Position numbers and translations under genes: made by a program
From: Patescibacteria group bacterium
GTDB lineage: Bacteria > Patescibacteriota > Microgenomatia > UBA10105 > UBA927
Assembly (NCBI GenBank): GCA_049322955.1
Contig: JBMOPU010000012.1
Span: 886,186 to 950,185 of the forward strand
Direction of reading: 5' to 3'
DNA: 64,000 bases
Shown: in pieces, positions 1-64,000 of the stretch
Layout of the letters: every line of letters starts with the position of its first letter
Numbering within the stretch: the first letter of the stretch is position 1
Notes under the pieces: model-generated
Told to the model about the DNA's origin: nothing
The model's database searches: none
What the model saw: only the letters and a program-made list of their open reading frames with translations

Positions 1-656
1 GGTCGTGGACAAAATATTAAATAGAATATTATCGCTGTTGCGACGGTAAGAATAACGCCTCCATACAAGGGTGAACTAAATCCTAATCCTCCGTTAAAGA
101 AAACAGTGATTAACGCAATAGAAATTGCAGAAGGGAGAATTGAGCCATGACCTTCTAATATAGGCAGGATATATTTCATAAATAACGGCAGAGCGACATA
201 CACAGAAAAAGTAGTTGCGGCACCAAGCTTCCATAGCTCTAATAAAAAATAATTAATTCCGTAAAAAAAAGCTGCAATGAGGGGAAAATATCGATATGGA
301 AAAAGTTTATTAATTGATCGTGCAAATAAATAAATCGAAAGTAGTATCGCAAAAAACCAGAAGATAAAAGTTAAACGTTGAGCGTCGGTTATAGATAATC
401 CTAAATAGCTACCGAAGGCAAGAACGGTGTGAATGAATAATGAGCCAAAATGCATTGAGGTTTCTTGACCAAGACTATCGACATGTGTCCAGGCAAAAAA
501 ACGATTGAGATAGGTACTCTGTATGTTAATCGGATAAGCCGCGTCATTTCCCGTTACATATTGCCCCGGACCGATCCAAATAAGAGGAATTAAACTGACA
601 ATGAACAGGAGAAATAGGTCTACAAAGAGAGGAGAATTTTTAAAAACTCTACTCAT
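1..656 (-). CDS. polytopic membrane protein, N-terminal portion; the gene runs off the window start (GT-C-like, uncharacterised)
   Basis: I translated the minus strand by hand from ATG at 656..654 down to position 3 and found no stop (MSRVFKNSPLFVDLFLLFIVSLIPLIWIGPGQYVTGNDAAYP...). There are several hydrophobic helices. The ORF is absent from the ORF track because its stop lies outside the window. Its ATG overlaps the stop of the 653..1279 gene as ATGA. Confidence 0.5.
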   Translation of the reverse strand, partial: MSRVFKNSPLFVDLFLLFIVSLIPLIWIGPGQYVTGNDAAYPINIQSTYLNRFFAWTHVDSLGQETSMHFGSLFIHTVLAFGSYLGLSITDAQRLTFIFWFFAILLSIYLFARSINKLFPYRYFPLIAAFFYGINYFLLELWKLGAATTFSVYVALPLFMKYILPILEGHGSILPSAISIALITVFFNGGLGFSSPLYGGVILTVATAIIFYLIFCPR

Positions 657-1279
657 ACTTTTTTAACCGCAAATAAATCAAAGCATATGGATGGAACGCG
701 AAAAAAAATAACTTCCGAAATAAGCGAAATGAAGCCCCAAAAAAAATACGGTTTATGTCTGATACCCGCATGCTCCGTTCGTAATATTTTTAACCCTCTA
801 AGACCGTATACGACATATCCTAATTTAGTCAAATCACTAATTACCCAACCTGATTTATGAACCTGATACGGATTACCGTCGTACGCTTCTTGTTCATAAA
901 AACCATTTGGTGTTAATAGAATAATTTTTTTTCTGGCTATTTTCTCCATGGATTTAATCATTTTGATTGCCTCGCTCTTTTCAAGATGCTCGATGACATC
1001 AATTGATACAACCGCATCAAAACTCTTATTTTTATAATAATTTCCTAATCTACGTATATCCCCTAACTTATAAGAGTCGTGAAGCTTTCTTTTTTTACTT
1101 AGCTGCAGAGTTTTAGGATATATTTCGATGCCTTCACTTATAAATGTTTTACGAATATGCCCTATTGCGGAATTATATCCGCACCCCACATCCAAAACAG
1201 TTTTACAACCTCGCAGATGCCATTCAAGGCATTTAAAGAAAAAAATATTTTGAATATAGACGATAAAATTACGCAGCAT
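653..1279 (-). CDS. class I SAM-dependent methyltransferase
   Basis: Motif I VLDVGCGYN and a D-acidic motif II (AVVSIDVIEH) fit the Methyltransf_11/23 type. Length 208 aa. Confidence 0.75.
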   Translation of the reverse strand: MLRNFIVYIQNIFFFKCLEWHLRGCKTVLDVGCGYNSAIGHIRKTFISEGIEIYPKTLQLSKKRKLHDSYKLGDIRRLGNYYKNKSFDAVVSIDVIEHLEKSEAIKMIKSMEKIARKKIILLTPNGFYEQEAYDGNPYQVHKSGWVISDLTKLGYVVYGLRGLKILRTEHAGIRHKPYFFWGFISLISEVIFFRVPSICFDLFAVKKV

Positions 1280-2543
1280 AATTGCTCATGATGAAAAAAG
1301 CATTGGCGAATGTTCTTTCCCAGGTCGCATTCTTTGCATAATCATATGCACGACTTCTCATTTGTATATAACGTTTTCTATCAGATAGCAATGAAATCAC
1401 GGCGTTGCTGAACTCTCTAATGGTATCATTAACAACGAGGGCACCGCCATACTCAGCTACTTCTTTGCCTAACGGGGGGACTTTTGAGGAGATAACGGGT
1501 AGTCCGGCCGCACAGTACGCACGAATTTTACCAGCATCGGCATAAAACCTTATTGAACCTGGAAAAGATCGGTAGGGCGCAACTCCAAGCGCGCATTCAC
1601 GAAGCAAACTTGCCATTTTCGCTCCATCGGGTACATATCCGTAAAATTTAATATTTTTTTCTAAGTGAAGTTCTGCGACTAGTGATTGAAGTACGGGCAA
1701 TCGCTCCCCACCACCTATAATCCGCAACGTCGCTGTAGGGATTGCTTTTCGGATCTTTTGCATTGCGCGAATGATAAGATCTGGGCCATTCTCTTCACCC
1801 AAGGTCCCCATATAAACTAAGGCATGCTTTTTAATTTTAGTAATTTTTAAGGATTGAATTTGTGTAGCTAATAGACCGTTCGGAACATGAATGACCGGAG
1901 CTGATCTTACTGCGTTAAGCCCTGCAGAAATACGTGCCGGCTGCATAGCTTTCGAGACATCCCATATGTAATCCGAATGCATAGCCGCAAACCGATCAAG
2001 AACTAGATAAACCCGGTTAAAAAGTTTGTTGGCATACCGGTTTGGAGAATAATCCGATACGTAGTAGACGACCGTCTTCACCCTGCCGATGAAACGTAGG
2101 AGAATGCCCGCGATTGCATTGACGCTCTCAAGACCGATAAAGTAGTCAAAGCGGGTACTATCCCGAAATGCCCAATCGATCACCGACAGGAAATCCCGTA
2201 TCTTGAACGGCACCTGGGTGGCGTTGCTGTTGGTGAGCCGTAAAAACGGCGAAAGTATTCCGTACCACCAACCCATTTTATGAGAAATATATTTTTTGTT
2301 TCCGTCGTTGTATTCCTCGATTTTGTACGATATATCCTCTTCGCCCGGAACCAGCTGATCGAGTAAGACTAATTTTTTCACCCGGGGAAGCAAAAAATCA
2401 CGGAGCGGCTCGACGCTTCCGTTGGTCGGCATTCGTTTGCCGTTAGACCAGAGGGAAAAGGTCGCAAAAAAAACGGTACTGTCGGGAGAAAGGGTAAAGT
2501 TACGTACGTTTTTCATGCTGGACCCGAAGTTTTGCTTCTTCAA
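1269..2543 (-). CDS. glycosyltransferase family 4 (GT-B, Glycos_transf_1)
   Basis: C-terminal GT4 signature: VYMGTLGEENGPDLIIRAMQKI ... LRIIGGGERLPVLQSLV ... KFYGYVPD. Confidence 0.8.
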   Translation of the reverse strand: MKKQNFGSSMKNVRNFTLSPDSTVFFATFSLWSNGKRMPTNGSVEPLRDFLLPRVKKLVLLDQLVPGEEDISYKIEEYNDGNKKYISHKMGWWYGILSPFLRLTNSNATQVPFKIRDFLSVIDWAFRDSTRFDYFIGLESVNAIAGILLRFIGRVKTVVYYVSDYSPNRYANKLFNRVYLVLDRFAAMHSDYIWDVSKAMQPARISAGLNAVRSAPVIHVPNGLLATQIQSLKITKIKKHALVYMGTLGEENGPDLIIRAMQKIRKAIPTATLRIIGGGERLPVLQSLVAELHLEKNIKFYGYVPDGAKMASLLRECALGVAPYRSFPGSIRFYADAGKIRAYCAAGLPVISSKVPPLGKEVAEYGGALVVNDTIREFSNAVISLLSDRKRYIQMRSRAYDYAKNATWERTFANAFFIMSNYAA

Positions 2544-3324
2544 CCATCGCGGCTATCCCCTCCCGCAACTCGATTGAGGGAAGCCAGCCGGGAACCCTGC
2601 CGCAGTTGGGTGAAGCGATAGGATCGTGTCCCTTTTTGGTACCAGGAATCACCTTCGCGTTTGTCATGTCGGCGATCAAATTGGCAACATCAATGATACG
2701 TACCCATTCGTAACTGCTGGCGTCATAGACGGTTCGTCGCGGCTTTTTTTCGTTGAGCGCCATATAGAATGCGTTGGATAAGTCGGTAATATGTGTGAAC
2801 TGCCGCCATTCCTCGCCGTCGGTCATCATGGTGATCTTTTTTGTTTTTAGAGCCTGGTAGATAAAATCTGAGATCACGTGACTTTTGATATCCTCCCCTT
2901 CCATATAACCGTAGGCATTCCAGACCCGAACACAGACGCCGTTTAACAACCCCGTCCATACTTCTCCTAAGCGCTTGGTCACACCGTAGACCGTGTCCAC
3001 TTCCTCGGACAACTGGCTGGAAACAAACAAAAAGGGTTTTTTTGCCTTCTCCACCTGATCAAAAACATTTTTCATCAGGGCAAGATTCCAATCGAGCTGA
3101 TTTTTCTGAAGCTTCGGCACATAAAGATACTTACTCCCGCCGACATCCCACGCCAAAAAATAGACTTTATCAACTTTCGCCAGCGGGAGCTTGGCAAACC
3201 GCGCATCTTCCTTTTTTCCTCGCTTCACATCGAATCGTATTACCTTTTCGCCTTTCGCCTCCAAAAATCGGCAAAACGGCGTGCCGATAAATCCATCCGA
3301 ACCGATAACGAGATTGGTCTGCAT
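2500..3324 (-). CDS. NAD(P)-dependent sugar-nucleotide epimerase/reductase (short SDR)
   Basis: N-terminal Rossmann motif VIGSDGFIGTPF and a YxxxK catalytic motif (YGVTK). Length 274 aa. It sits directly downstream of the GME-like gene. Confidence 0.65.
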   Translation of the reverse strand: MQTNLVIGSDGFIGTPFCRFLEAKGEKVIRFDVKRGKKEDARFAKLPLAKVDKVYFLAWDVGGSKYLYVPKLQKNQLDWNLALMKNVFDQVEKAKKPFLFVSSQLSEEVDTVYGVTKRLGEVWTGLLNGVCVRVWNAYGYMEGEDIKSHVISDFIYQALKTKKITMMTDGEEWRQFTHITDLSNAFYMALNEKKPRRTVYDASSYEWVRIIDVANLIADMTNAKVIPGTKKGHDPIASPNCGRVPGWLPSIELREGIAAMVEEAKLRVQHEKRT

Positions 3325-3332
3325 ACAAGGAA

Positions 3333-4328
3333 TTATTTATCTTTGCGGTTATGACGCACCTGTTCGTTGATCCATACGTAGGTCTGGGCGAGACCGTCAT
3401 AGAGCTTGGTCGAAGGTGCCCAGCCGAGCTTCTTTTTGATGAGGCGATTATCAGATGATCTCCCGCGAACACCTAACGGTCCTTTAATGTGTTTAATCTT
3501 TAACTTTTTGCCGGCGATCTTCATCACCATTTCGGCCAGTTCATTAATACTCACCATTTCTTCGGATCCGATGTTGACCGGACCTTCAAAATCACTGTCC
3601 ATGAGCTTGCGTACTCCGTTTAAACACTCGTCGATATACAGGTATGACCGCGTCTGTTTCCCGTCCCCCCACATTTCGATGGTGCCGCCGTCTTTTGCCT
3701 GCGCAACCTTCCGACACATGGCGGCGGGTGATTTTTCCTTTCCGTTATTCCAACTTCCCTCGGGACCGAATATGTTATGGAATCGCGCGATGTGCACTTC
3801 CATACCGTAGTTACGCTTATACGCAAGATACATCCGTTCGCCGAAGATTTTCTCCCACCCGTATTCACTATCGGGTGCGGCGGGATATGCGGAAGATTCC
3901 TCGCAATTGGGGTTATTGGGATCCATCTGATTCCGTTCCGGATATATGCAGGCCGATGAGGAGAAAAAGATTTTCTTTATTTTGGCAAGTCTTCCGTAAT
4001 GCAGTGCATTGAGATTTATTTGTGCCGAATTATGCATGACGTCGGCATCATGATCTCCCGTAAAGATATATCCTGCGCCCCCCATATCGGCCGCCAATTG
4101 ATACACCTCATCAAACGGCAAGTTAAAGACTTTCTGACAAAATTTCTGATCACGAAGATCGCCGAGCAGGAACTCGTCAGCAGGACTTTTGCTGTATTCG
4201 TGACGTTTGATGTCTGCTCCCCGCACCCAATAGCCTTCAGCCTTCAGTCGCTTTACCATATGACCGCCGATAAAGCCTCCTGCACCGCACACTAACGCTA
4301 TTTTATGATTTCGTGATATTTTTTTCAT
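3333..4328 (-). CDS. GDP-mannose 3,5-epimerase-like enzyme (GME family, extended SDR)
   Basis: Rossmann motif VCGAGGFIGGH. Conserved blocks match plant GME as I recall it: LAADMGGAGYI, FSSSACIYPE, YGWEK (YxxxK), RFHNIFGPEGSW, GKEKSPAAMCRK, MWGDGKQTRSY, IDECLNGV, PVNIGSEEMVSINELAEMV, GVRGRSSDNRLIKKKLGWAP. Confidence 0.8.
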   Translation of the reverse strand: MKKISRNHKIALVCGAGGFIGGHMVKRLKAEGYWVRGADIKRHEYSKSPADEFLLGDLRDQKFCQKVFNLPFDEVYQLAADMGGAGYIFTGDHDADVMHNSAQINLNALHYGRLAKIKKIFFSSSACIYPERNQMDPNNPNCEESSAYPAAPDSEYGWEKIFGERMYLAYKRNYGMEVHIARFHNIFGPEGSWNNGKEKSPAAMCRKVAQAKDGGTIEMWGDGKQTRSYLYIDECLNGVRKLMDSDFEGPVNIGSEEMVSINELAEMVMKIAGKKLKIKHIKGPLGVRGRSSDNRLIKKKLGWAPSTKLYDGLAQTYVWINEQVRHNRKDK

Positions 4329-4344
4329 AGACTATAAAAGTAGG

Positions 4345-6360
4345 TTACTCTCGCGAATAATTATTTATTTTGATTATTATACATATTCCGGCAAAAATTA
4401 CCCATGCCAGGATGAGCAGGGGGCCTACAACGGATTGAGGAACATATCTTACAGTTGCAACTCCATGAACTCCTTTCGGAATCGTATATTCCTGCAAACC
4501 GTCGGGTGTTCGCTTTGGTTTCAATTCGATATCTTGCACTGAAAGCATCCAATACGGATTGTATGTCTCTGAAAAAATGATTGAAGCATCGCTATCACGC
4601 TCTGGTAGTACTAATGAGTATTCAGCTGGGGATATCATCGATACCGAAATTGATTGATTTGGCTGATCCACAAAAAAAGCATGGCCAAACGATATCGATG
4701 TACGCCAAATTGAAATACCGTCTATACGATCGTATCTTTCATAACGACGTGTTTCGTCAATGGCATTAATTATTGACTGCCGAGCATTATTATCCGGTTT
4801 TCCGTCTTTTACAAAAAGTTCATGTTCTACATCACTCGGAACAACAATATACTTGACTCCGTATCGTGCCAGCTGTTTATCATTTCCCTCTTCGGTGATC
4901 CAGGGAATAAACGCAGAGGTGCTGGCAATAGACAGTGTCTCTAATGAGATTGCTCGCTTGTTATCATCATAGTAACCGTATCTACTTCTGGTTGGAACCC
5001 ACAGAACCCGTGCAAAACCGTTATCCTCTCTCAGAAAATCCTTTAGTAAGACATATTCATTGGGTACTTTACCTGGAACTAATGTGCCGCGTATCCCGCC
5101 GGCATAAAAATCTCTGAAAGCGAACAACAGTAGACTCAACAATAAAGCAAAAAACCCCGTGCGAAGGTATATAAACAGTTTTTTATGTTTGATTGCGCGC
5201 ATAACAGCATCATTACTACGTTCTAACGTGTAGGCAATAAGCACCGTATAGGAGATTGAAATGAGAACATAAAATTTTGTCGGATCACGAAACATAACAA
5301 ATCCGGGAACATGCACGAACATCCACTCATAAAGAGATCCGAAAGGTTGATTAACCCCTTTTGCTAAAAATGCTCCAATGAGTCCCATAAAAGCGAAGAA
5401 CAAAATTTTTATTTTTTTCTCACGATCTTCCTTACCAAGGAACAACAGGGAACTGAAGGCAAGAATGGGAAATACAAGAAATTCGGGTCGTAAAAATGAC
5501 ATTTTTCCGAAGATATTTTCCGGCCAATTCGGATGAAGCAATGACATGGTATGAGATTGGTCTGCGAAACTGAAAAAGCGAAGCGCATCGGAAGATAAAT
5601 ATACCGGGCTCAACAAGGTATCGATGGGCGTTCGGTAAATAATTAACGGGAGGATCCAATACGCATGCAACCCGAAAATTATGAGGCCGGCACCGGTCCC
5701 GACTAACATGAGCCTAATATATACAACTTTCTTTACTCCTTTATTCAAAAAAACAAATACAATATAGGGCACAATTGCCATTACGGTGATATAAAAAATT
5801 CGCGCGTCAAACATAAGCTGAATGGCACCTATGACACCGACTAAACAGGTGGTGCGTACCAACTTGATAGATTCTCTATGGAGCAGATCCACAAGATGCA
5901 TGCTGAGATGAATAACAAGTGGTGCTATCGCAATTGCCCAAATCACTCCCATTTGTCCTCCTGAGAGAACCATAATAAAGTGCGTATTTATCACATACAG
6001 AATTCCCAGGAAAGAGAAGCGCGCCCTGACTAGGGACTGGGTAAGCCTGATGCTTGAAAATAATGCGATGATGATAAGCGGGATAAACCACACGATTCTC
6101 TCCGTAAATTCCCACGGAAGAGACATATTGGAAGCTATCCGGGCGGTGATAATGTACCACGTATCAAGAGGGGCCAATATCATTTTCCCCCCGCCCAATC
6201 CGTTTCCAAAATAGGTTGACCATGAAACCACCCATGGGTTCATGGAGCTGGAAAGCTCGACAAATCTGTATCCCCAATCGCCTGATGAAAGCGTACCGCT
6301 GATTCCCCATCGAACAAATATCGGGAGCAGTAACGTCATTGACAAGAATACGAAGATCAT
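4345..6360 (-). CDS. large polytopic membrane protein with YfhO-type C-terminal module (GT-C-like)
   Basis: Many TM helices followed by a C-terminal soluble domain ending YNPYWMLSVQD...IPKGVHGVATVRYVPQS and a final TM anchor. This is the same module seen in the YfhO-like proteins of the window. Sequence is AT-rich. Confidence 0.5.
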   Translation of the reverse strand: MIFVFLSMTLLLPIFVRWGISGTLSSGDWGYRFVELSSSMNPWVVSWSTYFGNGLGGGKMILAPLDTWYIITARIASNMSLPWEFTERIVWFIPLIIIALFSSIRLTQSLVRARFSFLGILYVINTHFIMVLSGGQMGVIWAIAIAPLVIHLSMHLVDLLHRESIKLVRTTCLVGVIGAIQLMFDARIFYITVMAIVPYIVFVFLNKGVKKVVYIRLMLVGTGAGLIIFGLHAYWILPLIIYRTPIDTLLSPVYLSSDALRFFSFADQSHTMSLLHPNWPENIFGKMSFLRPEFLVFPILAFSSLLFLGKEDREKKIKILFFAFMGLIGAFLAKGVNQPFGSLYEWMFVHVPGFVMFRDPTKFYVLISISYTVLIAYTLERSNDAVMRAIKHKKLFIYLRTGFFALLLSLLLFAFRDFYAGGIRGTLVPGKVPNEYVLLKDFLREDNGFARVLWVPTRSRYGYYDDNKRAISLETLSIASTSAFIPWITEEGNDKQLARYGVKYIVVPSDVEHELFVKDGKPDNNARQSIINAIDETRRYERYDRIDGISIWRTSISFGHAFFVDQPNQSISVSMISPAEYSLVLPERDSDASIIFSETYNPYWMLSVQDIELKPKRTPDGLQEYTIPKGVHGVATVRYVPQSVVGPLLILAWVIFAGICIIIKINNYSRE

Positions 6361-6371
6361 AATTATTTAAG

Positions 6372-7424
6372 CTACGATTGCCCTAGCTTTCGTACAATTT
6401 TTCTCAACGGTGAAATTATTCTTGATAATCTTGCTCTTATACTACTTCCGTTGTATTCCCATATGTACGCGCATAGGGCAAGTGCGATGAAATAATAAGT
6501 CCAAACTGCATACCCTTCGGCGATATCAATTTTGTTGAGTGCCACGTATACGGTCGAAAGCATATACATGGCCAAACCTACGATAAAATAGGCACTTCCG
6601 CCGATATTAAACTTTACGATTACAAAAAATAGAGTGGCAAGCTTAAAATATAGCTCTGCTTCATATCCCATTTCCTGTAGCGGTACATATACTGAACTAT
6701 ATATCCGATACGCAATAAACACTATTAATGTTGCGGTTACATACCTGTTGTTCATTATTTTCCATATCAAATACAACAGTGTCGGCAGAAGATATAAAAG
6801 AATATAGGAATAAAACTCCACGTCCTGTGATAGATTTTCAATTTTTATCTTAAAGTATTTCATAAATGTCTCTAAATCTTTCAAGGGATGTATCTTGTCT
6901 ACACGATATTTTGTTAAAAAGGCGACAGTATCAAAATGCACCTGTATACCTTCCCCTTTCGTATATTCGCTTTCAAGCGTAACGGTGTATCGTATATTTT
7001 TAGATTCAATAATCGTTGGAAATCCTAGAGGGTAAAAATTTCCCCCGTAAAGGACACGCATGTCATAGTGTCCCGTAAATAACAGTTCGCCCGTGTCCTG
7101 ATTCATTAATTTGAAAGTAATTACCCCTTCTGGATCTTCTTTAGGTAACTTGAAACGCAGTGCAATCGTTCCGAGGTTATTCATCTGGGATGTGAAACTG
7201 AACTGCACGGTTCCCGGGTTGGGCAAAGTTACATATTCATTCTCTTCTACATTTTTCTGATGATAAAAATTCAAGGAAAAAAAGCTTGCTCCCGGATAAT
7301 TAACAATCCCGTATAAAAATCCGATAAGCGCCAATATGCACGGAATAATGATCCAGGCAACACTTACCTTTAGAAGATGGTAAAGCTTAAAATATTGTTT
7401 TTTTTCCATGGAAGATTTCTTCAT
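6372..7424 (-). CDS. membrane protein with N-terminal anchor, ~200-aa extracytoplasmic domain and C-terminal TM bundle
   Basis: One TM, then a hydrophilic beta-rich stretch, then 4-5 TM helices. An A8 tract lies at codons 7-9 (coords 7398..7405). Function unknown. Confidence 0.45.
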   Translation of the reverse strand: MKKSSMEKKQYFKLYHLLKVSVAWIIIPCILALIGFLYGIVNYPGASFFSLNFYHQKNVEENEYVTLPNPGTVQFSFTSQMNNLGTIALRFKLPKEDPEGVITFKLMNQDTGELLFTGHYDMRVLYGGNFYPLGFPTIIESKNIRYTVTLESEYTKGEGIQVHFDTVAFLTKYRVDKIHPLKDLETFMKYFKIKIENLSQDVEFYSYILLYLLPTLLYLIWKIMNNRYVTATLIVFIAYRIYSSVYVPLQEMGYEAELYFKLATLFFVIVKFNIGGSAYFIVGLAMYMLSTVYVALNKIDIAEGYAVWTYYFIALALCAYIWEYNGSSIRARLSRIISPLRKIVRKLGQS

Positions 7425-7433
7425 ACACTCCGC

Positions 7434-9668
7434 TTAATTGACACTTTTTCCCTTTTTTTGTACATAGCCAGCGTAAAGTACCAATGCGATAGAGATAATG
7501 TAACCCGTTATGCTTATGAAATTACCTATATTCTGCAGTCGCTTCGGCTCAAAAATTATTTTTAATTTTATGGGCTGGTCGCCACCTTCATATCCCCGTA
7601 TATTTCGCATTTGCGCCGTATCGATCTTCCATGCATTAGCGTAGTCATACACTCTCGTATTCATTCCCGTCATATACGGTATTGTATATTTGCCCTGTTT
7701 GTCCTCCAGGTAGATCCGCCAGGTTCGGTAATATGGCTCAAGCAATACCATATATTGGACTTTATCCGCATTATTTATTGTGACAGTATATTCCCCTTCA
7801 TTATTCTTAACATACGAAAAATTATCGTTAAGTTGAACTTCAGAGAGTGAAGCGGTGAGATAAAGGACATCAGTAATATATGCGGGATTGATTTCATATA
7901 ATTCATATCGATCGCCGAAACTGGCAATAACGTTTCCGGTCATATGATTGATAAATTCATCATCCTGTAGCGTATCCAATTTATTCGAACCCCATAACCA
8001 GAGCGCATAGTTTGCAGAAGATGCAGGAAGCCGCTGTTTGTTTACGATAATGTATCGAATACCCAACTCCTGAAATATTTTTCCCACTGCTTCATAATTC
8101 CTTTCTTTTATATTCTTGATAATTGTTTGGGCAATCCCCGGACGGGACGGTATATCGAAGCTTAGCTCTCCCGTGTAATCTATTTTATTTGTTAATGGGG
8201 TAATAATTGACGGTCCGCTATAGAAATGATTCGGTAGTTTTCCGTCTTCAATATAGATATATGATGGAAAAGTAAGAGGTAACCATACGAAATGCGCTCC
8301 CGTATCCATATTTTTTAGATAACGAACCATATCATTAAAATCCTGATTCAAAGTTCCTGAAATTTTTGTGGAAAACTGCTCACTTCTATGTTGTGGAAAT
8401 AGAAAGTTAAATCCTGAATAGACGGTGAGCACAATAATTGCGCATGCAAAAAATACGGCCAATTTCTTGTGCAGGTTTCCGATAATCCAAAGACTCCATG
8501 AGAGAAGGAATGCGTACTGAAATGCTAATGGTAGCGCAAATTTATCATACGAGGTTTTGAACATTGCGAATAATGGCACATATGAGTTGAGCAGTAAAAA
8601 TAATTTAAGGCTCCAAACATCTATATTTGGAGTAAATAAAATTACGGTAAATAAAAATGAAAAAATGCTCAATAAATAGATGGTTCTCCTATTATTTCTC
8701 TTTAGTCGGGCAAAGAGTATGCCTCCCAAAAGCACCGGCCAAAGATAGAGTGAATTCAGTGGATTAAATACGATATTCATTCCCCATCCTGTTCGTTCCT
8801 GTTGAAAAAACTGCGCTAAAATTGGATTGAGATGTGAGATCGCCGCAATATAATTTGCGTTCGCACGCGAGGCCGCCTTCAACGAATCAAATGATAACGC
8901 GGCAGATGAGCCAGCTTCAGTAATCAATTGAGAAGCAATTAGATGTATTATCCAGTGCGTGTTAAGTACAAGAAATGAGCATAAAAATATTGACGTAATT
9001 TTGATAAACACTAACGGTTTCCTTTTAAATTCTAAAAAAAGCAATGGAAGAACAGAAAAAAAGAATGCCCCATACCATGGAAGAGTTATGAGAGTCGCAC
9101 TTACTGCTGAATATATCAATGCACATAAGACGGGAAGAATATACCGCTCCTCCCGAACAGATATAATAAACAAATAGAGAAGCAACGGACACACGCTAAC
9201 TGCGAAAATAGACATGAGCTCATGGGTGTATAGCGTAGTGATGACAAAATTTGATAATACATAAGATAGTGCTGCGGCTATTTTAAATACCCAGCCGAAT
9301 CCAGATGCATCTGCTTTCAATTTGCCCATCAGAAGATAGAAAAACACAAATCCTGCTGCCAAATTAACTCCGTACATGGCAAATTGCACATTATGCCAGG
9401 GAATAAGCGATATTATCCAGATAAATATATAAAAGGGAGTTAAAAATGCTGGCGATGCATAAACACCGTACGTACCGAGTCTGTTTTGCGTAATAATGGA
9501 AGATGAATAGTGTTCAAAAAACGGTTTTGGCATAACATAATACAATCGCGTATCATCCCCACCGACATGATATAGTTGACCCCAAAAGAGCAAAGGAATT
9601 AAAAAAAGCGTAACGGCGATGAATGCCACTGCATATTTTGACAGAAAATTAAATATTACTTTTTTCAT
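7434..9668 (-). CDS. large polytopic membrane protein (GT-C-like) with C-terminal extracytoplasmic domain and TM anchor
   Basis: 744 aa. About 430 aa of TM helices with an early loop motif HVGGDDTRLYY, then a ~300-aa soluble domain containing YYRTWRIYLEDKQG, then a terminal TM. Confidence 0.5.
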   Translation of the reverse strand: MKKVIFNFLSKYAVAFIAVTLFLIPLLFWGQLYHVGGDDTRLYYVMPKPFFEHYSSSIITQNRLGTYGVYASPAFLTPFYIFIWIISLIPWHNVQFAMYGVNLAAGFVFFYLLMGKLKADASGFGWVFKIAAALSYVLSNFVITTLYTHELMSIFAVSVCPLLLYLFIISVREERYILPVLCALIYSAVSATLITLPWYGAFFFSVLPLLFLEFKRKPLVFIKITSIFLCSFLVLNTHWIIHLIASQLITEAGSSAALSFDSLKAASRANANYIAAISHLNPILAQFFQQERTGWGMNIVFNPLNSLYLWPVLLGGILFARLKRNNRRTIYLLSIFSFLFTVILFTPNIDVWSLKLFLLLNSYVPLFAMFKTSYDKFALPLAFQYAFLLSWSLWIIGNLHKKLAVFFACAIIVLTVYSGFNFLFPQHRSEQFSTKISGTLNQDFNDMVRYLKNMDTGAHFVWLPLTFPSYIYIEDGKLPNHFYSGPSIITPLTNKIDYTGELSFDIPSRPGIAQTIIKNIKERNYEAVGKIFQELGIRYIIVNKQRLPASSANYALWLWGSNKLDTLQDDEFINHMTGNVIASFGDRYELYEINPAYITDVLYLTASLSEVQLNDNFSYVKNNEGEYTVTINNADKVQYMVLLEPYYRTWRIYLEDKQGKYTIPYMTGMNTRVYDYANAWKIDTAQMRNIRGYEGGDQPIKLKIIFEPKRLQNIGNFISITGYIISIALVLYAGYVQKKGKSVN

Positions 9669-10823
9669 ATGTTCCTGTTAGAGCTGATGCACTTTGGGAA
9701 TGCAAAAGCACGCTTCGCATTAACCCAAAAGCCCAGCAAAGAACTGCTATCCAGACAATATTCCAGGAAAATAGATGCAGCCAATGTATACCGAATTCAT
9801 CTTTATTTCCCAAAAGAAATAATGTCGTAGCAAGCGTATATACAATCAGCCACAACTTTGATTCTGTCCAGGAAAATGCAAGAGGTAATACAAAATATTG
9901 CGCACTTATCCCGGTCGTGGTCGCTAAAAAGATAACCAACGAATGCCCCATGCTCCGCCAACTATCCTTACGCTTAGCCAAATACATGGCAATGAGGACA
10001 TTCACCACTACAGTTGCCGCAGTCAAGGCTATATATATCATACGTACGCCACCTGATGTCCCTCCAACAGAAGACTCCATGGTAAGCGTTTGTGAGTGCG
10101 CAAGCATCCGATAAACTGATGTAAGAAAAAAAGACACACCATATTGTCCCGGTATGCCACCATAAAAAAATACTTGCGTCACTATTTCCCTCCATGCGCT
10201 GACATAAGGAAGGAATGACATGAAAAAAATAATCATTGTCGTGGCAATTCTGAGGAAACCTTTTTTACACCCCAATGACTAAAAAACAGAATAAGAAGAG
10301 GAAAAAGAACGATGTGCTTGGTCAAAAGCGCCATTGTACCGAGCAGCCATGCGATAAACGGTAATTTTTTTTGAAAACTTAGCCAAGAAAGAATAAGAAA
10401 AAGAATGGCAAAATTATCGAATTGCCCGTGCTTAGAAGAAATAATCATCGATATGGGATTAAGAAAGTAGAAGAGAAGCGGGTGAAATATTGAAATCTTC
10501 CTCGTTCGGGCAATGTGTGTTAATACAACTAAGGTAACTACATCAACTACCGACAAAAAAAGTCTGATAAATACTGCAAACGGTACGCTCGGGAATATGT
10601 TAGTGCGTATCTGATCCAAGGTTCCCAATATATAAAACCATACAGGGGTATAATTATACGCGGATTGAGCTGAATATATGTTTTCTCCCTGATGGAAAAT
10701 CTCGACATCTTTAAGATAGTTCGTTATATCGACGTTATATGGCAGTGTGGAGAACCATGCTCGAAGGATAATCCCTGAAAGGAGCAAAATGACATATATA
10801 CCATGAAAGAATTTCGCATTCAT
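9649..10823 (-). pseudogene. polytopic membrane protein split by a +1/-1 frameshift at an A6/T6 tract (pseudogene, phase-off variant or sequencing error)
   Basis: Two overlapping minus-strand ORFs (10233..10823 and 9649..10275) are in different frames and both are all-TM. Shifting at the tract 10261..10266 joins ...FFSHWGVKK to GFLRIATTMIIFF..., giving a continuous ~400-aa membrane protein. Confidence 0.45.
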
Positions 10824-10827
10824 ATGG

Positions 10828-12441
10828 CTATTTTTCCATATATTTACCCACAGTCGATTTTAGAGTTTTGTTGTTCCAGTTTAACTTGACAACCTGCGCA
10901 TCAACAGTCAAAAGCTCTGCATCAAGATAAGATTTTTCTGAAAGATAAAATCTAAAACCGATCTTTCCATGCTCATAATATCCCTCACTCCCCCAATTCC
11001 ATAAATCCTCGGCTTTAAAAAAGCTATCATATCTATATATATTTGAATTAACCACCATAGCCACATATCCGACACCTGAGTAGAGAGGGGGTAAATCTCC
11101 GGTATTTACGATAATTGTTTTTGAACTCGTATACTTGCTGGCTTGTTGCAAGGCTTGCACATAACTTGCCATCGGTCTTGCAATGTTAAGAGCGTGATTG
11201 ATATCTTTATGAAAAAAAATAGTATTTCTAAGAATAATAAATGAGAACACCACATAAATTATAATTGACTTAGAGCTATATTTCTCCAATAAAGATCTAA
11301 CTAGCGCACCAAATAATAAAGATAAGAAAATTGCCGAAATATAATAGTGACGAGATTCAAGTCGTAGACTTGTAGGTAATAAAATATACGGCACTGCTGT
11401 TACTAATACTGAAAGTAAAGTAAAGCGAATAAAGTTTTTATCGATTAATTTCTGAAATAACAAGAACGCACCCATCCCAATTCCAATAACCGGACCAACG
11501 ATATAAAAAGATATAAATTCATTAAAAATATCCGCGTTAAGTATAAAACCATATGGAATAATCTTTGTCGAGAGCACAGTGTTTCCGATAAATTTTCCTA
11601 GGAATACTTTATCGTGATCATTTATGAGTAATGATGCCAGCATGGAAGCAGGCATAACGATTGAATTTTTAATAACATTTTGTAAATCGATGCCGCCAAT
11701 GTGTAGTTCTGAAACATTTTGAAAATAGAGGTAAATACTTCCAAAACGCAAAATCAGATATAAAGATATAAAAATAGCTGAGGTTGTAAATTTTTTGACA
11801 TTTCGAGATATGATAAGTTCATACAATGCAATTATTATCACAGCGACTATTACATCTTCTTTGAACAAAAGACCAACGAAGAGCGATATATATGCAACCG
11901 TAAAACCCCAGGATATTTTTCTTTCATAATTCGCATAGATTAGCAGACCGCTAAGTAACAAGAAGGTTGAAGGTAACCCAACCAACGATGCTGCATACCA
12001 AGTGATAGTTTGACTAGCTTGCGAAAATGTTAAAAAAAATAACGCAGAATAAAAGGATATTACTTTTGTAAAAAAACGTCTCGATAAAAAATACACCAAT
12101 AAAACATTAGCAATAGAGAATATATATGTAAAAATGAAGTATGGAAGCGTGTGTAGTTGAAATTGCTTATAAACGTAATAATAGGTGAACCATGACAGAG
12201 GTACAAAATGATAACTAAATGGTTTTATCAGACAAACGAGCCCGCAATCCCTAACTGATAACACCTTTCCAAAAAGGTACCACTCATCTGCTTGAAAATA
12301 TAATCCTTTAAGAGGTACAAATAAAGCCAACGAAATAAGTATTAAAATGCCAATCAGAAGAATATCTGATTTCAGCATATTTGCTTTTACTCTGCTTGCG
12401 AATTTGGACATATTGACTCGCACCAAGGCATATTTCCGCAT
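10828..12441 (-). CDS. polytopic membrane protein (GT-C-like), uncharacterised
   Basis: 537 aa. About 11 TM helices, then a C-terminal ~150-aa soluble domain. AT-rich. Confidence 0.5.
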   Translation of the reverse strand: MRKYALVRVNMSKFASRVKANMLKSDILLIGILILISLALFVPLKGLYFQADEWYLFGKVLSVRDCGLVCLIKPFSYHFVPLSWFTYYYVYKQFQLHTLPYFIFTYIFSIANVLLVYFLSRRFFTKVISFYSALFFLTFSQASQTITWYAASLVGLPSTFLLLSGLLIYANYERKISWGFTVAYISLFVGLLFKEDVIVAVIIIALYELIISRNVKKFTTSAIFISLYLILRFGSIYLYFQNVSELHIGGIDLQNVIKNSIVMPASMLASLLINDHDKVFLGKFIGNTVLSTKIIPYGFILNADIFNEFISFYIVGPVIGIGMGAFLLFQKLIDKNFIRFTLLSVLVTAVPYILLPTSLRLESRHYYISAIFLSLLFGALVRSLLEKYSSKSIIIYVVFSFIILRNTIFFHKDINHALNIARPMASYVQALQQASKYTSSKTIIVNTGDLPPLYSGVGYVAMVVNSNIYRYDSFFKAEDLWNWGSEGYYEHGKIGFRFYLSEKSYLDAELLTVDAQVVKLNWNNKTLKSTVGKYMEK

Positions 12442-12464
12442 AGTATGTATCAGATTTACTGAGA

Positions 12465-13508
12465 TTATTCATCTATATAATTCTCTACCCCTACGGTCAT
12501 CAGATAGTAATATTTCAAATGAGGATGCCTCATAATTTGAGGCCAAAACTCGTTGTCTGATCGAGTACGAATCGTCTTCTGTATATAGGCACGCTTATTG
12601 AGTGTTTTAGGCAAGATGCTAATATTCCAAAATATAGCTCTGTATATCGCCAACGCTATGCGTCCTTTATTTTTGATAACGCAGAATAATGAGTAAAGCA
12701 TGCATATAAAAAGGTGAATTGGAAGTATAGAGATTAACTTAAATGCTCCTAAATTTTTAATATAAGAGTTTATTCGATTTTTAAAGGAATGGTATTGAAC
12801 GAATGAATTATCCATTTGTCCACTTGTAGCTCCCATCTTGTGATAGACAATTGACGAAGGAACAAAGACAACTTTATAGCCACTCAACCACACCCTATGA
12901 CATAAGTCCGTTTCCTCAAAATAAGCAAAATAGTCCGAATCAAACATTTCACTATTAACAAGTACTGCATCTAAAGTTTTTTTTCGTATCATCAAACACG
13001 CACCTTTAGCCGAGTAAGTAAGTAACTGCTTGTTATAAAATGTTCCGTTTTTCTTTGCGTAACCGTAGTGGTACAGAAAGCCTGTAGGGGTAAGATATGC
13101 GCCCACCGAATCCAAATACCCTGGATTATCCATCATTAACAGCTTACTTTGCGCGGCTCCAATTGCTTTATCTCGTAAAAAAACTCGCACGAGATTACTG
13201 ATACATGTTGATGTAGCCATCGTATCGTTATTTAAAAGGAGGATATATTCTCCATGCGCAGAAGAAAGACCGGCGTTGTTGCCTCCCGCAAAGCCAATAT
13301 TTCTCGAAAGAGAAACGGTTACAACCTCAGGAAATTTTTGCCGGACAAATTCGACTGAACCGTCGTGAGATCCGTTATCAACAAAAATAATCTCAATGTG
13401 TCTATATTGCTGTTTTCTAAGACTATTTATGCATTTTTTGAGGTGATTTTTCCCGTTAAAATTTACTATAATAACTGATACAAGCGGGTGTTTTTCTGTA
13501 TTTTTCAT
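12465..13508 (-). CDS. glycosyltransferase family 2
   Basis: VSVIIVNFNG ... IIFVDNGSHDGS ... and a DxD region. Start moved to MKNTEKHP so the gene overlaps the upstream stop as ATGA. Confidence 0.8.
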   Translation of the reverse strand: MKNTEKHPLVSVIIVNFNGKNHLKKCINSLRKQQYRHIEIIFVDNGSHDGSVEFVRQKFPEVVTVSLSRNIGFAGGNNAGLSSAHGEYILLLNNDTMATSTCISNLVRVFLRDKAIGAAQSKLLMMDNPGYLDSVGAYLTPTGFLYHYGYAKKNGTFYNKQLLTYSAKGACLMIRKKTLDAVLVNSEMFDSDYFAYFEETDLCHRVWLSGYKVVFVPSSIVYHKMGATSGQMDNSFVQYHSFKNRINSYIKNLGAFKLISILPIHLFICMLYSLFCVIKNKGRIALAIYRAIFWNISILPKTLNKRAYIQKTIRTRSDNEFWPQIMRHPHLKYYYLMTVGVENYIDE

Positions 13509-14383
13509 TTCTTTTGTAATGCAACCATAATATTGGATGCCCAAAATTTGGAGGATATCTGTTTTTCATCAATATCTTCAATTATTTTTTCTAGCATTGA
13601 AATTCGCAGAAGTGATAAAAATGCCCCGAAAAGTTTTACAAGGTGTCCCGTGTAATATACCGCTTTAACTGCATATCTTTTTCCGAATAATGACACAATG
13701 TCTTCGAGTGAGTAATGACGGTAATGCCCCACTTTTCTATCAGAATACATGTAAATGGGAATGAACAACGGGAAGACATATCGGAAAGCAAGAGGGACAC
13801 CGACAATAACTATTCCAAATTTTTTTATGTATTCATTTAATTGAACTACTACCTTTTTATCATTTTGCAGGTGTTCTATAACATGCAGAAGAATTGTCAT
13901 TTGTACGCTTCTTTTTTTTAGCCGTAATTTTGTGATGTCTGAGGCTACAAACAGAATACGATTCTGTAATTTTTTTATCTTTGCGACTGCTCTCGCATGA
14001 AAAAGCCCTTCAATAGAAAGATCGCACGCGATGACCGTGTATCCTAACTCCGCAAGAGCAATGGAAACATATCCCTGACCACATGCCGCATCCAGAATTA
14101 TTGATTTTTTGTTCGTAGGCAGGAAAGGCTGTAACCGTCGAATATATCTATTCCGCCATTCAAATTGCGTATTTGCATAGTCATTTACATACTCTTTGTC
14201 ATAATAGTTTTTTTGATGTTCATTATGTGTGTCCTCAAACACCCTGTCATCCAGAAAATTTATCACGCCGTTGGTGACTGCATACCGCTTTTTGCAACGT
14301 CCACAAATGATTGCTTTTTTACCTTGCCCTGATAGGGCGCCGCCGCAAGACGGACAGCAAATTATTCTTAAAAGATTATTCAT
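13505..14383 (-). CDS. SAM-dependent methyltransferase with N-terminal Trm112-like zinc ribbon
   Basis: CPSCGG...CGRCKK ribbon, then ILDAACGQGYVSIALAELGYTVIACD (motif I) and a DVIEH-type motif II. Confidence 0.75.
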   Translation of the reverse strand: MNNLLRIICCPSCGGALSGQGKKAIICGRCKKRYAVTNGVINFLDDRVFEDTHNEHQKNYYDKEYVNDYANTQFEWRNRYIRRLQPFLPTNKKSIILDAACGQGYVSIALAELGYTVIACDLSIEGLFHARAVAKIKKLQNRILFVASDITKLRLKKRSVQMTILLHVIEHLQNDKKVVVQLNEYIKKFGIVIVGVPLAFRYVFPLFIPIYMYSDRKVGHYRHYSLEDIVSLFGKRYAVKAVYYTGHLVKLFGAFLSLLRISMLEKIIEDIDEKQISSKFWASNIMVALQKK

Positions 14384-15540
14384 AGTGCCTTCGCAAACTC
14401 ATACTCATATATTTTATATATATCGTTCTTTTCTGCATATAGTCTGCTCTGCGTACATATGTGTGTGTGCTTTTTTTTGTCTTTATAGAGATCTAAGACG
14501 CCCTTGGCAAATGAGCATGGGTCTCCCGGTACTACGATCCCTGTGCCGTATTTGATAACGCGTTTGGAGAAACTATAGCCCTTTGTCACAATGGTAGGTA
14601 TACCCGCAGCCGCATAAATTTGAATCTTCATAGGATCTGTGGTGGTAAGAAGTGAAGAGTCATCCTTCCTATAGGGCGCCAAACCGCAGAGGTATGAACC
14701 GAGTTTGGAAGCATACGTAAATATATCCTGATACCCATGTAATCGAACATAATTTTCCAGTGAAAATTTTTTTACTTTATTCAGTATGATTGCTTCTTCT
14801 GATCCTACTCCGATAATATCCAGTCTGAATGACGGCTCATATTTATGTATTTCTTTGAGTATGTCCGGTAATAGATCAGCCCCGTTCATGCGATTAAGCG
14901 TTCCTATGAAAACAAGTGTCGGCGTTTCTAACTTTTTATGCCTCCTGGGAAAAAGCGCCACCGGAACATTTGCGGGAATCACCCGTATGGGTTTTTGCTC
15001 CTTCATCCTTCTGCTTATTTGAATATCGTTCGATAATGCCCAATTTATATCACTGTTTGCATACGCAAAGCCGTCCAGCAAACGATACAAAACGTTCATT
15101 TTCGCTCCGCTAAAACGTTTTTTTGCAATACCGTGCGAATAAAAAATAACTCTTTTACATCCCCCGATACGACGGAAAAATATCGCTATGAGAGCAAGAA
15201 GAGAATTTTGTGCAATAACGAGGTCAAAAGATTGATGACGCATCCTGAATAACACCCACAGCCCCTGAAGGAAATGCAGGATATAGGTTAACGACGGGTG
15301 TCCGACGTATGTACGAATATTCTTCGTTGCTATCTTCTTGCCATATCTGTACTCATACACCTCGATATGCGTGAGTAACGGAATTTCAGGAAGGGGGAAT
15401 TTAATAGCTGCTACGTATTGTGTTTTATGATCATTCAAATAAAGAGTCAAAAAGTCTTGCATGGCAGTAGTGGCGTAATGGGACAGTAGGAGCACCCGCG
15501 AAGACCTGTATCTCTCTTTGTTGGTATCTTTTTCGTTCAT
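14380..15540 (-). CDS. glycosyltransferase family 4
   Basis: GT-B C-terminal region: VFIGTLNRMNGADLL ... RLDIIGVGSE ... RLHGYQD. A (TG)4 + T8 simple-sequence tract lies near the 3' end (14455..14478). Confidence 0.75.
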   Translation of the reverse strand: MNEKDTNKERYRSSRVLLLSHYATTAMQDFLTLYLNDHKTQYVAAIKFPLPEIPLLTHIEVYEYRYGKKIATKNIRTYVGHPSLTYILHFLQGLWVLFRMRHQSFDLVIAQNSLLALIAIFFRRIGGCKRVIFYSHGIAKKRFSGAKMNVLYRLLDGFAYANSDINWALSNDIQISRRMKEQKPIRVIPANVPVALFPRRHKKLETPTLVFIGTLNRMNGADLLPDILKEIHKYEPSFRLDIIGVGSEEAIILNKVKKFSLENYVRLHGYQDIFTYASKLGSYLCGLAPYRKDDSSLLTTTDPMKIQIYAAAGIPTIVTKGYSFSKRVIKYGTGIVVPGDPCSFAKGVLDLYKDKKKHTHICTQSRLYAEKNDIYKIYEYEFAKAL

Positions 15541-16481
15541 ACATTCTCACACATATGTTTTATTCCCTTGTCGATAGTATATTGCTCCTTAAAGGGTGTA
15601 AGCGTAAGAAATTGTTTGTTTGAATATTTCCGATGAACAGATTGGCTTTCTGGCGGTGAGTACCTTATTTTTGATTTTGAACCTGTAATATCCACAACTT
15701 TTTTGGCCAGTTCGTATAAATTTATCCGTTGTGATCCGATAATGTTCACCGGTTCACCCGTTGCGTGCTTCTCAATAAGAAGCGTTAGTGCCCGTGCAAG
15801 ATCGGTAACGAACATAAATGTTAATTCCTTGCTTTTTGGTGCCGTAATCTTTATCGGCTTATTGGCTTTGGCAAGATGTATGAATGTCGGGATAACTCGT
15901 CCTTTTGCTACATCGTCCCCGGGTCCATATACGTTGCCCGCTCTGGCAATTGCGATGCGAAGATTCTTATCGTGATAATACTTGCCTAAAATTTCTGTAT
16001 ATCTTTTTACCCATGCATACGCGCCGATATCTTCATCAAACCAATAGCCCCGATTAAAACGCTTATCCACCACACTTGATTTTGATATTGCATAGACTTC
16101 TACAGAGCTCATTAAGAGTAGCCGTGATACCCGGTTTATTTTGCATGCATCCAAAATATTCAACGCGATTCTCGTGTTCGTCTGCAAGATTTCATGTGTA
16201 TGCGCCTGCTTATACGCCGTCCCGCCATCTAAGCCTGCGAAATGAAACACAATATCGGTGTTTTTCAGGACGCGAACGGTATTTTCGCGATTATTTAAAT
16301 CAACGACGCAAACTCGTAGATTTTTTTTCCGTACGGCATTAGGTTTCTGTTTTGATCGATGAGACACTAGTGCCGTCACCCGGGCACCATGTTCAGACAA
16401 AAATCGTACAACATGACTTCCGATAAACCCTCCGGCTCCGGTCACGGCAACTTTTTTATTAATCCAAAAGGAGTCACTCAT
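15537..16481 (-). CDS. NAD-dependent epimerase/dehydratase family protein
   Basis: VAVTGAGGFIGSHVV Rossmann motif and YAWVK (YxxxK). 314 aa. Confidence 0.75.
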   Translation of the reverse strand: MSDSFWINKKVAVTGAGGFIGSHVVRFLSEHGARVTALVSHRSKQKPNAVRKKNLRVCVVDLNNRENTVRVLKNTDIVFHFAGLDGGTAYKQAHTHEILQTNTRIALNILDACKINRVSRLLLMSSVEVYAISKSSVVDKRFNRGYWFDEDIGAYAWVKRYTEILGKYYHDKNLRIAIARAGNVYGPGDDVAKGRVIPTFIHLAKANKPIKITAPKSKELTFMFVTDLARALTLLIEKHATGEPVNIIGSQRINLYELAKKVVDITGSKSKIRYSPPESQSVHRKYSNKQFLTLTPFKEQYTIDKGIKHMCENV

Positions 16482-17314
16482 GATTTTCGCAGTATTGCAG
16501 TAAGAATACCTAGCAATCCGGCTGTGTATTCGACTGTCCTCATAATAATAAAGGCGAGTGTATCAACGGGACGGTGGAGAAACAATCTCCAGTTACGGAT
16601 ATATGCCATACGTATGGGAAAGTAACTTTTGGTTGCCGCTTTTGGTCGCTTCGCAAGGTATAACAACGAATCTCTGCCGTACATATATCGTTTTCGAAAC
16701 AGTTTTCTTAGCGTAAGCGCCCCTTCATTATGACGAAGAATTTCAGTACTCCAGTAAGTGGCGAATCCCCCTTCTTGCAACGCTACCGCCAGATCCCAAT
16801 CATCGCCACCGCCACCCAGTGATGTATCAAGCCCCCCTAATCGTTTCCATACGCTGGCCTTCACAAAACGAGGCGCTTCGATAGTTTCGTCACCCCAGTA
16901 GCATTGCCGCTCTAAATTTTTTGCCCGTGCCCAAATACCTTCACCGAATGAATCCTCCGATACGATCACCGCGTCTGCCCCTTTTTTACACAGATCAACG
17001 CAATTTTTTATTACTTTTGGGGTCAACTCCATATCTGCATCAATGATATATATGAATTCACCCTTAGCTTTTTTCGCTCCGTAATTCCGTCGGTAAGGAG
17101 CATCAAAATATCCCCGGGGCACCTTTGGGTTATAGGTATATACATGTGCGCCATACTGCTTGGCTATTACCCTTGTGTCGTCGGTGGAGTTACCGTCAAC
17201 GAGTATGATTTCAATATCTTTGTGTGTCTGTGCCCTCACGCTTCGAAGGCAATTTTCTAAAAAAACGGCGGAATTTTTTGTGGGTATGATGACGGATACT
17301 TGCCCTTTTTTCAT
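16478..17314 (-). CDS. glycosyltransferase family 2
   Basis: VSVIIPTKNS ... IEIILVDGNSTDDT ... IIDADME. Confidence 0.8.
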   Translation of the reverse strand: MKKGQVSVIIPTKNSAVFLENCLRSVRAQTHKDIEIILVDGNSTDDTRVIAKQYGAHVYTYNPKVPRGYFDAPYRRNYGAKKAKGEFIYIIDADMELTPKVIKNCVDLCKKGADAVIVSEDSFGEGIWARAKNLERQCYWGDETIEAPRFVKASVWKRLGGLDTSLGGGGDDWDLAVALQEGGFATYWSTEILRHNEGALTLRKLFRKRYMYGRDSLLYLAKRPKAATKSYFPIRMAYIRNWRLFLHRPVDTLAFIIMRTVEYTAGLLGILTAILRKS

Positions 17315-18414
17315 AATATTTCGATAAACCGGTTATACGACACTTTCCATGTGTGCTCATCACTTCCGCCGATTGCGTTTCTTTCCATCCTTTTGCGCAA
17401 CGAGGCATTTCGTATGACCAGCATCATCGCGTCTGCAAGCTCACGGATGTCTGGAGTTGTCGAAAGCAATATTCCGCTACGAAAATCAGCAATAGAATCA
17501 CACAGACCGGTCACACGCGTACCTATACTCGGCGTTCCGCAGGCGGCGGCTTCCGTCACCACCATCCCCCATCCTTCCTTTACCGACGGAAGCAAAAGCG
17601 CCCACGCCTCCTGCATGAGCTTTACCTTCTGATCCTTGGGGTGCTTATCAAAAAACAGATGATCTTTGTTAACCAGAAAAACATTTTTTTGCAGTCCGTA
17701 CTCGTTAATCATTTCTTGGAGCCGTTGTTCCATCGGTCCGTAACCGACGATAGCAAGCTTCGCATCAGGGACTGATTTGACCACGATTCGCATGGCCTCG
17801 ACACACATGTCCGGCCGTTTCATGGCGGTAAGCCGCGCCACAAAAACAAAGAGCGGAGTCTTTGACTTCTTCCCCGGTTTATAGCGATCATGGTCAATCC
17901 CTATGGGAAACGTGCTGATATGGGGAAGCGGGATGCCGAACGAAGCAATATCCTTTTTGACGCTTTCCGAATAGCACACAAACCGCGTCGTTTTATAAGT
18001 GAAGTATTCGAGCGGTTCTAAAAGGTACGCGATATGCGAAATCACGGGCGGCAGTTCATAAAAAAACACTTCCTTGGCCAGTTGATTTACGTAGGCTATT
18101 CGTTTCTCCCTTGGCACATATAAGGGTGTTTGCCAGCAAATGGTGTTGACGCAATCGATCACTTTATCGGGTTTTTCGGCAAGCGAGCGATAATACCGAA
18201 ACGCTTCCCAATAGACCGTAAATCGGTTGCCGCGACGGATAATGCGGATGCCGTCAATCGTCTCTTCCTTTTTTCCGCCGTTGTAGGTTCGGGAAAACCA
18301 CGTCACGGTATGACCGTCACGCACCAACCGTTTGGAGAGTTCATAAAGGATAACTTCCGCTCCTCCGACATCGGGATTTTTTATATCTTTCCAGTTGAGG
18401 ATCAGGATATCCAT
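17311..18414 (-). CDS. glycosyltransferase family 4
   Basis: EX7E-type motif: LLPSVKEGWGMVVTEAAACGTPSIG. Confidence 0.8.
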   Translation of the reverse strand: MDILILNWKDIKNPDVGGAEVILYELSKRLVRDGHTVTWFSRTYNGGKKEETIDGIRIIRRGNRFTVYWEAFRYYRSLAEKPDKVIDCVNTICWQTPLYVPREKRIAYVNQLAKEVFFYELPPVISHIAYLLEPLEYFTYKTTRFVCYSESVKKDIASFGIPLPHISTFPIGIDHDRYKPGKKSKTPLFVFVARLTAMKRPDMCVEAMRIVVKSVPDAKLAIVGYGPMEQRLQEMINEYGLQKNVFLVNKDHLFFDKHPKDQKVKLMQEAWALLLPSVKEGWGMVVTEAAACGTPSIGTRVTGLCDSIADFRSGILLSTTPDIRELADAMMLVIRNASLRKRMERNAIGGSDEHTWKVSYNRFIEIL

Positions 18415-18426
18415 AGATAGGCATGA

Positions 18427-19209
18427 TTATACCGCTTTTTGCGCGCAGGCGATCAGCGTCGTGCCAAAGGGCAACGCGATCCGTGTAGTGAGATAAGTAT
18501 CTAGTCGCATGGAAAACAACAGCAATCGGTTAAGCGGAGCGGCGGGCATGCGAAGCACCCCCTCAAGCACCGCCATCGTGTCATCGGTATGCGCGGGTGA
18601 GATCAGCAGTTTTTTCACAAGAAAGTGCGGCAGATACTGAAAAAAACCGAGATATCCGACAAATCGTACCGTGTATCCGCTTTTTTCCAGCGCTTCGATA
18701 AGGGCGGCTTTGGTGTACCGTCGCTTATGCCCCGATATCGTGTCATATGCACTCCATAACTCCGACCGTGCGGGAACCGTCACAAACAACATCCCTCCGG
18801 GATTGAGCAAAGACCGACATCTCTCGAGCGCTTTTGTTGCATGGGCAATATGTTCAATAACGTCAAAGATACCGACTGCATCAAATTTTTTTGCGGGTTT
18901 AAAATCAAAGAGATCGCCGACAACAAACGTTGCGGAAGGCACGCGTTTTCTTGCATATCTGATGCCATCACCGTGCATATCCAGGCCGGTCACCCGAAAC
19001 CCCATCGCGGCAAGTTCACGAAGGACATATCCCGTACCGCATCCGACTTCAAGAAACCGTTTTCCCAGGGGTTTGGGAAAATATTTCGTGATAATTGACC
19101 GGATCGCATGGTTTCTGCCGCGAAACCAAAAATGCCGTTCTTCGCGGTCGACAAGAAGCGCATAGGCTTCTTTCGGGTAATCACTTGCGGGAGATTTTTT
19201 TGCCGTCAT
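18427..19209 (-). CDS. class I SAM-dependent methyltransferase
   Basis: FLEVGCGTGYVLRELAAMGFRVTGLD and FDVIEH. Confidence 0.8.
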   Translation of the reverse strand: MTAKKSPASDYPKEAYALLVDREERHFWFRGRNHAIRSIITKYFPKPLGKRFLEVGCGTGYVLRELAAMGFRVTGLDMHGDGIRYARKRVPSATFVVGDLFDFKPAKKFDAVGIFDVIEHIAHATKALERCRSLLNPGGMLFVTVPARSELWSAYDTISGHKRRYTKAALIEALEKSGYTVRFVGYLGFFQYLPHFLVKKLLISPAHTDDTMAVLEGVLRMPAAPLNRLLLFSMRLDTYLTTRIALPFGTTLIACAQKAV

Positions 19210-19221
19210 ACATGCCCCGTA

Positions 19222-20247
19222 TCAGGTGAAGAGCGAGGCATTCTCCCGCACCCATTCATACAGTTTTGTTATGCCCTCAGTAACACCCGTTGTCGGTTCC
19301 CAACCGAATTCTTTTTTCGCTTTTCTTACGTCAGCAACAAATATTTTCTGATCACCGGGACGCCAGTCCTGCGGGCTGACGCGGATGGTTTTTTTAAATA
19401 ATTTTTCCAGCAGCGGACCGAATTCATGCCACACCGATAACGTATTTTTGGGACCGCCTCCGATATTATAGAGGCCGCCTTTTGTTTTTTTGCCTGCGGC
19501 AATCGCCATATCGTATGCGTGTATCAGATCATCAACGTACAGAAGGTCGCGCACCTGTTTCCCGTCGCCGTAAATGGTAAGTTTTTTCCCGATGGTGGTG
19601 GCGATGATAAACCACGCGACCCATCCCTGATCCTCTACGCCGAACTGTCGCGGTCCGTAAATACACGATTGACGGAACACCACGGTGTCCAATCCGTATA
19701 TCCTGCCGTAATCATGCACGTATTGATCGGCGGTTCCCTTCGAACAGCCGTACGGCGAATGAAAATCCAAGGGAGCGGATTCACTCACTCCGTGTGAAAG
19801 CTTTTCATACGCATACCGGCCGTTTTTTTCAACGACCGAAACATCTTCCATTCCCCCGTATACTTTATTGGTTGACGAATAAATAAGCTTGGCCCGGCTG
19901 GAACTTGCCCGCATCGCTTCAAGCAGGTTAAAGGTACCCAACGCGTTGATTTCAAAATCTTCCCGCGGGTCGAGTACCGATGTGGTCACGGCAACCTGCG
20001 CGGCCAGGTGCAACACGGCGTCGGCGTTTTTCAAAAAACCGACGAGCTTGGCCACGTCGGCGGGTTTCCGGAGATCTCCTTTGATAAAGGTGAGTTTGCC
20101 GCCCAAACGCTTAAGCCAGGCAAGATTTTTGTCGGTGTTTTTCCGCGAGAGATTATCAAAGACCACGACATCGGCTTTTTTGCCGAGGTAAAACGCTGCG
20201 GCATTACTGCCGATAAACCCCGCACCCCCGGTAATGACGATACGCAT
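19222..20247 (-). CDS. CDP-paratose 2-epimerase-like NAD-dependent epimerase (RfbE/Prt-like)
   Basis: MRIVITGGAGFIGSN, VVFDNLSRK, HLAAQVAVTTS, EDFEINALGTFNLLEA, IYSSTNKVYG, DFHSPYGCSKGTADQY (YxxxK), VVFRQSCIYGPRQFG, DQGWVAWF, GDGKQVRD. These blocks match Salmonella CDP-tyvelose epimerase as I recall it. Confidence 0.7.
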   Translation of the reverse strand: MRIVITGGAGFIGSNAAAFYLGKKADVVVFDNLSRKNTDKNLAWLKRLGGKLTFIKGDLRKPADVAKLVGFLKNADAVLHLAAQVAVTTSVLDPREDFEINALGTFNLLEAMRASSSRAKLIYSSTNKVYGGMEDVSVVEKNGRYAYEKLSHGVSESAPLDFHSPYGCSKGTADQYVHDYGRIYGLDTVVFRQSCIYGPRQFGVEDQGWVAWFIIATTIGKKLTIYGDGKQVRDLLYVDDLIHAYDMAIAAGKKTKGGLYNIGGGPKNTLSVWHEFGPLLEKLFKKTIRVSPQDWRPGDQKIFVADVRKAKKEFGWEPTTGVTEGITKLYEWVRENASLFT

Positions 20248-20259
20248 AACGATCCTCCT

Positions 20260-21051
20260 TTACGGGACAGATACTTTAAAATTCAGTTCCTCATCAAAGC
20301 GCCATTTGCGCTTGTTTAAGTTATCATAATACCGCAGAAAGCGTAACCGATAAAATACCGCGATCGTATCCCAGAGCATATTGAGGATTGTTTTCCACAC
20401 CCCGGTGGAAGTGATGCTGGAGGCTCCCGTAAAATCAAGCTCGACGGGCGCTTCGTAGATACGGGTGTACCCCAGGTATTTGGCGACGGCGAGTATTTCG
20501 ATATCGAACGCGAATTGTTTCACTACCAATCGCGGCAGTACATCCTCGAGCACCGTTCGCCGGTACAGCTTCATCCCTACCTGGGTATCCCGCACATTCA
20601 ATCCGAAAAGAAGCCGCACCAACTGCTGATATCCCCAGGAGAGAATTTTCCTCTCCAACGGATACATCACTTTGGAAACGGGATGCCGTTTGCTCCCGAC
20701 AATGATATCCGCGTTATACCATTTGAAATGCTCGAGCATCATGGAAAGCCCGAGCTCGCTTAAATCTCCTCCCGCATCGAGAAACCCGATCACGTCACCG
20801 TGCGACTTCCCCATACCGAAACGGACGGCATACCCTTTGCCATGGTTCGTTTTGTACCCGGTCACCGTAACTTTTGTCGAACGGACTTTTTTTGCCTCCT
20901 CAAAGCTTTTGTCATCCATCCCGTCTATTACCACGATTACTTCCGTCGGCACATGGAGCAACTCAAGCTCCGCCAGGATATTCTGCAACTGTTTGCGTAT
21001 GGTTTTTTCCTGATGATAGACGGGAATAATAAGACTTAACAGTTTCATAGG
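20260..21051 (-). CDS. glycosyltransferase family 2 (possible polyprenyl-phosphate sugar synthase)
   Basis: LSLIIPVYHQ ... VVIDGMDD ... GKGYA ... FLDAGGD. Start moved to MKLLSLII to abut the downstream gene. Confidence 0.7.
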   Translation of the reverse strand, partial: PMKLLSLIIPVYHQEKTIRKQLQNILAELELLHVPTEVIVVIDGMDDKSFEEAKKVRSTKVTVTGYKTNHGKGYAVRFGMGKSHGDVIGFLDAGGDLSELGLSMMLEHFKWYNADIIVGSKRHPVSKVMYPLERKILSWGYQQLVRLLFGLNVRDTQVGMKLYRRTVLEDVLPRLVVKQFAFDIEILAVAKYLGYTRIYEAPVELDFTGASSITSTGVWKTILNMLWDTIAVFYRLRFLRYYDNLNKRKWRFDEELNFKVSVP

Positions 21052-21052
21052 C

Positions 21053-22303
21053 TTATCGCTTCCGGCGATAGTATAGCAAAAGACCGATAAATAACCCGAC
21101 GGCAACCGTGATATTTGCGGTAATGATCGAAAAGATACTATCGTGGAATGCCACGATAGCGGCAATCTGGACAACCGACGCTCCCGCGACAAACACCCAT
21201 ACACCCGTCTTTCCATGCCCCAAGAGCGTCATAATCAACACGTAACACAGCGAGTAAAACGATAAAAATATTCCCATCCAACCCACATGCGGAGCCGCGG
21301 GATAATACGATGCGCCAAACAGTAGCCCCAAGGCGATATGAGGGAACAGAAAATATCCGGTGGTAATCCCAAAAGAAACGGTGCATACCGCGAGCAACGC
21401 CGCCATCACCAGATTTCGCGAGCCTGTATTTTGCTTGGTTCGCTCCGCCACAACCGGAAAAAGCACATATGAAACGCTGCTTGAGGCAAAGTAGACTATT
21501 TTCCCCATGACCGAAAGCGCCGCATAATAGCCCGCTTCAACGGGCGGAAGAAAATGTTTGGCAAGCAGGATATCCGTACTATAGAGCGACGTGATGCCGA
21601 GCATGGTGATAAGCGACGGTGCCGAATAGGAAACGAATTCTTTTTTGGAAATCCCGCTCGGTTTGGCGTTTGCCGAGTAGACAAAACGAAGCGGGAGAAA
21701 GTATGCACCGAAACCGACAAGTCCCGTCAAAAATCCCGCGATAACCGTTTCCACAACACCCATCGCCGCCCCTATAATGCCACCCAGTAACCTCAATACG
21801 GTCGTAACGTTGTTCATCACCATCGCGGCGGTAAAAAGCTGGAACCCCTGCAACAAGCTGGTCTGGACGACGGTCACGATCCATAACGCGGAGGTAAGAT
21901 ACATGAACAGGATGGAGACAGGATGTGAAATGTGCAAAAAATCAGCAAGTATCCCCATAAGCGGCAGGACTGCCGCGGTTCCCCCTATCGCGACGATCGT
22001 TAGCCATTTCATCGTTTCGAGGCCGAGATTTTTTGCCTTCCCTACCTCCTGTTTTGCACGAAATCCCGCGATATACTTGGTGAGCACCGTTTGGAGCACC
22101 AGTGACGGAACGTTCAACAGATAGGAAAACGAAAACAGCGAGGCAAGTTCTCCGTAGGAAACGGGTCCCAGCATTCTTCCCACCACCAGGTGATAGGCGT
22201 ACGCGCCGAGATTGGCGAGCGTCGAACCGATAAGGACGACAGCGCTTCCTCTTGCCAGGGGATGGGCGGCAATTCGCCGAAAGAAAGAAATAACCGTTTT
22301 CAT
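21053..22303 (-). CDS. Wzx-like polysaccharide flippase (MOP superfamily)
   Basis: About 12-14 TM helices in the Polysacc_synt arrangement. Start at MKTVISFF gives an ATGA overlap with the upstream gene. Confidence 0.7.
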   Translation of the reverse strand: MKTVISFFRRIAAHPLARGSAVVLIGSTLANLGAYAYHLVVGRMLGPVSYGELASLFSFSYLLNVPSLVLQTVLTKYIAGFRAKQEVGKAKNLGLETMKWLTIVAIGGTAAVLPLMGILADFLHISHPVSILFMYLTSALWIVTVVQTSLLQGFQLFTAAMVMNNVTTVLRLLGGIIGAAMGVVETVIAGFLTGLVGFGAYFLPLRFVYSANAKPSGISKKEFVSYSAPSLITMLGITSLYSTDILLAKHFLPPVEAGYYAALSVMGKIVYFASSSVSYVLFPVVAERTKQNTGSRNLVMAALLAVCTVSFGITTGYFLFPHIALGLLFGASYYPAAPHVGWMGIFLSFYSLCYVLIMTLLGHGKTGVWVFVAGASVVQIAAIVAFHDSIFSIITANITVAVGLFIGLLLYYRRKR

Positions 22304-22986
22304 GGGCGCCAGAAGCGGTAGCGAACGAGCGTAAGCAGGGCAATTACCCCGTCCCACCAGGTCAGCTTTTTCCCTTCTTCAAATTTTCTCCCGAAATAGG
22401 AAATCGGTACTTCATAAATCTGATGGCCGCTCCGCAAAAGTTTTGCAGTCACCTCCGGCTCAAAATCAAACCGCTTGGCGTTTATCGTAATGTTGGAGAG
22501 CGCGTCTTTCCGAAATGCCTTATAACCGGTTTCCATATCGGTGATATTGGTGTTGTAGAAAATGTTGGTGAGTAACGTGACAAACTTGTTGCCGAGTTCA
22601 TAGACAAACATGGTGGAAAGATGCGCGCCCAAAAATCGAGATCCGTAGACTACTTTGACGCGTTCGTTTTCAAACGGGGCAAGCAGTGTGGGATAGTCCG
22701 CCGGACTGTACTCGAGATCGGCATCTTGAATAAGGATGATGTCTCCGGTCGCTTCCCGTATTCCCCGGGAAACGGCGGATCCTTTTCCCCCGTTTTTCGG
22801 CATGACGATAAGCCGGATTTTTTTCTGCCAATGCTTGAGCAGTTGCGGTGTTCCGTCGACGGATCCGTCGTCCACGACGATGACTTCTTTTGTCCATCCC
22901 GGCACCGTTTGGGCAAACACGCGGGTAAGCACCGACTCAATCGTCGCCGCTTCGTTATAGGTGGGAATAATCACGGAAAGTTTTTT
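22300..22986 (-). CDS. polyprenyl-phosphate glycosyltransferase (GT2; Dpm1/ArnC/GtrB-like)
   Basis: LSVIIPTYNE, EVIVVDDGSVDGT, PKNGGKGSAVSRGIREATGDIILIQDADLEYSP, ETGYKAF. Confidence 0.8.
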   Translation of the reverse strand, partial: KKLSVIIPTYNEAATIESVLTRVFAQTVPGWTKEVIVVDDGSVDGTPQLLKHWQKKIRLIVMPKNGGKGSAVSRGIREATGDIILIQDADLEYSPADYPTLLAPFENERVKVVYGSRFLGAHLSTMFVYELGNKFVTLLTNIFYNTNITDMETGYKAFRKDALSNITINAKRFDFEPEVTAKLLRSGHQIYEVPISYFGRKFEEGKKLTWWDGVIALLTLVRYRFWRP

Positions 22987-22993
22987 CATACGA

Positions 22994-24052
22994 TCAGGAA
23001 AGCGACGCATAGACCGACGCCGTTTCTTTTGCCACCCGTTTCCAGGTGAATTGTTTTGCCCATTCCATTTCGTTTTTTACCAGCTGTTTGCGTTCCTTGG
23101 GCGGAAGCATAACCGACTGTCGTATGGCACGCGCCAACTCCCCGGTATTGCCCGGATCGGCACTGAGCGCGGGACCCGATATTTCGGGGATACTCCCCCG
23201 GTCACTTGCCACCACCGGCACCCCGCACATCATCGCCTCTATCACCGGGAATCCGAACCCTTCATACCATGAAGGAAGCACTACGGATCGTGCACCGGAA
23301 TAGAGCGCGGACATATCCTCATCCCGGATAAATCCGGGGCGAATCACATGTTTCCCTATCCCGAGCGACGTAATAAGCTGCAGGATATCACGGGTTTCCC
23401 GCAGTTCCGTATTGGAAAACGCGCTGCCTGCCAACACTAATGTTGTGTTTCTGCTTCGGGAAAGTTTTGCCCTGGTCAGCTTCCACGCGGCAAGAAGTCC
23501 CGTAACGTTTTTGTTCCAGTTCACGTCCCCGACATACAGCACGTATTCCTCCGGCAGATGATATCGCTGTCGCATGGCACGAATCCTCTGCTCGTCGGTG
23601 ACCCGCTTATAGGACGGCGAGGGGGCAAGGGGCACTACATGGATTTTTTCTTCCTGTTTGCCCGTCAATTTCGCGATATCTTTTTTGCTTGATCGGGAAT
23701 CGGTCACAATCGCCGCGGCTCCCATAAGCGATAATCGCTGTATTTGCCATTTTACCCTGCCGCGAATCCCGGGCGGAAATTTATCCGGAAATAGCAGCGG
23801 AATCATGTCGTGGACGGTTACCACCGTGGGATAGTGCTTAAAAAACGGCAGGGTCAGAAAAAAAGGGTCAAAAAACGGATAATGCACGACATCCGTCTTT
23901 TTGAGGATATCCTCAACCCGGGTAAAAAAGGAATACGTGTGCCCTTTTTCGTATTTTAGCAGCGCGTCAATGAGGTTTTTGGTATAGACACCCGTCCCCC
24001 GCATCCGGTGTTCGGTCGAGAGCGGCAACGTATTTATCGCGATATTCATAAT
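22994..24052 (-). CDS. glycosyltransferase family 4
   Basis: VLPSWYEGFGFPVIEAMMCGVPVVAS. Start trimmed to MNIAINTL. Confidence 0.8.
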   Translation of the reverse strand: MMNIAINTLPLSTEHRMRGTGVYTKNLIDALLKYEKGHTYSFFTRVEDILKKTDVVHYPFFDPFFLTLPFFKHYPTVVTVHDMIPLLFPDKFPPGIRGRVKWQIQRLSLMGAAAIVTDSRSSKKDIAKLTGKQEEKIHVVPLAPSPSYKRVTDEQRIRAMRQRYHLPEEYVLYVGDVNWNKNVTGLLAAWKLTRAKLSRSRNTTLVLAGSAFSNTELRETRDILQLITSLGIGKHVIRPGFIRDEDMSALYSGARSVVLPSWYEGFGFPVIEAMMCGVPVVASDRGSIPEISGPALSADPGNTGELARAIRQSVMLPPKERKQLVKNEMEWAKQFTWKRVAKETASVYASLS

Positions 24053-25587
24053 TGCCTCTTGAGTATAAACGATACGAATGCGACAGACAACGAAAGAACG
24101 CCGATAAAAACGGACAGCCGCTGCCACCATGTCTCATGCAGTGCTATCTCGCCTTCCCGTACGCCGGAAGGAATCGTAAATGACGCAAGACCGCGTCCGT
24201 CGGGTTCACTGGGTATTGTTTTTTCTCCCGTGATAAATACCCATCCCGGATAGTGCGCGACGGGAGCGGTAAGCGTCCCGCTTGCGGTGGCGGTAAGGGA
24301 TATCGCATAACGGGTCGGTGCCGTTTTTTCCGCGGAGACGGTTCCCGATGACAGAGAAAACGGCGTGGTCGCAAGCGACTTGGGATCGCCGGTTATCCAT
24401 CGGGTCTGAAACGCATTCCCGAGCGACGAGGTGCCGCGGGACAATTGTTCATGCGCAAAATACTGTGCATCCGTCCGCGGCTGATAGATAACCGGATGAA
24501 AATACCGCCAGGTAAATGCAAATGCGCACACCACGATCAGAACGCTGACGACGTTTTTTCGCGCAACCGCGGCAGCGAGTATCGGGGTCGCTATGACGAT
24601 AACCGCAAGGAGCCGCCACGGATACTGGATGAGCGAAAGCGGCGGGATCATTTGCCATACAAACACAGAGACCGGCAACATGAAAAAAACGGCGGCAACA
24701 CCGAGCAGCCGATAGAAGAGGAGTTCTTTGCGAAGGTGATTTTCTTTCCGGGAAACAAAGAGACCTGCGATAAAAATCACCATCGGCATAATCCCGATCT
24801 GGTAGGACATTTCGGTAGCGCCTCCCGTTTGTCCGCGGTAGCCGCTTCCCCAGGATGGGAGCAACAACTGGTCTAACCGGGGAAAATAATCAAACACATT
24901 CACGTTACTGAGCCCGCTAATGAACTGCCGTTCATAGAGCGCGGGTATCCAAAACACACTCGACATACCCACACCCAGGAGTATGGCAAAAAGCCCTTGC
25001 CGGCAAAACAAAAAAGCGTACAGAAAAAGTACCGGCACAAATAGCATCGCCATAATGTTATGACTGACGATAAGAAGCGCCACACCGGCGGACGCCATAC
25101 CGTATCGTTTTTTCGTAAGCGCAAAGAGTGATGCAAATATGAAGGCGATCGCCCATATCTCGCCAAGGGAACCGCGGATATACATATCAAGAAACCAGTA
25201 CGGTACAAAAGCCCCTGCCAGCGCCCCGATCGCGGCACGGAATGTACCGAATTTTTCCTTGAGCCAGAGGTATGAAAAGAGCACGGCGACAATATAACCC
25301 GTTGCGGTAACTAATTTGACGCTATCGACAAATGAAAATCCGAATACATGAAACAATGCGCCTACCAGGTTGGGAAACGGATATTGAAACGTAAACAGCG
25401 GGATCCCCAACCCATAATTTAAATCCGGAGCCCATCGGGGAAATAACGTGCCGCCGGAAAGCATCGTAAAATACTGCCAGAACCGTATAATGTGATATTC
25501 ACCGTCATGGGTCGGAATAAATCCATTCCCGAACAACGGTGACGCGGCAAAAAGTACCGGAATAAGGACAAGGATAAACGGTATCAT
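24046..25587 (-). CDS. YfhO-related polytopic membrane glycosyltransferase-like protein (HD...RW paralog family, member 1 of 5)
   Basis: N-terminal PTHDGEYHIIR...FPRWAPDLNYGLGIPLFTFQYP, mid FVPYWFLDMYIRGSLGE, C-terminal YPGWVFITGE...IPSGV then a TM anchor. Start trimmed to MIPFILVL, which overlaps the upstream stop as ATGA. Confidence 0.6.
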   Translation of the reverse strand: MIPFILVLIPVLFAASPLFGNGFIPTHDGEYHIIRFWQYFTMLSGGTLFPRWAPDLNYGLGIPLFTFQYPFPNLVGALFHVFGFSFVDSVKLVTATGYIVAVLFSYLWLKEKFGTFRAAIGALAGAFVPYWFLDMYIRGSLGEIWAIAFIFASLFALTKKRYGMASAGVALLIVSHNIMAMLFVPVLFLYAFLFCRQGLFAILLGVGMSSVFWIPALYERQFISGLSNVNVFDYFPRLDQLLLPSWGSGYRGQTGGATEMSYQIGIMPMVIFIAGLFVSRKENHLRKELLFYRLLGVAAVFFMLPVSVFVWQMIPPLSLIQYPWRLLAVIVIATPILAAAVARKNVVSVLIVVCAFAFTWRYFHPVIYQPRTDAQYFAHEQLSRGTSSLGNAFQTRWITGDPKSLATTPFSLSSGTVSAEKTAPTRYAISLTATASGTLTAPVAHYPGWVFITGEKTIPSEPDGRGLASFTIPSGVREGEIALHETWWQRLSVFIGVLSLSVAFVSFILKRQL

Positions 25588-26723
25588 AGACGCTTTTTCG
25601 GAAAAATCCGCGATCCAAAAATCATCGATATTCCGTAGATGATAAGCGGAATTGCGGTAAGTACTACCCGTGCTATCGGCGTTATCCCCCCGTATTCCCT
25701 TGTCGCTATCCACGGAATGTACCGTGCCATAAGGCCCAACGAAAGCCAAAACACAACGCCGTGCATCAACCCGTTTGTTGTTCTCGGGATACACGCCGCG
25801 ATACTGATGAACCACACGGCATACCAGGGATACATTTCTTCACGCAAGGGACTAACGAGAAATACGCCGACCATAAGCCAAAACGCGTACCGGTATTTTT
25901 TATCGATTGAAAGCTTGGGGAGGAAAAATAACGGTAACAAGGCAACCGTTGCTCCTTTGATAAGTATCGAGGCGATAAACAAAAGCACGGCTACGATTTT
26001 TACGGGCACACCTTTTCTGTCCCATAAGACAAGCGAGCCGATGGCAAGCGCCATCATGGTGCCGTCGTTGTGACCGTTTATCAGCAGTTCCGTAACGATG
26101 AGCGGATTTGCCGCAAAAAACAGCACCTGATCCGTCCGCCCGGTTTTTCGGTAAATTAACCAACAAATAATCCCATACGAAACGCCCGCCAAGAGTTTGA
26201 ACGAAAAAATACTCAAAAATATGTGACCGTTTCCCGCCATGTGCGGAATCGCGGTAATTAAAATCCAAACCGGACCGTACAAGGCGAGTTTATTGGCTGC
26301 ACGCGTGAACGAAAGCATGGGTTCATTGGGTATTTCAATCGGCATCACCACATAGGGATTTTCCCTATACTGATAGGTTACTTTGGCAGTCGCGATGTAG
26401 TTGAATATGTCATAGGAAAGCGCCGGGAACGCAAACAGGGCAAGCAGGACGATACCGATAAGCATCCGGGGAATTTTTCGGATGCTCACCGTTGCCCGAT
26501 ATCGCAAAACATCGGCATAGGCGACGTACCAAATAACCAGAAAGACCCCGAAAAGCAGGGCGGTAAGCGGTGATTGCCGATACACCAAATACCGCATCAT
26601 ATCCTCCCATTGCCGGGTATAGGGAGCAAACGGGAGCGACAAATGCGGATCAATAAATCCGTAGGAGATAACGCAAAAAAGAAGTGCCGCAAGAATCGTC
26701 AACGCATATACCAATCGTTTCAT
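25584..26723 (-). CDS. polytopic membrane protein, uncharacterised (all-TM)
   Basis: 379 aa, about 10 TM helices, no recognised soluble domain. Confidence 0.5.
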   Translation of the reverse strand: MKRLVYALTILAALLFCVISYGFIDPHLSLPFAPYTRQWEDMMRYLVYRQSPLTALLFGVFLVIWYVAYADVLRYRATVSIRKIPRMLIGIVLLALFAFPALSYDIFNYIATAKVTYQYRENPYVVMPIEIPNEPMLSFTRAANKLALYGPVWILITAIPHMAGNGHIFLSIFSFKLLAGVSYGIICWLIYRKTGRTDQVLFFAANPLIVTELLINGHNDGTMMALAIGSLVLWDRKGVPVKIVAVLLFIASILIKGATVALLPLFFLPKLSIDKKYRYAFWLMVGVFLVSPLREEMYPWYAVWFISIAACIPRTTNGLMHGVVFWLSLGLMARYIPWIATREYGGITPIARVVLTAIPLIIYGISMIFGSRIFPKKRL

Positions 26724-26726
26724 AGG

Positions 26727-27260
26727 TTATAAAAGCGCTTGTTTTGCTTCTTCCCGGATGCGGAGCGATTCCGTTAACAAAGAAGAAAGCGGCAACTTGG
26801 TCGCATCGGTTTTTTCGGGAGTCCAGGTAAATGTTTCGGGAACATGCGCGCGTATGTCGGATAACACCCGCGTATGCTCCCCTATCGCACCCAGGTATCG
26901 CGCGACAAACAACCGTACGTCTTTCCCTTCCGCCGAGGCTTTTTGAAGAAGCGGCGTTGCTTTTTGGAATTCCCTATCGGAACGTTCCAACGCGTCCACG
27001 GCGAGGAGATACTGTTTGTATTCAAATAAGGTTTTTGCCTCGACAAGATATTTATCCGCAAGCGACAGATGGTATTTGTACCGGGTAATCGAGCCGAAAT
27101 ACAGCGGTTTTTTGAGCTCGTCGATAATGCGCATGATCCGATAGAGTTTGTTTCCCGGCATAGCGGAAGGATACGGCAATACGTACTCGGCACGAACCTG
27201 CGGGGATACGCTTAAAAAGATCACAATGCCGACCAAACAGCCGAACAGTCGAACGTTCAT
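26727..27260 (-). CDS. small secreted alpha-helical protein with signal peptide (resembles the DUF5667 type as I recall it; uncertain)
   Basis: MNVRLFGCLVGIVIFLSVSPQVRA|EY signal peptide, then a charged helical region. It is the only predicted soluble secreted protein in the window. Confidence 0.45.
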   Translation of the reverse strand: MNVRLFGCLVGIVIFLSVSPQVRAEYVLPYPSAMPGNKLYRIMRIIDELKKPLYFGSITRYKYHLSLADKYLVEAKTLFEYKQYLLAVDALERSDREFQKATPLLQKASAEGKDVRLFVARYLGAIGEHTRVLSDIRAHVPETFTWTPEKTDATKLPLSSLLTESLRIREEAKQALL

Positions 27261-28024
27261 GATGCGAGAGATAATAAATACGCCTTAGGAAAATGGAGCG
27301 CTGAAAATAAGGCAAACAAAAACCCCCGCCATCCGTCGACAAATCCCTTATGACGGATAAACAGCAGGAAAAACGTACCAAGCGGTTTTCCCACAAGATA
27401 TGTTACCGCGGCGGCAATGCTTCGATTGCCTTTTTTTTCGGCAAGTTCGCGGGCGGTAAGGGCAATATACGCGGCGGATTTCTTCCAGTACTGCTTTGCC
27501 GAAACATAGGAATAGTGGTCAAGAGGATTGGAGAGTTTGCCTACCGAACCGGCTATCGTTATCTGCTCATGGACGCTTTTTTGGGGGAAACTTCCCTTCT
27601 CCCGCCTGAAGAGTCGGACGACATAATCCGGGTATTGCCCACCTTTGCGGAGCCAATCGCCCAAAAAATAATTTTTTCTCGGGATTGCGTATCCGTCAAG
27701 TGAATTGGCATTTGAGCATACCGCCCGGATTTCGGAGGCCAATTCATTACTCACCACCTCATCGGCATCGAGCTGGAGAATCCACACGCCGTGGGCATGA
27801 TCCAGTGCTTTTTGTTTATTGATGTGGAACATCGGCGGGTTGGTAGTTTCAATTACCGTAGCCCCGTGCTTTTTGGCAATGATCGCCGTGGTATCGGTAG
27901 ATGCGCCGTCCACCACCACGATTTCGTCGGCAAGCGTCCGCACCGACGCAAGACAGCGTTCGATATTTGCGGCTTCGTTATGGGTAGCCAGCGCTACGGT
28001 TATGAGGACATTCTTTTTCGCCAT
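27257..28024 (-). CDS. glycosyltransferase family 2
   Basis: ITVALATHNEAANIERCL ... EIVVVDGASTDTT ... LQLDADE. Confidence 0.8.
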   Translation of the reverse strand: MAKKNVLITVALATHNEAANIERCLASVRTLADEIVVVDGASTDTTAIIAKKHGATVIETTNPPMFHINKQKALDHAHGVWILQLDADEVVSNELASEIRAVCSNANSLDGYAIPRKNYFLGDWLRKGGQYPDYVVRLFRREKGSFPQKSVHEQITIAGSVGKLSNPLDHYSYVSAKQYWKKSAAYIALTARELAEKKGNRSIAAAVTYLVGKPLGTFFLLFIRHKGFVDGWRGFLFALFSALHFPKAYLLSLAS

Positions 28025-29715
28025 ATGAGTGCTATTGTACCAAGTGCCGCAAGAATAACGAGCGATGCCGCACTGATACCGTTGGCTACGGAGCGTAATT
28101 TTGTGTCCGAAAATACGAACCGGATATCATAGCTACCAGGATCCAAATCAAAGGTCATGAGTCCGCGATACGACGGATCCTGAAACTGCAAGGCATCGGC
28201 TTCAAGCGGGGCACCGTTTATCGTCACCCGCCATCCCGGAAAATAGAGCGTGTTCTCGACAAACCGCACGGGACCGGTCGTCTCCACATGATAGGAACGT
28301 ACGGTGCTGGTCCGTATTCCCTGGGTGATTCTGCCCTCACTGGGGATAAGGTACGCGGCGCTTTCGGGGCGGCGTTCCATAAAACGCACCGACCAAATAG
28401 GACTGCTTTCGCCGGTATCGGTGGTGCTGTTATAAATCCCCGTAAAAAACGACTCCGGATATTGTTTGTACTCCTTGGCTCGCCACATGGGAACGGTCGT
28501 AATAATCCCGACGATACAAAGGAATACGGCAATTTGTCTCCGCCGTTTGGGTGACGAAAGCACTACCGCAAGCGCTCCGATGACGGCAAGCAGAAACGTT
28601 GTGACCGACAAAAGCCTCCAGGGAAATTGGAATTTCTGAAGTATGGTAACCGTATTCCACAGCGGACTTGATAGTTGCGTCATGGCAAACAGCGTAAAGA
28701 ACAACAGCAGGATGCAGGCGATGAGAAGTTTTTGGTATTTCGAATTTTTCTCCAGTAAAAAGAATCCCACGATGAGCGCAAGCCACGGACCGGCTCCCAA
28801 CCATTTGGACAATTCATTTCCTCCGCCGTAGCTCCAGGGAGAATAAATAAACGCCGTCCACGGCACAAACCGTCCGGCAAATTCACCGGCAGTCACGATG
28901 TCACGAAGCGTATATTTTCCCTCAAAAAAACCCGGCACCCAATAAAATGCGGACAGCAAAAATCCCCATCCCACGGCAATCGCCGCGATCACCAAAAAAC
29001 GCGCACGAAGTTTTGTCTCGTGAACGGTCAAATAAATCGCATACCATGCAAGGATCGGCAAAAACATGATACTTAACGCGTTATGGGCAAGGATAAGACA
29101 TGCCACTCCCACCGCGATGACGGTACCGGGAGCAATCCCCCACCCCTTCCGTATATTTGAAAGCAAAAGCAAGCCGTATGCGATAATCGGCGGAAAGATA
29201 AATGCCATGTGTTCGCCGATTGCTCCCCGAACATACAGATCGATAAACCGATACGGTGCAAATCCGTATAGCACTGCGGCCGTCACCCCGGCCGCCACTC
29301 CCCATGAAGCACTTGCCCACAGATACATTGCCAAAATGCTGGCAATGAAACCGCTGGCAAAAACCAGCTTCGTGCTGTCAACGAATGAAAATCCCAAAAA
29401 GTGAAAGAGCGAGCCGACATACGAAGGAAGCGGATACAAAAACATAAGGATCGGATGTCCGTATCCCCAGTTCAGATTCGCCGCCCATCTCGGCACGATG
29501 TTCCCTTCCGAAAGAGACCGGTAAAAGTTTGCAATTCGCGCGATATGATCCTGCCCGTCATGCGTCACGGGAAAACCCGGATTGAGCAAATCAGAAAGCG
29601 GCAATAGCGCGACACAGAACAGACCGATCCATACTAATACGGAACGTATGTTTCGTTTCACTTTGTTTCCTCCATTATTCGTTTCTCGATAATAAACCCG
29701 CTCGGTAATTTCCAC
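28000..29715 (-). CDS. YfhO-related polytopic membrane protein (HD...RW family, member 2)
   Basis: FPVTHDGQDHIARI...VPRWAANLNWGYGHPILMFLYPLPSY, FAPYRFIDLYVRGAIGE, C-terminal YFPGWRVTINGAPL...LDPGSYDIRF then a TM anchor. Confidence 0.6.
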   Translation of the reverse strand: MEITERVYYRETNNGGNKVKRNIRSVLVWIGLFCVALLPLSDLLNPGFPVTHDGQDHIARIANFYRSLSEGNIVPRWAANLNWGYGHPILMFLYPLPSYVGSLFHFLGFSFVDSTKLVFASGFIASILAMYLWASASWGVAAGVTAAVLYGFAPYRFIDLYVRGAIGEHMAFIFPPIIAYGLLLLSNIRKGWGIAPGTVIAVGVACLILAHNALSIMFLPILAWYAIYLTVHETKLRARFLVIAAIAVGWGFLLSAFYWVPGFFEGKYTLRDIVTAGEFAGRFVPWTAFIYSPWSYGGGNELSKWLGAGPWLALIVGFFLLEKNSKYQKLLIACILLLFFTLFAMTQLSSPLWNTVTILQKFQFPWRLLSVTTFLLAVIGALAVVLSSPKRRRQIAVFLCIVGIITTVPMWRAKEYKQYPESFFTGIYNSTTDTGESSPIWSVRFMERRPESAAYLIPSEGRITQGIRTSTVRSYHVETTGPVRFVENTLYFPGWRVTINGAPLEADALQFQDPSYRGLMTFDLDPGSYDIRFVFSDTKLRSVANGISAASLVILAALGTIALIWRKRMSS

Positions 29716-31183
29716 GAAGCCGTAACGTTTCCTTTTTTAATCACGGTTTCCAACCATCCATTATAACTCCACGGTTTTTCGGGATCAGGTTCAATCAGCA
29801 GATATACGGTGTTTTCAAGCGATGTTCCCGGTACATACCCGTATCGCTTTGAAGCGTGCCAACCGAGAAGATAGTCATACGCGTAGGTATATACGGGGGG
29901 CGTAAAAACAGCAAGATTAAAACGCTCACCCCGTGCGTCAGTGTAAATGAAATCGATCGCATCAATTTTTCCGCGTATTTTCGCCGTCCCGCCATAGTCG
30001 CGATAATCATAAGTAATTATTTTCGGAAATCGGTAAAACACATTGACAAGAAGTACGCCGAGGAGTCCCAGTGCCACCCATCTGCCTACTTTTCCATGCA
30101 TGGCTTTCATACCCGTGTATGCACCGAGGATGGGATAAACAAAATACAGCAGAGAAAAATAATGGGAATATACCGGTCCCCGATACGGATAATAAATGAT
30201 AAGATGTGCAAAAATGAGAAGCAGTATCCCCGTCATATACTGTTGCTGTTCTTTCTTTTTTTCGTGATACACGTACCAGATAGCGGCCGAAAAAAGTATA
30301 AACGGAAACAGATAGGTCATTCCGGGTATACCCAATGAGAACGACTCTCGTACCGTTGCAAGCAGTGCATTGCCGTCTCCTATCACCCGGCAATCGGCTG
30401 AAACGGTTTTGCCTGTGCACCCTGGGTAACCCGCGTGCCGTACGACAGCACCCCGCGAACAATATTCCATCCGTGTCGGGCCTCAAAGAGTATCATGGGC
30501 AGAAACCCCATGAGAGCACCGGCCGCAATGACTATCCAACGACGAATATCCCGTACACGAAGCACGACTGCAAAATAGACACCAACCGCGACGAGTGCGG
30601 GTACCGCCATCGGAATTTCAAAATGATAGAGACTTGCCGCCAAAAATGCCGTGAGAAAAACGGAAACTAAGGTTTTTTTTCGCGACATCCATAGCGCATA
30701 CAAAAATGGCATAACGAGAACTCCCGAGTAATTCGGAGCCCATATCATTCTCGCTTGCGCGGTCAGGGGAAGCGATACGGCTGACAACAGCAATACAAGC
30801 CGCGCAGTAGCATTTCCGAATATCCTGTTTGATAATCTGGTCAACGCAAAAATCACTGCCAAACTCACCGCGCATAAAAACACGATCGACCAGTAAGGGT
30901 TGCCGGCACCAATGAATAACAAACCCGCGAGTATATATCGATATCCCGGTCCGTGGAAAATACCCGGCAGTCCCGCAAAACCCGCACCCGCTTCAGCACC
31001 GATAAGCGTAAATTTATGCGCAAACGCAATCGAGCTTGCCGCCATGGTATCGAGCCCCTGATCAAAACCGAATACGTAGTTGCCGTTTAGTGTCTCCACC
31101 GTACGAAGCACAATTCCCAACGCAATCGCCACCAAACCGGCCGCGGTTAAAACGTACGTACCCAACGCAGATATCCGTTTCAT
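29658..31183 (-). pseudogene. ArnT/PMT_2-like GT-C paralog interrupted by a single-nucleotide frameshift (~30386..30420)
   Basis: ORFs 30383..31183 and 29658..30470 are in different frames. Frame A ends ...GVLSYGTRVTQGAQ and frame B continues ...ALLATVRESFSLGIPGM. This matches the paralog 37382..38893 (...GVLGEGTRVVMSKRAMVWQALDYSFRVWGKMLPWM) collinearly only if the frames are joined. Confidence 0.5.
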
Positions 31184-31187
31184 AGTA

Positions 31188-32816
31188 TTATTTCGTCACG
31201 GCGATAATTGCCGTTTCTCCGTTTTTATTGGCAAACCGTTTCAGTACCTTGGCTCCTGCGGGAACCCCGTTGCTATCGTAGAGATACAGCGTATCCTCAC
31301 TCATATCTTCCGTTCGTTCGGGAAGAAATCCGAACGCGTATGAGCCTATGGTATGGGAGGCTGCAAATCCGCCGGACGTGGTACCCCCCTGTGCCAGATA
31401 TTTTTTGGGATCGTAGTTACTGTAAAAAAGGAAAAACATATACGACTGATACAGCGCTCCCTGGTTACTCATTTCAATCCGGGCATAGGTTCCCTCCTGT
31501 TGTTTTACATACGAAACGGCTTCCGATATCGCGTATTGAAACGAATCGGATTGTTCACGCGGAAAGCGTATGAAGTACCCGTTCCAAAACACGGCTACTC
31601 CGCTTATCGCTACAATCGCAATAATCACTCCGAGCAATCGTTTTCCGTCGGATTTGAGCATGCCTATGACATACCATACCCCCAAAGCGGCAACAATTTG
31701 GGGAATAGGAATCGCCGAATAAAAACGCATCGCATGCGGTGCTCCGGTCGTCAGTGCCGCCGGTATGGGAGCCGCGACAAGGTATGCCGCAAGGAGGAGC
31801 GTTACACGTGACGGAAATTTCTTCTTGGCAAGAAAAACAACGCCGGCGACCAAAAACGGGAGTTCCCACAAATACAGAAGCCCCATACCCGGCACCTTGT
31901 GGGCTTCCCGCTCACTCCCTGTAAATAGCCATCGCGGGGAAAAATGCGAAAGATAATTCCCGGCAAAAATCGCAAGACTCGTCGTATATTTGCTATATAC
32001 CACCCGACCGAAGAGATCATGCCGCGTTACCGCATCGGCGTATCGTGACGTTGCCTCCGTCATTACGGGACTATCGGGCGCAAACGCGCTTGTTCCCTTA
32101 AACCGCGACATACCTTCCGGCGAAAGACTGACAATCATTGCCGGTATCGCAATAACACTCCCCGCCATGACCGCGATAATCACCTGCTTTTTTTCACGCA
32201 GTAGTTCTTTCCAAAAAAGTAGGAGGGTGACAGCGGCAATGCAGGGTACGATCAGCTTCTGGCTTTGATACCCGTGCAGTGAAAGTGCGAAGAATACCGC
32301 CGTATATATCCAATCCCGTCCACGCTTTGCAATAACTGCGCGAAGCAGGAAGTATAATCCGAGCACCGCGAGCGTAAGTCCCAAATTTGCCTCATGGCCG
32401 AGTCGTGACAGATAAATATGCCACGGAGAAATCGCGAGAATTGCGAGCGCCAGTTCTCCGATCGCACGAGTACCCAAATATTTGTTCCCGACAAGAACGC
32501 CTATTTGATACGTCGCCCATAGCGTAATAAGAGAGAGAACAAACGCGGGCAATCGCACGGCAACTGCGGTAAGGCCGAAAACCGCGACAAACGGGATGGT
32601 GAGATAGACATACAGCGCCGGCCGAAAGTCATCGTAGGCACGTAACAGCAACGGAAATGAGTTGCCGTATTCGTCTTTGCCGGTCACCATGATCGAATAG
32701 GCGTTATAGCCTATGGAAACCTCATCCAAAGACGGCGCGGGAGGAACGCTCCCGAGGTGCACAAGTCGCAACAATGCCGCGACGACAAAAAGTGTTACCA
32801 GGATATATCGCTTCAT
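31188..32816 (-). CDS. PMT_2/ArnT-like GT-C glycosyltransferase (GT39/GT83-like)
   Basis: LRLVHLGSVPPAPSLDEVSIGYNAYSIMVTGKDEYGNSFP...RLPAFV signature. About 11 TM helices plus a C-terminal soluble domain. 542 aa. Confidence 0.8.
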   Translation of the reverse strand: MKRYILVTLFVVAALLRLVHLGSVPPAPSLDEVSIGYNAYSIMVTGKDEYGNSFPLLLRAYDDFRPALYVYLTIPFVAVFGLTAVAVRLPAFVLSLITLWATYQIGVLVGNKYLGTRAIGELALAILAISPWHIYLSRLGHEANLGLTLAVLGLYFLLRAVIAKRGRDWIYTAVFFALSLHGYQSQKLIVPCIAAVTLLLFWKELLREKKQVIIAVMAGSVIAIPAMIVSLSPEGMSRFKGTSAFAPDSPVMTEATSRYADAVTRHDLFGRVVYSKYTTSLAIFAGNYLSHFSPRWLFTGSEREAHKVPGMGLLYLWELPFLVAGVVFLAKKKFPSRVTLLLAAYLVAAPIPAALTTGAPHAMRFYSAIPIPQIVAALGVWYVIGMLKSDGKRLLGVIIAIVAISGVAVFWNGYFIRFPREQSDSFQYAISEAVSYVKQQEGTYARIEMSNQGALYQSYMFFLFYSNYDPKKYLAQGGTTSGGFAASHTIGSYAFGFLPERTEDMSEDTLYLYDSNGVPAGAKVLKRFANKNGETAIIAVTK

Positions 32817-32821
32817 GCGTA

Positions 32822-34450
32822 TTATTCCGAAATTCGTATGGCATCCGGGCCGTCAAGGTATGAAATAACCATCGGGCTTCCCGGTATTTCTTTCGGTGAT
32901 CCGATATAGAGTACCGAGCCGTCATGCTTTTCGTTTGCCCAATTCGGGATAGGACGGAATTCGTACTTATCAAAACGGTTACGCACTTCCTTAAACCCGC
33001 CCGAGGCGGTTCCTCCTGCGGCAAGGTATGCGGCGGGATCATATTTCGTATAAAAAAGGAAAAACATATGCGGTTGTTCGAGCTTTGTGGAGACCACTAT
33101 CTTGTCATATTTATGCTTATTCGCCTCAGCATACTCTACCGCCTGCTTATAACCGTACTGCCAAAACGGGGAATACTCGAGATTCATATGCACATAGTAC
33201 ATGTGGAAGTAGAAAAGCAAGTTCGCCGCTATTGCCGTGACGGCAACCACCCCTCCCGCTCCCATGACGAACCGCGATACCCCGCGGGTTTTCTTGAATA
33301 GCGATATCCCGAAAACGACACTCCCATAGAAACCTACCGCAATGCACAGTTGCAGGATCGGAAGTACCACAAGCGTCCGTATGGCATGCGGCGTTTCCGA
33401 CGTCGGGGATGCGGCAAGCGGGGCAAGCAAGATCCAGCTAACTACCAGTGTCGCGAGCTTCCCGCCTTTTTTCCAAATCGTATACAACCCGATGAACAAA
33501 AACGGCAATTCAAAAAAATAGAGTAATCCGTTATCGGGCGCGTGATGCCGGTCGTTATCTCCGGTCAAAAAGAGCCATCGCAGGGAAAAGTGACTGATAT
33601 AGCCGTCCAACAGCGTCCGTGCGTACACGATACGCCTGTTTTCCATAATCACTCCGATCCGGTCGCCGGCGCGTATATCGTCTTCCAGTTTTTTGACCGA
33701 CCGCATGAGAAGTCCGGTCGTATCGGAAAGCGTACTCGTGCCTTTCAGTCGGGTTACCGATGTTTTATCAAGCAGTACCGGAATAAGCGGCAGGACGGTA
33801 AGAAGCCCCACCATGATGCTTATGGCAATTTTCTTTTTGTCGGAAAACAGTTCTTTTCGCCAGAGAACGCTTACGACCAAAAGCAGAAGCGGCACAAAAA
33901 TACGTTCACTATGGTACGCATACAGTGAAATCCCGAACAAAAATGCCGCAAATACCATCCACGGAAGTGAGGTCAGTCCGCGAAAAAACGCCACCAACCC
34001 CCAGATATTTAACGTGACGCCGGTGTTTGCCTCAAACGCAATCCGCGAAAACTGCAGATGCCAGGGCGAAATTGCAAGGAAAAAAGAAGTAAGCAAGGCG
34101 AGCGTATCATCCTTTTTTTTCACAAGCAGGCTAACCAAATAATAGGTACCGATAACCGCCAAAATGCCCATGACCGCCGAAGGCAGTCTCGTCGCCCATG
34201 TGGTAAGCCCGAACGCGGCGACCGAAGGAATGGCGAGATACGTATAAAGCGGCGGCTTATAATCGTCAAATGACCGAAGCGTCCGCGGGAGGAATATCCC
34301 GTATTCATCTTTACCGGTTTTCAGTATCGAATAGGCGTTATACCCCAACGCCGCCTCATCCCAATCCGGGGAAACGGGCACCACACCAAGCTGCCAAAGA
34401 CGCAGGAACGCCGCAAGAATAATAATGCCGATAAAAAACAGTTTTTTCAT
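32822..34450 (-). CDS. PMT_2/ArnT-like GT-C glycosyltransferase
   Basis: PVSPDWDEAALGYNAYSILKTGKDEYGIFLP...RLPSAV. 542 aa. Tandem paralog. Confidence 0.8.
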   Translation of the reverse strand: MKKLFFIGIIILAAFLRLWQLGVVPVSPDWDEAALGYNAYSILKTGKDEYGIFLPRTLRSFDDYKPPLYTYLAIPSVAAFGLTTWATRLPSAVMGILAVIGTYYLVSLLVKKKDDTLALLTSFFLAISPWHLQFSRIAFEANTGVTLNIWGLVAFFRGLTSLPWMVFAAFLFGISLYAYHSERIFVPLLLLVVSVLWRKELFSDKKKIAISIMVGLLTVLPLIPVLLDKTSVTRLKGTSTLSDTTGLLMRSVKKLEDDIRAGDRIGVIMENRRIVYARTLLDGYISHFSLRWLFLTGDNDRHHAPDNGLLYFFELPFLFIGLYTIWKKGGKLATLVVSWILLAPLAASPTSETPHAIRTLVVLPILQLCIAVGFYGSVVFGISLFKKTRGVSRFVMGAGGVVAVTAIAANLLFYFHMYYVHMNLEYSPFWQYGYKQAVEYAEANKHKYDKIVVSTKLEQPHMFFLFYTKYDPAAYLAAGGTASGGFKEVRNRFDKYEFRPIPNWANEKHDGSVLYIGSPKEIPGSPMVISYLDGPDAIRISE

Positions 34451-34459
34451 ACTCAGTAG

Positions 34460-36094
34460 TTATTCAAACGCGACAAGCACCGGCGCTCCGTTGAGTAACC
34501 GTACGGTCTCAATCACCCGAGCCGTTGCCGGCACATCTTTGGGCGGCATGATATACAGCACCTTGCCCGAAAAATCCCCCGAGCCCTCCCGTACAAACCG
34601 GTATTTGCCGAACCCATAGACATTGTAAAATCCCGCAGCGTCAAACGATGCATCTTTTGTTGCGGTAAATTCCGAAAGCGGCGTTTGCTTGTAAAACAAC
34701 GCATAAATATACGGCCTGCCGATGCTTTCGGTTAACACCACCGTATCAAAATCTTTTTCATACTTTTCCGCAATGGCGATGGCGGACTTATAGCCGTATT
34801 GCCACTCACCGGAAAACTCTTTGGGATAATGGGCCATAAGGGTATGCCAGAAATAGGCAAAATTTGAAAGAAACAGGAGTACAACAAAAAGACTTACGCC
34901 CGTTCTCCACTTCGTTTTTATTGCCCGGATCGCCGCGACCATGCCGTAGGCGGTAGCCAGCATATAGACCGGAAGACCGTTCTCTATCCGAAGCGCATGC
35001 GGTGTTTCGCGGGCAACCGCGGTGGGGATGATGGCGCTTATGAGCCACCAGAGGAGGAATCCCCCGACAACCGGGTAATCGCGAAACAGTGCAAGCCATC
35101 CGAACATAAGAAACGGTGCGGAAACCAGAAGCAACTGCCCGACGTCCTGCACGGAGAATTTGGGATTCCCATCGCCTTTGATAAATAAGAACCGCGGTTC
35201 CAAATTATCAAAAAAATGGATGAAGTATTCCCTTGCATACCCCACCCTCCGGTTATGGAGAATCGACGAAAGCGGCGAAAAATTATCCGCTTCCCTTCTC
35301 GTGTTGGAGGTTAATACGGTGCGAAGATCGGTAAATATACTTACCTCTTCAAACCGTAGTCTCGCCTGTTTTGACACGAGATGCGGCGCGATGGGGATAA
35401 GGAGGATAAGCGCCGCAAGGATGCCGACGACAGCCTGCTTCCTTGCGCGAAACAGATCGTTTTTAACGATAAGCAAAAGTCCCCCTGCGATGAGCGGCGC
35501 CGCATAACGGGTGCTGTTAAAGGTGTAAATACCCAATATAAACGGTATCCACGCAACGTAAAAATACTTCGGTTCATTTCGACCCCGAAGCACCGCCCAT
35601 ATGCCGGAAATCAGGAAAAATACGGCAATGTTCGCCTCAAATCCCGCCCGCGACAACATGATGTGCCACGGGGTAACCGCCATCAACGATGCGGCAACCA
35701 GACCGATAGCATCCCGCTCCTTGCTGTCGCGAAAAAGCTCCCGGGCTAACACAAAGAGCATGCCTACGGTTGCCACGCCGAAAAGCGCCGAAGGGAGCCG
35801 CACCGCAAGTTCGGTAAGACCGAACAGCGCGACAAACGGTACCGTAAGATAAATGGGCAGCGGCGGCTTGTAGTCACCGAATGCCGCAAATGCATCAAGC
35901 GGCATGAATGTCCCGTGCTCATCCCTGCCGGTCGTGAGAATGGTGTACGCGTTATACCCTATCGATGCCTCATCCCAGGAAATTGCAGGGGGATTGGTGC
36001 TGACGCGAAACGTACGAAAAAAGAGTGCTACAAGAAGCACACCCGCAAGCAACGGTATCACGTACTTATGCTGTTTCATGAGTGATTTTTTCAT
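34460..36094 (-). CDS. PMT_2/ArnT-like GT-C glycosyltransferase
   Basis: PPAISWDEASIGYNAYTILTTGRDEHGTFMP...RLPSAL. 544 aa. Tandem paralog. Confidence 0.8.
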   Translation of the reverse strand: MKKSLMKQHKYVIPLLAGVLLVALFFRTFRVSTNPPAISWDEASIGYNAYTILTTGRDEHGTFMPLDAFAAFGDYKPPLPIYLTVPFVALFGLTELAVRLPSALFGVATVGMLFVLARELFRDSKERDAIGLVAASLMAVTPWHIMLSRAGFEANIAVFFLISGIWAVLRGRNEPKYFYVAWIPFILGIYTFNSTRYAAPLIAGGLLLIVKNDLFRARKQAVVGILAALILLIPIAPHLVSKQARLRFEEVSIFTDLRTVLTSNTRREADNFSPLSSILHNRRVGYAREYFIHFFDNLEPRFLFIKGDGNPKFSVQDVGQLLLVSAPFLMFGWLALFRDYPVVGGFLLWWLISAIIPTAVARETPHALRIENGLPVYMLATAYGMVAAIRAIKTKWRTGVSLFVVLLFLSNFAYFWHTLMAHYPKEFSGEWQYGYKSAIAIAEKYEKDFDTVVLTESIGRPYIYALFYKQTPLSEFTATKDASFDAAGFYNVYGFGKYRFVREGSGDFSGKVLYIMPPKDVPATARVIETVRLLNGAPVLVAFE

Positions 36095-37346
36095 CGAGAA
36101 CCTTGAGCCCGCCTAATGCATACACCATAGACAGGTAACCCAAGTGGCTGTTGTTGAAATACCGGCTCATATACCAATAAACGGTCAGAAACACCGCGTA
36201 ATAAACAATCATCCGCGACTCGTCCGGTCTCCCCATAAACCATCGCATAAGGATGACAAACGTCGGCACGGCAAAAACAATCTGCCAATATATAAACGGA
36301 TAGTAGGCATGGATATCGGTAATGATCCCCGCATCATACAGCACCATCCCCAATCCGTACCCTGAGACCGGGTAACTGGTGGCAGTTCCTCCGGAAAGAT
36401 ATAAAATAACACTCTCGATAAATGCTTTCGCATCCCACAGAACAAACGGTGCGGTAAGCACGAGTCCCGTCACGGCACAGGCGGCCGCCGAAATCCAAAA
36501 AACACGCCGGTGCGCCGCCGTTTTCAGCCATAGCGCGACAAGATAAAACGGCGCCATAAACCAAATTGTTTGCTTGCTTAACATCGCCAATGCAAATACG
36601 ACAGCACTCAGCGTGTACCGCTTATACGATAAAAACAGCAGTGCACCGACAAGCCATGAAAGAGCAAATACATCGCTCCGTCCTTCGACAAAGTAATCCA
36701 CGACGGACGGTGACAAAGCGGTGATAATCATGGCAATGCGGGCAACACCCTTGTCGCGAAACCAAAACCATAAAAAGAAGAGAAGCATCCCCATGGTAAA
36801 AAGCGATGCCATACGGCCGTCAAAAAATCCGAAGACGGGAATTCCCGTGTAATAAAAAACAAACGGAAACAACAAATACCAGGGAGGCATGACAAAGTGA
36901 TACAGTGCGGGGTTTACCGCATCGCGACCGAGCTCGGCGTAATGAAAACTTTCCACCGGAGTTCCGAAATACGTTTCCTTATAGGGGTTTTTCCCGACGA
37001 TGAGATAACGCATGGCCGCTTCCTGTTGGAGAATGATATCGTGCACCTGATACACGGGTGCGGTTTTTGCCCTATCAAACATGGCCGTGACCGTCGCCCC
37101 GCCGAGCGTTATGACAAACGTCGCGATCATCAAAAATACTTTGACAATGTTAAGGTGTTTCTTATATTTGCCTAAGAGTTCCGGAAAAAATGAGATCACA
37201 CAATGAAGGGTAAGCAATAAAAAAAGCATGCCGAAAAGCCAATACGGCGTTCCTTCCACGGGAAGTATCCGATACTTCATAACAATAGGAATGGAGAGCG
37301 CAAAAAGGAGAAGCGAATCGACGATGCTAAGCCACATACCTGTCAT
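36066..37346 (-). CDS. polytopic membrane protein, uncharacterised (all-TM)
   Basis: 426 aa, about 10-12 TM helices, no soluble domain. Confidence 0.5.
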   Translation of the reverse strand: MTGMWLSIVDSLLLFALSIPIVMKYRILPVEGTPYWLFGMLFLLLTLHCVISFFPELLGKYKKHLNIVKVFLMIATFVITLGGATVTAMFDRAKTAPVYQVHDIILQQEAAMRYLIVGKNPYKETYFGTPVESFHYAELGRDAVNPALYHFVMPPWYLLFPFVFYYTGIPVFGFFDGRMASLFTMGMLLFFLWFWFRDKGVARIAMIITALSPSVVDYFVEGRSDVFALSWLVGALLFLSYKRYTLSAVVFALAMLSKQTIWFMAPFYLVALWLKTAAHRRVFWISAAACAVTGLVLTAPFVLWDAKAFIESVILYLSGGTATSYPVSGYGLGMVLYDAGIITDIHAYYPFIYWQIVFAVPTFVILMRWFMGRPDESRMIVYYAVFLTVYWYMSRYFNNSHLGYLSMVYALGGLKVLDEKITHETA

Positions 37347-37381
37347 TGTACTAAATCAACTTATGCTTGACCATTGAGGGA

Positions 37382-38893
37382 TCATTCACGTTCGGATTTT
37401 CGCTCAAAAAGATACACCCGGCCTTCACTCCCTGCCGCGGTGTTTACTTCCTCATCCCGGATATAGGACCAGTCGCGCGCCAGCTCAATAGTCGGATACC
37501 TCCCCCGACAATGTTCGTCATAACACATCGCCTGCAAATCCCGGAGTTTCGTTACGTCGGGAGCCGACGGACACTGCCGGGTGTCGCAGACCAGCACAAG
37601 GAATCTGCTCTCGTCCCTTGTGACGGACAGAGGGACAAGACCGGCTACCGCCATAGCATACCGGTAGTGCAAATCCGAATACGAACGCGAGGTAAGAAGC
37701 GTAAAAGTGAACGGCGATTCCTTTGTCAATTGCGCTATTTGCGAAACAGCGGCTTGTGTTCTCCCGATATCATTGGTACCCGCTCTGAAAATATCGGTGT
37801 GGAAAAGATGCACCGAACCGATCACAATAACGGTTCCGATCAGACCGTAACGAACGATCGCATGTTTTATACGAGACACCACGGATGCCAGCATAAGAAA
37901 CGGTACCGGGGTAATAAATGAAAGATAATGATCATGGACAACGCCGCTGTATCGGACCATCGCGGTAACTCCGCCAAGGAACCATACCGTAAGGAATATA
38001 TTTTTTTTGGTGGGCGTAAAAAACAAAAATATACCCCATGCCCCGAGTACAACAAGCGCCGGCCATCTGCTCATCCAGGGAAGCATCTTTCCCCATACCC
38101 GAAAGCTATAATCAAGCGCCTGCCAAACCATAGCGCGCTTGCTCATCACAACTCTTGTCCCTTCGCCCAACACGCCGAAGATCCCCGTGATGTCACGAAA
38201 TCCCACCGTCATTTCATACCAAAGAAACGGTGCTATAACGATACACAATCCGAGCCCCCACCATACGGCCGCGGAAAATATTTGCCGAACCGATGCGACC
38301 CGATAATATCGGGCGGCGACGACGACAAGAAAAACAAGCCCGATAAAATACAAATTCGGGTAGTGTAACTGCACCAGCACTCCCACCGTTGCCCCTAACG
38401 CAATCCACCATACCGCCAGCCATCGCTGATACGCCCTATATAATAGGAAGAGAAAAAGCACGGAAAACAGCGGCACCAGATTCGGTTCCCAGATGATCCG
38501 ATCTGCGGTGACCATATTCGGTGATACCGCCCAAAGAAATGCGGCGAGCCGTGCGGGCACACTGCCGAAAAGTTCCTTCACGGTCTTATAAAGAAGTATG
38601 ACGGCGACGACCCCCAGAATCGCCATCCAAAGCGAAACTCCGAGCGGATTACCTCCGGCAAGATAGCCGGGGAGCAGAAGGTAATAAAAAAACGGTCCCA
38701 AGTGGTGACCGCTGAGCGTGGTGGGACCGGCAAGGGGAACGGTCCCCTGCTCGACAAACTGCCGCATGATAAGCATCGTTCTTCCCTGATCTCCAAGAAA
38801 TTCGGTGAGTGCACCGATCCGGAATAGTCGAAGAAATGCGGCGAGAATAATTATTCCCGACAGCCAATAATCAGTCGAACGCGACTTGCTCAT
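37382..38893 (-). CDS. divergent ArnT/PMT_2-like GT-C membrane protein
   Basis: FLGDQGRTMLIMRQFVEQGTVPLAGP motif in the first loop, about 11 TM helices, and a C-terminal soluble tail. Collinear with the frameshifted paralog 29658..31183. Confidence 0.6.
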   Translation of the reverse strand: MSKSRSTDYWLSGIIILAAFLRLFRIGALTEFLGDQGRTMLIMRQFVEQGTVPLAGPTTLSGHHLGPFFYYLLLPGYLAGGNPLGVSLWMAILGVVAVILLYKTVKELFGSVPARLAAFLWAVSPNMVTADRIIWEPNLVPLFSVLFLFLLYRAYQRWLAVWWIALGATVGVLVQLHYPNLYFIGLVFLVVVAARYYRVASVRQIFSAAVWWGLGLCIVIAPFLWYEMTVGFRDITGIFGVLGEGTRVVMSKRAMVWQALDYSFRVWGKMLPWMSRWPALVVLGAWGIFLFFTPTKKNIFLTVWFLGGVTAMVRYSGVVHDHYLSFITPVPFLMLASVVSRIKHAIVRYGLIGTVIVIGSVHLFHTDIFRAGTNDIGRTQAAVSQIAQLTKESPFTFTLLTSRSYSDLHYRYAMAVAGLVPLSVTRDESRFLVLVCDTRQCPSAPDVTKLRDLQAMCYDEHCRGRYPTIELARDWSYIRDEEVNTAAGSEGRVYLFERKSERE

Positions 38894-38936
38894 TCTGCTC
38901 GTATTCTTGTTATAATGCCAATAGCCTCGTACCTAT
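38894..38936 (+). promoter_or_regulatory. divergent intergenic region with extended -10 (TGnTATAAT) for the plus-strand block
   Basis: TG at 38908-38909, TATAAT at 38911-38916, about 20 nt upstream of ATG 38937. This is the only strand-switch spacer in the window. Confidence 0.35.
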
Positions 38937-40574
38937 ATGCATTCATTTAAGCACTATATCCTTGTCATTGCAATTTCGCTCCTCCCGTTTATCACCGTAT
39001 TTTCAAGCGATCTGGCCCCGCATACCCATGACAGCCCCGTACATTTTGCCCGTATTGCGGCGTACTATAAAGCGCTTTCGGAAGGGCAAATCCTCCCCCG
39101 ATGGGCGGGAGAATTAAATTATGGCTATGGCATGCCGCTTTTTAATTTCATCTACCATGTCCCTTACCTGGTTGCCGTCATTCCTGTGGCATTGGGGAGC
39201 GGCACCGTGTTTGCCTTTAAATTTTCGCTTGCCGTAAGTTTTCTTCTCTCGGGTGTGTTCATGTACCTGTTCGCCGCGACATTTTTCAAAGATACGAGGC
39301 GCGCCGCATTGGTCACGGCCCTGTATCAGTTTGCACCGTTTCACCTTATCGATCTTGTGGTACGCGGCGACATGGCCGAAGGGTATGCACTCGCGTTTCT
39401 TCCCCTGGTACTTTACTCACTGCAACGGGGATTTGAAGGAAAAACGGTCTCTGCCTCGATGCTACTTACCGCAGTCGCCACGTTGCTTCTTATCACATCG
39501 CATAATGCGATAAGTCTGGTGTTTTTCGGCGTCTGTGCCTTGTTTGCCGTCGTGTTTGCCCCTTCCCACGCCAAACGACTCCAAGCGGGTCTCGGTCTAT
39601 CGTTGGGGCTTGCGCTTGCGGCATTTTATTGGCTCCCCGCACTGGTGGAACGACGCTATACGTATGGAGATTTATTCATGAAGGACATGTATCTTTCACA
39701 TTTTGCACCCCTTTGGCATTTCTTTCTTCCGAATCTCACAAACGCCCCTTCCCTTCAAACGGGAGGGATCGCCGTTTCGTTAGGATTGGTTCCGATGCTT
39801 GGGTTCTTTGCCGCGATGATTCTGCTTGTTGGAAATAAAATATCCGCCAAACACGACAGACTCGCGCTGTGGTTTGGGCTGTTCCTCAGCGTTGCGGCGC
39901 TTTTTGTCATGCAACCGATCAGTAAGGTGTTCTGGGAAAATATTCCGATTCTTCGCATGTTTCAGTTTCCGTGGCGACTGCTAAACGTCACGACATTCTC
40001 TCTTGCCATGATCGGCGGCATCGTTTTTGTTTCCAAAAAAACATCCAGAAAAATGACACTGTTTCTTATCGCGGTCACCGTGCTTTCAAGCCTCGTGTAT
40101 TTCCGACCGCCGCTCGGGATGGATCGGGTTGACGAAGCATATTATTGGGATTATCCGTTAAATACGACGTATTTCGGCGAAACTGACATCATCTGGTCGG
40201 CAGGTCCCAAAGATAGTTATCCCGCAAACCGTTTCGAGGTTGTGGGGGGCGAAGGTACCGTTTCGGATCCCGTAAAACGGGGAACGAAACATACTTTCAC
40301 CGTCAACGCCGCAACCGACGTGCAGGTGGTCGATAAAACGCAATACTTCCCCGGATGGCGAGTATATACGGGAACGACAAAAGTGCCCGTCGAATTTCAG
40401 GATCAGAACTGGCGGGGGCTTATTACCTTTCGCCTTCCTCCCGGTACGCATCACGTAACGGTTGCCTGGGAAGATTCTCCCATCAGGAGAATCGCGAAAA
40501 TTATTACGTTCATTTCCGCTGTCGTGTGCACGGTGTTGTTTGCCCTACGAAAAAAAATCATTGCATATGGCTAG
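38937..40574 (+). CDS. YfhO-related polytopic membrane protein (HD...RW family, member 3)
   Basis: APHTHDSPVHFARI...LPRWAGELNYGYGMPLFNFIYHVPY, FAPFHLIDLVVRGDMAEG, C-terminal YFPGWRVYTG...LPPGTHHVTVAW then a TM anchor. Confidence 0.6.
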   Translation: MHSFKHYILVIAISLLPFITVFSSDLAPHTHDSPVHFARIAAYYKALSEGQILPRWAGELNYGYGMPLFNFIYHVPYLVAVIPVALGSGTVFAFKFSLAVSFLLSGVFMYLFAATFFKDTRRAALVTALYQFAPFHLIDLVVRGDMAEGYALAFLPLVLYSLQRGFEGKTVSASMLLTAVATLLLITSHNAISLVFFGVCALFAVVFAPSHAKRLQAGLGLSLGLALAAFYWLPALVERRYTYGDLFMKDMYLSHFAPLWHFFLPNLTNAPSLQTGGIAVSLGLVPMLGFFAAMILLVGNKISAKHDRLALWFGLFLSVAALFVMQPISKVFWENIPILRMFQFPWRLLNVTTFSLAMIGGIVFVSKKTSRKMTLFLIAVTVLSSLVYFRPPLGMDRVDEAYYWDYPLNTTYFGETDIIWSAGPKDSYPANRFEVVGGEGTVSDPVKRGTKHTFTVNAATDVQVVDKTQYFPGWRVYTGTTKVPVEFQDQNWRGLITFRLPPGTHHVTVAWEDSPIRRIAKIITFISAVVCTVLFALRKKIIAYG

Positions 40575-42921
40575 AAAAGAATGGTTGTTTATCATTGTCA
40601 CGGTTACGTCTCTTCTCATCCTCTTTTTTCATCAGACATTTTTTCGAGGTCTGGTGCCGTTTCCGGGGGACATTCTAGTCAGTGACTTTCAACCGTGGCG
40701 GTCGACTTCCTACCTGGGCTACGGCGCGGGAGGAATACCGAATAAAGCACAGTATCCCGATACCATACGACAAATGTATCCGTGGAAAACCGTAGCGGTG
40801 GAAGCCCTTAAAAGCGGAAAACTCCCTCTGTGGAATCCCTATAATTTCTCGGGCTCCCCGCTTCTTGCGAACTTTCAGAGTGCGGCACTGTATCCTTTGG
40901 GGATTTTTTACCTTTTCCTGCCGCAAATAACCGCCTGGACGATCCTTATTATCATGCAACCGCTCCTCGCGTTTCTTTTTACCTATTTTTTTGCACGAAA
41001 ACTGGGTATGGGAAAGCTCGCAAGTACCCTTTCGGGCATATCATACGGTTTTTCGGGGTTTATGAGTGTCTGGCTTGAGTACAACACCATAAGTCATGTC
41101 GTGTTGTGGCTACCGCTCATTTTATTGAGCATTGAAAATCTTGCCAAAAAACCGCATCGGGCGTGGCTTGCCGTTTTCGTGGGAAGCCATGTCATGGCAC
41201 TGCTTGCCGGACACCCTCAGGTGTATGCGTATCTTGCCGCCTATTCGCTTCTTTACGGATTGTTCCGTATGACCCGCGCGATGTGGCCGTATCTTTTCGG
41301 GTCAACGCTTTTGGGTATCGGCCTTTCGGGCATACAAATTATTCCGGGTATTGAACTGATACGTCAGGCGGCCCGAAGCCCGCATGATCCGGGAAACCTT
41401 TTTGCAAAGATACTGATTCATCCCGGGCAACTCATGGCACTTCCTTTCCCCAATATCTTCGGCAATCCTGCAACGCGTACCTACTGGCCAACCGATACGT
41501 TCATCGGCAAAGTAACGACCATAGGCCTTGTCCCCCTCTTCTTTTTCCTATCGACACTCCGACGAAAAGAGAGCGTCAGCAAGTGGTTTGTGTTGGCAAG
41601 CATCGCGGTCGTGATTTTGATTACGAGTAATCCGATGACTCAGATTTTGTACCGGGTACCCATCCCGCTTTTTACCTCAAGCAGTCCGACCCTTATGTCA
41701 TTCCTTCTTGCCTTTTCGCTTGCGATGGCGTGCGGACTCGGACTTGATTATTGGATCACGGATAAGCATTCCGTAAAAAAACTTGTTCGCCGAAGCATCG
41801 AAATGGCGGGCGTGTTTATCATCCTTTTTATCGCGACAAAACTTCCCTTCATCCCGGAATTTTCCCTACATGCGGGACAATCGGTAAAGGCGCTCCTCTA
41901 CGGGGCGGGAATTACCGCGGTTACCCTTGCACTGTTTTGGGTCGCCATCCGGTTTCCCCGATGGCGGATGCACGCCGTACTTGTGATGGTTATCGTCCAT
42001 GCGCTTGATATGTTTGTGTTCTTTTACCGGTTTAATCCGTTTGTTCCGCAGGCACTGGTATTTCCGGAGCACAAAATTCTTACTCGCCTTCAAACGCATG
42101 CCCCCGATCGGTACTGGGGATACGGCACGGCGGGAATACCGGCAAATTTTGCCTCACAATACGGGATATTTTCGCCCGAAGGATATGACCCGTTATACCC
42201 CAAACGATACGGAGAATTTTTATATGCCTATCGGACGGGAAGACTTATGGATATTTTCGACAATACCACACGCTCCGACGCCGCAATCAGTTCGCGATTC
42301 GGCGACGGCGGACTGACCGACAGGGTTAAACAAAAACTGATGAGTGCGTTAAGCGTCCGGTATATCCTGGACCGCACCGAAAACGCCAGCAGTGAGCAGA
42401 CCTTTCCGCCCGATGTTATCAAGAAAACAGACTCGATCGATGACTGGATACTGTATGAAAACACCCAAGCTCTGCCTCGAGCGTATGTTTCGGGGAAAAT
42501 AACCACGATAAAAAATACGGAGGATTTTGCCGATACGTTTTTTGCCCCTTCCCACAACCCGATAACTACCGCGCTGATCAGTGATACTGTCGGGGAAACC
42601 CGCGGTATCGAAGCATCAGGGTCGGCAACTATTCTTTCCTACGAACCGGAGCAAGTGGTAATACGCACCGAAAGCACCGTATCGGGCATGCTCGTCCTCA
42701 CCGACACGTTCTTTACCGGTTGGCAGGCGTCAGTGGATACATCACCGGCAGAAATACTTCCGGTCAACTGGACCCTGCGCGGCGTTTCGGTGCCGGAAGG
42801 CACGCATACGGTCACCATGCGTTATGCGCCGCGTAGCGTAACAATCGGTATTCTCTTGAGTATGGGAAGCCTGTTTGCGACAATAGTACTGCTTATTTTC
42901 GCAAAACCAAAACGATCATGA
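40567..42921 (+). CDS. YfhO-family GT-C membrane glycosyltransferase
   Basis: FPGDILVSDFQPW...QMYPWKTVAVEALKSGKLPLWNPYNFSGSPLLANFQSAALYPL, the YfhO N-terminal signature. C-terminal FFTGWQASVDTS...VPEGTHTVTMRYAP. Start taken at ATG 40567 (MARKEWLF), an 8-nt overlap with the upstream gene. Confidence 0.75.
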   Translation: MARKEWLFIIVTVTSLLILFFHQTFFRGLVPFPGDILVSDFQPWRSTSYLGYGAGGIPNKAQYPDTIRQMYPWKTVAVEALKSGKLPLWNPYNFSGSPLLANFQSAALYPLGIFYLFLPQITAWTILIIMQPLLAFLFTYFFARKLGMGKLASTLSGISYGFSGFMSVWLEYNTISHVVLWLPLILLSIENLAKKPHRAWLAVFVGSHVMALLAGHPQVYAYLAAYSLLYGLFRMTRAMWPYLFGSTLLGIGLSGIQIIPGIELIRQAARSPHDPGNLFAKILIHPGQLMALPFPNIFGNPATRTYWPTDTFIGKVTTIGLVPLFFFLSTLRRKESVSKWFVLASIAVVILITSNPMTQILYRVPIPLFTSSSPTLMSFLLAFSLAMACGLGLDYWITDKHSVKKLVRRSIEMAGVFIILFIATKLPFIPEFSLHAGQSVKALLYGAGITAVTLALFWVAIRFPRWRMHAVLVMVIVHALDMFVFFYRFNPFVPQALVFPEHKILTRLQTHAPDRYWGYGTAGIPANFASQYGIFSPEGYDPLYPKRYGEFLYAYRTGRLMDIFDNTTRSDAAISSRFGDGGLTDRVKQKLMSALSVRYILDRTENASSEQTFPPDVIKKTDSIDDWILYENTQALPRAYVSGKITTIKNTEDFADTFFAPSHNPITTALISDTVGETRGIEASGSATILSYEPEQVVIRTESTVSGMLVLTDTFFTGWQASVDTSPAEILPVNWTLRGVSVPEGTHTVTMRYAPRSVTIGILLSMGSLFATIVLLIFAKPKRS

Positions 42922-44552
42922 AACCGACCGTCAGATACATGCTCATTCTCATTGTCGCCATTGCCCTTTTACTCCGCCTGTGGGATATAACAAATGTTCC
43001 GCCGGGTGTAAATCGCGATGAGGCAAGCATCGGCATAACCGCGTATTCGCTCATGACGACGGGGAAAGACGAATACGGCAGAACGCTTCCGATTTCCTTT
43101 GAATCATTCGGCGACTGGAAATTACCTCTGTATATTTACACCACTATCCCCTTTATCACACTTTTCGGCCTGACGGAACTTGCCGTGCGCCTCCCTTCCG
43201 TACTCGCCGGAGTGGGATCGGTAGCCGCCGTATTTTTTCTTGCCCGCATGTTGTTTGCATCGGAACGTATCGCGCTTTTGGCCGCTTTCTCGCTGGCTAT
43301 TATGCCCTGGCATGTGCATATTTCCCGGGTAGAATCGGAAGCGATCGTTTCGGTATTTTTTACCCTCATAGGATCCGTCCAGTTCCTGCGCGGCATACGG
43401 ACTAAATCAGCTACATCGCTTATCGCATCGGCAATACTTTTCGGACTTACCTATTGGACCTACCACGGCACGCATGTTTCGACGACACTGTTACTTTTGG
43501 GAATGGCGGCAATTTTTTGGAAAGATATCGTCAAGGTTCCCCGATTCGGGATAGCGGTCCTCATCGGCGCCATCGTTACGTTCACTATTTTGGGTGCGAC
43601 GTTTCAGGCGGATCACACGAAAATAAGCGGCATATCGATATTCGGCGATCCGACGGTTATCCATAACGATATCGAGCTTCCGCGATTAGTGCACGATACC
43701 CCCGACTCACTTGCCGTGAAACTTTTGCATAATAAGTTCACCTATGCCGTCGTCCGCATCGCACATAATTATTTGGCCTCATACGGCCCTGAATTTCTCT
43801 TCATCAAAGGCGGCGGGAACCGCGCGCACAATATCGAAGGATACGGGAATCTGCATATCATCGAAGCGCCGTTATTGCTTCTGGGTGTTGCCGTGCTTAT
43901 AGGGCTCCTCCGGAAAAAAGAAGCGAAATTTATCCTCTGGTGGATTGCGGTCGGAGGCGTCGCCGCCTCAATCACCAAGGATGCCCCCCACTCAAACCGC
44001 ATGCTTGCCGTCGTTCCTTCTCTTGCCGTCACTGCCGCCCTGGGCGGCAACTTTCTTCTGGATCTGGTCCCGCGACCGGGGAAAAAACTGATGATGTCGG
44101 GAATTATTATCGGCTACCTTCTGTGTATGGCGATCTATCTTGATCTCTACTTCGTGCATTTTAAAAAGACGGAAGCGATGCATTGGGGATACGGCTACAA
44201 AAAACTTACCGCACTGCTTTTTGCGCCGGAGCATATGGGCAAACGGGTAATTATGACCAAACCGGAAACGTCACCGTACAGTTACATCTTGTTTTACAGC
44301 GCATACAGTCCCGCCGACTATCAGAAAACCGCAACCCGCTATCCGATCTCTTCGGATGGATTTACCGATGTTTCCGGTTTCGGAAGATTTTCTTTCCGGG
44401 CGATAGATTGGCAAAAAGATATCACGCAAAAAAATACGCTCCTTGTGGTTGCTCCCGACGAGTTCCCCCAGGGACTCGCCGGCAAGACAACGGCAACGAT
44501 TACGCTTCCCGACGGCTCGGTGCAATTTATTGTCCTGGATTTGGATAAGTAA
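42918..44552 (+). CDS. PMT_2/ArnT-like GT-C glycosyltransferase
   Basis: NVPPGVNRDEASIGITAYSLMTTGKDEYGRTLP...RLPSVL. 544 aa. ATGA overlap with yfhO-like gene. Confidence 0.8.
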   Translation: MKPTVRYMLILIVAIALLLRLWDITNVPPGVNRDEASIGITAYSLMTTGKDEYGRTLPISFESFGDWKLPLYIYTTIPFITLFGLTELAVRLPSVLAGVGSVAAVFFLARMLFASERIALLAAFSLAIMPWHVHISRVESEAIVSVFFTLIGSVQFLRGIRTKSATSLIASAILFGLTYWTYHGTHVSTTLLLLGMAAIFWKDIVKVPRFGIAVLIGAIVTFTILGATFQADHTKISGISIFGDPTVIHNDIELPRLVHDTPDSLAVKLLHNKFTYAVVRIAHNYLASYGPEFLFIKGGGNRAHNIEGYGNLHIIEAPLLLLGVAVLIGLLRKKEAKFILWWIAVGGVAASITKDAPHSNRMLAVVPSLAVTAALGGNFLLDLVPRPGKKLMMSGIIIGYLLCMAIYLDLYFVHFKKTEAMHWGYGYKKLTALLFAPEHMGKRVIMTKPETSPYSYILFYSAYSPADYQKTATRYPISSDGFTDVSGFGRFSFRAIDWQKDITQKNTLLVVAPDEFPQGLAGKTTATITLPDGSVQFIVLDLDK

Positions 44553-44553
44553 T

Positions 44554-46206
44554 ATGAAAAAATACGTCAAAGAGTGGTTCCTTCTTTTGCTGATCGTGGT
44601 TGTCGGGGCATATTTGCGGCTTGATCGCATAACCAGCATTCCCCCGTCGCTTTCCCATGACGAAACGGCGATTGCCTATAATGCGTATTCGATTCTTACG
44701 ACGGGTAAGGATGAATACGGTATCTCGTATCCGCTACTTTTTCGCTCGTTTGATGACTACAAACTTCCGGGTATGGTCTATGCGACAGTTCCCTGGGTCA
44801 AACTTTTCGGACTCACCGAACGGGCGGCAAGAACCCCCTCGGCGTTATTCGGTATTCTTTCCGTTATCGTCATGTACGGTATCGCCTTTGAATTAACAAA
44901 AAGCAGAAAGGCCGCGTTATTCCCCGCCCTCATGTTTGCCTTGTCTCCCTGGCATATCAATTTTTCGCGGCAGTTATTTGAAAGCAACGGCGCGGTATTT
45001 TGGTTTATGGCGGGAACCTACTTTTTACTCAAAAGCATAAAAAAGTATCCGATGATCATCGTTTCCGGAATATGCTATGTCGCCGCATTGTATTTCTACT
45101 ATTCAGTCCGACTGGTGATCCCGTTTATCGGTCTTTTGTATCTTGTGATGCATGGAAAAACCATGAAGACACACATAAAGACGACCGCGGTTGCCGTCAT
45201 CCTCAGTATTGCGTTATTTGCACCACTGGGGAGAGAGATGCTCTCTCCCGGGGGCATGGAGCGGATATCGATTGTCAGTGTGGTGAATGACCAACAGTAT
45301 CTGAAACGAAAAGAAGCGTATGTTGCCAAGATGGGCGTGTCGCCGACCGTATGGCAAAAAATCGTCTATAACCGGCGGGTCGCCCTGCTGGTTACCGTTT
45401 TGGAAAATTATTCGAAAAATATTTCTCCCCAAAACTTATTTATGACCGGAACCGGAACGTACGGTGCGCTCTATCCGTTTGAAGCCATTCTTTTTCCGTT
45501 AGGGCTTGTCGCGCTGTCGGGGTTTTCCCGATTCGGCGGCATGCTTGTCCTGGTGTGGCTGATCACCGCCTTTTTACCCGGAGCGTTCAGCGTCAATCAA
45601 CCCAATACGCTCCGCACGCTCGTCGCGGCGCCCGCTTTTTCGTTGCTATCGGGATTGGGTATCCTGTACGCGCTTCGTGCCGTACGGAAGAATTTCGCCC
45701 CCTGGGGAGTGACCGTCGCCGCGGGAGTACTTATGTTTCTCTTCATCTCCTCGTTTCCCAAGTTTCATTATGCTTACTTTGTCGATAACCCGACCAACAA
45801 CGCGCTTGCATTCGGTGACGGCTATAAACAGATGGTCGAGTACGTGATGCGAAACGGGAAAGACTATGATCGTATCTATATTTCCGGTTACCACTGGCGT
45901 CCGTATATATTTCTGTTGTATTGGGGCAAGGTGAATCCCGCAATCTATCAACGGTCCGGCACCCGTGAACAATTCGGGAAGTATCTGTTCAGCGGTGCAA
46001 GCTGGGACACCAACGGACTTAAATTCATGGATGCGTCGTTTTCGCTTTCCTCACTCCCCCGGGAGGGAAAGACGCTTTATATTCTTGCCTATTCCGAATA
46101 CCTGCTCCATCAAAAAGAGCTGACGGTCATAGGCGAGATACATGGAGTCCACACGCCCAAAGTATTTGTCGCGGCAACGCTCTCTCAGCCTCAGCCTGTA
46201 CGGTGA
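44554..46206 (+). CDS. PMT_2/ArnT-like GT-C glycosyltransferase
   Basis: PPSLSHDETAIAYNAYSILTTGKDEYGISYP...RTPSAL. Start at ATG 44554 (MKKYVKEW), 1 nt after the upstream stop. Confidence 0.8.
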   Translation: MKKYVKEWFLLLLIVVVGAYLRLDRITSIPPSLSHDETAIAYNAYSILTTGKDEYGISYPLLFRSFDDYKLPGMVYATVPWVKLFGLTERAARTPSALFGILSVIVMYGIAFELTKSRKAALFPALMFALSPWHINFSRQLFESNGAVFWFMAGTYFLLKSIKKYPMIIVSGICYVAALYFYYSVRLVIPFIGLLYLVMHGKTMKTHIKTTAVAVILSIALFAPLGREMLSPGGMERISIVSVVNDQQYLKRKEAYVAKMGVSPTVWQKIVYNRRVALLVTVLENYSKNISPQNLFMTGTGTYGALYPFEAILFPLGLVALSGFSRFGGMLVLVWLITAFLPGAFSVNQPNTLRTLVAAPAFSLLSGLGILYALRAVRKNFAPWGVTVAAGVLMFLFISSFPKFHYAYFVDNPTNNALAFGDGYKQMVEYVMRNGKDYDRIYISGYHWRPYIFLLYWGKVNPAIYQRSGTREQFGKYLFSGASWDTNGLKFMDASFSLSSLPREGKTLYILAYSEYLLHQKELTVIGEIHGVHTPKVFVAATLSQPQPVR

Positions 46207-46217
46207 CACACGGCGGA

Positions 46218-47936
46218 TTATTTACCGGATCGTTGTTTCGGAAGTTTTTCTATGTAGCCTAATGACAGAAGTTTTTCGAGTATTTCTTTCTCGTATCGCT
46301 TATCGAAATTAAACGAGGCATCAAGATCAAAGTTCTGGGTTTTCCCGAGTTTCCATTTGTACTCTACATCGGGAAGCGTCCCGTTTAACGTAAATAATCT
46401 GAAATAATTGGCATCCAAAAATTCCGTCATCCACCAGTTGTAGGTTTTGGGATCGCCTCCCCATGGGGCAAAATCGCGCTGGAAGACGATAAGCTTTGGC
46501 CGGGTCTTGTTAAGATCGGCCAAAAGTTCATCCTTAATCTTATTCTTTGCCGCATGATCCAAAAACCAATGATACTTACTCGGTTGTTTTTTGGAGGTCA
46601 GGTAAAACAATTCCTCAAATTCAAACGGTCCGATATAGACATAATCCGACGGGTCGACGATCGCGTTGACATAGTGAGCTATCTGCGGACGGCTATAAAT
46701 AAGGGGCGCAGTCCCCATATACTTCGGAAAAAATTTCTGTTCCATTTTCATGACAAAATAAAGCGGCGTCGCTATCCAATACAACAGCAGTGCCGCATAC
46801 AATCCTCCCAGGGCAAGTTTTTTGGAAAATGCGATATGTTCCTCATCGATAAGTTCCCTGACGGCCCAAAGGGAAAATAATCCGTTGAAAAACGATGTGA
46901 TGATATAGACAAACGCCTGATAATCGGTTTCCCGAATTGACTGGGGATTACTCCTGGCATTGGAAAACACCAGCACGGTCAGAAGCGGAATAAGAAAAAG
47001 GAATCGCTTTCGTACGAGAACCAATACAATCGCCGCGGCGGATGAAAACGCAATGGTCACCTGGACCGGATTGCCGAGCGGGAAATCTTTTGCTCCCCAT
47101 ACCGCAAGAATATAGTTATTGATAAACGTGTCAAAAATAACCGCCGCATAACGGATCGGGTTAATGGGAGCACCGGGTGCATGCGGATAATTATAAATAT
47201 AATAGTTGGTGTTATACACGACATTCGCCCAGTAATAATCCGCAACACTTCCCGTAAGCACAAGATATGCGCCAAACAGCAGATACGGGGCGGCAAGAAG
47301 CGAAACTCCCGTGAGGATGCGGGGAAACACCGGTTGCTTCCCTCGTGCCGTCACAAAAAGATACAGCGCATACAGGGAAATCGCGGCAACGATAAAGATG
47401 TAGGTCATGGAGGTGAACCAGGAAAGAAACGCAAACCATCCCACGATCATGAGGTCCTCTTTTTCGAACTTTTCACCGTAGTAATCTTTAAGAAACAACA
47501 GGGCAAACGAGGGCAAAATGAAGTAGCCTGCCAGCGTGTCGGCAAGCAACATGTGCCCCCAAAAATACGTTCCCGATACTCCGATCACAAAAAGCAGGAC
47601 GACATAAAACGAGAGATTGCGTTTGGGGAGCCGTGATTTGATAAGAAAATACGACCCGATGAGCAACATAGACAGAACGATTTCCCATCCCACGCGAAAC
47701 TTCACAAACGATTGACCGCTAAACGGCAAAATGGTCGCCGCCATGACATAGGCGCCGGGCTGGTGATGTTGAAACCAATCACGATACGGAAGTTTTCCTT
47801 CGGTGATATAGCGACCGCCGACGATGCTGTCGAACTCGTCGGGATATTTTTCATGGAATGCGTTGGTGACGAAAACCGCAAGAAGCAGAAGAAAAACGGC
47901 AACGGTTGCCCAGTATTTTTTTACCCAATGCATCAT
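46218..47936 (-). CDS. polytopic membrane protein, distant ArnT/PMT-like GT-C
   Basis: YPDEFDSIVGGRYITEGKLPYRDWF DE-aromatic loop motif after TM1, about 12 TM helices, and a C-terminal soluble domain. Confidence 0.5.
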   Translation of the reverse strand: MMHWVKKYWATVAVFLLLLAVFVTNAFHEKYPDEFDSIVGGRYITEGKLPYRDWFQHHQPGAYVMAATILPFSGQSFVKFRVGWEIVLSMLLIGSYFLIKSRLPKRNLSFYVVLLFVIGVSGTYFWGHMLLADTLAGYFILPSFALLFLKDYYGEKFEKEDLMIVGWFAFLSWFTSMTYIFIVAAISLYALYLFVTARGKQPVFPRILTGVSLLAAPYLLFGAYLVLTGSVADYYWANVVYNTNYYIYNYPHAPGAPINPIRYAAVIFDTFINNYILAVWGAKDFPLGNPVQVTIAFSSAAAIVLVLVRKRFLFLIPLLTVLVFSNARSNPQSIRETDYQAFVYIITSFFNGLFSLWAVRELIDEEHIAFSKKLALGGLYAALLLYWIATPLYFVMKMEQKFFPKYMGTAPLIYSRPQIAHYVNAIVDPSDYVYIGPFEFEELFYLTSKKQPSKYHWFLDHAAKNKIKDELLADLNKTRPKLIVFQRDFAPWGGDPKTYNWWMTEFLDANYFRLFTLNGTLPDVEYKWKLGKTQNFDLDASFNFDKRYEKEILEKLLSLGYIEKLPKQRSGK

Positions 47937-47969
47937 ATAAATTCCTTACGCTATCATATCACACGCCCG

Positions 47970-48848
47970 TCACGATTCCCGAACCGATGATTTCCGAGCG
48001 AGGATGACCATGTTATCTTTCATGGGCACATAGAGCGGAAACCGCATCAGAATTGTTTTCCTGACCACGTCATACACAAAACGCGCCAAAAAGCTTTCCC
48101 CGGTAGTTCGTGCCAGATGTAACACATACCCCAAACTCAACCATTTCCCGACCCTGTGCCATTGAAACGGCGTCAACCCCGATTTGGTGAGGAGTGTTGT
48201 CACGTTTTTCCGGTTAAAAAAGAAAATATGTTGCGGCGGGATAAAAAACGTCCAGCGGCGTTTCATTACTTTTGCGGCTATACTTTGCGTATCGCCCGTC
48301 GCGATGATGATAATGCCGTCGGGTTTAAGATATGAGGTAAGTTTTTTGACGTCGGAAAGAGGGTCCTCAAGATGTTCGAAAACATCAAACATCGTAATGA
48401 CGTCAAAACTCGCTTTGGGGTATTTCACCTCGGCAATTGTCCCTTCTTTGATGCGTGCTTTCCCGACCAGGGCTCCCGCTTTTTGTACGGCAAAGGATGA
48501 AGGATCAAAGCCGTAGGCATCGTATCCTTTTTGCAACGCGAGTTCCACGACGTACCCGAACGCGCACCCGACATCGAGAAGTTTTCCGGTCGGTTTCTTT
48601 TCCGCGACAAAGGAAAGAAACTTTTGCATGTTTTTGGTGATCAGGGGTTTATCGAGCTCGTAATCGGCATATGCGCTTCTTGTGGGGTCACCTTCGTAAT
48701 AGCCCTGCGAATAGAATTCTTTTACAAATGCCGAGTAATCTCGCTTTAAGTCGGTTTCGGCAAGGTGACACCTTCCGCAACGGTAGAGCCAATATCCGTT
48801 CTTATAGAGATATTTATCAAGCGTGGTTTTGCAAAGGAGGCATTGCAT
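47970..48848 (-). CDS. SAM-dependent methyltransferase with N-terminal zinc-ribbon (sugar C/O-methyltransferase-like architecture)
   Basis: CLLCKT...CGRCH ribbon, then LLDVGCAFGYVVE (motif I) and FDVITMFDVFEH. Confidence 0.75.
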   Translation of the reverse strand: MQCLLCKTTLDKYLYKNGYWLYRCGRCHLAETDLKRDYSAFVKEFYSQGYYEGDPTRSAYADYELDKPLITKNMQKFLSFVAEKKPTGKLLDVGCAFGYVVELALQKGYDAYGFDPSSFAVQKAGALVGKARIKEGTIAEVKYPKASFDVITMFDVFEHLEDPLSDVKKLTSYLKPDGIIIIATGDTQSIAAKVMKRRWTFFIPPQHIFFFNRKNVTTLLTKSGLTPFQWHRVGKWLSLGYVLHLARTTGESFLARFVYDVVRKTILMRFPLYVPMKDNMVILARKSSVRES

Positions 48849-48853
48849 AGCGG

Positions 48854-49774
48854 TTATGAAGGAAAAATCGAACTATCGCGGCGCCGCCAATGACGGGAAG
48901 CACGCAATCTGCTTTTATACAGAGCCGGAAACATACGAAATATCATGGCATAACCATACACCATTGCGGTGTCCCCGACAATCGCCGCCTGCACCAATCG
49001 AACGGGCATCCATAGACAATGCATGAGCCAAAGGGAAACGTCGGAGATGTTTTTCCAGAGAAATAAAAACTGGTTTCTATACACGATCCGTTTCACCGTT
49101 TCGGGAGTATAAGAGGTTTTAATCGCCCCTTCTTCATGAAAATGGTCCACAATACTTTTCGGTTCAAAGCGAATGGCATACCCCGCCTTGAGTATCTGAT
49201 ACGAAAGATCGATGTCTTCCCAATAAAACGGATTATAGATCGTATCCATACCGCCTAAGGTGTTCCATACGCTTCTTCTATACGCGGCGCTTCCGCCCGA
49301 TACCCAAGCGGTATCGGTCTTTGTCACCTCACCCTTTGCGTGGATAAAAAAGCCTTTTTCCCACCGGGCTATGCCCCTCCCGCGAAGTACGACCTCGTTT
49401 TTTTCATGACTTTTTTCCAAACACCCGACGGCGGCCAGCGTATCGTCCGCGGCAAATGCCGCAAGAAGCGGAGCCAGGAAATCTTTTTGGGGACGCACGT
49501 CGGTATTGAGTAAAACGACGATATCCCCGGTCGCTTTCGCAACGCCGCTATTGACGTTTCCGGCAAATCCTCTCTGTTTTTTGTTTTCGACCCGCACAAT
49601 CCCGGGGAATTCCTTTGCTAACACCCCTATCGAGTCATCGACGGAAGCGTCATCGGCAACGACAATTTCGGCGCCGTTTGCCGCCGCAATTACCGCGGGA
49701 AGATTTTTCCGAAGCAGTTTCGCCCCGTTCCAGTTGGGAATGACGATGCTTACCGAAAGTCGTGATGTTGTCAT
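48854..49774 (-). CDS. glycosyltransferase family 2
   Basis: VSIVIPNWNG ... EIVVADDASVDDS ... LLNTDV. Confidence 0.8.
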   Translation of the reverse strand: MTTSRLSVSIVIPNWNGAKLLRKNLPAVIAAANGAEIVVADDASVDDSIGVLAKEFPGIVRVENKKQRGFAGNVNSGVAKATGDIVVLLNTDVRPQKDFLAPLLAAFAADDTLAAVGCLEKSHEKNEVVLRGRGIARWEKGFFIHAKGEVTKTDTAWVSGGSAAYRRSVWNTLGGMDTIYNPFYWEDIDLSYQILKAGYAIRFEPKSIVDHFHEEGAIKTSYTPETVKRIVYRNQFLFLWKNISDVSLWLMHCLWMPVRLVQAAIVGDTAMVYGYAMIFRMFPALYKSRLRASRHWRRRDSSIFPS

Positions 49775-49775
49775 A

Positions 49776-52016
49776 TCAGCGATACGATAGGGTTATCCGA
49801 TGCGTACCTTCAGGAACCGTCACGCCCATAAAAAGGTAATTTACCGGATATATCCGTAGTTTTTTTCCGCCATCAATTGTAGCAGACCATCGAGTGTCGT
49901 AGCGATTGAGAATCGTCAGGATTCTTCTGTTTGCCGTCGTCGTTCTTACCGTCATGGATTCATTGCGATAATTTTCTATCGTTACCGATTCGTCGCCGGA
50001 AAGCGGTGCGGACAATATGCGCTCGGATCCGTCATATACCGCCCGTCGGAGCGTCGATTCCTCAAAGAGAAGCGGGATGATATCATCTGTTTTTGCTTCT
50101 TTCACTTCCTCCGCCAGATAGACACGGGGCAACGCGTTACGATACTCGTACACCCGCGTGTCCCCTTCACGAAACACTTCGCGAAGGAACGGCTTTGTTA
50201 CCTCGGTAAGCGACAACACATACCGAACGTTAAAATATGGCAAAAGCACGGAATCGATCGTATGAGCGGTATAGATCCGATGAAACCCTGAGACTGCGGT
50301 GGGGTCATACTTGCCACGCTCGCTTGCGGAAAGAAAACGGTCATACCGAAGCGGAGCCATGGGATCATAGCCTTCAATAGACTCGATACCGTAGTAGGCG
50401 CCGGCATTCGGAGGAAGGATACGATCGTCAAGGCTCATGACCCGAAACGGTTTTTGCTGACGGGTCAAAAATTCTATTGTCTTGGTTGTCGGGAAGAAAT
50501 ATTCCCCCGGGGTGAACGGGGTAAATTTCCAACCGAATCGGAAAAGATCAACCACGCATACCGTAAAAACGGCTAGGCCGAGAACGGTACGGATTCCTTT
50601 TGCCCGTATGGTGTGATACAGGAAAAGCAAGGCAATACCGGCAATATATAATACCGTCGGAAGCACGATATTCCGCTTTGAAACGGCAAGATTTTCCGGG
50701 GTGATATGCAGTATTGTTTCAAATACTTTGCCATATACACCGATCCAAAGAAGCCCGATACTTCCCCCTATAAAAATCGCACTTATCAAAACCCGTCGTG
50801 ATTTTCCCATCATAAAATGCCGTGCGCCGTATGCCGTAAGGACCGCAAGACAAAGGGAAACAAGCGCCATCAGACGTGTCGGTTGCAACACCGAAAACAC
50901 CGGAATTTGGAGTTGAAAAGGGAACTTGCTCAACGGATGAGGAAGCATGAAAAACAATGCGGCAAACAATATCGACGAAAAAAAGCGGGGTTCGCCGGGA
51001 AGAAATAGGGCGCTTAACGCCAACAGTAACGGAACCATTCCGATATACCCCACAAATTCCCCGTAATTCCACTCTCCCCAGTAATTGAGCGTTGCGGGAT
51101 TTCCGAAAAAATCAGGAGCGATAAATTGGATGATATGCTCCCACGGCATAAACCATCCGGGATTTTTCCAGGCCGAAACTTCCGTCCCTCTTGCGGACTG
51201 AGAAAAAAATCCGATGAACGGTTGCCATTGCGGCAGAGTAATCAGGAGAATAACGGCTCCCGCGATAAGGAGCGCACGATACCGTTTCCCGTAATGCGGT
51301 GAATTCCATTGCCATAGGGCGTAGCATACGGCAAAAATTCCGCCGTACAGCGCGATTTGCATATGTCCTCCGAAAAGCATCATGCTCGCGGCCAAAACGA
51401 TAAGCACAATCGGGTGCACCCGTTGTTTTTTTTCGGCGGCCAGCAAATCGAGTCCCAGGAGCATAAGCGGAATCCAAAGGGCGGTGTGAACTATGGTCCC
51501 CCACGTAAGCCATGCGACACTAAATCCTCCGAATGCCCACGCGAGCGCGCCAAGCAGAGATGCCCCTGTCCCCAGTCCTCTGCGGGCAAGATAAAGGTAG
51601 GCAAAAAGGAGCATCAACACCGGTTGAACGGTAATCAGCAGTGTCCAGGCGGAAGGAAAATCAGTCACAAAAAAAAGCAAATTAAACGGGTAAAAGGGCG
51701 CCGCTTGAATATTTGCATCCAACGGAACGCCGGCAAACGAATACGGATTAAGTTTCGGCACCGTTCCCTGTTTCCATGCATCAATAACCGTTTTTTTCCA
51801 GGGTATCTGCTGACGGACGGGATCGGTAATCAAAAAGTTTTTATAGGGAACTCCGCGCGGATTTGTATCCGCATACAGATCCCGCCAGGGATGATACAGA
51901 CCGACGAGGGTATCCGTCGGAACGGGTAATTTTCTATGAAGAATCGTCGGATAAAAAAACACCGATGCGAGACCGACGCATACGGCAACCACTATCCAAA
52001 AATGAACCCGCTTCAT
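49776..52016 (-). CDS. YfhO-family GT-C membrane glycosyltransferase
   Basis: YHPWRD...IPWKKTVIDAWKQGTVPKLNPYSFAGVPLDANIQAAPFYPF and C-terminal YDTRWSATIDGG...VPEGTHRITLSY. Confidence 0.75.
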   Translation of the reverse strand: MKRVHFWIVVAVCVGLASVFFYPTILHRKLPVPTDTLVGLYHPWRDLYADTNPRGVPYKNFLITDPVRQQIPWKKTVIDAWKQGTVPKLNPYSFAGVPLDANIQAAPFYPFNLLFFVTDFPSAWTLLITVQPVLMLLFAYLYLARRGLGTGASLLGALAWAFGGFSVAWLTWGTIVHTALWIPLMLLGLDLLAAEKKQRVHPIVLIVLAASMMLFGGHMQIALYGGIFAVCYALWQWNSPHYGKRYRALLIAGAVILLITLPQWQPFIGFFSQSARGTEVSAWKNPGWFMPWEHIIQFIAPDFFGNPATLNYWGEWNYGEFVGYIGMVPLLLALSALFLPGEPRFFSSILFAALFFMLPHPLSKFPFQLQIPVFSVLQPTRLMALVSLCLAVLTAYGARHFMMGKSRRVLISAIFIGGSIGLLWIGVYGKVFETILHITPENLAVSKRNIVLPTVLYIAGIALLFLYHTIRAKGIRTVLGLAVFTVCVVDLFRFGWKFTPFTPGEYFFPTTKTIEFLTRQQKPFRVMSLDDRILPPNAGAYYGIESIEGYDPMAPLRYDRFLSASERGKYDPTAVSGFHRIYTAHTIDSVLLPYFNVRYVLSLTEVTKPFLREVFREGDTRVYEYRNALPRVYLAEEVKEAKTDDIIPLLFEESTLRRAVYDGSERILSAPLSGDESVTIENYRNESMTVRTTTANRRILTILNRYDTRWSATIDGGKKLRIYPVNYLFMGVTVPEGTHRITLSYR

Positions 52017-52019
52017 AGA

Positions 52020-53072
52020 TTATTTCTCCCATCCCGCAATCAGCGCATCAAACGCACGGGTAAATTCCGCGTCACTAAAATCCTTGGCTTTTGCAATTCC
52101 CTTACCCGCCATTGATTGCATGGTTTTTTTATCGTCGATGAGCGCTTTGGTGAAACGGACTAATTCTTCCGGCGTATGCCATACACGACCGGTTACGCCG
52201 TCTTGGACAATCTCCAGTTGTCCGCCCGCGGCATACACAAGCGGAACAATACCCGCACTCATCGCCTCGGCGGTGGTTATCCCGAAATGTTCCATGTTCA
52301 CGGGATCGGTTACCCCGAATCCCGCGGCATGCCAATAAAACTGACTCGTCTGATACAGTGCAAGCAGTTCATCGTTGGTTATATTCGGGCAAAGCATAAC
52401 CGGGGTATTTTTCACCTTTTCACTCAGACGGGCAAAATATGCCTCATCGGACGGAATAAGCCCGCCCGCGAGCACTAACTGCCACCCTTTCAATAGATCG
52501 GACCGGTATCCGTCAAGAAACGCATCAATAAGCACGTCCTGTTTTTTTGCCTGGAAATATCCGGTAAATCTCCCCACCGAAAGTATCTGCTGTTTCCGCT
52601 TCCTGTTATGCCCGGGCGGCACCTGTTGAACGGGAGGATAAATTACCACCGCTTTTTCCCCTATCTGCGCATCCAACTGGTTCTTGGTAAATTCCGAATT
52701 GCATACGACGGCGTCATATCGACGCATTTTCCACGGATCAACAAGTACGGAGGCAAACGGCACCTGGAAGTGCAAAATATTATGTCTCGCCAATGTCCCG
52801 GGGATGCTTCCGTCACTCAGGAAAAAAATCAGATCATACTTTCGTGATTGCCAGAGTTTTTCAAAAATGTTGCCGTTTTTAAAAATATTCGGAACAACTT
52901 GAATACCCGACAGATCCAAACCGAATCGTTTTTCAGACTGGCTTATTATTTTCGGATCATCCCAAAACAGGGAAACCTGATGTTTTTTTGCCCAGTGGCT
53001 TGCAAGCGTCAGCGTGTATCGCTCGCCGCCGCCGAGACCGTCAAAGTAAGGATTATAAAACCCGATCTTCAT
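52020..53072 (-). CDS. glycosyltransferase family 4
   Basis: FGITTAEAMSAGIVPLV GT-B motif. Start trimmed to MKIGFYNPY, giving an ATGA overlap. Confidence 0.8.
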   Translation of the reverse strand: MKIGFYNPYFDGLGGGERYTLTLASHWAKKHQVSLFWDDPKIISQSEKRFGLDLSGIQVVPNIFKNGNIFEKLWQSRKYDLIFFLSDGSIPGTLARHNILHFQVPFASVLVDPWKMRRYDAVVCNSEFTKNQLDAQIGEKAVVIYPPVQQVPPGHNRKRKQQILSVGRFTGYFQAKKQDVLIDAFLDGYRSDLLKGWQLVLAGGLIPSDEAYFARLSEKVKNTPVMLCPNITNDELLALYQTSQFYWHAAGFGVTDPVNMEHFGITTAEAMSAGIVPLVYAAGGQLEIVQDGVTGRVWHTPEELVRFTKALIDDKKTMQSMAGKGIAKAKDFSDAEFTRAFDALIAGWEK

Positions 53073-55375
53073 TTTTTTGCCTTTCTGCGGAACATGAGAC
53101 CTAATCCTAGTGTAGCAAATCCGCTTACGATAGATCCCCACCATATATACGACGGCATATAGTGCATGCGCACCGTATGCGTACCCGCGGGAACGGCGAT
53201 CGCCCGAAACGCATAATCCGCACGATAGACGGGGGTTTTTATTCCGTCAACGGCCGCATGCCATCCCCTGTCATAGGCGTCGGAAAGGAAAAGAAGCGCG
53301 TCAGATGAGGTTTCAACGCCGATGATCACTTCATTGGGCGTGTAGGAAAGGATTGTCGCACTTCCCGTTCCGGGCTTCGGCGTAAGATGCGGCGTCGTTT
53401 CAAGGACCAGCGTACTCCGTCGATCCATCCCCTCCTTATACAACATATCGAGAACGGGCTGGTCGCCCGTTGCCGAGACAAACGAATACGCCAAAAATGC
53501 GCGGGGGTAACTTTCGGTGTTTTCGAGAATTTCAAAATGCTCATCCTCCCAGACGCGGTTGTAAGCGGGATATTCCCAAAACGGATATGCCCACGGAAGT
53601 CTGCCGTCGCTTTTTTTATGGAAATAATATCGCACCCCGAGAAGATTCAGCATGTCTTGGCTGTACTTGCCGTGTTTGTCAAAAACGACGACCGACCGGT
53701 CCACGGGACGCAGTATGCCTTCGCTGACGGATCCTATGAGCTTTCCGTATCGGTAACTATAGACCGCATCGTATCCCTCGATAAGCGGGATACCGAACGC
53801 AGAGCCCACTTCATTGCCGATGTTGCCGAATGCACGCGTATAACGTTGCCCGGTAAGACGTCGTAACTGTGTGATCGCGGGAACCTCAGGATACACCAGC
53901 GACTGCGGATCAAAGGGCATCCATTTTGCCGTAAAGCGATACATATCCACTCCCGTGATGAGCACAAATACCAACGGCAGGAGCCTAACAACCTTTCCGG
54001 AAAACATGATGCCCGACACAACAACCGCCATCCACAGGACGGCAAATCCCGTGGGAAGGGCAAGATTACGCATGGCGATGGCGAGTTTATCGGACGGAAG
54101 CGGCCGCGCGATGATAAGCGTCCCCCACAACACGAGCAACACGCCTCCCACACCGAGCACGCTCCCTATCAGCGTTTTTTTATTTCGTTTTGCCCACCAG
54201 TTCCGTACGGTATCCGTACCGTACGCGGAAAGCACGGCAAGGGAAAAACTCGCCAGAATGATGATCCGTGACGCGGAGCTTGTCGATAAGACCGGAATTT
54301 TGAGGAAGAACAAAAGATCAACAAGCGGTGTCTGGTATGCAAAAAGTAACGGAAGCACCGACATCACCGCAAAGAACCGCACCTCGCGAAGCCGTCTTCC
54401 GAAGACGGCGGCTATGACCGCAAAAAACAGCGGGGCTACGCCGACATATCCGGCCCATTCCGCATAGTGACCGAACCAATCGTTTCTTGTTACGGGATTG
54501 CCGTAAAAGTCAGGGGCAAGGAGCGTGGGGAAATATTGCCACGGAATCACTTCTCCCTTGATAAATAGCGTACTGCGCACCGCTTCCGTATAGGCTATAA
54601 AACCGGAAAAAATTTGCGGGGCGGCAATAAGTACCCCCGCCAATACGGCAAAAACCGCTCCGGGTACTTTGTGCCTATTCGTTTTATCAAACCATACAAG
54701 CACACAATACCCCAAAACATACAACAGTACGTACAGACTCATTTGAAAATGCCCGGAAAGAAACGAAAGTGCTATCGCTCCGGCGACAAGGAAACCTCCC
54801 GACCGGTATGCGGTGCCGATCAGGAGATCTATACCCAACAGCGCATACGGAAGGAATAACACGGCATACCCTAACGTCCCGTACGCCATCCATACGGTCA
54901 TAAATCCGCAGAACATAAATGCGATGCTTCCGATCAGCCGAGCTTCGACGCTTAAGGCTCGCCGTGACAGGAAAAGATACATACCCGCACCCGCAAGCAG
55001 AGGCTGGAGCAAAATCATCAGGCTCCATGCGAGTTTTTCCGGAAACAAAAATAACAGATTAACGGGGGAAAACACCGCCGTTTGATACGTCCCTACATGG
55101 CTGGTTCCCGAAAAACTGTACGGATTCCACAGAGGAAGTTGTCCCTGTTTCCACGAAGAGACGGTCAACCGCTTCCAGGGATAGATCTGGGTAATGACGT
55201 CAGGCATCGCATTATTTTTCACCGGCATCGCATACGTCGCCGCCCAGGGGGTAAAAAACGTGGCAAGGTAACTCCCGGGAAACGGCATGTTGCCCGAAAG
55301 AATCGGTGCCCCCAAAAGACCGGTGAGAAACAGAATGACACCGAAAGGCAAAAATCGATGTAACAGTTTATTCAT
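53069..55375 (-). CDS. YfhO-family GT-C membrane glycosyltransferase
   Basis: IYPWKRLTVSSWKQGQLPLWNPYSFSGTSHVGTYQTAVFSPV and C-terminal YDRGWHAAVDGI...VPAGTHTVRMHYMP then a TM anchor. I verified the start ATG at 55375 (MNKLLHRF). Confidence 0.75.
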   Translation of the reverse strand: MNKLLHRFLPFGVILFLTGLLGAPILSGNMPFPGSYLATFFTPWAATYAMPVKNNAMPDVITQIYPWKRLTVSSWKQGQLPLWNPYSFSGTSHVGTYQTAVFSPVNLLFLFPEKLAWSLMILLQPLLAGAGMYLFLSRRALSVEARLIGSIAFMFCGFMTVWMAYGTLGYAVLFLPYALLGIDLLIGTAYRSGGFLVAGAIALSFLSGHFQMSLYVLLYVLGYCVLVWFDKTNRHKVPGAVFAVLAGVLIAAPQIFSGFIAYTEAVRSTLFIKGEVIPWQYFPTLLAPDFYGNPVTRNDWFGHYAEWAGYVGVAPLFFAVIAAVFGRRLREVRFFAVMSVLPLLFAYQTPLVDLLFFLKIPVLSTSSASRIIILASFSLAVLSAYGTDTVRNWWAKRNKKTLIGSVLGVGGVLLVLWGTLIIARPLPSDKLAIAMRNLALPTGFAVLWMAVVVSGIMFSGKVVRLLPLVFVLITGVDMYRFTAKWMPFDPQSLVYPEVPAITQLRRLTGQRYTRAFGNIGNEVGSAFGIPLIEGYDAVYSYRYGKLIGSVSEGILRPVDRSVVVFDKHGKYSQDMLNLLGVRYYFHKKSDGRLPWAYPFWEYPAYNRVWEDEHFEILENTESYPRAFLAYSFVSATGDQPVLDMLYKEGMDRRSTLVLETTPHLTPKPGTGSATILSYTPNEVIIGVETSSDALLFLSDAYDRGWHAAVDGIKTPVYRADYAFRAIAVPAGTHTVRMHYMPSYIWWGSIVSGFATLGLGLMFRRKAKK

Positions 55376-56135
55376 GCGACTTTTTTTGCTGTAATTCCCA
55401 CAACTTCGCATACGTGATAAACAAGCTAAAGCCCTGATAGATGCTTTCGATCCATCCGACCGTACCGGCACGCCATCCGCCGAGTGTGAAAAACGAATGG
55501 AAAAAGCCCGTAAGGGTAACGCGGATCATGCGCCACCAGGTCATGGCAGGATGACGGGCGACAAAACGCAACTCGGCTTCCGTTTCACTCCACTCATTTG
55601 TTTTATCGACCATTTCCGCAAGCGTCCGATGCGTATCATGGAGAAGCTCTCCTTCCAGTCGCGCCACTTTCCCTTCAATACGCGCCGTTTCATGAAGTTC
55701 TCCTTCCCACCCGCGAAATGCCGAAACCCGAAACAGCCTCAGCATCCATTCACCTCCCGGCCATGGGTGCCCCAGATAGTAGTTTTTCCGATACAGCTCG
55801 TAGCCGGCAATCGGGGTTTCATTTTTCCCCGAAAGCACGGCTTCTATCGCCCGTGCCAGTGTCGGGGTCACCATCTCATCGGCATCAACAGAAAGCACCC
55901 ACGCACCCGATACATACTTCATCGCATGATTGCGAAGCGTCGCAAACCCTTCATGACGCACCGTAATCACCCGTGCCCCCGCGTGTTTTGCGACAATTGC
56001 GGTCTCGTCTGAGGAGCCGTTGTCTATAACGATAATTTCTCCCAAGTCGCCCAAGGCACCGATACACCCACCGATACGCGGTGCTTCGTTTCTGGCGACA
56101 ATAACGATACTAAGCGTTTGTTTTTTTCGGTTCAT
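55368..56135 (-). CDS. glycosyltransferase family 2
   Basis: LSIVIVARNEAPRIG...EIIVIDNGSSDETA...LSVDADE. Start trimmed to MNRKKQT. Confidence 0.75.
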   Translation of the reverse strand: MNRKKQTLSIVIVARNEAPRIGGCIGALGDLGEIIVIDNGSSDETAIVAKHAGARVITVRHEGFATLRNHAMKYVSGAWVLSVDADEMVTPTLARAIEAVLSGKNETPIAGYELYRKNYYLGHPWPGGEWMLRLFRVSAFRGWEGELHETARIEGKVARLEGELLHDTHRTLAEMVDKTNEWSETEAELRFVARHPAMTWWRMIRVTLTGFFHSFFTLGGWRAGTVGWIESIYQGFSLFITYAKLWELQQKKSHE

Positions 56136-57030
56136 AGCGCATTCCCCACCGCATAAAGAAAAAATCTCCGACGGCCTGCCGTTTTTCCCGGTTTGTTCCG
56201 AAAAGAAACGTACCTCCCTCACGGAGTAAGGCTATTTTCGTCCGGAGGGATGCATACCGCATCCCGAGGAGTAATCGGTTTCTCGTGATGTAATAATCGT
56301 GTATCGGATTACCGGCTCCTCCCGATGAACCCGCGTTGACGTGCCAAATGACCGATGTCGGTTGATACATGAGCCGATACCCCGCTCTCTTTGCGCGAAG
56401 GCAAAAATCCAGATCCTCAAGATAAAGGTAATACGCGTCATCAAGCATACCGACGGATTCGATCACCCGCCGGTCTATCATCATCGAGCAACCCGTCACG
56501 AACGGAGTTTCCGTACGCTGGTCATATTGTCCGTGATCCACTTCGTCAACGCCGCGGTGTGATGCATAGACATTATCCCAATCAACGAGTCCTCCCGCAT
56601 ACCAAAACACGCGACCCCGTTCTTTTTTGGTATAGCGGGATTTGTGAAATTCATGTCCCGGCGCAAAATATATTTTTGAACCGGCAATCCCCACGCTATC
56701 TTCTTCAAACGCATCGAGCAGTGAAAGTGCTTCAGGGTCGACAATCGTATCATTATTGAGTAACCACACATAATCTGCTCCCAGTTTCATCGCATAGGTC
56801 ATACCCACGTTGTTGCCGCCGGTAAAACCGCGGTTCGTATCGAGTTTTAACAAGGTTACCTTCGGAAAATCCCGTGCAAGAATCGCGACGGAATCATCGG
56901 TCGAACCGTTATCCACGACGATCGTGAGCACCTCGACGGTATTGCGGCGAAGTTTTTCAAGCGATCGAAGACACACCGACGTGTCTTTATGGCCGTTCCA
57001 GTTCACGATGACGATGGCAACTTTTTTCAT
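56110..57030 (-). CDS. glycosyltransferase family 2
   Basis: VAIVIVNWNG ... VVDNGSTDDS ... LLNNDT. Confidence 0.8.
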   Translation of the reverse strand: MKKVAIVIVNWNGHKDTSVCLRSLEKLRRNTVEVLTIVVDNGSTDDSVAILARDFPKVTLLKLDTNRGFTGGNNVGMTYAMKLGADYVWLLNNDTIVDPEALSLLDAFEEDSVGIAGSKIYFAPGHEFHKSRYTKKERGRVFWYAGGLVDWDNVYASHRGVDEVDHGQYDQRTETPFVTGCSMMIDRRVIESVGMLDDAYYLYLEDLDFCLRAKRAGYRLMYQPTSVIWHVNAGSSGGAGNPIHDYYITRNRLLLGMRYASLRTKIALLREGGTFLFGTNREKRQAVGDFFFMRWGMRYEPKKTNA

Positions 57031-57032
57031 GG

Positions 57033-57932
57033 TTATTTTCCCAGTTTTCGCGTAATCTTATGACGAAGTTTTCCCAAAACGGATTTTGTTTCCTCGATCC
57101 GCGCGGTACTTATCCAATACGACACCTCTTTTCCCGTTTTTTTCATTTCGGCAATGACCGTTTCGACGGGAATCTCCATATCGACAAACCGTTCACGCTC
57201 CCAAAGCTTTATGAAAATGAGAAAGGAATAGAACGCCTGAAGCAGGGCAAGCACTAATCCGTGCAACCCGTCCTTATACCCTCCCTGGGCAAAATAGAGT
57301 TTGATAAAATCGGAAGCGGGAAAACGGATCGCATCCTGCCACGTGACGGTATATCCCAGAGAAACATATTTCTGCACCTCATTTTCGGTGTACACCCGCT
57401 CCATTTTTTCCAAATACTGTCCGACGCTATCATAGTTATAGTGCGTATAGGGATTTTTGAGCGTGCCGAGCTTTCCTGCAACATCGATATACTCATGGAC
57501 ATGCTTTTGGGGATACTTTCCCGCGCCATTTTTGAAAAGCCGTAACTGAAGATCGGGCCACCATATGCCGTGTTGAATCCACTTGCCGAAAATCATGTTT
57601 TTGCGCGGTATCCAATATCCGTCCGCATCGTCTTGTGAAATTGCGGCGCGTATTTCTTCCGAAAGAGGGAGAGTCACTTCTTCATCGTCATCCAGGCAAA
57701 GAATCCAATCCCCGCTTGCTTTGGAAAAACCGAAATTCTTATTCACGTTCAGCATCAGATTATTCGGTCGCGAAAAAACTTTTGCGCCGAACTTTTTGGC
57801 CACTTGCGACGTGTCGTCGGATGATTCGTTATCGACGACAATAATCTCGTCGGCAAGCTTTTTTACGGAAGCAAGGGTTCTTGCCAGACTTTTTGCCCGG
57901 TTATGGGTACTGATGACGACGGATAGTTTCAT
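57033..57932 (-). CDS. glycosyltransferase family 2
   Basis: LSVVISTHNRAKSL ... EIIVVDNESSDDT ... CLDDDEE. Confidence 0.8.
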   Translation of the reverse strand: MKLSVVISTHNRAKSLARTLASVKKLADEIIVVDNESSDDTSQVAKKFGAKVFSRPNNLMLNVNKNFGFSKASGDWILCLDDDEEVTLPLSEEIRAAISQDDADGYWIPRKNMIFGKWIQHGIWWPDLQLRLFKNGAGKYPQKHVHEYIDVAGKLGTLKNPYTHYNYDSVGQYLEKMERVYTENEVQKYVSLGYTVTWQDAIRFPASDFIKLYFAQGGYKDGLHGLVLALLQAFYSFLIFIKLWERERFVDMEIPVETVIAEMKKTGKEVSYWISTARIEETKSVLGKLRHKITRKLGK

Positions 57933-59380
57933 TGGGTGCTCCTCCTTATCATGCCGACAAATGCGTGTATTTTATTTTTTTCCAAGAAAAAAAGCGTGCC
58001 CGCATAGATCCCCATGCCGATAATTCCCAACAGAACGAGGTATATATAGGTATGCGGCACGACCGTAAGCGACACCCAATAGGAAATCCCCTGCACGACG
58101 GTTGCGATAATAGGCCCTTTGACGTTATCGATAAACGAAAAATCGGCAATCCCTTTCGCCACTCGGATAACGAGAATGATCGACAATGACACGACAAGGA
58201 GCGCAAGAGCGACACCGTTATAACCGAAAAATCGCATGAACAGCAGGGTACATGCCCACGTACCGACCGTCCATCCCACCATAAACGTTAACGTTGTGCG
58301 TATTTTCCCCACGGCATTTAACGCATTCATCAGCGGTGTCGAAAGTGCCGCGATAGCCGAGGAAAAAACAAAAAAGTAAAACGACAAAAGCGCGGGTTCC
58401 CATTTGGCATAGCGGGGTATGAGACCGACCATCGGATGGACAAAAAACAGCAACCCCGTCGATAGCGGCAGAATAGCGGAAGCCAAACCGAACATTGTTT
58501 TATCAATTGCTTTTTCCAGAAGCTTTTTGTCATGTTGGAGCCGTGAATACGTGGGAAACGTCACGCGGATGACGCTATCCATGATAAGCCTCAGCGGAAC
58601 CTCCGCCCATTTTTTCGCCCATCCGATGTATCCTACTTCCGCAAACGGTAAAACCCTACCCAAAAAAACCGTCATAAGATCGTCCTTTAACAGAGCCAAA
58701 AACGAATTCATCTGGAACGGAATACCAAATTTCATCAGCCGCTTTGCGCTTGCCCGGGAGACCGTGAATCGGGGAAACCAAGGCTCAACAATGTACATTG
58801 TGATAAGTCCGACAATCCCCCGCACCAATACCGCCCAGGTGAAACTTGTTATGCCCTGTCCTTTCCAGGCGAGAAAAACGGCCACGCCGTAAAAACCGAG
58901 CGTTTCCACGATATGGGGAATAACCAAACGATCAAAGGAAAGTTTCCGTTCAAGTAATACCGAGGGAATGGTCTTGAGACTCGAAAGAAAGAACGATACG
59001 GCGAGTGCGCGAAACAACCACACTCCCGACGCGTCAAGCCGATAAAACGATGCGATAAATTCGGATAATACCAGACTAATGACAACGAGCGTGAGAACCA
59101 GCGCCTGTTGAATGACAAACGTGGTATTTAAGTCGTCGAGCGTCACCTCATCCTTTTTTTGCACCAATGCGGCGGCCAATCCGATGTCGGAAAAATATCC
59201 CAGGAACGAAATAATCGCGGAAACGACATAAAAAACGCCGAAGACGTCCGGGGTCAAAAAAAGCGTTAATAAAAATGTCGCTCCGAACGCGACTACCTGA
59301 AGGATAAACGTGCGAACGGTGAGGGCCACAACTCCGACAACCGAGCGTTTTTTTATAACCTCCAAATCAATGTCTGGCAT
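57929..59380 (-). CDS. Wzx-type oligosaccharide flippase (MOP superfamily, Polysacc_synt)
   Basis: 483 aa, about 14 TM helices. N-terminal KRSVVGVVALTVRTFILQVVAFGATFLLTLFLTPDVFGVFYVV is typical of Wzx/TagG-like flippases. Confidence 0.8.
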   Translation of the reverse strand: MPDIDLEVIKKRSVVGVVALTVRTFILQVVAFGATFLLTLFLTPDVFGVFYVVSAIISFLGYFSDIGLAAALVQKKDEVTLDDLNTTFVIQQALVLTLVVISLVLSEFIASFYRLDASGVWLFRALAVSFFLSSLKTIPSVLLERKLSFDRLVIPHIVETLGFYGVAVFLAWKGQGITSFTWAVLVRGIVGLITMYIVEPWFPRFTVSRASAKRLMKFGIPFQMNSFLALLKDDLMTVFLGRVLPFAEVGYIGWAKKWAEVPLRLIMDSVIRVTFPTYSRLQHDKKLLEKAIDKTMFGLASAILPLSTGLLFFVHPMVGLIPRYAKWEPALLSFYFFVFSSAIAALSTPLMNALNAVGKIRTTLTFMVGWTVGTWACTLLFMRFFGYNGVALALLVVSLSIILVIRVAKGIADFSFIDNVKGPIIATVVQGISYWVSLTVVPHTYIYLVLLGIIGMGIYAGTLFFLEKNKIHAFVGMIRRSTQ

Positions 59381-60149
59381 ACGGTAGCTTTCTCCACGGC
59401 CGCGTGGTATATAACCGCCACAATCCTTTCAAGTCCCCAAGCGCCGTTTTCATGACACGCACCGTAGACCCGGGATTATCGATCCACGTCACCGGTTCTT
59501 CGTAAATCCGATACCCGCTCTTCTCACCGACGATCAGGAGTTCACTGTCAAAAAACCATTCGTTATCTTTCACCTGCGGCATGAGCTCGCGTACGACCCT
59601 TCGGGAGACCGCCTTAAATCCGCATTGCGCATCGGTGAAATTCACCCAGAAAAAAAGCTTGATAAGGCTGATATATCCTTTTGATGTAATCGACCGAAGG
59701 GTGCTTCTGCCGAATACTCTCGCTCCCTTCGTATTTCTGCTCCCTATTGCCATGTCAAAACCGCGCTCGAGCGCATGCAAGAGCGGCGGCAGGTGCTTCA
59801 GATCGGTCGAAAGATCTATATCCATGTAGGCAAGATAATCATAGTCGCCTTTGCGCCAGACGTGCTTCACCGCCCTTCCCCGTCCTTTTTGCGAAAGATG
59901 TTCTACCGACACGGATTGATACGTACGACTGAGTTCACGCGCGATTTTCAAAGTGGCATCGGTGCTTGCGTTATCGGCGATCGTTATATGCCAGGAAAAA
60001 TCGGAGAGATTTTTTGCCAGGTAACGGATGAGGGTGCCGACACTCGTTTTCAATTCCACCGCTTCGTTATACACGGGAAGCACGATATTAACGCTTGGTT
60101 TTGTGCTGCTTGGCATAAAGATAATAAATAAAAATAATAAGGCTAACAA
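59367..60149 (-). CDS. polyprenyl-phosphate glycosyltransferase (GT2; Dpm1/GtrB-like)
   Basis: VNIVLPVYNEAVEL ... ITIADNASTDATL ... QKGRGRAV ... YMDIDLSTDL. Confidence 0.75.
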   Translation of the reverse strand: MLALLFLFIIFMPSSTKPSVNIVLPVYNEAVELKTSVGTLIRYLAKNLSDFSWHITIADNASTDATLKIARELSRTYQSVSVEHLSQKGRGRAVKHVWRKGDYDYLAYMDIDLSTDLKHLPPLLHALERGFDMAIGSRNTKGARVFGRSTLRSITSKGYISLIKLFFWVNFTDAQCGFKAVSRRVVRELMPQVKDNEWFFDSELLIVGEKSGYRIYEEPVTWIDNPGSTVRVMKTALGDLKGLWRLYTTRPWRKLPYARH

Positions 60150-61737
60150 GCGAAATACCGTTGCCGATAACCCGTATCGGCGTATCGGTAAAACGCATGG
60201 TTATATACGACTGACCCGCGGCAAGAGTAAGCTCGGGCAATCCGTTTTTGACGGTCGGCCGTACTTCTTTATCGTCAATAAAATACCGCCAACCGGGAAA
60301 CGGCGCTTTGTTGATACGAACGGGCATCTCTTCCGCCGCAATGACGGACCATACTTCCCGGGTCGTGGTTTTTGTCAGCAACCGCGCCGACAGGCCGTTT
60401 CCTTCCTCTATTGTAGCAAAATCAGCTTCTTTCGGTGTGTCCGGCCGGGGGACGGAACGCGGAAGGTATTCATCGGAAATTTTTGATACCCGCCACCTGA
60501 CATCGGAAGGGGCTTCAAATGCGGTACTTGGTTTCTCATAGGTATATTGGGGCATAAACCATTTGCCGTTTAACAGTATAACCCCGACGCAAATGGCTAT
60601 GGTTGCCGCCCATTTGGCAACGGCGTTTTTTACCGGGAGCATCGCAAAACTTCCCAAGAGTGACGTGCCGAACATAAGAATCCCCAGAAAACGCCAGGGA
60701 TATTGAAGGTAGGCAAAGCCGGGGATGCTATCCCACAACCATTTTGAAGCTTCGGTCGCAAACAATACTCCTACAAATGCCGCGGCGACCGCAACTCCTA
60801 TAAGTCCGGCCATTCGTTTCGGCCGCAATACAAGCGCCGTCACCAGTCCGGCAAAACCGAGAAGCAGATGGGCTTTCCCGACCATAAACGACATGCCGTC
60901 AACACATCCTTTCGCGGATCCGCCGAATCCCCAGAGTGATGCGTACAGTTGGGTGATACATACGAAGTGATCCTTATAATCGGCACTGGCACTCACCTGG
61001 CCGGAAACCCCGGTAAACTGCATTTCAAACATTGCAGGGAGCCAGAAAAAACCCGCAAGCCCCATACCGAGAAGCAGCGGAACGGATGCGGAAAGCGTTT
61101 CGCGAAGCCGGTCGCGATTACGAAGATATCGAACCATCCGATACAGGACAAAGGAACACCCGACGAAGATCGTCACCGCAAATCCCATGAGGGTATGGGA
61201 GAGGATCACTCCTCCGATCCCGATCGCTCCCGCCGCCGCCGACTTCTTTGTTGCGGGTTTTCCCCATCCCGTAATCCAGTAGGCAATAAGGGGGAAAAAC
61301 ACGAGGGACCAATATTCACCCACCGCCCCCCGAACGTATATCTGTACCGCATGATAGGGCGCAAAAAGAAAGAGTACGCCGGCAAGAAGTCCGTACGGCA
61401 GTTCGATAAGCAGCGTTACCAACAATGCGGGCAGTAGGATCCCTGCGGCAAACATGATTTTGGTTGCCAAAACGGCGGGGACACCCACGGCATACAGCAA
61501 CCCGCCGAAATAATACGGTAACGGTCCGTAAAAATTAAAAATCGGATAACCGTATCCGTACCCTAACTCATTGACCCATCGGACGGGAAACTGGAAATCA
61601 CGAAGCGCCCTTCCCATTTCGATGACACGGGCAACCTGCGTATCATCGTGCATCGGGAAGAACCCCGGAGATACGAGCGGCCGGACGGCAAAAAAACCCG
61701 CAAGCGCAAGCAAAATATACGGTAGGACTCGTTTCAT
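60088..61737 (-). CDS. YfhO-related polytopic membrane protein (HD...RW family, member 4)
   Basis: FFPMHDDTQVARVI...FPVRWVNELGYGYGYPIFNFYGPLPYY, FAPYHAVQIYVRGAVGE, C-terminal PFPGWRYFIDDKEV then a TM anchor. I verified the start ATG at 61737 (ATGA overlap). Confidence 0.6.
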   Translation of the reverse strand: MKRVLPYILLALAGFFAVRPLVSPGFFPMHDDTQVARVIEMGRALRDFQFPVRWVNELGYGYGYPIFNFYGPLPYYFGGLLYAVGVPAVLATKIMFAAGILLPALLVTLLIELPYGLLAGVLFLFAPYHAVQIYVRGAVGEYWSLVFFPLIAYWITGWGKPATKKSAAAGAIGIGGVILSHTLMGFAVTIFVGCSFVLYRMVRYLRNRDRLRETLSASVPLLLGMGLAGFFWLPAMFEMQFTGVSGQVSASADYKDHFVCITQLYASLWGFGGSAKGCVDGMSFMVGKAHLLLGFAGLVTALVLRPKRMAGLIGVAVAAAFVGVLFATEASKWLWDSIPGFAYLQYPWRFLGILMFGTSLLGSFAMLPVKNAVAKWAATIAICVGVILLNGKWFMPQYTYEKPSTAFEAPSDVRWRVSKISDEYLPRSVPRPDTPKEADFATIEEGNGLSARLLTKTTTREVWSVIAAEEMPVRINKAPFPGWRYFIDDKEVRPTVKNGLPELTLAAGQSYITMRFTDTPIRVIGNGISLVSLIIFIYYLYAKQHKTKR

Positions 61738-63326
61738 GATGAGTGCGTTAGGCGCCGCAACACAATGCAATAACAGATAAACGACAGGATACTTATCAAA
61801 TCCGCGGCCAATCGAAACGGTGTCTCACGAAAATCGGCGGATACGACATGGGTTCCTTTGGGAATTTCGATACGCATGACTCCCAATCGGTTCGCATAAT
61901 CAATAGGCGTCAATCGGTTGTCAACGGTAATCCCCCATCCGGGATAATAAATTTTATTGATCTGAATCGTGCTTGACTCTTTTGCTTCCGCGGTAAAGGT
62001 GATTTTTTCGCCGGAAAACGTGCGCGTTGAAAGGAGAGCGTCGCCGTTTATCACTTCCAAGGTTTCCACGGGACGATTCACGGGGATATCATGCACCCAT
62101 CGGGGCATATACTCGTTTGCGACGGTAGTCGTCGCTTCGTTTGTCACGTAATAGCCCGTGTCACGCCGTACGGGAGAAACCTCACCCAATAGAACGGATG
62201 CCGTTGATAACCAAACTGAAAAAAGTACCGCGGATAAGGCGACCCGCCGCCAACCCGAAAGATGTTCAAAAACCGCGGCGATAATCCACGGCCCGAACAG
62301 TACGGGCAATAACAACGCGCGGTACGGAAACTGAAAAAGGACGGAAAATGCGGATATGTTCCATACGGGAGCAGTAATCGGAAGCGCAAGTATGATTCCC
62401 GCTATCGCCCAAAAAAATGCAACCGATTCAAACCGGGTAATTTTTTTCCGTAAGCCCAGAAATACCGCAAGCGCAACCACGGTGCCCAACCCGATAAGTC
62501 CGGCATTCAGCGGCGTAATAAAGTACGATGACGGATCCGAAATGACGACGGCATCAAACCGAACCAAATGTTTCTCCAGAAGGGCGGGAATCCAGAAAAA
62601 ACTGGCAAACCCCACGCCGATTGCGCCGGCGGTCAAAAACATGCCTCTTGCCGGAACGCTCATCGCAAGGGTGGCGATTGCAATCCCCAAAAGGAGCGCC
62701 GCCGAATTATGGCTTATGATAAGAAGCCCTATCATGGGGGCAAACAACCACCCCCACCCTCTGACAATGGCGGTGACGGCCCAGGATGCGGCGGCGATCG
62801 CCAGTACTTCTCCCACCGACCCACGATGATACATATCAAAAAGGAGATACGGAGCAAAGACAAGACTTACTGCCCCCATGGTCCGTGCCCATCTTCCGTA
62901 TGTTTTCCGAAGTCCCGCGTAGACGGCAATAACGGCCGAGACAACGGAACCGGCAAGGATGATTTTTACCGCATCCTGAAATGACGCGCCGAGAATATGC
63001 AGCAGGGATCCCAAGTAGAGAAACCCCGGATACAGAAAGTTACTCACCGGATAGCCGTAACTGTTGTTCAATCTTCCCAAAAATCGCACCGGGAATTGTC
63101 CGTCGGCGAGACTTTGATAGAATGCCGACAGCCGGATTATCATCCACTCACCGTCGTCCGTAATAAAAAATCCCGATCGCATCAGGGGTGTCAGAACAAG
63201 AAAAAGTGCCGCCGCAATAAGGAGCAACGACCAACGGGAGAAAAATCCCGAAGGACTCTCCCTATCACGGTTCGGGGCAAGTGAGTGGCCGGAGTTTTTT
63301 TGCATTGATGGTTTTTTCTTTCTCAT
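61734..63326 (-). CDS. YfhO-related polytopic membrane protein (HD...RW family, member 5)
   Basis: FFITDDGEWMIIRL...FPVRFLGRLNNSYGYPVSNFLYPGFLY, FAPYLLFDMYHRGSVGE, C-terminal YYPGWGITVDNRL...IPKGTHVV then a TM anchor. Confidence 0.6.
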   Translation of the reverse strand: MRKKKPSMQKNSGHSLAPNRDRESPSGFFSRWSLLLIAAALFLVLTPLMRSGFFITDDGEWMIIRLSAFYQSLADGQFPVRFLGRLNNSYGYPVSNFLYPGFLYLGSLLHILGASFQDAVKIILAGSVVSAVIAVYAGLRKTYGRWARTMGAVSLVFAPYLLFDMYHRGSVGEVLAIAAASWAVTAIVRGWGWLFAPMIGLLIISHNSAALLLGIAIATLAMSVPARGMFLTAGAIGVGFASFFWIPALLEKHLVRFDAVVISDPSSYFITPLNAGLIGLGTVVALAVFLGLRKKITRFESVAFFWAIAGIILALPITAPVWNISAFSVLFQFPYRALLLPVLFGPWIIAAVFEHLSGWRRVALSAVLFSVWLSTASVLLGEVSPVRRDTGYYVTNEATTTVANEYMPRWVHDIPVNRPVETLEVINGDALLSTRTFSGEKITFTAEAKESSTIQINKIYYPGWGITVDNRLTPIDYANRLGVMRIEIPKGTHVVSADFRETPFRLAADLISILSFICYCIVLRRLTHSS

Positions 63327-63344
63327 ACCCGTACCGCCCTACCG

Positions 63345-64000
63345 TTACTTTTTTGCGGCACCGAAATCGGCAACCGGAGCATCCACTCTATAGAACCGCA
63401 TCATCCGCTTGTCTTCTCTCATCCCTTTTCGATACTCGCCGATAAGCGTCATCGGCCAATCCGGTTTTGTCTGTGTTTCGTTCAAGACAAAGTAGGTGGC
63501 GCTTTCGCTTGCCGCGGTAACGATATCATCAGGCATGGTTTCTGGAAGCGGCCACATACCGGTGATACGTACGTTCGGATTATCGACAAGATAAATTTCG
63601 ATCGCGTACGGAAGCAGTCCGAATGTTCCTTCCGTAAATACCTGTATTTTTTGATGCGCCGCCTCGGCGGTAAGATAGGTAACCACTTCCTTTACTCCGT
63701 ACCCTGCCGGCCAATCATCCAAAAATTGCCCGCGTTCGGATTCGGGTATGGGGGCGGCAACGGGATTGGTAATAATAAACCAATCCATAAAGAGTGAAGG
63801 GACGACGAGCACGAAGACAAGAAGCAGGCGTGCCATCCGATTTTTCATCGCGTCCCATACCGTAACCGCCGTTGAAGCCGCAACGATAAGCAGCGGCATC
63901 ATCATAAAAAAGATAAAACGCGGGTACAGTATTTTTGCAAATGTCGCAAGTGCCGCAAACGGAAGCGCCCACCAGACATACAGGAACCATCGCTCCCTGT
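63345..64000 (-). CDS. membrane protein, C-terminal portion; the gene continues beyond the window end
   Basis: I translated the minus frame upstream of 63905 through position 63996 and found no stop (...RERWFLYVWWALPFAALATFAKILYPRFIFFMMMPLL...). There are hydrophobic helices, then a ~140-aa soluble tail. Confidence 0.45.
   Translation of the reverse strand, partial: RERWFLYVWWALPFAALATFAKILYPRFIFFMMMPLLIVAASTAVTVWDAMKNRMARLLLVFVLVVPSLFMDWFIITNPVAAPIPESERGQFLDDWPAGYGVKEVVTYLTAEAAHQKIQVFTEGTFGLLPYAIEIYLVDNPNVRITGMWPLPETMPDDIVTAASESATYFVLNETQTKPDWPMTLIGEYRKGMREDKRMMRFYRVDAPVADFGAAKK

What the first reader, a model, noticed from the sequence alone, without database searches (positions are those of the whole stretch)
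19222..20247. CDP-paratose 2-epimerase-like gene without the rest of a 3,6-dideoxyhexose pathway in the window
Seen in sequence: strong block-wise similarity to the RfbE/Prt-type (CDP-tyvelose epimerase) subfamily: VVFDNLSRK, HLAAQVAVTTS, FEINALGT, SSTNKVYG, DFHSPYGCSKGTADQY, DQGWVAWF, GDGKQVRD.

Inference: no nucleotidylyltransferase, 4,6-dehydratase or 3-dehydrase genes are present in the 64 kb. Either the upstream pathway is encoded elsewhere or this enzyme acts on a different NDP-sugar. Together with the GME-like gene and two more epimerase/reductase genes (2500..3324, 15537..16481), this points to an unusual nucleotide-sugar pool.
Basis: partly seen in the sequence, partly recalled or inferred. 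Interest (0 to 1): 0.5.

Follow-up and report, generated by a model that had tools for sequence, protein, structure and literature searches.

The report
Tyvelose-epimerase-like sugar epimerase, uncharacterised sister subfamily
This gene from a candidate-phyla-radiation bacterium encodes a real sugar-nucleotide epimerase that resembles the Salmonella tyvelose epimerase but belongs to an unstudied sister branch with an altered substrate pocket and no dideoxy-sugar pathway nearby, so it most likely reshapes an ordinary activated sugar (probably glucose to mannose) for the surrounding cell-surface glycan genes.

Summary
Window 19222..20247 (-) is an intact 341-aa extended SDR containing all seven quoted motifs. 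Its best solved relatives are CDP-tyvelose 2-epimerases (9RL0 E=3e-103, 1ORR E=2e-95); the next hit, RmlB, is 8.5e-38. An AlphaFold model superposes on 1ORR at TM 0.94. No nucleotidylyltransferase, CDP-glucose dehydratase, E1 dehydrase or paratose synthase occurs in any frame of the 64 kb.

However, it is not an ortholog of the classical enzyme. A bootstrapped tree puts StTyvE, TaTyvE and relatives in a 100%-supported clade that excludes it. Six of seven classical loci, including those of both "promiscuous" characterised enzymes, carry ddhA-prt-ddhB-ddhC beside tyv; 0 of 37 non-classical loci do. Catalytic residues (Thr-Asn-Lys, Tyr-x3-Lys, Gln) are kept. Pocket positions switch: cytosine-capping Tyr203→Glu, sugar-4-OH Ser193→Cys, RxSDQ→RxGDQ.

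In CPR genomes the gene sits in a conserved block: GT4, Dol-P-Man-synthase-like GT2, Wzx-like flippase, GT2, epimerase, methyltransferase, GT4. A catalytically intact GDP-mannose 3,5-epimerase usually lies nearby.

Most likely it is an NAD-dependent NDP-hexose 2-epimerase using a housekeeping sugar nucleotide. NDP-glucose/mannose is favoured but unproven.

The parts
19222..20247 (-). Non-classical TyvE-like NAD-dependent NDP-hexose epimerase (341 aa). GxxGxxG at residues 7-13, Asp31, Thr126-Asn127-Lys128, Tyr166/Lys170, Gln207. Subfamily markers: Val87, Cys195, Glu205, Arg296-Pro-Gly-Asp-Gln.
20260..21216 (-). GT2 glycosyltransferase immediately upstream (12-nt gap). The true start is probably Met57 (gene 20260..21048, 262 aa, as called on the source contigs). 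Weak matches to polyprenyl-phosphate sugar synthases (PpgS, ArnC). Orthologous in all six CPR loci.
   Evidence: no PDB hit
21053..22357 (-). Wzx-like flippase. It has no Pfam hit itself, but its orthologs (308-917 bits) hit Polysacc_synt/Polysacc_synt_3.
22300..23010 (-). GT2 of the polyprenyl-phosphate hexose synthase type. Best solved relative is dolichol-phosphate mannose synthase 5mlz (E=4e-21), then ArnC and GtrB. NCBIfam AglJ 116 bits, below cut-off.
22994..24130 (-). GT4 glycosyltransferase at the head of the conserved block.
18427..19209 (-). SAM-dependent methyltransferase (Methyltransf_23) directly downstream of the epimerase (12-nt gap). An ortholog is present here in L004 and L007 (259-345 bits) and absent at this position in L005, L093 and L094.
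17311..18414 (-). GT4 glycosyltransferase, the most widely conserved partner. It follows the epimerase in all CPR loci, and a GT4 also directly follows TyvE-like genes in Chloroflexi and Alphaproteobacteria. The donor sugar cannot be inferred (weak BshA/MshA similarity).
16478..17314 (-). GT2 glycosyltransferase, overlapping the GT4 by 4 nt (same operon).
15537..16481 (-). Extended SDR of unknown specificity (314 aa). Weak LegB/GME similarity and no equivalog. Not a CDP-glucose dehydratase: 67 bits against a cut-off of 278, and DdhB seeds give at most 30 bits.
3333..4328 (-). GDP-mannose 3,5-epimerase homolog (331 aa) with the catalytic Cys, Tyr-x3-Lys and Lys conserved. Orthologs (633-693 bits) lie within 10 kb of the TyvE-like gene in four of the five other CPR loci; in the window it lies about 15 kb away.
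2500..3324 (-). Short SDR (274 aa) that always follows the GME homolog in CPR loci. Function unknown.

Best explanation
The gene encodes an NAD+-dependent extended-SDR sugar-nucleotide epimerase. It belongs to a large, biochemically uncharacterised sister subfamily of CDP-tyvelose 2-epimerase.

Shown here: it has the TyvE fold and the full TyvE catalytic set (Thr126-Asn127-Lys128, Tyr166, Lys170, Gln207). It lacks the Asp/Glu pair of 4,6-dehydratases. It lies outside the classical tyvelose clade. It has subfamily-specific replacements in both loops that close over the nucleotide-sugar. It is never found next to 3,6-dideoxyhexose genes. It sits in a tight, conserved CPR operon of glycosyltransferases and a flippase.

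Inferred: like TyvE, it oxidises C-2 of an NDP-hexose with tightly bound NAD+, lets the 2-keto intermediate rotate, and reduces it from the other face. Its substrate is a housekeeping NDP-sugar rather than a dedicated CDP-dideoxy sugar. The most probable reaction is NDP-glucose <-> NDP-mannose. The product would feed the adjacent GT4/GT2 enzymes, including a Dol-P-Man-synthase-like GT2 that could charge polyprenyl phosphate for the many GT-C transferases of the island. [quoted passage not shown]

Approximate sub-confidences: not a 3,6-dideoxyhexose enzyme, 0.9; epimerase rather than dehydratase, 0.85; C-2 regiochemistry, 0.6; Glc/Man pair, 0.35-0.4.
For: Family and fold:
- PDB phmmer gives 9rl0 3.4e-103 and 1orr 1.7e-95, against RmlB 8.5e-38.
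- The AF2 model has pLDDT 93.4. Foldseek top hit is 1orr, TM 0.94-0.95 and rmsd 1.5 A, against about 0.82 for GalE/RmlB.
- TNK, YxxxK and Gln205-equivalent are conserved in all TyvE-like sequences, whereas RmlB has TDE. Asn125 is essential and Gln205 contributes in TaTyvE (PMC13098431).

Not classical:
- The classical clade {1orr, 9rl0, L035, L036, L039, L045} has 100/100 bootstrap support and excludes the window protein. The CPR clade also has 100/100.
- DdhA/DdhB/DdhC (and Prt in five) at 259-1101 bits flank tyv in 6 of 7 classical loci, including TaTyvE and Persephonella TyvE. They flank 0 of 37 non-classical loci.
- Signature: Tyr203->Glu, Ser193->Cys and RxSDQ->RxGDQ in 119 of 119 window-side homologs, against Tyr in 113/117 and Ser in 116/117 TaTyvE-side homologs. 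Tyr203/Asp204 cap the cytosine (PMC13098431). Ser193 bonds the sugar 4-OH in docking (PMC7851689).

Context:
- Orthologous block GT2b-Wzx-GT2-TyvE-(MT)-GT4 in 6 of 6 CPR loci, with GME + SDR274 in 5 of 6.
- 12-nt or overlapping gene junctions.
- A TyvE-GT2 fusion protein, P0130.
- GT2b best matches Dol-P-Man synthase.
- Mannose-type GT-C families in the island or its orthologs: PMT/PMT_2, GT87, MptA_B, Mannosyl_trans2.
- The GME catalytic residues are intact.

Precedent: TyvE enzymes convert CDP/UDP/dTDP/GDP/ADP-Glc to the mannose form in vitro (PMC7851689), and GDP-Glc to GDP-Man (PMC12188384).
Against: - No member of this subfamily has been assayed, so regiochemistry and substrate are extrapolated from about 50% identical enzymes.
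- The in-vitro Glc/Man activity of classical TyvEs is slow (about 1 per min), GDP-Glc is about 100-fold worse than CDP-Glc for TaTyvE, and YpTyvE does not use CDP-Glc at all (PMC7851689, PMC13098431).
- The pocket replacements (Cys195, Glu205) could equally mean a different sugar, not just a different nucleotide.
- The conserved GT4 partner gives no donor clue. The window's own GT-C ORFs give only generic or no Pfam hits. PMT_2 also covers ArnT-like non-mannose transferases.
- GME co-occurrence is restricted to CPR and is missing within 10 kb in L005 and the P0076 locus.
- The rest of the genome could not be searched, so a conventional ManA/ManB/ManC route, or even ddh genes elsewhere, cannot be excluded.
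- The tree is neighbour-joining on a truncated sample of loci. Family monophyly has 78% support, and deeper relations among the non-classical groups are unresolved (41-47%).
Confidence: 0.55

Rival explanations
1. It is a 2-epimerase of the same subfamily, but its natural substrate is another 2-hydroxy NDP-sugar. Candidates are an NDP-pentose (UDP-xylose <-> UDP-lyxose) or an NDP-6-deoxyhexose (quinovose <-> D-rhamnose type), rather than glucose/mannose.
For: TaTyvE is about 5-fold faster on CDP-6-deoxy-Glc than on CDP-Glc (PMC7851689). It is fastest on CDP-lyxose, about 20 per min (PMC13098431). A UDP-glucuronate decarboxylase (UDP-xylose synthase, E=1.7e-105) lies about 8 kb beyond the window's low-coordinate end on the same contig. 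The Ser193->Cys change at a sugar-contacting position suggests the sugar pocket differs from that of classical enzymes.
Against: There is no 4,6-dehydratase ortholog in the window to make a 6-deoxy substrate. The UXS gene is about 28 kb from the epimerase, and no UXS was identified within 10 kb of the epimerase in the other CPR loci (none was specifically searched for). Lyxose and D-rhamnose glycans are rare. GME and the mannose-type GT families fit mannose better.
Confidence: 0.25
2. It has the TyvE-like scaffold but different chemistry: epimerisation at another carbon (C-3 or C-4), or net oxidation to a keto-sugar that the neighbouring SDRs or methyltransferase then process.
For: No member of the subfamily has been characterised. 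Two pocket loops differ from classical TyvE. Extended SDRs with about 50% identity can differ in regiochemistry. Several SDRs of unknown function lie in the operon.
Against: Every residue implicated in C-2 chemistry and substrate positioning in TaTyvE is conserved: Thr124, Asn125, Lys126, Tyr164, Lys168, Gln205, Val83 (PMC13098431). The TyvE-specific beta-hairpin is present. The ribose, phosphate and base-stacking residues Asp204, Gln235, Arg237, Arg299, Trp207, Trp210 and Phe211 are conserved.
Confidence: 0.1
3. It is a genuine CDP-paratose/CDP-tyvelose 2-epimerase, and the ddhA-D/prt genes are simply encoded elsewhere in the genome.
For: The best solved relatives are CDP-tyvelose 2-epimerases. 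JGI annotates homologs as 'CDP-paratose 2-epimerase'. The rest of the genome could not be inspected.
Against: The protein is outside the 100%-supported classical clade. In that clade the ddh genes are adjacent in 6 of 7 loci, while none of 37 non-classical loci across many phyla has them within 10 kb. About 74 kb of this contig (the window plus about 9.3 kb beyond its low-coordinate end) lacks them. The cytosine-capping Tyr and the Ser193 position are replaced. CPR genomes are about 1 Mb, and the E1/E3 Fe-S/PMP system would be an unusual scattered investment.
Confidence: 0.05
4. It is an NDP-hexose 4,6-dehydratase, as NCBI names many homologs ('GDP-mannose 4,6-dehydratase').
For: The top Pfam hit is GDP_Man_Dehyd and the top NCBIfam hit is dTDP-glucose 4,6-dehydratase, though at 187 bits against a cut-off of 365. 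NCBI names.
Against: It has Thr-Asn-Lys where dehydratases have Thr-Asp-Glu, so it lacks the acid/base pair needed for water elimination. Identity to RmlB is 33% and to Gmd 22%, against 50-52% to the TyvEs. The same NCBI name is attached to TaTyvE, which is experimentally a 2-epimerase (PMC7851689).
Confidence: 0.02

Closest known systems
CDP-tyvelose (CDP-paratose) 2-epimerase, classical clade: Salmonella Typhi TyvE/RfbE (PDB 1ORR), Y. pseudotuberculosis TyvE, T. atlanticus TaTyvE/TaCPa2E (PDB 9RL0), Persephonella PmTyvE
   Same: - Extended-SDR fold; the model superposes on 1ORR at TM 0.94-0.95 and rmsd 1.5 A.
- 50-52% identity over the full length with no indels in the catalytic core.
- GxxGxxG/Asp31 NAD site; Thr-Asn-Lys; Tyr-x3-Lys; the Gln205 equivalent; the TyvE beta-hairpin.
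- The ribose, phosphate and base-stacking residues Asp204, Gln235, Arg237, Arg299, Trp207, Trp210 and Phe211 are all conserved.
- It probably uses the same transient 2-keto mechanism.
   Different: - It lies outside the 100%-bootstrap classical clade.
- It has no ddhA/prt/ddhB/ddhC neighbours, whereas St-like, Ta and Pm loci have them.
- Pocket replacements: Met85->Val, His191->Gln, Ser193->Cys, Gly198->Pro, Tyr203->Glu, and Glu300-Ser301->Pro-Gly next to Arg299.
- It is embedded in a GT/flippase operon of a CPR bacterium.
- Its substrate is unknown.
dTDP-glucose 4,6-dehydratase RmlB (for example 1G1A) and GDP-mannose 4,6-dehydratase
   Same: The same superfamily and domain organisation, and the next-best sequence and fold matches. 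Homologs are often annotated with these names.
   Different: About 33% (RmlB) and 22% (Gmd) identity. It has TNK instead of the TDE catalytic segment, and VAV instead of the ESHVDRS segment. It forms a separate clade in the tree. RmlB loci carry rmlA/C/D neighbours, which are absent here.
The engineered 'sucrose synthase -> GDP-Glc -> TyvE -> GDP-Man -> GME/GMD' cascades proposed or built in vitro (PMC8787198, PMC12188384)
   Same: The window places a TyvE-like epimerase and a GDP-mannose 3,5-epimerase in one operon. These are the enzyme pair that the engineered routes combine to reach GDP-L-galactose or GDP-fucose from a glucose nucleotide.
   Different: Here the pairing is natural but only inferred to be a pathway. 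The nucleotide used by the epimerase is unknown, no GDP-glucose source was identified, and the two genes are about 15 kb apart within the operon.

Membership tests
Extended SDR, NDP-sugar-modifying (NS-SDR / Pfam Epimerase PF01370, GDP_Man_Dehyd PF16363) | N-terminal Rossmann fold with GxxGxxG, and a C-terminal substrate domain of about 100 aa | tested here: met
   GGAGFIG at residues 7-13. PF01370 1.8e-52 and PF16363 2.2e-55 over the full length. AF2 model pLDDT 93.4 with alternating beta-alpha topology.
Extended SDR, NDP-sugar-modifying (NS-SDR / Pfam Epimerase PF01370, GDP_Man_Dehyd PF16363) | Catalytic Ser/Thr ... Tyr-x3-Lys triad | tested here: met
   Thr126, Tyr166 and Lys170 are invariant in alignments A1 and A2.
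TyvE-like family in the broad sense (SDR1E / CEP1 2-epimerase branch) | Closest to solved TyvE structures by sequence and by fold, clearly separated from GalE/RmlB | tested here: met
   348 and 323 bits to 9rl0 and 1orr, against 133 bits to RmlB. TM 0.94 against about 0.82. Family monophyly 78/100 in NJ bootstraps.
TyvE-like family in the broad sense (SDR1E / CEP1 2-epimerase branch) | TNK segment (Thr124-Asn125-Lys126), V-A-x segment (83-85), Gln205, and the beta-hairpin 132-150 | tested here: met
   STNK, QVAV and DQGW are present. There is no gap across the hairpin region in the HMMER alignment, and the model has strands at 138-141 and 144-147. The third residue of the V-A-x segment is Val, not Met.
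Classical CDP-tyvelose 2-epimerase orthogroup (EC 5.1.3.10; RfbE/Tyv) | Phylogenetic placement with StTyvE/YpTyvE/TaTyvE | tested here: not met
   The classical clade is recovered in 100 of 100 bootstraps without the window protein. The window groups with CPR sequences (100/100).
Classical CDP-tyvelose 2-epimerase orthogroup (EC 5.1.3.10; RfbE/Tyv) | Genomic linkage to ddhA (Glc-1-P cytidylyltransferase), ddhB (CDP-Glc 4,6-dehydratase), ddhC/ddhD (E1/E3) and prt | tested here: not met
   None is present in the 64-kb window in any frame, nor in the 9.3 kb beyond it. 0 of 6 CPR loci have them, against 6 of 7 classical loci. The rest of the genome was not searchable.
Classical CDP-tyvelose 2-epimerase orthogroup (EC 5.1.3.10; RfbE/Tyv) | CDP/sugar pocket residues identical to StTyvE (Ser193, Tyr203, Asp204, Gln205, Trp207, Trp210, Phe211, Gln235, Arg237, Arg299) | tested here: not met
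   Eight of ten are conserved, but Ser193->Cys195 and Tyr203->Glu205. In addition RESDQ->RPGDQ next to Arg299. The split is subfamily-wide: 119/119 against 113-116/117.
Classical CDP-tyvelose 2-epimerase orthogroup (EC 5.1.3.10; RfbE/Tyv) | Catalyses CDP-paratose <-> CDP-tyvelose | not testable with these tools
   Requires an enzyme assay. The CDP-paratose substrate is itself hard to obtain (PMC7851689).
NDP-hexose 4,6-dehydratases (RmlB / Gmd / DdhB) | Acid/base pair directly after the catalytic Thr (Thr-Asp-Glu in RmlB), and the NCBIfam equivalog score | tested here: not met
   The window has Thr-Asn-Lys, while all 10 RmlB sequences aligned have Thr-Asp-Glu. TIGR01181 187 bits against a cut-off of 365. 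TIGR02622 80 bits against 278. TIGR01472 47 bits against 415.
UDP-glucose 4-epimerase GalE | NCBIfam equivalog score and clade membership | tested here: not met
   TIGR01179 162 bits against a cut-off of 262. PDB GalE hits are at most 125 bits. No GalE sequence was included in the tree.

The most novel reading that the evidence does not exclude
This subfamily is nature's own NDP-glucose 2-epimerase. In genome-reduced CPR bacteria (and in Chloroflexi, Acidobacteria and others) it would make an activated mannose directly from an activated glucose, bypassing phosphomannose isomerase, phosphomannomutase and ManC. The invariant Glu that replaces the cytosine-capping Tyr would re-tune the enzyme toward a purine (GDP) or uridine nucleotide. 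The product would feed both a polyprenyl-phosphate-mannose/GT-C surface glycosylation system and a GDP-mannose 3,5-epimerase that makes L-galactose. Rapp et al. (PMC7851689) describe C-2 epimerisation of glucose nucleotides as 'not known to nature', so this would be its first physiological example.
Probability: 0.25. Interest if true: 0.65.

Novelty: new variant of a known kind. Interest (0 to 1): 0.42.

Why it matters
1. Thousands of database proteins in this branch are named 'CDP-paratose 2-epimerase' (JGI) or 'GDP-mannose 4,6-dehydratase' (NCBI). The evidence here says both names are probably wrong for the non-classical subfamily. A three-position signature separates the two groups: Ser193/Tyr203/RxSDQ (classical) against Cys/Glu/RxGDQ (non-classical).

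2. Both enzymes used as 'promiscuous TyvE-like' biocatalysts, TaTyvE and the Persephonella enzyme, sit in complete tyvelose operons. Their glucose/mannose activity is therefore probably a side reaction. The untested sister subfamily is a more promising place to look for an efficient natural NDP-glucose/mannose 2-epimerase, which glycoengineers want for GDP-mannose, GDP-fucose and L-galactose cascades.

3. The conserved block, together with GME, UXS and more than a dozen GT-C transferases, gives a concrete and testable picture of how CPR bacteria build a complex surface glycan from a minimal metabolism.

Tried and rejected
- **NCBIfam naming:** no equivalog passes its cut-off for the target or for the other SDRs.
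- **Relaxed Pfam scan (E up to 0.05):** ten unannotated island ORFs gave only sub-threshold YfhO/YukC hits and no mannose-specific family in the window itself.
- **PDB search, upstream GT2 (20260..21048):** no hit.
- **PDB search, conserved GT4 (17311..18414):** only weak BshA/MshA similarity, so the donor cannot be inferred.
- **Rosetta-stone test:** the GT2 domain fused to TyvE in P0130 is not specifically related to either neighbouring window GT2. Its best CPR matches, at 42-54 bits, are to a different GT2 two genes downstream. The fusion therefore supports only a generic epimerase-GT2 link.
- **Walking beyond the window:** the high-coordinate end failed because the exact protein is not on record. 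The low-coordinate end added about 9.3 kb without any nucleotidylyltransferase.
- **Whole-genome search:** looking for ddh, manA/B/C, galU or rmlA genes across the source genome is not possible with these tools.
- **Literature searches:** none found for CPR plus paratose epimerase, or for Patescibacteria plus mannosyltransferase plus nucleotide sugar.
- **Dehydratase reading:** considered and rejected (TNK versus TDE).
- **Chance or pseudogene reading:** considered and rejected. The ORF is intact, and the protein sequence is identical on three contigs, one of which is only about 91% identical in DNA.
Full report
**1. The observation**

Window 19222..20247 on the minus strand is an intact ATG-initiated ORF of 341 aa. 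Pfam places it in the extended-SDR epimerase/dehydratase families over its full length (PF16363 2.2e-55, PF01370 1.8e-52). No NCBIfam equivalog model reaches its cut-off; the best is dTDP-glucose dehydratase at 187 bits against a cut-off of 365.

Against all PDB chains, the two best matches are the only two solved CDP-tyvelose 2-epimerases: 9RL0 from Thermodesulfatator atlanticus (E=3.4e-103) and 1ORR from Salmonella Typhi (E=1.7e-95). There is then a gap of about 60 orders of magnitude to RmlB at 8.5e-38. An AlphaFold2 model (pLDDT 93.4, pTM 0.92) superposes on 1ORR with TM 0.94-0.95 and rmsd 1.5 A, against TM of about 0.82 for GalE and RmlB. The similarity is real and specific.

**2. The absence claim**

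I annotated all 55 main-frame ORFs of at least 150 aa with Pfam; ORF 63345..63905 was scanned against NCBIfam only and matched no family. The whole 64 kb is one glycosylation island, nearly all on the minus strand with 4-nt overlaps or 12-nt gaps between genes. It contains:
- about twelve GT2 and five GT4 genes;
- four SAM methyltransferases;
- a Wzx flippase (57929..59380);
- GT-C-type membrane transferases: seven PMT_2, three YfhO, two PTPS_related and one sub-threshold GT87-like;
- a DUF5667 protein (26727..27260), a family I recall as common in CPR genomes (memory, not tested);
- four SDRs.

No NTP_transferase, DegT (E1) or ferredoxin-reductase (E3) domain appears. A six-frame search of all stop-to-stop ORFs of at least 50 aa with E. 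coli RmlA, GalF, ManC, ManB and RmlC, plus a DegT seed, found nothing. Authentic DdhA, Prt, DdhB and DdhC taken from the T. atlanticus and Persephonella operons also found no orthologs; the best DdhB-type score in the window is 51 bits, and that hit is the epimerase itself. About 9.3 kb beyond the window's low-coordinate end adds an acetyltransferase, two GDSL esterases, a UDP-glucuronate decarboxylase (E=1.7e-105) and another SDR, but still no nucleotidylyltransferase.

- 3333..4328 is a GDP-mannose 3,5-epimerase homolog (2c59, E=1.6e-101). Its catalytic Cys, Tyr-x3-Lys and Lys align to Arabidopsis Cys145, Tyr174/Lys178 and Lys217.
- 2500..3324 and 15537..16481 are SDRs without a confident assignment.

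**3. Source organism**

The closest homologs (up to 92% identity) are unnamed metagenomic proteins. Named ones are from Patescibacteria, Woesebacteria and Gottesmanbacteria. The window is 100% identical to a Logan contig. An NCBI MAG (GCA_964449585.1) encodes the identical protein on a contig about 91% identical in DNA. The organism is therefore a CPR bacterium, probably a Microgenomates-type lineage.

**4. It is not a classical tyvelose epimerase**

A neighbour-joining tree with 100 bootstraps recovers a classical clade in 100 of 100 replicates: StTyvE, TaTyvE, and loci from Methylobacter, Pseudanabaena, Competibacteraceae and a single-cell genome. The window protein is excluded from that clade and groups with CPR sequences (100/100). 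Next to the CPR group lie Anaerolineae and assorted other phyla, and a further clade from Acidobacteria and Alphaproteobacteria. Relations among these non-classical groups are poorly resolved (41-47%), and family monophyly has 78% support. Identity to TaTyvE is 52%, to StTyvE 50% and to RmlB 33%.

*Genomic context.* Context separates the groups cleanly.
- In 6 of 7 classical loci the epimerase is flanked by orthologs of DdhA (280-1055 bits), DdhB (264-860), DdhC/E1 (514-1101) and, in five of the six, Prt (259-661). The seventh locus has only 2.9 kb of upstream sequence.
- This includes the loci of the two enzymes used in the literature as 'promiscuous TyvE-like' catalysts. TaTyvE (P0271, T. 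atlanticus) and a Persephonella enzyme 84% identical to it both sit in operons ordered NTP_transferase, SDR, SDR, DegT, TyvE.
- None of 37 non-classical loci has any of these genes within 10 kb (14 GH-fusion clade, 17 non-CPR, 6 CPR including the window).

*Pocket residues.* Residue comparison gives a matching signature.
- Every TyvE-like sequence keeps Thr-Asn-Lys, Tyr-x3-Lys and the Gln205 equivalent. In TaTyvE, Asn125 is essential and Gln205 contributes (PMC13098431). RmlB dehydratases instead have Thr-Asp-Glu.
- Also conserved in the window protein are the residues reported to hold the ribose (Asp204, Gln235), the phosphates (Arg237, Arg299) and the cytidine (Trp207, Trp210, Phe211) (PMC7851689).
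- The two loops that close over the bound nucleotide-sugar differ. 'FRHSSMYGGRQFATYDQGW' becomes 'FRQSCIYGPRQFGVEDQGW', and 'RESDQ' becomes 'RPGDQ'.
- Tyr203, which with Asp204 closes over the cytosine in the 9RL0 ternary complex (PMC13098431), is Glu205 here.
- Ser193, which hydrogen-bonds the sugar 4-OH in docking (PMC7851689), is Cys195 here.
- Among the 120 closest homologs of the window protein, 119 match the pattern and all 119 have Glu, Cys and R-x-Gly-DQ. Among the 120 closest homologs of TaTyvE, 113 of 117 have Tyr and 116 of 117 have Ser, and the commonest top-loop variants are R-x-Ser-DQ.

One caveat applies. The 2021 homology-model paper held that Tyr203 contacts the base through main-chain atoms and is interchangeable. 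The functional meaning of the Glu is therefore an inference.

**5. Conserved neighbourhood**

In six CPR loci whose epimerases are 72-100% identical, the following genes are orthologous and in the same order (bits against the window proteins):
1. GT4.
2. GT2 of about 235 aa. The window copy is 22300..23010; its best solved relative is dolichol-phosphate mannose synthase 5mlz at 4e-21, followed by ArnC and GtrB.
3. Wzx-like flippase of about 420 aa. The window copy is 21053..22357; its orthologs hit Polysacc_synt_3.
4. GT2 of about 265 aa.
5. The epimerase.
6. An optional SAM methyltransferase.
7. GT4.

The GME homolog plus the 274-aa SDR lie downstream in five of the six loci: 5-9 kb in the other loci and about 15 kb in the window. 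One further locus, seen only as a gene table, lacks them within 10 kb.

Outside CPR, a GT4 gene directly follows the epimerase in several Anaerolineae-type loci and in an alphaproteobacterial locus. A 693-aa representative protein, P0130, fuses a window-type epimerase to a GT2.

Families annotated as polyprenyl-phosphate-mannose dependent recur in the island or its orthologs:
- PMT/PMT_2 in the window, plus a sub-threshold GT87 match;
- MptA_B for the L004 and L094 orthologs of window 25584..26723 (53% identical to L004);
- Mannosyl_trans2 in L093.

No locus has a nucleotidylyltransferase. This suggests the substrate comes from the housekeeping sugar-nucleotide pool rather than from a dedicated activation step.

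**6. Most likely mechanism**

Shown: fold, cofactor site, catalytic residues, non-dehydratase character, non-classical clade, operon context.

Inferred: the enzyme works as TyvE does. Tightly bound NAD+ abstracts hydride from C-2 while Tyr166 takes the 2-OH proton. The 2-keto intermediate rotates in the pocket, and hydride returns to the opposite face.

The best candidate reaction is NDP-glucose <-> NDP-mannose. There is a direct in-vitro precedent in the sister clade for all five common nucleotides (PMC7851689), and for GDP-glucose -> GDP-mannose specifically (PMC12188384). The product would serve the adjacent GT4/GT2 enzymes. Through the Dol-P-Man-synthase-like GT2 and the flippase it would also supply the many GT-C transferases. 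If the nucleotide is GDP, it would supply the GME in the same operon. That last pairing mirrors an engineered cascade proposed by Beerens et al. (PMC8787198).

The weak points are these:
- nobody has assayed this subfamily;
- the Glc/Man activity of classical enzymes is slow, and GDP-Glc is their poorest or near-poorest substrate;
- YpTyvE does not take CDP-Glc at all (PMC13098431);
- the GT4 gives no donor clue;
- the rest of the genome is unseen.

**7. Rivals**

In decreasing likelihood:
- The same chemistry on another 2-hydroxy NDP-sugar. UDP-xylose/lyxose is one candidate, given the nearby UXS and TaTyvE's high rate on CDP-lyxose. NDP-6-deoxyglucose is another.
- A different regiochemistry or a net oxidation on the same scaffold.
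- A true CDP-paratose epimerase with ddh genes elsewhere. This is disfavoured by clade, context and signature.
- A 4,6-dehydratase as named by NCBI, excluded by TNK versus TDE.

**8. Novelty and interest**

The protein is a member of a large branch; there are 1,444 50%-identity representatives at E<=1e-30 for the wider family. The branch is abundant in public data but uncharacterised, and it carries two probably incorrect database names. I found no paper describing it or these CPR islands.

I class it as a new variant of a known kind: a known fold and a probable known mechanism, but a distinct orthogroup, pocket and biological role. For a specialist the useful points are:
- the diagnostic three-position signature;
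- the recognition that TaTyvE and PmTyvE are true tyvelose-operon enzymes;
- the hypothesis that the sister subfamily is the physiological NDP-glucose 2-epimerase, a reaction that has been called 'not known to nature'.

That is moderately interesting but not startling, and it remains untested. Interest: 0.42.

Noticed in passing
window 3333..4328 and 2500..3324 (-); orthologs in L004 15601..17437, L007 18435..20239, L093 15453..17292, L094 18584..20422: A plant-type GDP-mannose 3,5-epimerase homolog (E=1.6e-101 to Arabidopsis GME, catalytic Cys/Tyr/Lys/Lys intact) is always followed by a 274-aa SDR with almost no similarity to characterised enzymes. This is a conserved CPR gene pair, suggesting L-galactose/L-gulose or a further-modified L-sugar in the glycan.
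   Followed up: partly
window about 4000..14000 (GC 0.35-0.41, against about 0.50 elsewhere); ORFs 4345..6360, 6372..7424, 7434..9668, 9649..10275, 10233..10823, 10828..12441: A low-GC stretch of large ORFs with no Pfam family. The roughly 91%-identical NCBI MAG strain (L001) loses homology to the window exactly below position 14028 and carries different genes there (a pyruvyl transferase and other GT2s). This points to a strain-variable glycan cassette inside the island.
   Followed up: partly
window 31188..38893 (-) and 38937..46206 (+), plus 49776..55471 and 60088..63326: An extraordinary density of GT-C-type membrane transferases: seven PMT_2/PMT paralogs (several in tandem), three YfhO, two PTPS_related and one weak (below cut-off) GT87 hit. 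There is a strand switch at about 38.9 kb. For a genome of about 1 Mb this is a very large investment in periplasmic/surface glycosylation.
   Followed up: no
L095 19062..20018 (about 8.4-9.4 kb beyond window position 1 on the same contig): A UDP-glucuronate decarboxylase (UDP-xylose synthase) homolog, E=1.7e-105 to human UXS1, followed by another SDR. Preceding it are a hexapeptide acetyltransferase and two GDSL esterase-like proteins (963 and 347 aa) and a 1154-aa protein with no family.
   Followed up: partly
P0142, P0148 and about 50 other representatives; loci L024, L025, L026, L041 (fused) and L028, L032, L034, L037, L042 (separate gene): In Acidobacteria and Alphaproteobacteria the non-classical TyvE-like domain is fused to, or encoded next to, a domain of about 300 aa with no Pfam match. 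Its motifs ('WITETGFSTW', 'YWYS..DL') look like a clan GH-A TIM-barrel glycosidase. The neighbours include another SDR, a B12-binding radical-SAM protein and a GT4. This is an uncharacterised conserved cluster.
   Followed up: partly
P0121 (766 aa) and P0123 (1089 aa), representatives 58-61% identical to the window protein: TyvE-like epimerases interrupted by large insertions. In P0121 the insertion is intein-like (Intein_splicing match just below its Pfam cut-off, 35.3 against 35.8 bits). P0123 is split into several matched stretches but has no intein match.
   Followed up: no
L091 (T. atlanticus ATXH01000036) 402..5975 and L092 (Persephonella) 5800..11023: TaTyvE, and a Persephonella enzyme inferred to be PmTyvE, are the enzymes the literature presents as 'promiscuous TyvE-like'. 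Both sit in complete ddhA-prt-ddhB-ddhC-tyv operons. The papers read here do not discuss genomic context. Their CDP-glucose activity is therefore probably a side activity of genuine tyvelose-pathway enzymes. In T. atlanticus the E1 gene is called as a fusion with a PemK toxin domain (546 aa), possibly a gene-calling artefact.
   Followed up: partly
names: NCBI annotates many members of both subfamilies, including the experimentally characterised TaTyvE itself, as 'GDP-mannose 4,6-dehydratase'. JGI annotates the non-classical CPR proteins as 'CDP-paratose 2-epimerase'. Both names look wrong for the window's subfamily.
   Followed up: yes
window 20260..21216 (-): The mechanical ORF (318 aa) has a 56-aa N-terminal extension overlapping the upstream flippase gene. 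Gene calls on the source contigs start at Met57 (262 aa, 20260..21048), and the Pfam GT2 match begins at residue 61.
   Followed up: yes
L005 12960..18616 (CPR locus of P0030): This CPR lineage lacks the GME/274-aa pair within 10 kb. In the equivalent position it has a GDP-fucose-synthase-like SDR (209 bits to E. coli Fcl) and two further SDRs. This suggests lineage-specific swapping of the sugar-modifying module downstream of a constant epimerase-GT core.
   Followed up: no

Follow-up and report, generated by a model that had tools for sequence, protein, structure and literature searches.

Described systems for lipid-linked sugar supply

ArnT, PMT, YfhO/CsbB, and the mycobacterial GT87/MptA enzymes use polyprenyl-monophosphate-monosaccharide donors. 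The model for the Streptococcus pyogenes GacI/J/K/L system and the enterococcal EPA system is composed of a GT-A synthase without transmembrane (TM) segments, a Wzx-type flippase (GacK), and a GT-C glycosyltransferase (PMC8035078). In the O-antigen pentofuranose system of Citrobacter, a MATE-family flippase is genetically implicated for the polyprenyl-P-monosaccharide that feeds a GT-C enzyme (PMC11127046). In Haloferax volcanii, AglJ puts the first sugar on dolichyl phosphate, and AglR is implicated in the delivery of DolP-mannose and is proposed to be the DolP-mannose flippase or its helper (PMC3871713).

Dolichyl-phosphate mannose synthases (DPMS) also belong to this group. Type II human DPM1 has no TM segment and needs DPM2/3, and the Pyrococcus furiosus enzyme (PfDPMS) is of type III (PMC5526996, PMC12992685). 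Arg117, Arg131, and Ser135 of PfDPMS bind the phosphate of Dol-P; GtrB is without clear counterparts of Arg131 and Ser135 (PMC5526996).

Gene order of the core

The window is the whole stretch of 64,000 nucleotides analyzed here. Its host is an uncultured ultra-small CPR bacterium, Gottesmanbacteria-like, and the locus is a giant surface-sugar gene cluster. GT2a, a 416-aa membrane protein, and GT2b are three co-directional genes on the minus strand (20260..22989), in the GT2, MOP flippase, GT2 order of the original prediction. The core and its neighbors are as follows.

17311..18414, minus strand: GT4, in the conserved syntenic block downstream of the core
18427..19209, minus strand: methyltransferase, in the same downstream block
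19222..20247, minus strand: NDP-sugar epimerase/dehydratase, in the same downstream block
20260..21048, minus strand: GT2b, a 262-aa polyprenyl-phosphate-GT-like GT2 (from profile and predicted fold)
21053..22303, minus strand: divergent 12-TM Wzx-like MOP (PST-type) flippase, 416 aa (from relatives and predicted fold)
22300..22303, minus strand: ATGA stop/start overlap of the GT2a TGA with the flippase ATG, read from the sequence (CGC CCA TGA AAA)
22300..22989, minus strand: GT2a, a 229-aa GT-A glycosyltransferase of DPM1/ArnC/AglJ type (from sequence and structure-database matches)
22994..24130, minus strand: GT4, upstream of the core

The three genes had been described as chained by ATGA overlaps. 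This is true of the GT2a/flippase junction, where the overlap suggests translational coupling, but not of the flippase/GT2b junction, where 4 nt lie between the flippase stop (TAA) and the GT2b ATG. The starts given earlier for the two GT2 genes, 22986 and 21051, are each one codon off; the ATGs are at 22989 and 21048. GT4 genes on the flanks of the triad are part of the conserved synteny, and the downstream order of epimerase, methyltransferase, and GT4 recurs in loci L001 and L002 at 60% flippase identity. In addition to GT2a, GT2b, and GT2c, seven further GT2 genes occur in the locus, together with five GT4 genes, epimerases, and methyltransferases.

A second pair of flippase and synthase-like GT2, also foreseen in the original prediction, is present in the window.

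57929..59380, minus strand: Wzx2, a canonical-looking PST/Wzx MOP flippase, 483 aa (PF13440 E 1e-50, PF01943 E 3e-22)
59367..60116, minus strand: GT2c, a 249-aa DPMS-like GT2 (5mlz E 2e-16, residues 8-234, the whole catalytic domain)

GT2c lies directly upstream of Wzx2 and overlaps its start by 14 nt. Its start, previously put at 60149, is most likely 60116; the resulting 249 aa agree with the called gene. Wzx2 also matches the NCBIfam MOP flippase, O-glycosylation flippase, and TuaB models, all under their cut-offs.

Synthase-like GT2 proteins

The window encodes ten GT2 proteins. Compared with PfDPMS, GT2a scores 78, GT2c 62, and GT2b 36 bits, and the others score 30 bits or less. The nearest full-length relatives of these three are DPMS, GtrB, or ArnC.

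GT2a matches PF00535 (E 1e-36). Its best solved structure is the P. furiosus DPMS 5mlz (E 9e-21, residues 2-202), and ArnC is next, at full length (residues 1-206). AglJ is its best curated-family match, at 117 bits and below the model cut-off of 325. GT2a has a DADLEY motif and the A-loop residues Arg200/Lys206. At the DPMS phosphate site, R117 is kept and Tyr129/Asn133 stand where DPMS has Arg131/Ser135. The earlier label of a textbook Dpm1/ArnC-like enzyme overstates the likeness, given this phosphate site and the missing TM anchor.

GT2b had been noted as another GT2 beside the flippase, and both its profile and its model agree, with DPMS, ArnC, and GtrB as best matches. The profile finds 5mlz in the PDB (E 5e-12), then GtrB and ArnC. 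In the AF2 model (pLDDT 76), all of the top 22 fold matches are ArnC, GtrB, or DPMS. GT2b has an invariant D91-A-G-G-D95 in place of DADxQ, with the second Asp shifted by two positions so that it aligns with Gln93. K120, R133, and S137 occupy the positions of DPMS Arg117, Arg131, and Ser135, so the phosphate site is kept. The donor chemistry of GT2b may differ because it is without the second Asp of DXD and without the A-loop Arg202/Lys208.

GT2c has the motif DIDLS(T). GT2a (DADLEY) and GT2c (DIDLST) therefore have DXD-type motifs, comparable to DADLQH of PfDPMS and DADLQD of GtrB, and GT2b has DAGGD. The phosphate site is also kept in GT2c, as R127/R141/S145. The full type III DPMS signature (DADxQHPP, Arg117 SRY, Arg131, Ser135, Lys178 KIL; PMC12992685) is present in none of the three, and the Lys178 position is D, A, or F.

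None of GT2a, GT2b, and GT2c has a hydrophobic TM segment or a GtrA-like 4-TM domain, and the window encodes no small membrane partner of the GacJ, DPM3, or Rv3632 type. A small ORF cannot fit in the window because large ORFs cover 100% of it and leave no free intergenic space. In place of an own TM segment or a dedicated small subunit, only aromatic/basic C-terminal helices are seen, such as the long one of GT2b (215-248).

The putative core flippase

The 416-aa protein itself has no Pfam or NCBIfam match, even at E 10. It is assigned to the MOP superfamily because of its relatives' matches and its predicted fold. Among 27 aligned relatives, PF13440 (Polysacc_synt_3) is matched by 16 (best E 1.5e-11) and PF01943 by 15 (best E 2e-13). 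These Pfam matches are to PST models, not MurJ or MatE. The AF2 model (pLDDT 87.4, pTM 0.83) has the two-lobe 12-TM MOP fold of WzxE. Foldseek places WzxE (9g9n/9g9p) at the top, with a TM-score of 0.75-0.77 over 421-425 columns; MATE and MurJ structures come next, also around 0.75. Model and 12-TM WzxE can be overlaid along their whole lengths (PMC11706664), and the hydropathy profile has 12 distinct peaks. The original assignment to MOP is upheld by these matches; its count of 14 TM helices is replaced by 12.

The subfamily of about 420 aa has thousands of members, mostly from CPR bacteria, and some of its loci carry an archaeal label. At E<=1e-30, 3514 representatives of the family are found. 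A profile comparison of the core flippase with the Wzx2 family is not significant (E 0.24).

Conserved adjacency

Co-occurrence of the flippase with Dpm1-like genes across genomes had been named as a check on the predicted pairing, and it is found for both pairs. Of 78 GTDB species-level genomes, about 69 have the flippase and GT2b genes side by side, down to 28% flippase identity. This adjacency is tight, often overlapping, and lies inside glycan loci. For Wzx2 and GT2c, 58 of 60 metagenome loci show the two genes as neighbors. Both pairings are far beyond chance. GT2a adjoins the flippase in 36 of 40 loci, in the closer clade only. The evolutionary core is the flippase with the downstream GT2b, not the Dpm1-like GT2a. 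In related genomes, a median of 2.5-3 GT-C-like ORFs lie within +/-8 kb of the flippase, and synthase, flippase, and GT-C genes cluster both in the gene order of the window and in conserved synteny.

GT-C genes and other content of the locus

About 17-20 genes of the window are of GT-C type and belong to PMT_2, YfhO, PTPS_related, GT87-like, and MptA_B-like groups. This number supports the earlier idea that each synthase/flippase pair may supply several GT-C paralogs. These genes and those among them are listed below; orthologs from loci L001, L005, and L006 were used for the block 24046..29715.

10828..12441, minus strand: weak PMT_2-like GT-C paralog (E 9e-05, under the Pfam cut-off), at the low-GC end of the locus
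24046..25815, minus strand: polytopic protein whose syntenic orthologs match PTPS_related or, weakly, YfhO
25584..26723, minus strand: MptA_B-like protein, by syntenic orthologs
26727..27260, minus strand: DUF5667 protein, upstream of the core
27257..28024, minus strand: GT2, upstream of the core
28000..29715, minus strand: weak YfhO-like protein, upstream of the core
31188..32816, 32822..34450, and 34460..36094, minus strand: three tandem PMT_2 paralogs, ArnT/PMT-like GT-C (PF13231 E 7e-11, 2e-08, and 8e-13)
36066..37346, minus strand: GT87/PMT_2-like membrane protein
37382..38893, minus strand: PMT_2 paralog
38937..40574, plus strand: PTPS_related, in a divergent four-gene GT-C block (38937..46206)
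40462..42921, plus strand: YfhO, in the divergent block
42918..44552 and 44443..46206, plus strand: PMT_2 pair, in the divergent block
49776..52016 and 53069..55471, minus strand: YfhO-family GT-C pair (PF09586 E 2e-20 and 2e-30)
52020..53144, minus strand: GT4 between the two YfhO genes
60088..61770, minus strand: PTPS_related membrane protein, directly upstream of GT2c-Wzx2
61734..63326, minus strand: weak YfhO-like protein, upstream of GT2c-Wzx2

Three or four polytopic proteins in the window have no family match (4345..6360, 7434..9668, 46218..47936). An initiating phosphoglycosyltransferase (PGT; PF02397 or PF00953) is not found among 50 of the 52 large window ORFs, in the flanks, or in loci L001-L006. 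The remaining two large ORFs (2500..3324 and 3333..4328) are called in L167 as Epimerase genes of 274 and 331 aa. Pfam searches of the window, and of its flanks over about 10 kb on the left and about 5.5 kb on the right, give no match to Wzy_C, O-antigen polymerase, or Wzz; a Wzy and Wzz pathway would have spoken against the original prediction. WaaL/PglL, STT3/PglB, and an ABC exporter were likewise not found in the window, the flanks, or four other loci.

About 5 kb past the right window end, the same extended locus encodes a fusion of GT2 and GtrA_DPMS_TM (PF04138) domains. The proposal that Wzx-like MOP proteins replace the small GtrA/ArnEF flippases is therefore too simple.

Proposed role

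On balance, we lean toward reading the triad as a conserved module of Microgenomates-type CPR bacteria that supplies lipid-phosphate-linked sugars to GT-C enzymes. The observations are the gene order, the single start/stop overlap, the fold and sequence relationships, the adjacency conserved across genomes, and the genes that the locus contains; from these we infer every enzymatic and transport step of this module, which sugars and acceptors are involved, and any direct contact of a synthase with its flippase. GT2a and GT2b, peripheral at the cytoplasmic face, would charge polyprenyl phosphate with a sugar taken from a nucleotide sugar, and GT2c would do the same in the second pair. The adjoining MOP transporter, divergent, 12-TM, and Wzx-like in the core and of canonical PST/Wzx type in the second pair, would bring the polyprenyl-phosphate-linked sugar to the outer leaflet. 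The GT-C enzymes (PMT_2, YfhO, PTPS_related, GT87/MptA_B-like) would use these donors on extracytoplasmic acceptors. Candidate acceptors are surface proteins and cell-wall or lipid-anchored glycans.

Several points count against such a supply module. The GT2-GtrA_DPMS_TM fusion might supply part or even the whole of the GT-C set, and a PGT gene may lie in another part of the genome. The GT2 proteins are TM-less and have no small partner, GT2a is without counterparts of Arg131/Ser135, and GT2b has DAGGD. Moreover, the set of GT4, GT2, epimerase, and methyltransferase genes implies cytoplasmic assembly of an oligosaccharide with its own lipid primer and flippase, so at least one of the MOP proteins may carry an oligosaccharide.

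Wzx proteins classically carry oligosaccharides, and a possible, though rather less probable, account of the locus is archaeal in style. The DPM1/AglJ-like GT2 proteins would initiate, GT4 and GT2 enzymes would extend the polyprenyl-P-hexose, methyltransferases would modify it, the MOP protein would flip the polyprenyl-P-oligosaccharide, and membrane transferases would deliver the glycan outside. The many soluble glycosyltransferases, sugar-modifying enzymes, and methyltransferases, the conserved GT4 genes beside the triad, and the lack of a PGT or ABC exporter in the regions searched are consistent with this, as is AglJ being the best curated-family match of GT2a. That match, however, is far under its cut-off, the scheme calls for two or three distinct initiators, and no en-bloc transferase of the STT3/AglB/PglB, PglL, or WaaL type is detected in the window. 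The GT-C families that do occur there typically move one sugar at a time from P-linked donors. The parallel in Haloferax is Agl15, a proposed flippase of lipid-P-oligosaccharide.

An ordinary Wzx/Wzy pathway is unlikely. A PGT encoded elsewhere would prime undecaprenyl-PP, GT2a and GT2b would extend the chain, the MOP proteins would flip PP-linked repeats, and a polytopic protein would be the polymerase or ligase. Wzx genes are often flanked by GT2 genes, Wzx2 strongly matches canonical PST models, several polytopic proteins without a family match are candidates for the polymerase or ligase, and the search covered only the window, flanks, and other loci. Yet the 64 kb, the flanks, and four other loci yielded no PGT, Wzy_C, or Wzz. 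The GT2 proteins that adjoin the MOP proteins are the DPMS/ArnC/GtrB-like ones, two of which keep the phosphate-binding Arg/Ser. The flippase-GT2b adjacency extends to 28% identity, unlike the shuffled glycosyltransferase content of O-antigen loci, and the profiles of the core MOP protein and of the Wzx2 family do not match significantly.

It is very improbable that the 416-aa protein is a MATE-like small-molecule exporter or a lipid II flippase placed between GT2 genes by historical accident: MATE and MurJ structures fit the model almost as well as WzxE, one relative has a weak MatE match, and the protein itself has no family match, but the family matches PST rather than MurJ or MatE models, the length is that of 12-TM WzxE and not 14-TM MurJ, and the tight adjacency to GT2b recurs across glycan loci.

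Within the favored reading of a supply module, a further and more doubtful idea is that the MOP subfamily of about 420 aa is a dedicated polyprenyl-monophosphate-sugar flippase that also serves as the membrane dock for the TM-less synthases, in a complex, and that GT2b is a new class of lipid-sugar synthase with a DAGGD motif. A direct partnership of the TM-less GT2 proteins with the MOP protein is conjecture. If true, the subfamily would be a conserved, biochemically approachable class of candidates for the flippases still sought for Dol-P-Man-type donors (PMC12992685).

Comparison with known systems

The GtrA/GtrB/GtrC, ArnC/ArnEF/ArnT, and CsbB/GtcA/YfhO systems share with this locus the logic of synthase, flippase, and GT-C. 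The GT2b model matches the folds of ArnC and GtrB best, and ArnT-like PMT_2 and YfhO GT-C genes are abundant in the locus. Unlike GtrB, ArnC, and CsbB, which end in TM helices at the C terminus, GT2a, GT2b, and GT2c are TM-less. The adjoining flippases are large MOP proteins, not the small GtrA/SMR type, and a GtrA-type domain is found only as the fusion to a further GT2 outside the window.

DPMS enzymes share the GT-A domain with interface helices, the Arg/Arg(Lys)/Ser phosphate site of GT2b and GT2c, and, in type II DPM1, the lack of a TM anchor. The locus differs from them in having no DPM2/3-like partner and no GT2 with the full published signature.

The Haloferax AglD/AglJ-AglR-AglS system likewise has a DPM1-like GT2 that charges a polyprenol (dolichol) monophosphate and a membrane mannosyltransferase that uses the donor outside the cell, and AglR is a protein that we take to be Wzx-like. 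AglJ is also the curated family closest to GT2a, with a score well under cut-off. The window system, in contrast, is bacterial, its synthases have no TM segments, and no AglB/STT3 oligosaccharyltransferase is seen. The Citrobacter system shares a MOP-superfamily transporter that serves a GT-C enzyme. Its synthase is of the phosphoribosyltransferase type, not GT2, its transporter is MATE, not PST/Wzx, and its GT-C is single (GT136).

The wiring had been called unusual in the original prediction. It is not new in kind: a Wzx/MOP-type flippase in lipid-P-sugar supply has already been proposed for GacK, AglR, and the Citrobacter MATE flippase, and EPA is a further precedent. GacI/J/K/L has the same TM-less GT-A synthase, Wzx-family flippase proposed for C55-P-monosaccharide, and GT-C in one glycan locus. 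The window differs in having no GacJ-like small membrane activator, two synthase-like GT2 proteins that flank the flippase, with DAGGD in GT2b rather than DXD, a flippase too divergent for Pfam detection, many GT-C genes instead of one, and a CPR host. By analogy, and with no recognizable GacJ-like helper, the module may be a greatly expanded, Wzx-type-flippase form of multi-component transmembrane glycosylation of the GacI/J/K/L kind.

Gene layout

Three co-directional minus-strand genes within 20260..22989 form the core triad, and a second MOP gene is paired with its own GT2 further along the window.

22300..22989, minus strand: GT2a, 229 aa, start ATG at 22989
21053..22303, minus strand: membrane protein (predicted flippase), 416 aa, stop TAA
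20260..21048, minus strand: GT2b, 262 aa, start ATG at 21048
57929..59380, minus strand: Wzx2, canonical PST/Wzx protein, 483 aa
59367..60116, minus strand: GT2c, 249 aa

The TGA of GT2a and the ATG of the flippase share four nucleotides, CCATGAAAA, at 22300..22303. The flippase stop and the GT2b ATG are separated by a 4-nt spacer (GCCT). The original prediction had the genes chained by ATGA overlaps; this holds for the GT2a/flippase junction and fails for the flippase/GT2b junction, so there is one overlap and no chain. Its starts also shift slightly: 22986 falls on the AAA codon after the GT2a ATG, and 21051 is one codon upstream of the GT2b ATG. An in-frame ATG at 23010 lies upstream of the GT2a start, and its use would create an overlap with the upstream GT4 gene.

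Large ORFs fill the whole 64-kb window. Intergenic gaps are all at most 43 nt except for the left-edge 652 nt, which are part of a gene cut by the window boundary. Almost all genes are on the minus strand, with a single divergent plus-strand block at 38937..46206.

The 416-aa flippase

The 416-aa protein has no match in Pfam (E up to 10) or NCBIfam. Its homologs are Patescibacteria/Gottesmanbacteria proteins of ~419 aa. Polysacc_synt_3 is matched by 16 of 27 aligned relatives and Polysacc_synt by 15 of 27. An HMM of the family has no match among PDB sequences at E 10, and fold comparison alone succeeded. The confident AlphaFold model built from the 27-member alignment (pLDDT 87, pTM 0.83) best matches WzxE over its full length (TM-score 0.75-0.77), followed by MATE and MurJ. 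WzxE is a 12-TM lipid III flippase (PMC11706664), and the hydropathy profile of the 416-aa protein has 12 segments. The WzxE-like model, the 12 segments, and the Pfam matches of relatives point to a divergent 12-TM Wzx-like MOP protein, in place of the 14 helices first proposed; the MOP assignment itself rests on the relatives' Pfam matches and the predicted fold.

The subfamily is large: at E<=1e-30 it counts 3514 representatives of 50%-identity clusters, and nearly all of the best 150 are 390-460 aa long. Comparisons of the core MOP protein or its family profile with Wzx2 (single sequence or 13-sequence alignment) by BLASTP and hhalign are not significant (E 0.04, 0.23, and 0.24), so the relationship between the two MOP proteins is only a remote one.

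Other identities were considered. MurJ, the lipid II flippase, was rejected on length, TM number, and family matches, and a MATE drug exporter is judged unlikely because the GT2 pairing is conserved. One family member, P0333, is a 945-aa MOP fusion that was considered as a Rosetta-stone link. Its extra C-terminal domain is DUF7790, which is uninformative, and both a real fusion and a gene-calling artefact are possible.

The synthase-like GT2 proteins

GT2a matches PF00535 at E 1e-36. Its closest solved structure is P. furiosus dolichyl-phosphate mannose synthase (PfDPMS, 5mlz; E 9e-21, residues 2-202), followed by ArnC over residues 1-206. Among curated families AglJ scores best, with 117 bits (model cut-off 325). 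By sequence, GT2b is a far weaker GT2 (PF00535 E 4e-18), and its best NCBIfam match is PpgS at 40 bits. With a 26-sequence GT2b profile, DPMS ranks first (E 5e-12), ahead of GtrB and ArnC, and for its AlphaFold model (pLDDT 76) the 22 best fold matches are exclusively ArnC, GtrB, or DPMS. By similarity, GT2a and GT2b both fall in the polyprenyl-phosphate-GT branch of GT2.

The alignment of the three proteins used the DPMS sequence from the HMMER output, and residues were mapped as defined by Gandini et al. (PMC5526996).

Table. PfDPMS residues and the aligned residues of the MOP-adjoining GT2 proteins
PfDPMS; GT2a; GT2b; GT2c
DADLQH motif; DADLEY; D-A-G-G-D; DIDLST
Arg117; Arg117; Lys120; Arg127
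Arg131 / Ser135; Tyr129 / Asn133; Arg133 / Ser137; Arg141 / Ser145
A-loop Arg202 / Lys208; Arg200 / Lys206; not conserved (Thr207 / Thr213); Asn214 / Arg220

The label of a "textbook" DPM1, given earlier to GT2a, suits neither GT2a nor GT2b. Tyr129 and Asn133 replace Arg131 and Ser135 in GT2a, and the acceptor-phosphate site is better kept in the less obvious GT2b. The D-A-G-G-D of GT2b is invariant across its family (alignment A2 of GT2b relatives). No TM helix was found in GT2a, GT2b, or GT2c. The C-terminus of GT2b is a long aromatic/basic helix (residues 215-248).

The second Wzx and Dpm1/GtrB-like pair exists as predicted. Wzx2 matches PF13440 at E 1e-50. GT2c matches DPMS at E 2e-16 across the entire catalytic domain and has Arg127, Arg141, and Ser145. 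At 53-98% identity, 58 of 60 metagenome loci have the two genes side by side. GT2c overlaps the Wzx2 start, and its own start is most likely 60116, which gives 249 aa and so agrees in length with the called gene. GT2a, GT2b, and GT2c, the three that adjoin MOP genes, are the most DPMS-like among the window's ten GT2 proteins.

Conservation of the flippase-GT2 arrangement

ORFs of 80 loci from species-level genomes were scored against the window proteins, and 78 loci had enough sequence. In about 69 of these 78, a GT2b ortholog directly adjoins the flippase gene, at flippase identities down to 28%; the pair is convergent in two of these, and GT2b lies within a few kb of the flippase in three further loci. 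Loci with this adjacency come from Gottesman-, Woese-, Shapiro-, and Levybacteria, plus a few bins with an archaeal label. For GT2a, an ortholog adjoins the flippase gene in 36 of 40 closer-clade loci (flippase score >=230 bits) and in 0 of 34 more distant loci. The flippase and GT2b are therefore the evolutionary core, with GT2a added in the closer clade. The flippase diverges roughly twice as quickly as either GT2, with a median bit-score ratio to self of 0.34, against 0.68 for GT2a and 0.63 for GT2b. Synteny at 38-60% flippase identity extends to the GT4 genes flanking the triad, and at 60% also to the epimerase and the methyltransferase.

GT2b is much more conserved than its neighbours. 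Its best 120 database matches are all at least 72% identical, with the adjacent flippase down to 40-60%.

Named relatives of the flippase loci are Gottesmanbacteria, Woesebacteria, Shapirobacteria, and Levybacteria, all Patescibacteria/Microgenomates. The title "uncultured Gammaproteobacteria" on many related MAGs was set aside as a placeholder label. One of the records titled "uncultured Gammaproteobacteria bacterium", CAYUZE010000002.1, shares 99% identity with the window, and these titles look like mislabels. Flippase-GT2 pairs of this family are also present on contigs that bear the label Bathyarchaeia, Nanoarchaeota, Woesearchaeota, or 'archaeon' (loci L060, L063, L076, L077, and L084), and in L063, L076, and L077 the GT2 beside the flippase is GT2c-like, not GT2b-like. 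These could reflect a cross-domain distribution or mis-binning.

Gene content of the locus

All large ORFs of the window but two (2500..3324 and 3333..4328) were scanned with Pfam; the counterparts of these two in L167, a locus from another assembly, are called as Epimerase genes of 274 and 331 aa. The window encodes seven PMT_2 (ArnT/PMT-like) proteins, one GT87/PMT_2-like protein, five YfhO-like proteins (two of them weak), and two PTPS_related membrane proteins. Two more polytopic proteins have syntenic orthologs that match MptA_B, PTPS_related, or YfhO, and three large polytopic proteins are without family assignment. GT-C-type genes number ~17-20. Other genes encode five GT4, seven further GT2, several NDP-sugar epimerases/dehydratases, and several methyltransferases. 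The DUF5667 protein at 26727-27260 has one N-terminal TM/signal segment. It lies between a GT2 and an MptA_B-like gene here and in three other loci (L001, L005, and L006), and is a conserved component of the locus.

No small GtrA-, ArnE/F-, or GacJ-like membrane gene was found in the window, which has no free coding space. Two small ORFs at 9649..10823 encode 208 and 196 aa with 3-4 TM each and are called separately in L167 too. Their sole match is a weak one to Alg6/Alg8 (E 0.005), and they may be small membrane subunits or the pieces of a split GT-C.

The ORF at 63345..63905 is just the C-terminal part of a 510-aa gene, and past the right end the locus goes on with more PMT_2, MptA_B, and GT2 genes. 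About 5 kb past this end (L168:1-675), a 370-aa GT2 is fused to a GtrA_DPMS_TM domain (PF04138), which makes it a type-III-DPMS-like synthase with a built-in GtrA-like domain. With this fusion and the further GT-C genes, the locus is therefore well over 64 kb, in a genome of ~1 Mb as estimated from related near-complete contigs, and a GtrA-type route is also present. Replacement of GtrA by MOP proteins, as first envisaged, is thus not complete.

Several features of the region stand apart. Window positions 1-16000 have a G+C content of 0.35-0.41 compared with ~0.50 elsewhere in the window, and carry large polytopic proteins without a family (4345..6360 and 7434..9668), epimerases, a GT4, and methyltransferases. 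This part may be variable or horizontally exchanged. Left of the window (L167:10624-18995) the locus goes on with a 1154-aa protein that has no Pfam match, two GDSL-lipase-like proteins of 963 and 347 aa, and a hexapeptide-repeat acyltransferase, which suggests O-acylation of the glycan. Where the window has the two overlapping ORFs 29658..30470 and 30383..31183, related loci have one 519-aa polytopic gene (L001 1061-2620); a frameshift, a pseudogene, or an error in the assembly could explain the split.

Proposed mechanism

The best-supported reading is a lipid-phosphate-sugar supply module, to which we give slightly better than even chances. We infer each of its catalytic and transport steps. 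Peripheral DPM1/ArnC/GtrB-type GT2s would charge polyprenyl phosphate, the adjacent MOP protein would flip the charged polyprenyl-phosphate sugar, and GT-C enzymes would use the flipped donor outside the membrane. This reading is favoured because DPMS-like GT2s pair specifically with MOP genes and the pairing is conserved, and because the GT-C families present imply a high demand for P-linked monosaccharide donors. It is also favoured by the absence of Wzx/Wzy hallmarks. No initiating phosphoglycosyltransferase (PGT), Wzy, Wzz, O-antigen ligase, STT3/PglB, or ABC exporter was found in the window, ~10 kb to its left, ~5.5 kb to its right, or four other loci; Wzy polymerase and Wzz are among the signs by which the original prediction would have recognised an ordinary pathway.

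The main rival is archaeal in style. AglJ-like GT2s would initiate a monophosphate-linked oligosaccharide, cytoplasmic GT4/GT2 enzymes would extend it, and the MOP protein would flip it. Although this would account for the cytoplasmic enzymes and the missing PGT, no en-bloc transferase is seen, and we regard it as unlikely. An ordinary Wzx/Wzy pathway with its PGT encoded elsewhere, which would leave just a large glycan cluster, is somewhat less likely still.

Within the supply module, docking of the TM-less synthases on the flippase is conjectural. Across these readings, the two MOP genes may also divide the tasks between them.

Comparison with known systems

Polyprenyl-monophosphate sugar flipping is poorly established, and GtrA, ArnE/F, GacK, and AglR have been assigned mostly by genetics and gene context. 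The eukaryotic Dol-P-Man flippase is unidentified, and the proteins of polyprenyl-P-sugar flipping are largely unproven (PMC12992685). The flippase-GT2b adjacency in Microgenomates-type CPR genomes, beside many GT-C genes, is a clean comparative-genomic case for MOP-type flipping and offers a well-defined, testable candidate pair. The locus indicates a heavy investment of ultra-small, probably host-dependent bacteria in extracytoplasmic surface glycosylation, which may matter for host attachment and phage evasion. A literature search on CPR, Gottesmanbacteria, or Patescibacteria glycosylation systems returned nothing specific.

The wiring was thought unusual, and precedents exist. For S. pyogenes GacI/J/K/L, a Gründling-lab review draws this very variant, in which a cytoplasmic GT-A is combined with a Wzx-type flippase and a GT-C, and it reports a similar mechanism as proposed for enterococcal EPA (PMC8035078). 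Haloferax AglR is proposed to be, or to aid, the flippase of DolP-mannose between AglD and AglS (PMC3871713), and a Citrobacter three-component system is served by a MATE-family flippase (PMC11127046). The finding is thus a variant of a precedented scheme and no new principle. The setting here differs in being CPR bacteria, and the flippase subfamily is beyond Pfam detection. Synthase-like GT2s flank the flippase on either side and have neither TM anchors nor a GacJ-like helper. The invariant DAGGD that GT2b carries as its motif variant and the extraordinary number of GT-C paralogs further set this locus apart from its precedents.

Follow-up and report, generated by a model that had tools for sequence, protein, structure and literature searches.

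What are the five related membrane proteins encoded in a single 64,000-nucleotide stretch of DNA (the window) from an uncultivated Gottesmanbacteria-like bacterium, and what might they do? As outlined in Table 1, the five genes lie within a large cell-surface glycosylation cluster. Our preferred reading, to which we assign a probability of about 0.7, is that they are five anciently diverged subfamilies of one PF10131 (PTPS_related) GT-C glycosyltransferase family, with a YfhO-like architecture, acting on surface glycoconjugates. The family is already known, and the five-paralog observation is correct but mostly ordinary; the conserved operon provides a modest new lead.

Table 1. Features of the window discussed in the text
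Coordinates	Strand	Assignment	Evidence
4345..6360	-	Large membrane protein with YfhO-like C-terminal module	No Pfam match
20260..21216		Candidate GT2, dolichol-P-mannose-synthase/GtrB/ArnC type	
22300..23010	-	Second polyprenyl-P-sugar-synthase-like GT2 (AglJ/DPM1-like)	Pfam Glycos_transf_2, E 1.6e-36
24046..25587	-	Paralog 3, PTPS_related-type, most divergent	Family HMM E 4.7e-75; collinear; no Pfam match
28000..29715	-	Paralog 2, PTPS_related-type	Family HMM E 1.5e-112; weak YfhO Pfam match
31188..32816, 32822..34450, 34460..36094	-	Three tandem PMT_2	Pfam
36066..37346	-	GT87-like gene	Pfam
37382..38893	-	Further PMT_2	Pfam
38937..40574	+	Paralog 1, PTPS_related (PF10131) GT-C, first triad gene	12 TM; beta-sandwich residues 433-511; C-terminal TM anchor
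40567..42921	+	Canonical YfhO (PF09586) GT-C, second triad gene	Pfam YfhO 66.9 bits
42918..44552, 44551..46206	+	PMT_2 (GT39-like) GT-C pair, third triad position	Pfam PMT_2/PMT
49776..52016	-	YfhO paralog	Pfam YfhO 73.6 bits
53069..55375	-	YfhO paralog	Pfam YfhO 106.1 bits
57929..59380	-	Wzx-type polysaccharide/lipid-linked sugar flippase candidate	Pfam Polysacc_synt_3, E 1.3e-50
59367..60149	-	GT2, polyprenyl-phosphate sugar synthase type	Pfam Glycos_transf_2; directly downstream of paralog 5
60088..61737	-	Paralog 5, pair gene B (second), PTPS_related-type	PF10131 29.4 bits; family HMM E 6.8e-62
61734..63326	-	Paralog 4, pair gene A (first), PTPS_related-type	Family HMM E 2.7e-52

All five open reading frames are present at the positions listed and encode proteins of 513-571 aa that can be aligned collinearly over their full length, with 24-30% identity to the first sequence in the alignment and 25-33% identity pairwise by BLASTP (114-256 bits). 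Judged from the sequences, this similarity is far above chance. A family HMM built solely from database homologs of paralog 1 matches all five copies, with E values from 1e-52 to 1e-271, and finds no other window ORF below 1e-5; the window thus holds exactly five members. The five collinear paralogs proposed by the first-pass annotation are therefore borne out, at 24-33% identity, and the motif blocks that it listed match invariant columns of the five-copy alignment: D28 and R35 in the HD...R block; R51, G61, P63 and F67 in RW...GYGxP...F; F127, P129, R138, G139 and E143 in FAPY...RGxxGE; and P447, G448, W449 and G475 in PGW...G. Three of its histidines are not invariant, however: two lie in the first block, where the EL1 motif of paralog 4 reads TDDGEW, and one in the C-terminal PxGxH, a His that paralogs 2 and 5 do not have. 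Further conserved blocks beyond that list are SHN (H176), WxPAxxE (W213, P215, E219) and QFPWR (Q321, P323, R325). Across 146 sequences representing all five subfamilies, the residues conserved at 90% or more are D32, R39, R55, G65, P67, K95, R143, G144, E148, H189, N190, P234, W333, Q343, P345, R347, E415, P472, W474 and G494.

The presence of five copies in one window, two of them adjoining, raises the possibility of a recent, genome-specific tandem duplication that left redundant or drifting copies, some possibly inactive. Indeed, the start of gene B overlaps the stop of gene A by 4 nt (ATGA), as read directly in the window, and the first-pass annotation had taken the adjacency of this pair to suggest tandem duplication. 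A recent event is nonetheless very unlikely, being contradicted by the low pairwise identities given above, by separate orthologs elsewhere for four of the five copies (35-81% identity, with large score margins) and by an A-then-B order that recurs in 17 other loci/species; moreover, every family-wide conserved residue is kept in all five. Between the members of the pair identity is only 26%, whereas the genes that hold the corresponding position in other lineages match each of them at 37-42%. On these comparisons, genes A and B form an ancient ordered pair, and proteins in which two copies are fused also exist. Gene A has 23 orthologs at ~37% identity, each first in its pair, and gene B has 26, with a DPMS-like GT2 directly following in 24 of the 26 loci. 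Paralog 2, whose start codon is uncertain by ~20 codons, forms its own orthogroup in Gottesmanbacteria-type loci, beside the PMT_2 triplet (21 orthologs at ~51% identity; best 81%, in L008). Paralog 3 has only weak orthologs (31-33% identity).

With regard to family assignment, paralog 1 (33.9 bits) and paralog 5 exceed the PF10131 gathering threshold of 26.4 bits. Paralogs 2, 3 and 4 fall below it, but the HMM of PF10131-annotated orthologs still matches all five at E <=2.7e-52. Of the 621 positions in the PF10131 model, the matches reach only the ~310 at the N-terminal end; this, together with the three sub-threshold copies, makes these CPR proteins peripheral members of PF10131. Most orthologs carry a precomputed PF10131 assignment and are named '6-pyruvoyl-tetrahydropterin synthase-related protein' by NCBI (Patescibacteria), in line with the initial guess of a PTPS_related protein. 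Read literally, this inherited NCBI and Pfam name, which is all that speaks for it, would link the paralogs to 6-pyruvoyl-tetrahydropterin synthase and to pterin or queuosine metabolism. Such a role is barely credible, as it is contradicted by fold and domain content: no PTPS catalytic domain is found by Pfam, the paralogs span the membrane 12 times and adopt a GT-C fold, and the neighbouring genes are all glycan-related. In addition, PF10131 has been placed in the GT-C clan CL0111, with function unknown (PMC7801869). The searchable literature yielded no characterised PF10131 member, and neither NCBIfam models nor, by sequence, solved structures matched the family; for this reason the activity, donor and acceptor proposed below are assigned by analogy.

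The structure model (pLDDT 91.9, pTM 0.91) has 12 TM helices and a beta-sandwich, and shows a multi-pass protein with the conserved GT-C TM module and a likeness to solved GT-C enzymes. In each paralog, both termini are cytoplasmic, and the C-terminal part consists of a small outside beta-sandwich followed by the last anchor helix. The long outside loop 1 bears an invariant Asp within an (H/D)-D-(G/D/S) motif 10 residues past TM1, an acidic (DxD-like) loop-1 feature as expected of GT-C enzymes; the residue, D32, is 98% conserved among the 146 sequences. Other invariant residues, namely Arg, Lys, His and Glu, are located along the outer side of the membrane. The density of K+R is 0.25 in predicted inside loops versus 0.06 in short outside loops, a bias seen in 146/146 family members that places all conserved residues outside the cytoplasm. 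Both the extracytoplasmic location of these residues and the GT-C/YfhO-like fold agree with the first-pass annotation. From the topology, D32 would be the equivalent of the catalytic Asp in ArnT, PglB or PMT, and the conserved residues would cluster in space. We infer that this Asp may serve as the catalytic base, that K95, R143 and R347 may bind the carrier phosphate and that the beta-sandwich may help to hold the acceptor. A GT-C fold could also belong to a protein that is not a glycosyltransferase, such as a scaffold or chaperone-like subunit (cf. PIG-U, GPI transamidase) or an acceptor-recognition partner of the YfhO and PMT_2 enzymes encoded nearby, a role that we consider improbable for these paralogs.

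The glycosyltransferase family preferred here is collinear end to end with the window's YfhO proteins (hhalign 96.7% local, E 4.5e-10; 99.2% global), and its TM core is homologous to that of YfhO, a group that includes B. subtilis, S. aureus and Listeria YfhO as well as streptococcal PgtC2 and PgfM1/M2. The C-terminal ~120 residues match the corresponding ends of the window's three YfhO proteins (hhalign 97.5%, E 6.9e-12), in keeping with the shared module noted earlier: an 'aromatic-x-GW ... PxG(T)H' beta module followed by an anchor helix. A further likeness is that the paralogs' neighbourhoods include a GT2 of the C55-P-sugar-synthase type, as in CsbB/YfhO and GtrB/PgtC2. There are also clear differences. 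YfhO proteins have about 750-850 aa, and the paralogs are shorter; an extra membrane and extracytoplasmic segment at YfhO residues ~400-690 has no counterpart in them by global alignment, and the paralog motifs RGxxGE, WxPAxxE and QFPWR are unconserved in the window's YfhO proteins. The latter exceed the YfhO gathering threshold of 28.5 bits, whereas paralogs 2 and 4 score 17.2 and 17.1 bits (in paralog 4 the C-terminus matches model positions 757-830) and paralogs 1, 3 and 5 have no YfhO match. The N-terminal half of the family is equally close to PMT_2 (hhalign 96.4%, E 1.4e-9), although none of the five has a PMT_2 Pfam match and PMT_2/GT39-like, ArnT-type GT-C enzymes (GtlB, GacL, ArnT, Pmt) have neither a C-terminal beta-sandwich of the YfhO type nor the terminal anchor. 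YfhO and PMT_2 themselves gave no significant profile match. By profile comparison, then, the family bridges YfhO and PMT_2 within the GT-C clan, and the idea of a distinct YfhO-superfamily branch holds for the link to YfhO but not as a plain branch of it.

In multi-component transmembrane glycosylation, a GT-A C55-P-sugar synthase, a flippase and a GT-C enzyme act together (Rismondo, Gillis, Gründling 2021). YfhO-family GT-C enzymes glycosylate teichoic acids with C55-P-sugars supplied by CsbB/GtrB-type GT2 (PMC5836110; PMC8035078). All three component types are found side by side in the co-directional block of gene A, gene B, GT2 and flippase, an arrangement kept in other species; in L049, for instance, the tandem pair has a 52% identical flippase counterpart downstream of it. 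In contrast to the known systems, the window has two GT-C genes per GT2, its flippase is Wzx-type rather than GtrA-type (with no GtrA-type flippase found), and the cluster surrounding the block comprises at least 16 GT-C genes. Teichoic acids, moreover, have not been established in this lineage. The best solved relative of the GT2 after gene B is the P. furiosus dolichol-P-mannose synthase 5mlz (E 1.7e-16, over almost the entire length), followed by ArnC and GtrB; its best NCBIfam matches, DPhHxTase, PgfS, AglJ and ArnC, are all below cut-offs. This enzyme presumably makes the lipid-linked donor, and the translationally coupled products of genes A and B probably act as a heterodimer. The AglJ/DPM1-like GT2 matches NCBIfam AglJ over its full length (E 1.3e-33, below cut-off), and in 4 loci the gene that follows the gene-B-type GT-C matches it best.

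By analogy with these systems, the paralogs likely take sugars from polyprenyl-phosphate carriers and attach them to surface glycoconjugates. Cytoplasmic GT2s of the dolichol-P-mannose-synthase/GtrB/ArnC type (three candidates in Table 1) would load single sugars onto polyprenyl phosphate, the Wzx-like flippase would turn the loaded lipid to the outer face, and each paralog would pass the sugar to a distinct position or acceptor, as part of a single conserved pathway shared with YfhO and PMT_2 enzymes. Gene order is consistent with such a pathway: in 60 of 61 species loci the paralog-1 ortholog has YfhO directly downstream, with PMT_2 after YfhO in 54, and the GT-C block upstream of this triad is conserved in Gottesmanbacteria-type loci (synteny, L002-L019 and others). 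Alternatively, the paralogs could be protein O-glycosyltransferases akin to streptococcal PgtC2/PgfM1 or actinobacterial Pmt, placing single sugars on Ser/Thr-rich stretches of secreted, S-layer or pilus proteins instead of lengthening a glycopolymer. YfhO-family GT-C enzymes are known to do so, with PgtC2 and PgfM1 modifying Ser/Thr-rich disordered regions via Und-P-sugars made by GtrB or PgfS (PMC12041528), and both the many PMT_2/PMT-like genes of the cluster and the likeness of its GT2 to PgfS and AglJ fit this alternative. However, the window contains no candidate Ser/Thr-rich acceptor gene, and a cluster in which so many GT-C genes occur beside epimerases, GT4/GT2 enzymes and a Wzx flippase looks better suited to complex-glycan assembly; we regard protein O-glycosylation as possible but doubtful.

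A bolder version of the glycoconjugate reading, which we offer tentatively and do not expect to hold in full, is that Microgenomates (Gottesmanbacteria, Levybacteria and relatives) share a conserved extracytoplasmic 'assembly line' of three different GT-C families, in which the triad and an obligate heterodimeric A/B pair, served by a lipid-sugar synthase and a flippase of its own, build a lineage-specific surface coat. If so, a surface glycan or glycoprotein coat would be built largely outside the membrane from polyprenyl-P-monosaccharides, much as in mycobacterial arabinogalactan/LAM synthesis or the ALG steps in the ER lumen, and could be central to host attachment by these ultra-small bacteria.

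The YfhO paralog at 49776 is without a terminal TM anchor, and only positions 1-80 of the 108 in the HMM are matched by its C-terminal module; the ORF at 53069 runs to 55471, with a likely start at 55375. The large membrane protein at 4345, where the left part of the window is low in GC, had also been credited with the shared module. The support here is weaker: its C-terminus matches that of YfhO (hhalign 90.5%, E 1.3e-6) but reaches only 24.8% against that of the five-member family, to which it does not belong, and its TM core reaches only 53% against YfhO.

The five open reading frames proposed in the first-pass annotation as a paralog family, here called by their start coordinates, are all present, and their full-length alignment is collinear, with 24-30% identity to the first sequence and 114-256 bits between pairs (BLASTP). 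The motif blocks listed there are reproduced by invariant positions of the alignment (HD...R, RW...GYGxP...F, FAPY...RGxxGE and PGW...G), to which three extra conserved blocks (SHN, WxPAxxE and QFPWR) can be added. The His of the first and last blocks varies. Mapped by topology, the invariant residues form a defined set that faces the outside. A family profile made only from database homologs of 38937 matches the other four paralogs at E 1.5e-112 to 2.7e-52, and the YfhO proteins are the next best window ORFs at ~1e-5, so the window holds exactly five members whose similarity is not due to chance. For the other unassigned membrane proteins (7434-9668, 46218-47936, 25584-26723, 6372-7424 and 21053-22357), hhalign did not support membership of this or the related families.

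Coordinates of the paralogs, their partners and other features in the window, with ortholog counts for the paralogs
Feature	Coordinates	Strand	Orthologs in related loci
PTPS_related paralog 24046	24046-25587		4 (weakly)
PTPS_related paralog 28000	28000-29715		21
PTPS_related paralog 38937 (triad)	38937-40574	+	67
PTPS_related paralog 60088 (B)	60088-61737	-	26
PTPS_related paralog 61734 (A)	61734-63326	-	23
YfhO 40567 (triad)	40567-42921	+	
YfhO 49776	49776-52016	-	
YfhO 53069	53069-55375		
PMT_2 (triad)	42918-46206	+	
PMT_2 identical to a related locus	34460-36094	-	
GT2 following 60088	59367-60149	-	
Further GT2 of same type	22300-23010		
Further GT2 of same type	20260-21216		
Wzx-type flippase candidate	57929-59380	-	
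Weak-PMT_2 fragment	63345-63905	-	
Overlapping hydrophobic ORFs, ~200-270 aa, no Pfam match	9649-10275/10233-10823	-	
Overlapping hydrophobic ORFs, ~200-270 aa, no Pfam match	29658-30470/30383-31183	-	

In Pfam, 38937 and 60088 lie above threshold for PF10131 (PTPS_related), 28000 and 61734 give sub-threshold YfhO matches and 24046 gives none, while the three long proteins 40567, 49776 and 53069 are bona fide YfhO; no NCBIfam model matches any of the five paralogs. PF10131 is precomputed on most of the 565 proteins from the homolog search, which, where named, are called ‘6-pyruvoyl-tetrahydropterin synthase-related protein’ and come from Patescibacteria/Gottesmanbacteria. A five-paralog profile finds 6,946 representatives of 50%-identity clusters at E <= 1e-30 among 1.84 billion, making PF10131 a big family. 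A literature search on PF10131/PTPS_related gave one relevant paper (PMC7801869), which places PF10131 in the GT-C clan (CL0111) with function unknown, and no characterised member. A sequence search of all PDB chains with the family profile returned zero matches even at E 10. The paralogs have a GT-C fold; the figures listed by protein are AglB 21.5, Pmt4 20.4, AftA 20.4, Pmt2 19.6, STT3B 19.1, AftD 19.0, ALG12 17.8, ArnT 17.2 and PglB 17.0. Reading the family name as pterin synthase is ruled out by the domain content in Pfam together with this fold, and the name is a misleading historical misnomer. The five paralogs belong to a known, annotated family, and the outcome is mainly a correct annotation rather than a surprise.

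Profile-profile comparison can be used to place the family among its neighbors. The transmembrane core matches the three window YfhO proteins with 96.7% probability (E 4.5e-10), rising to 99.2% and end-to-end collinearity in global mode. The C-terminal module reported as common to the paralogs and YfhO holds up, reaching 97.5% alone (E 6.9e-12). Compared with YfhO, the five paralogs lack an insertion of ~250-300 residues that comprises extra helices and an extracytoplasmic domain. Window PMT_2 is equally close to the N-terminal half with its loop 1 (96.4%, E 1.4e-9), and similarity between YfhO and PMT_2 of the window is not significant in the same type of comparison, so PTPS_related is a compact GT-C of YfhO architecture bridging PMT_2 and YfhO. 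The earlier proposal of a YfhO sub-branch therefore keeps the YfhO-like architecture but not the simple placement within YfhO. For 4345-6360, which had been credited with the same C-terminal module, the match to YfhO is moderate (90.5%) and the link through the transmembrane core weak (53%). YfhO 49776 stops just past the VPEGTHRITLSYR strand and has no terminal transmembrane anchor; this anchor is present in the window's two other YfhO paralogs and in each of the five PTPS_related proteins.

A comparative scan that took a single genome from each species yielded 76 loci, the informatively titled ones from Gottesmanbacteria, Levybacteria, Woesebacteria, Shapirobacteria and other Patescibacteria. 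The closest matches to window proteins are on Gottesmanbacteria-type contigs (72-100% identity), and SRR32167788 holds an identical 18-kb contig. Many MAG records titled ‘uncultured Gammaproteobacteria bacterium’ (L003, L007, L008, L011-L014 and others) carry the Microgenomates-type cluster with 45-83% identical orthologs; these titles look like placeholder mislabels. The window itself is nearly all a glycan-biosynthesis super-cluster. Among the 61 loci with sufficient flank, 60 have YfhO directly after the 38937 ortholog and 54 have PMT_2 after that YfhO, and in the window the 38937 stop and the YfhO start share 8 nt. Further PTPS_related genes of the loci each assign cleanly to one window paralog. 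The comparison shows that PTPS_related in CPR bacteria divided long ago into no fewer than four or five subfamilies, whose gene partners (a DPMS-like GT2, YfhO and PMT_2) are fixed. In Levybacteria-type loci (L020, L040, L049 and others) the order is weak-PMT_2, PTPS_related-1, YfhO, PMT_2, PTPS_related-A, -B, GT2 and flippase, all in one direction, whereas in the window the triad at 38937-46206 (+) is split from the A-B-GT2-flippase block at 57929-63905 (-) on the opposite strand. This suggests a single ancestral operon that was later rearranged.

Adjacency of 61734 and 60088 had been read as suggesting tandem duplication. The two are just 26% identical, each has 37-42% identity to its positional counterparts, and 17 tandem pairs elsewhere keep the window order of a 61734-type gene first and a 60088-type gene second; recent duplication is rejected on these identities and this order. 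Together with the overlap of the two frames as ATGA and the existence of two-copy fusion proteins (the second half of P0121 is 60088-type), they identify a pair of ancient origin that has been maintained and may plausibly form a heterodimer by analogy with Pmt1-Pmt2 or EmbA-EmbB. In the database proteins P0121-P0124 (1,093-3,329 aa), a single chain holds two to six PTPS_related copies, each full-length. They may be genuine fusions, with a topology that an even TM count would permit, or gene calls that were merged. The first-pass interpretation is thus supported with two refinements, the bridge to PMT_2 and the age of this pair.

The GT2 after 60088 has Pyrococcus dolichol-P-mannose synthase as its nearest solved relative (E 1.7e-16, near full length), followed by ArnC and then GtrB. 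Of 26 loci with a 60088-type gene, 24 have a GT2 of this kind after it, and in the window the Wzx-type flippase comes after the GT2. The same arrangement is known from multi-component transmembrane glycosylation systems such as CsbB/GtcA/YfhO and GtrB/PgtC2 (PMC8035078; PMC12041528; PMC5836110). The most probable general mechanism, to which we give a probability of roughly 0.7, is extracytoplasmic sugar transfer from polyprenyl-P-sugars. Cytoplasmic GT2s would make these donors, the flippase would bring them to the outer side, and each PTPS_related paralog, with the YfhO and PMT_2 enzymes, would add sugar at a site of its own on a glycoconjugate of the cell surface, either a glycopolymer or a protein. 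In this scheme the loop-1 Asp would serve as the base, and the carrier phosphate would be bound by conserved basic residues. Homology, fold, topology and synteny are demonstrated here, and the donor, the residue roles, the heterodimer and the acceptor are inferred. The results suggest that a lineage with an essentially unexplored envelope has a conserved pathway for glycosylating its cell surface. They also offer specific targets: for reconstitution, the trio 61734/60088/59367; for mutagenesis, D32, K95, R143, H189 and R347. Two arrangements seen across Microgenomates may be new, namely the conserved triad of PTPS_related, YfhO and PMT_2 and the ordered A/B pair accompanied by a donor synthase of its own; no paper on either was found in the literature collection searched, an absence that is not proof of novelty, and nothing relevant was found there linking CPR/Patescibacteria or Gottesmanbacteria to GT-C or mannosyltransferases.

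Other features of the window concern its assembly and gene content. GC is 37-43% in 1-16000 versus 48-51% in 16000-64000, and ORFs of 653-18414 have almost no relatives among the 76 loci. This left part has its own GT-C-like genes (4345-6360, 7434-9668 and 10828-12441), GT2/GT4, epimerases and methyltransferases; the left 16 kb could be a glycosylation island gained by lateral transfer or, alternatively, an assembly join. The PMT_2 at 34460 is 100% identical to L008 5526-7157 and its flanking genes 69-90%, which hints at recent recombination of related strains or a chimeric assembly. At the window edge, the 186-aa product of 63345-63905 matches only the last ~175 residues of the ~505-aa weak-PMT_2 protein that sits just upstream of the triad in Levybacteria-type loci (e.g., L039 2673-4190), and the gene may be truncated or frameshifted. 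Of the two overlapping hydrophobic ORF pairs, the first resembles a membrane protein that has been split, and the ORFs of the second have separate homologs in Gottesmanbacteria loci.
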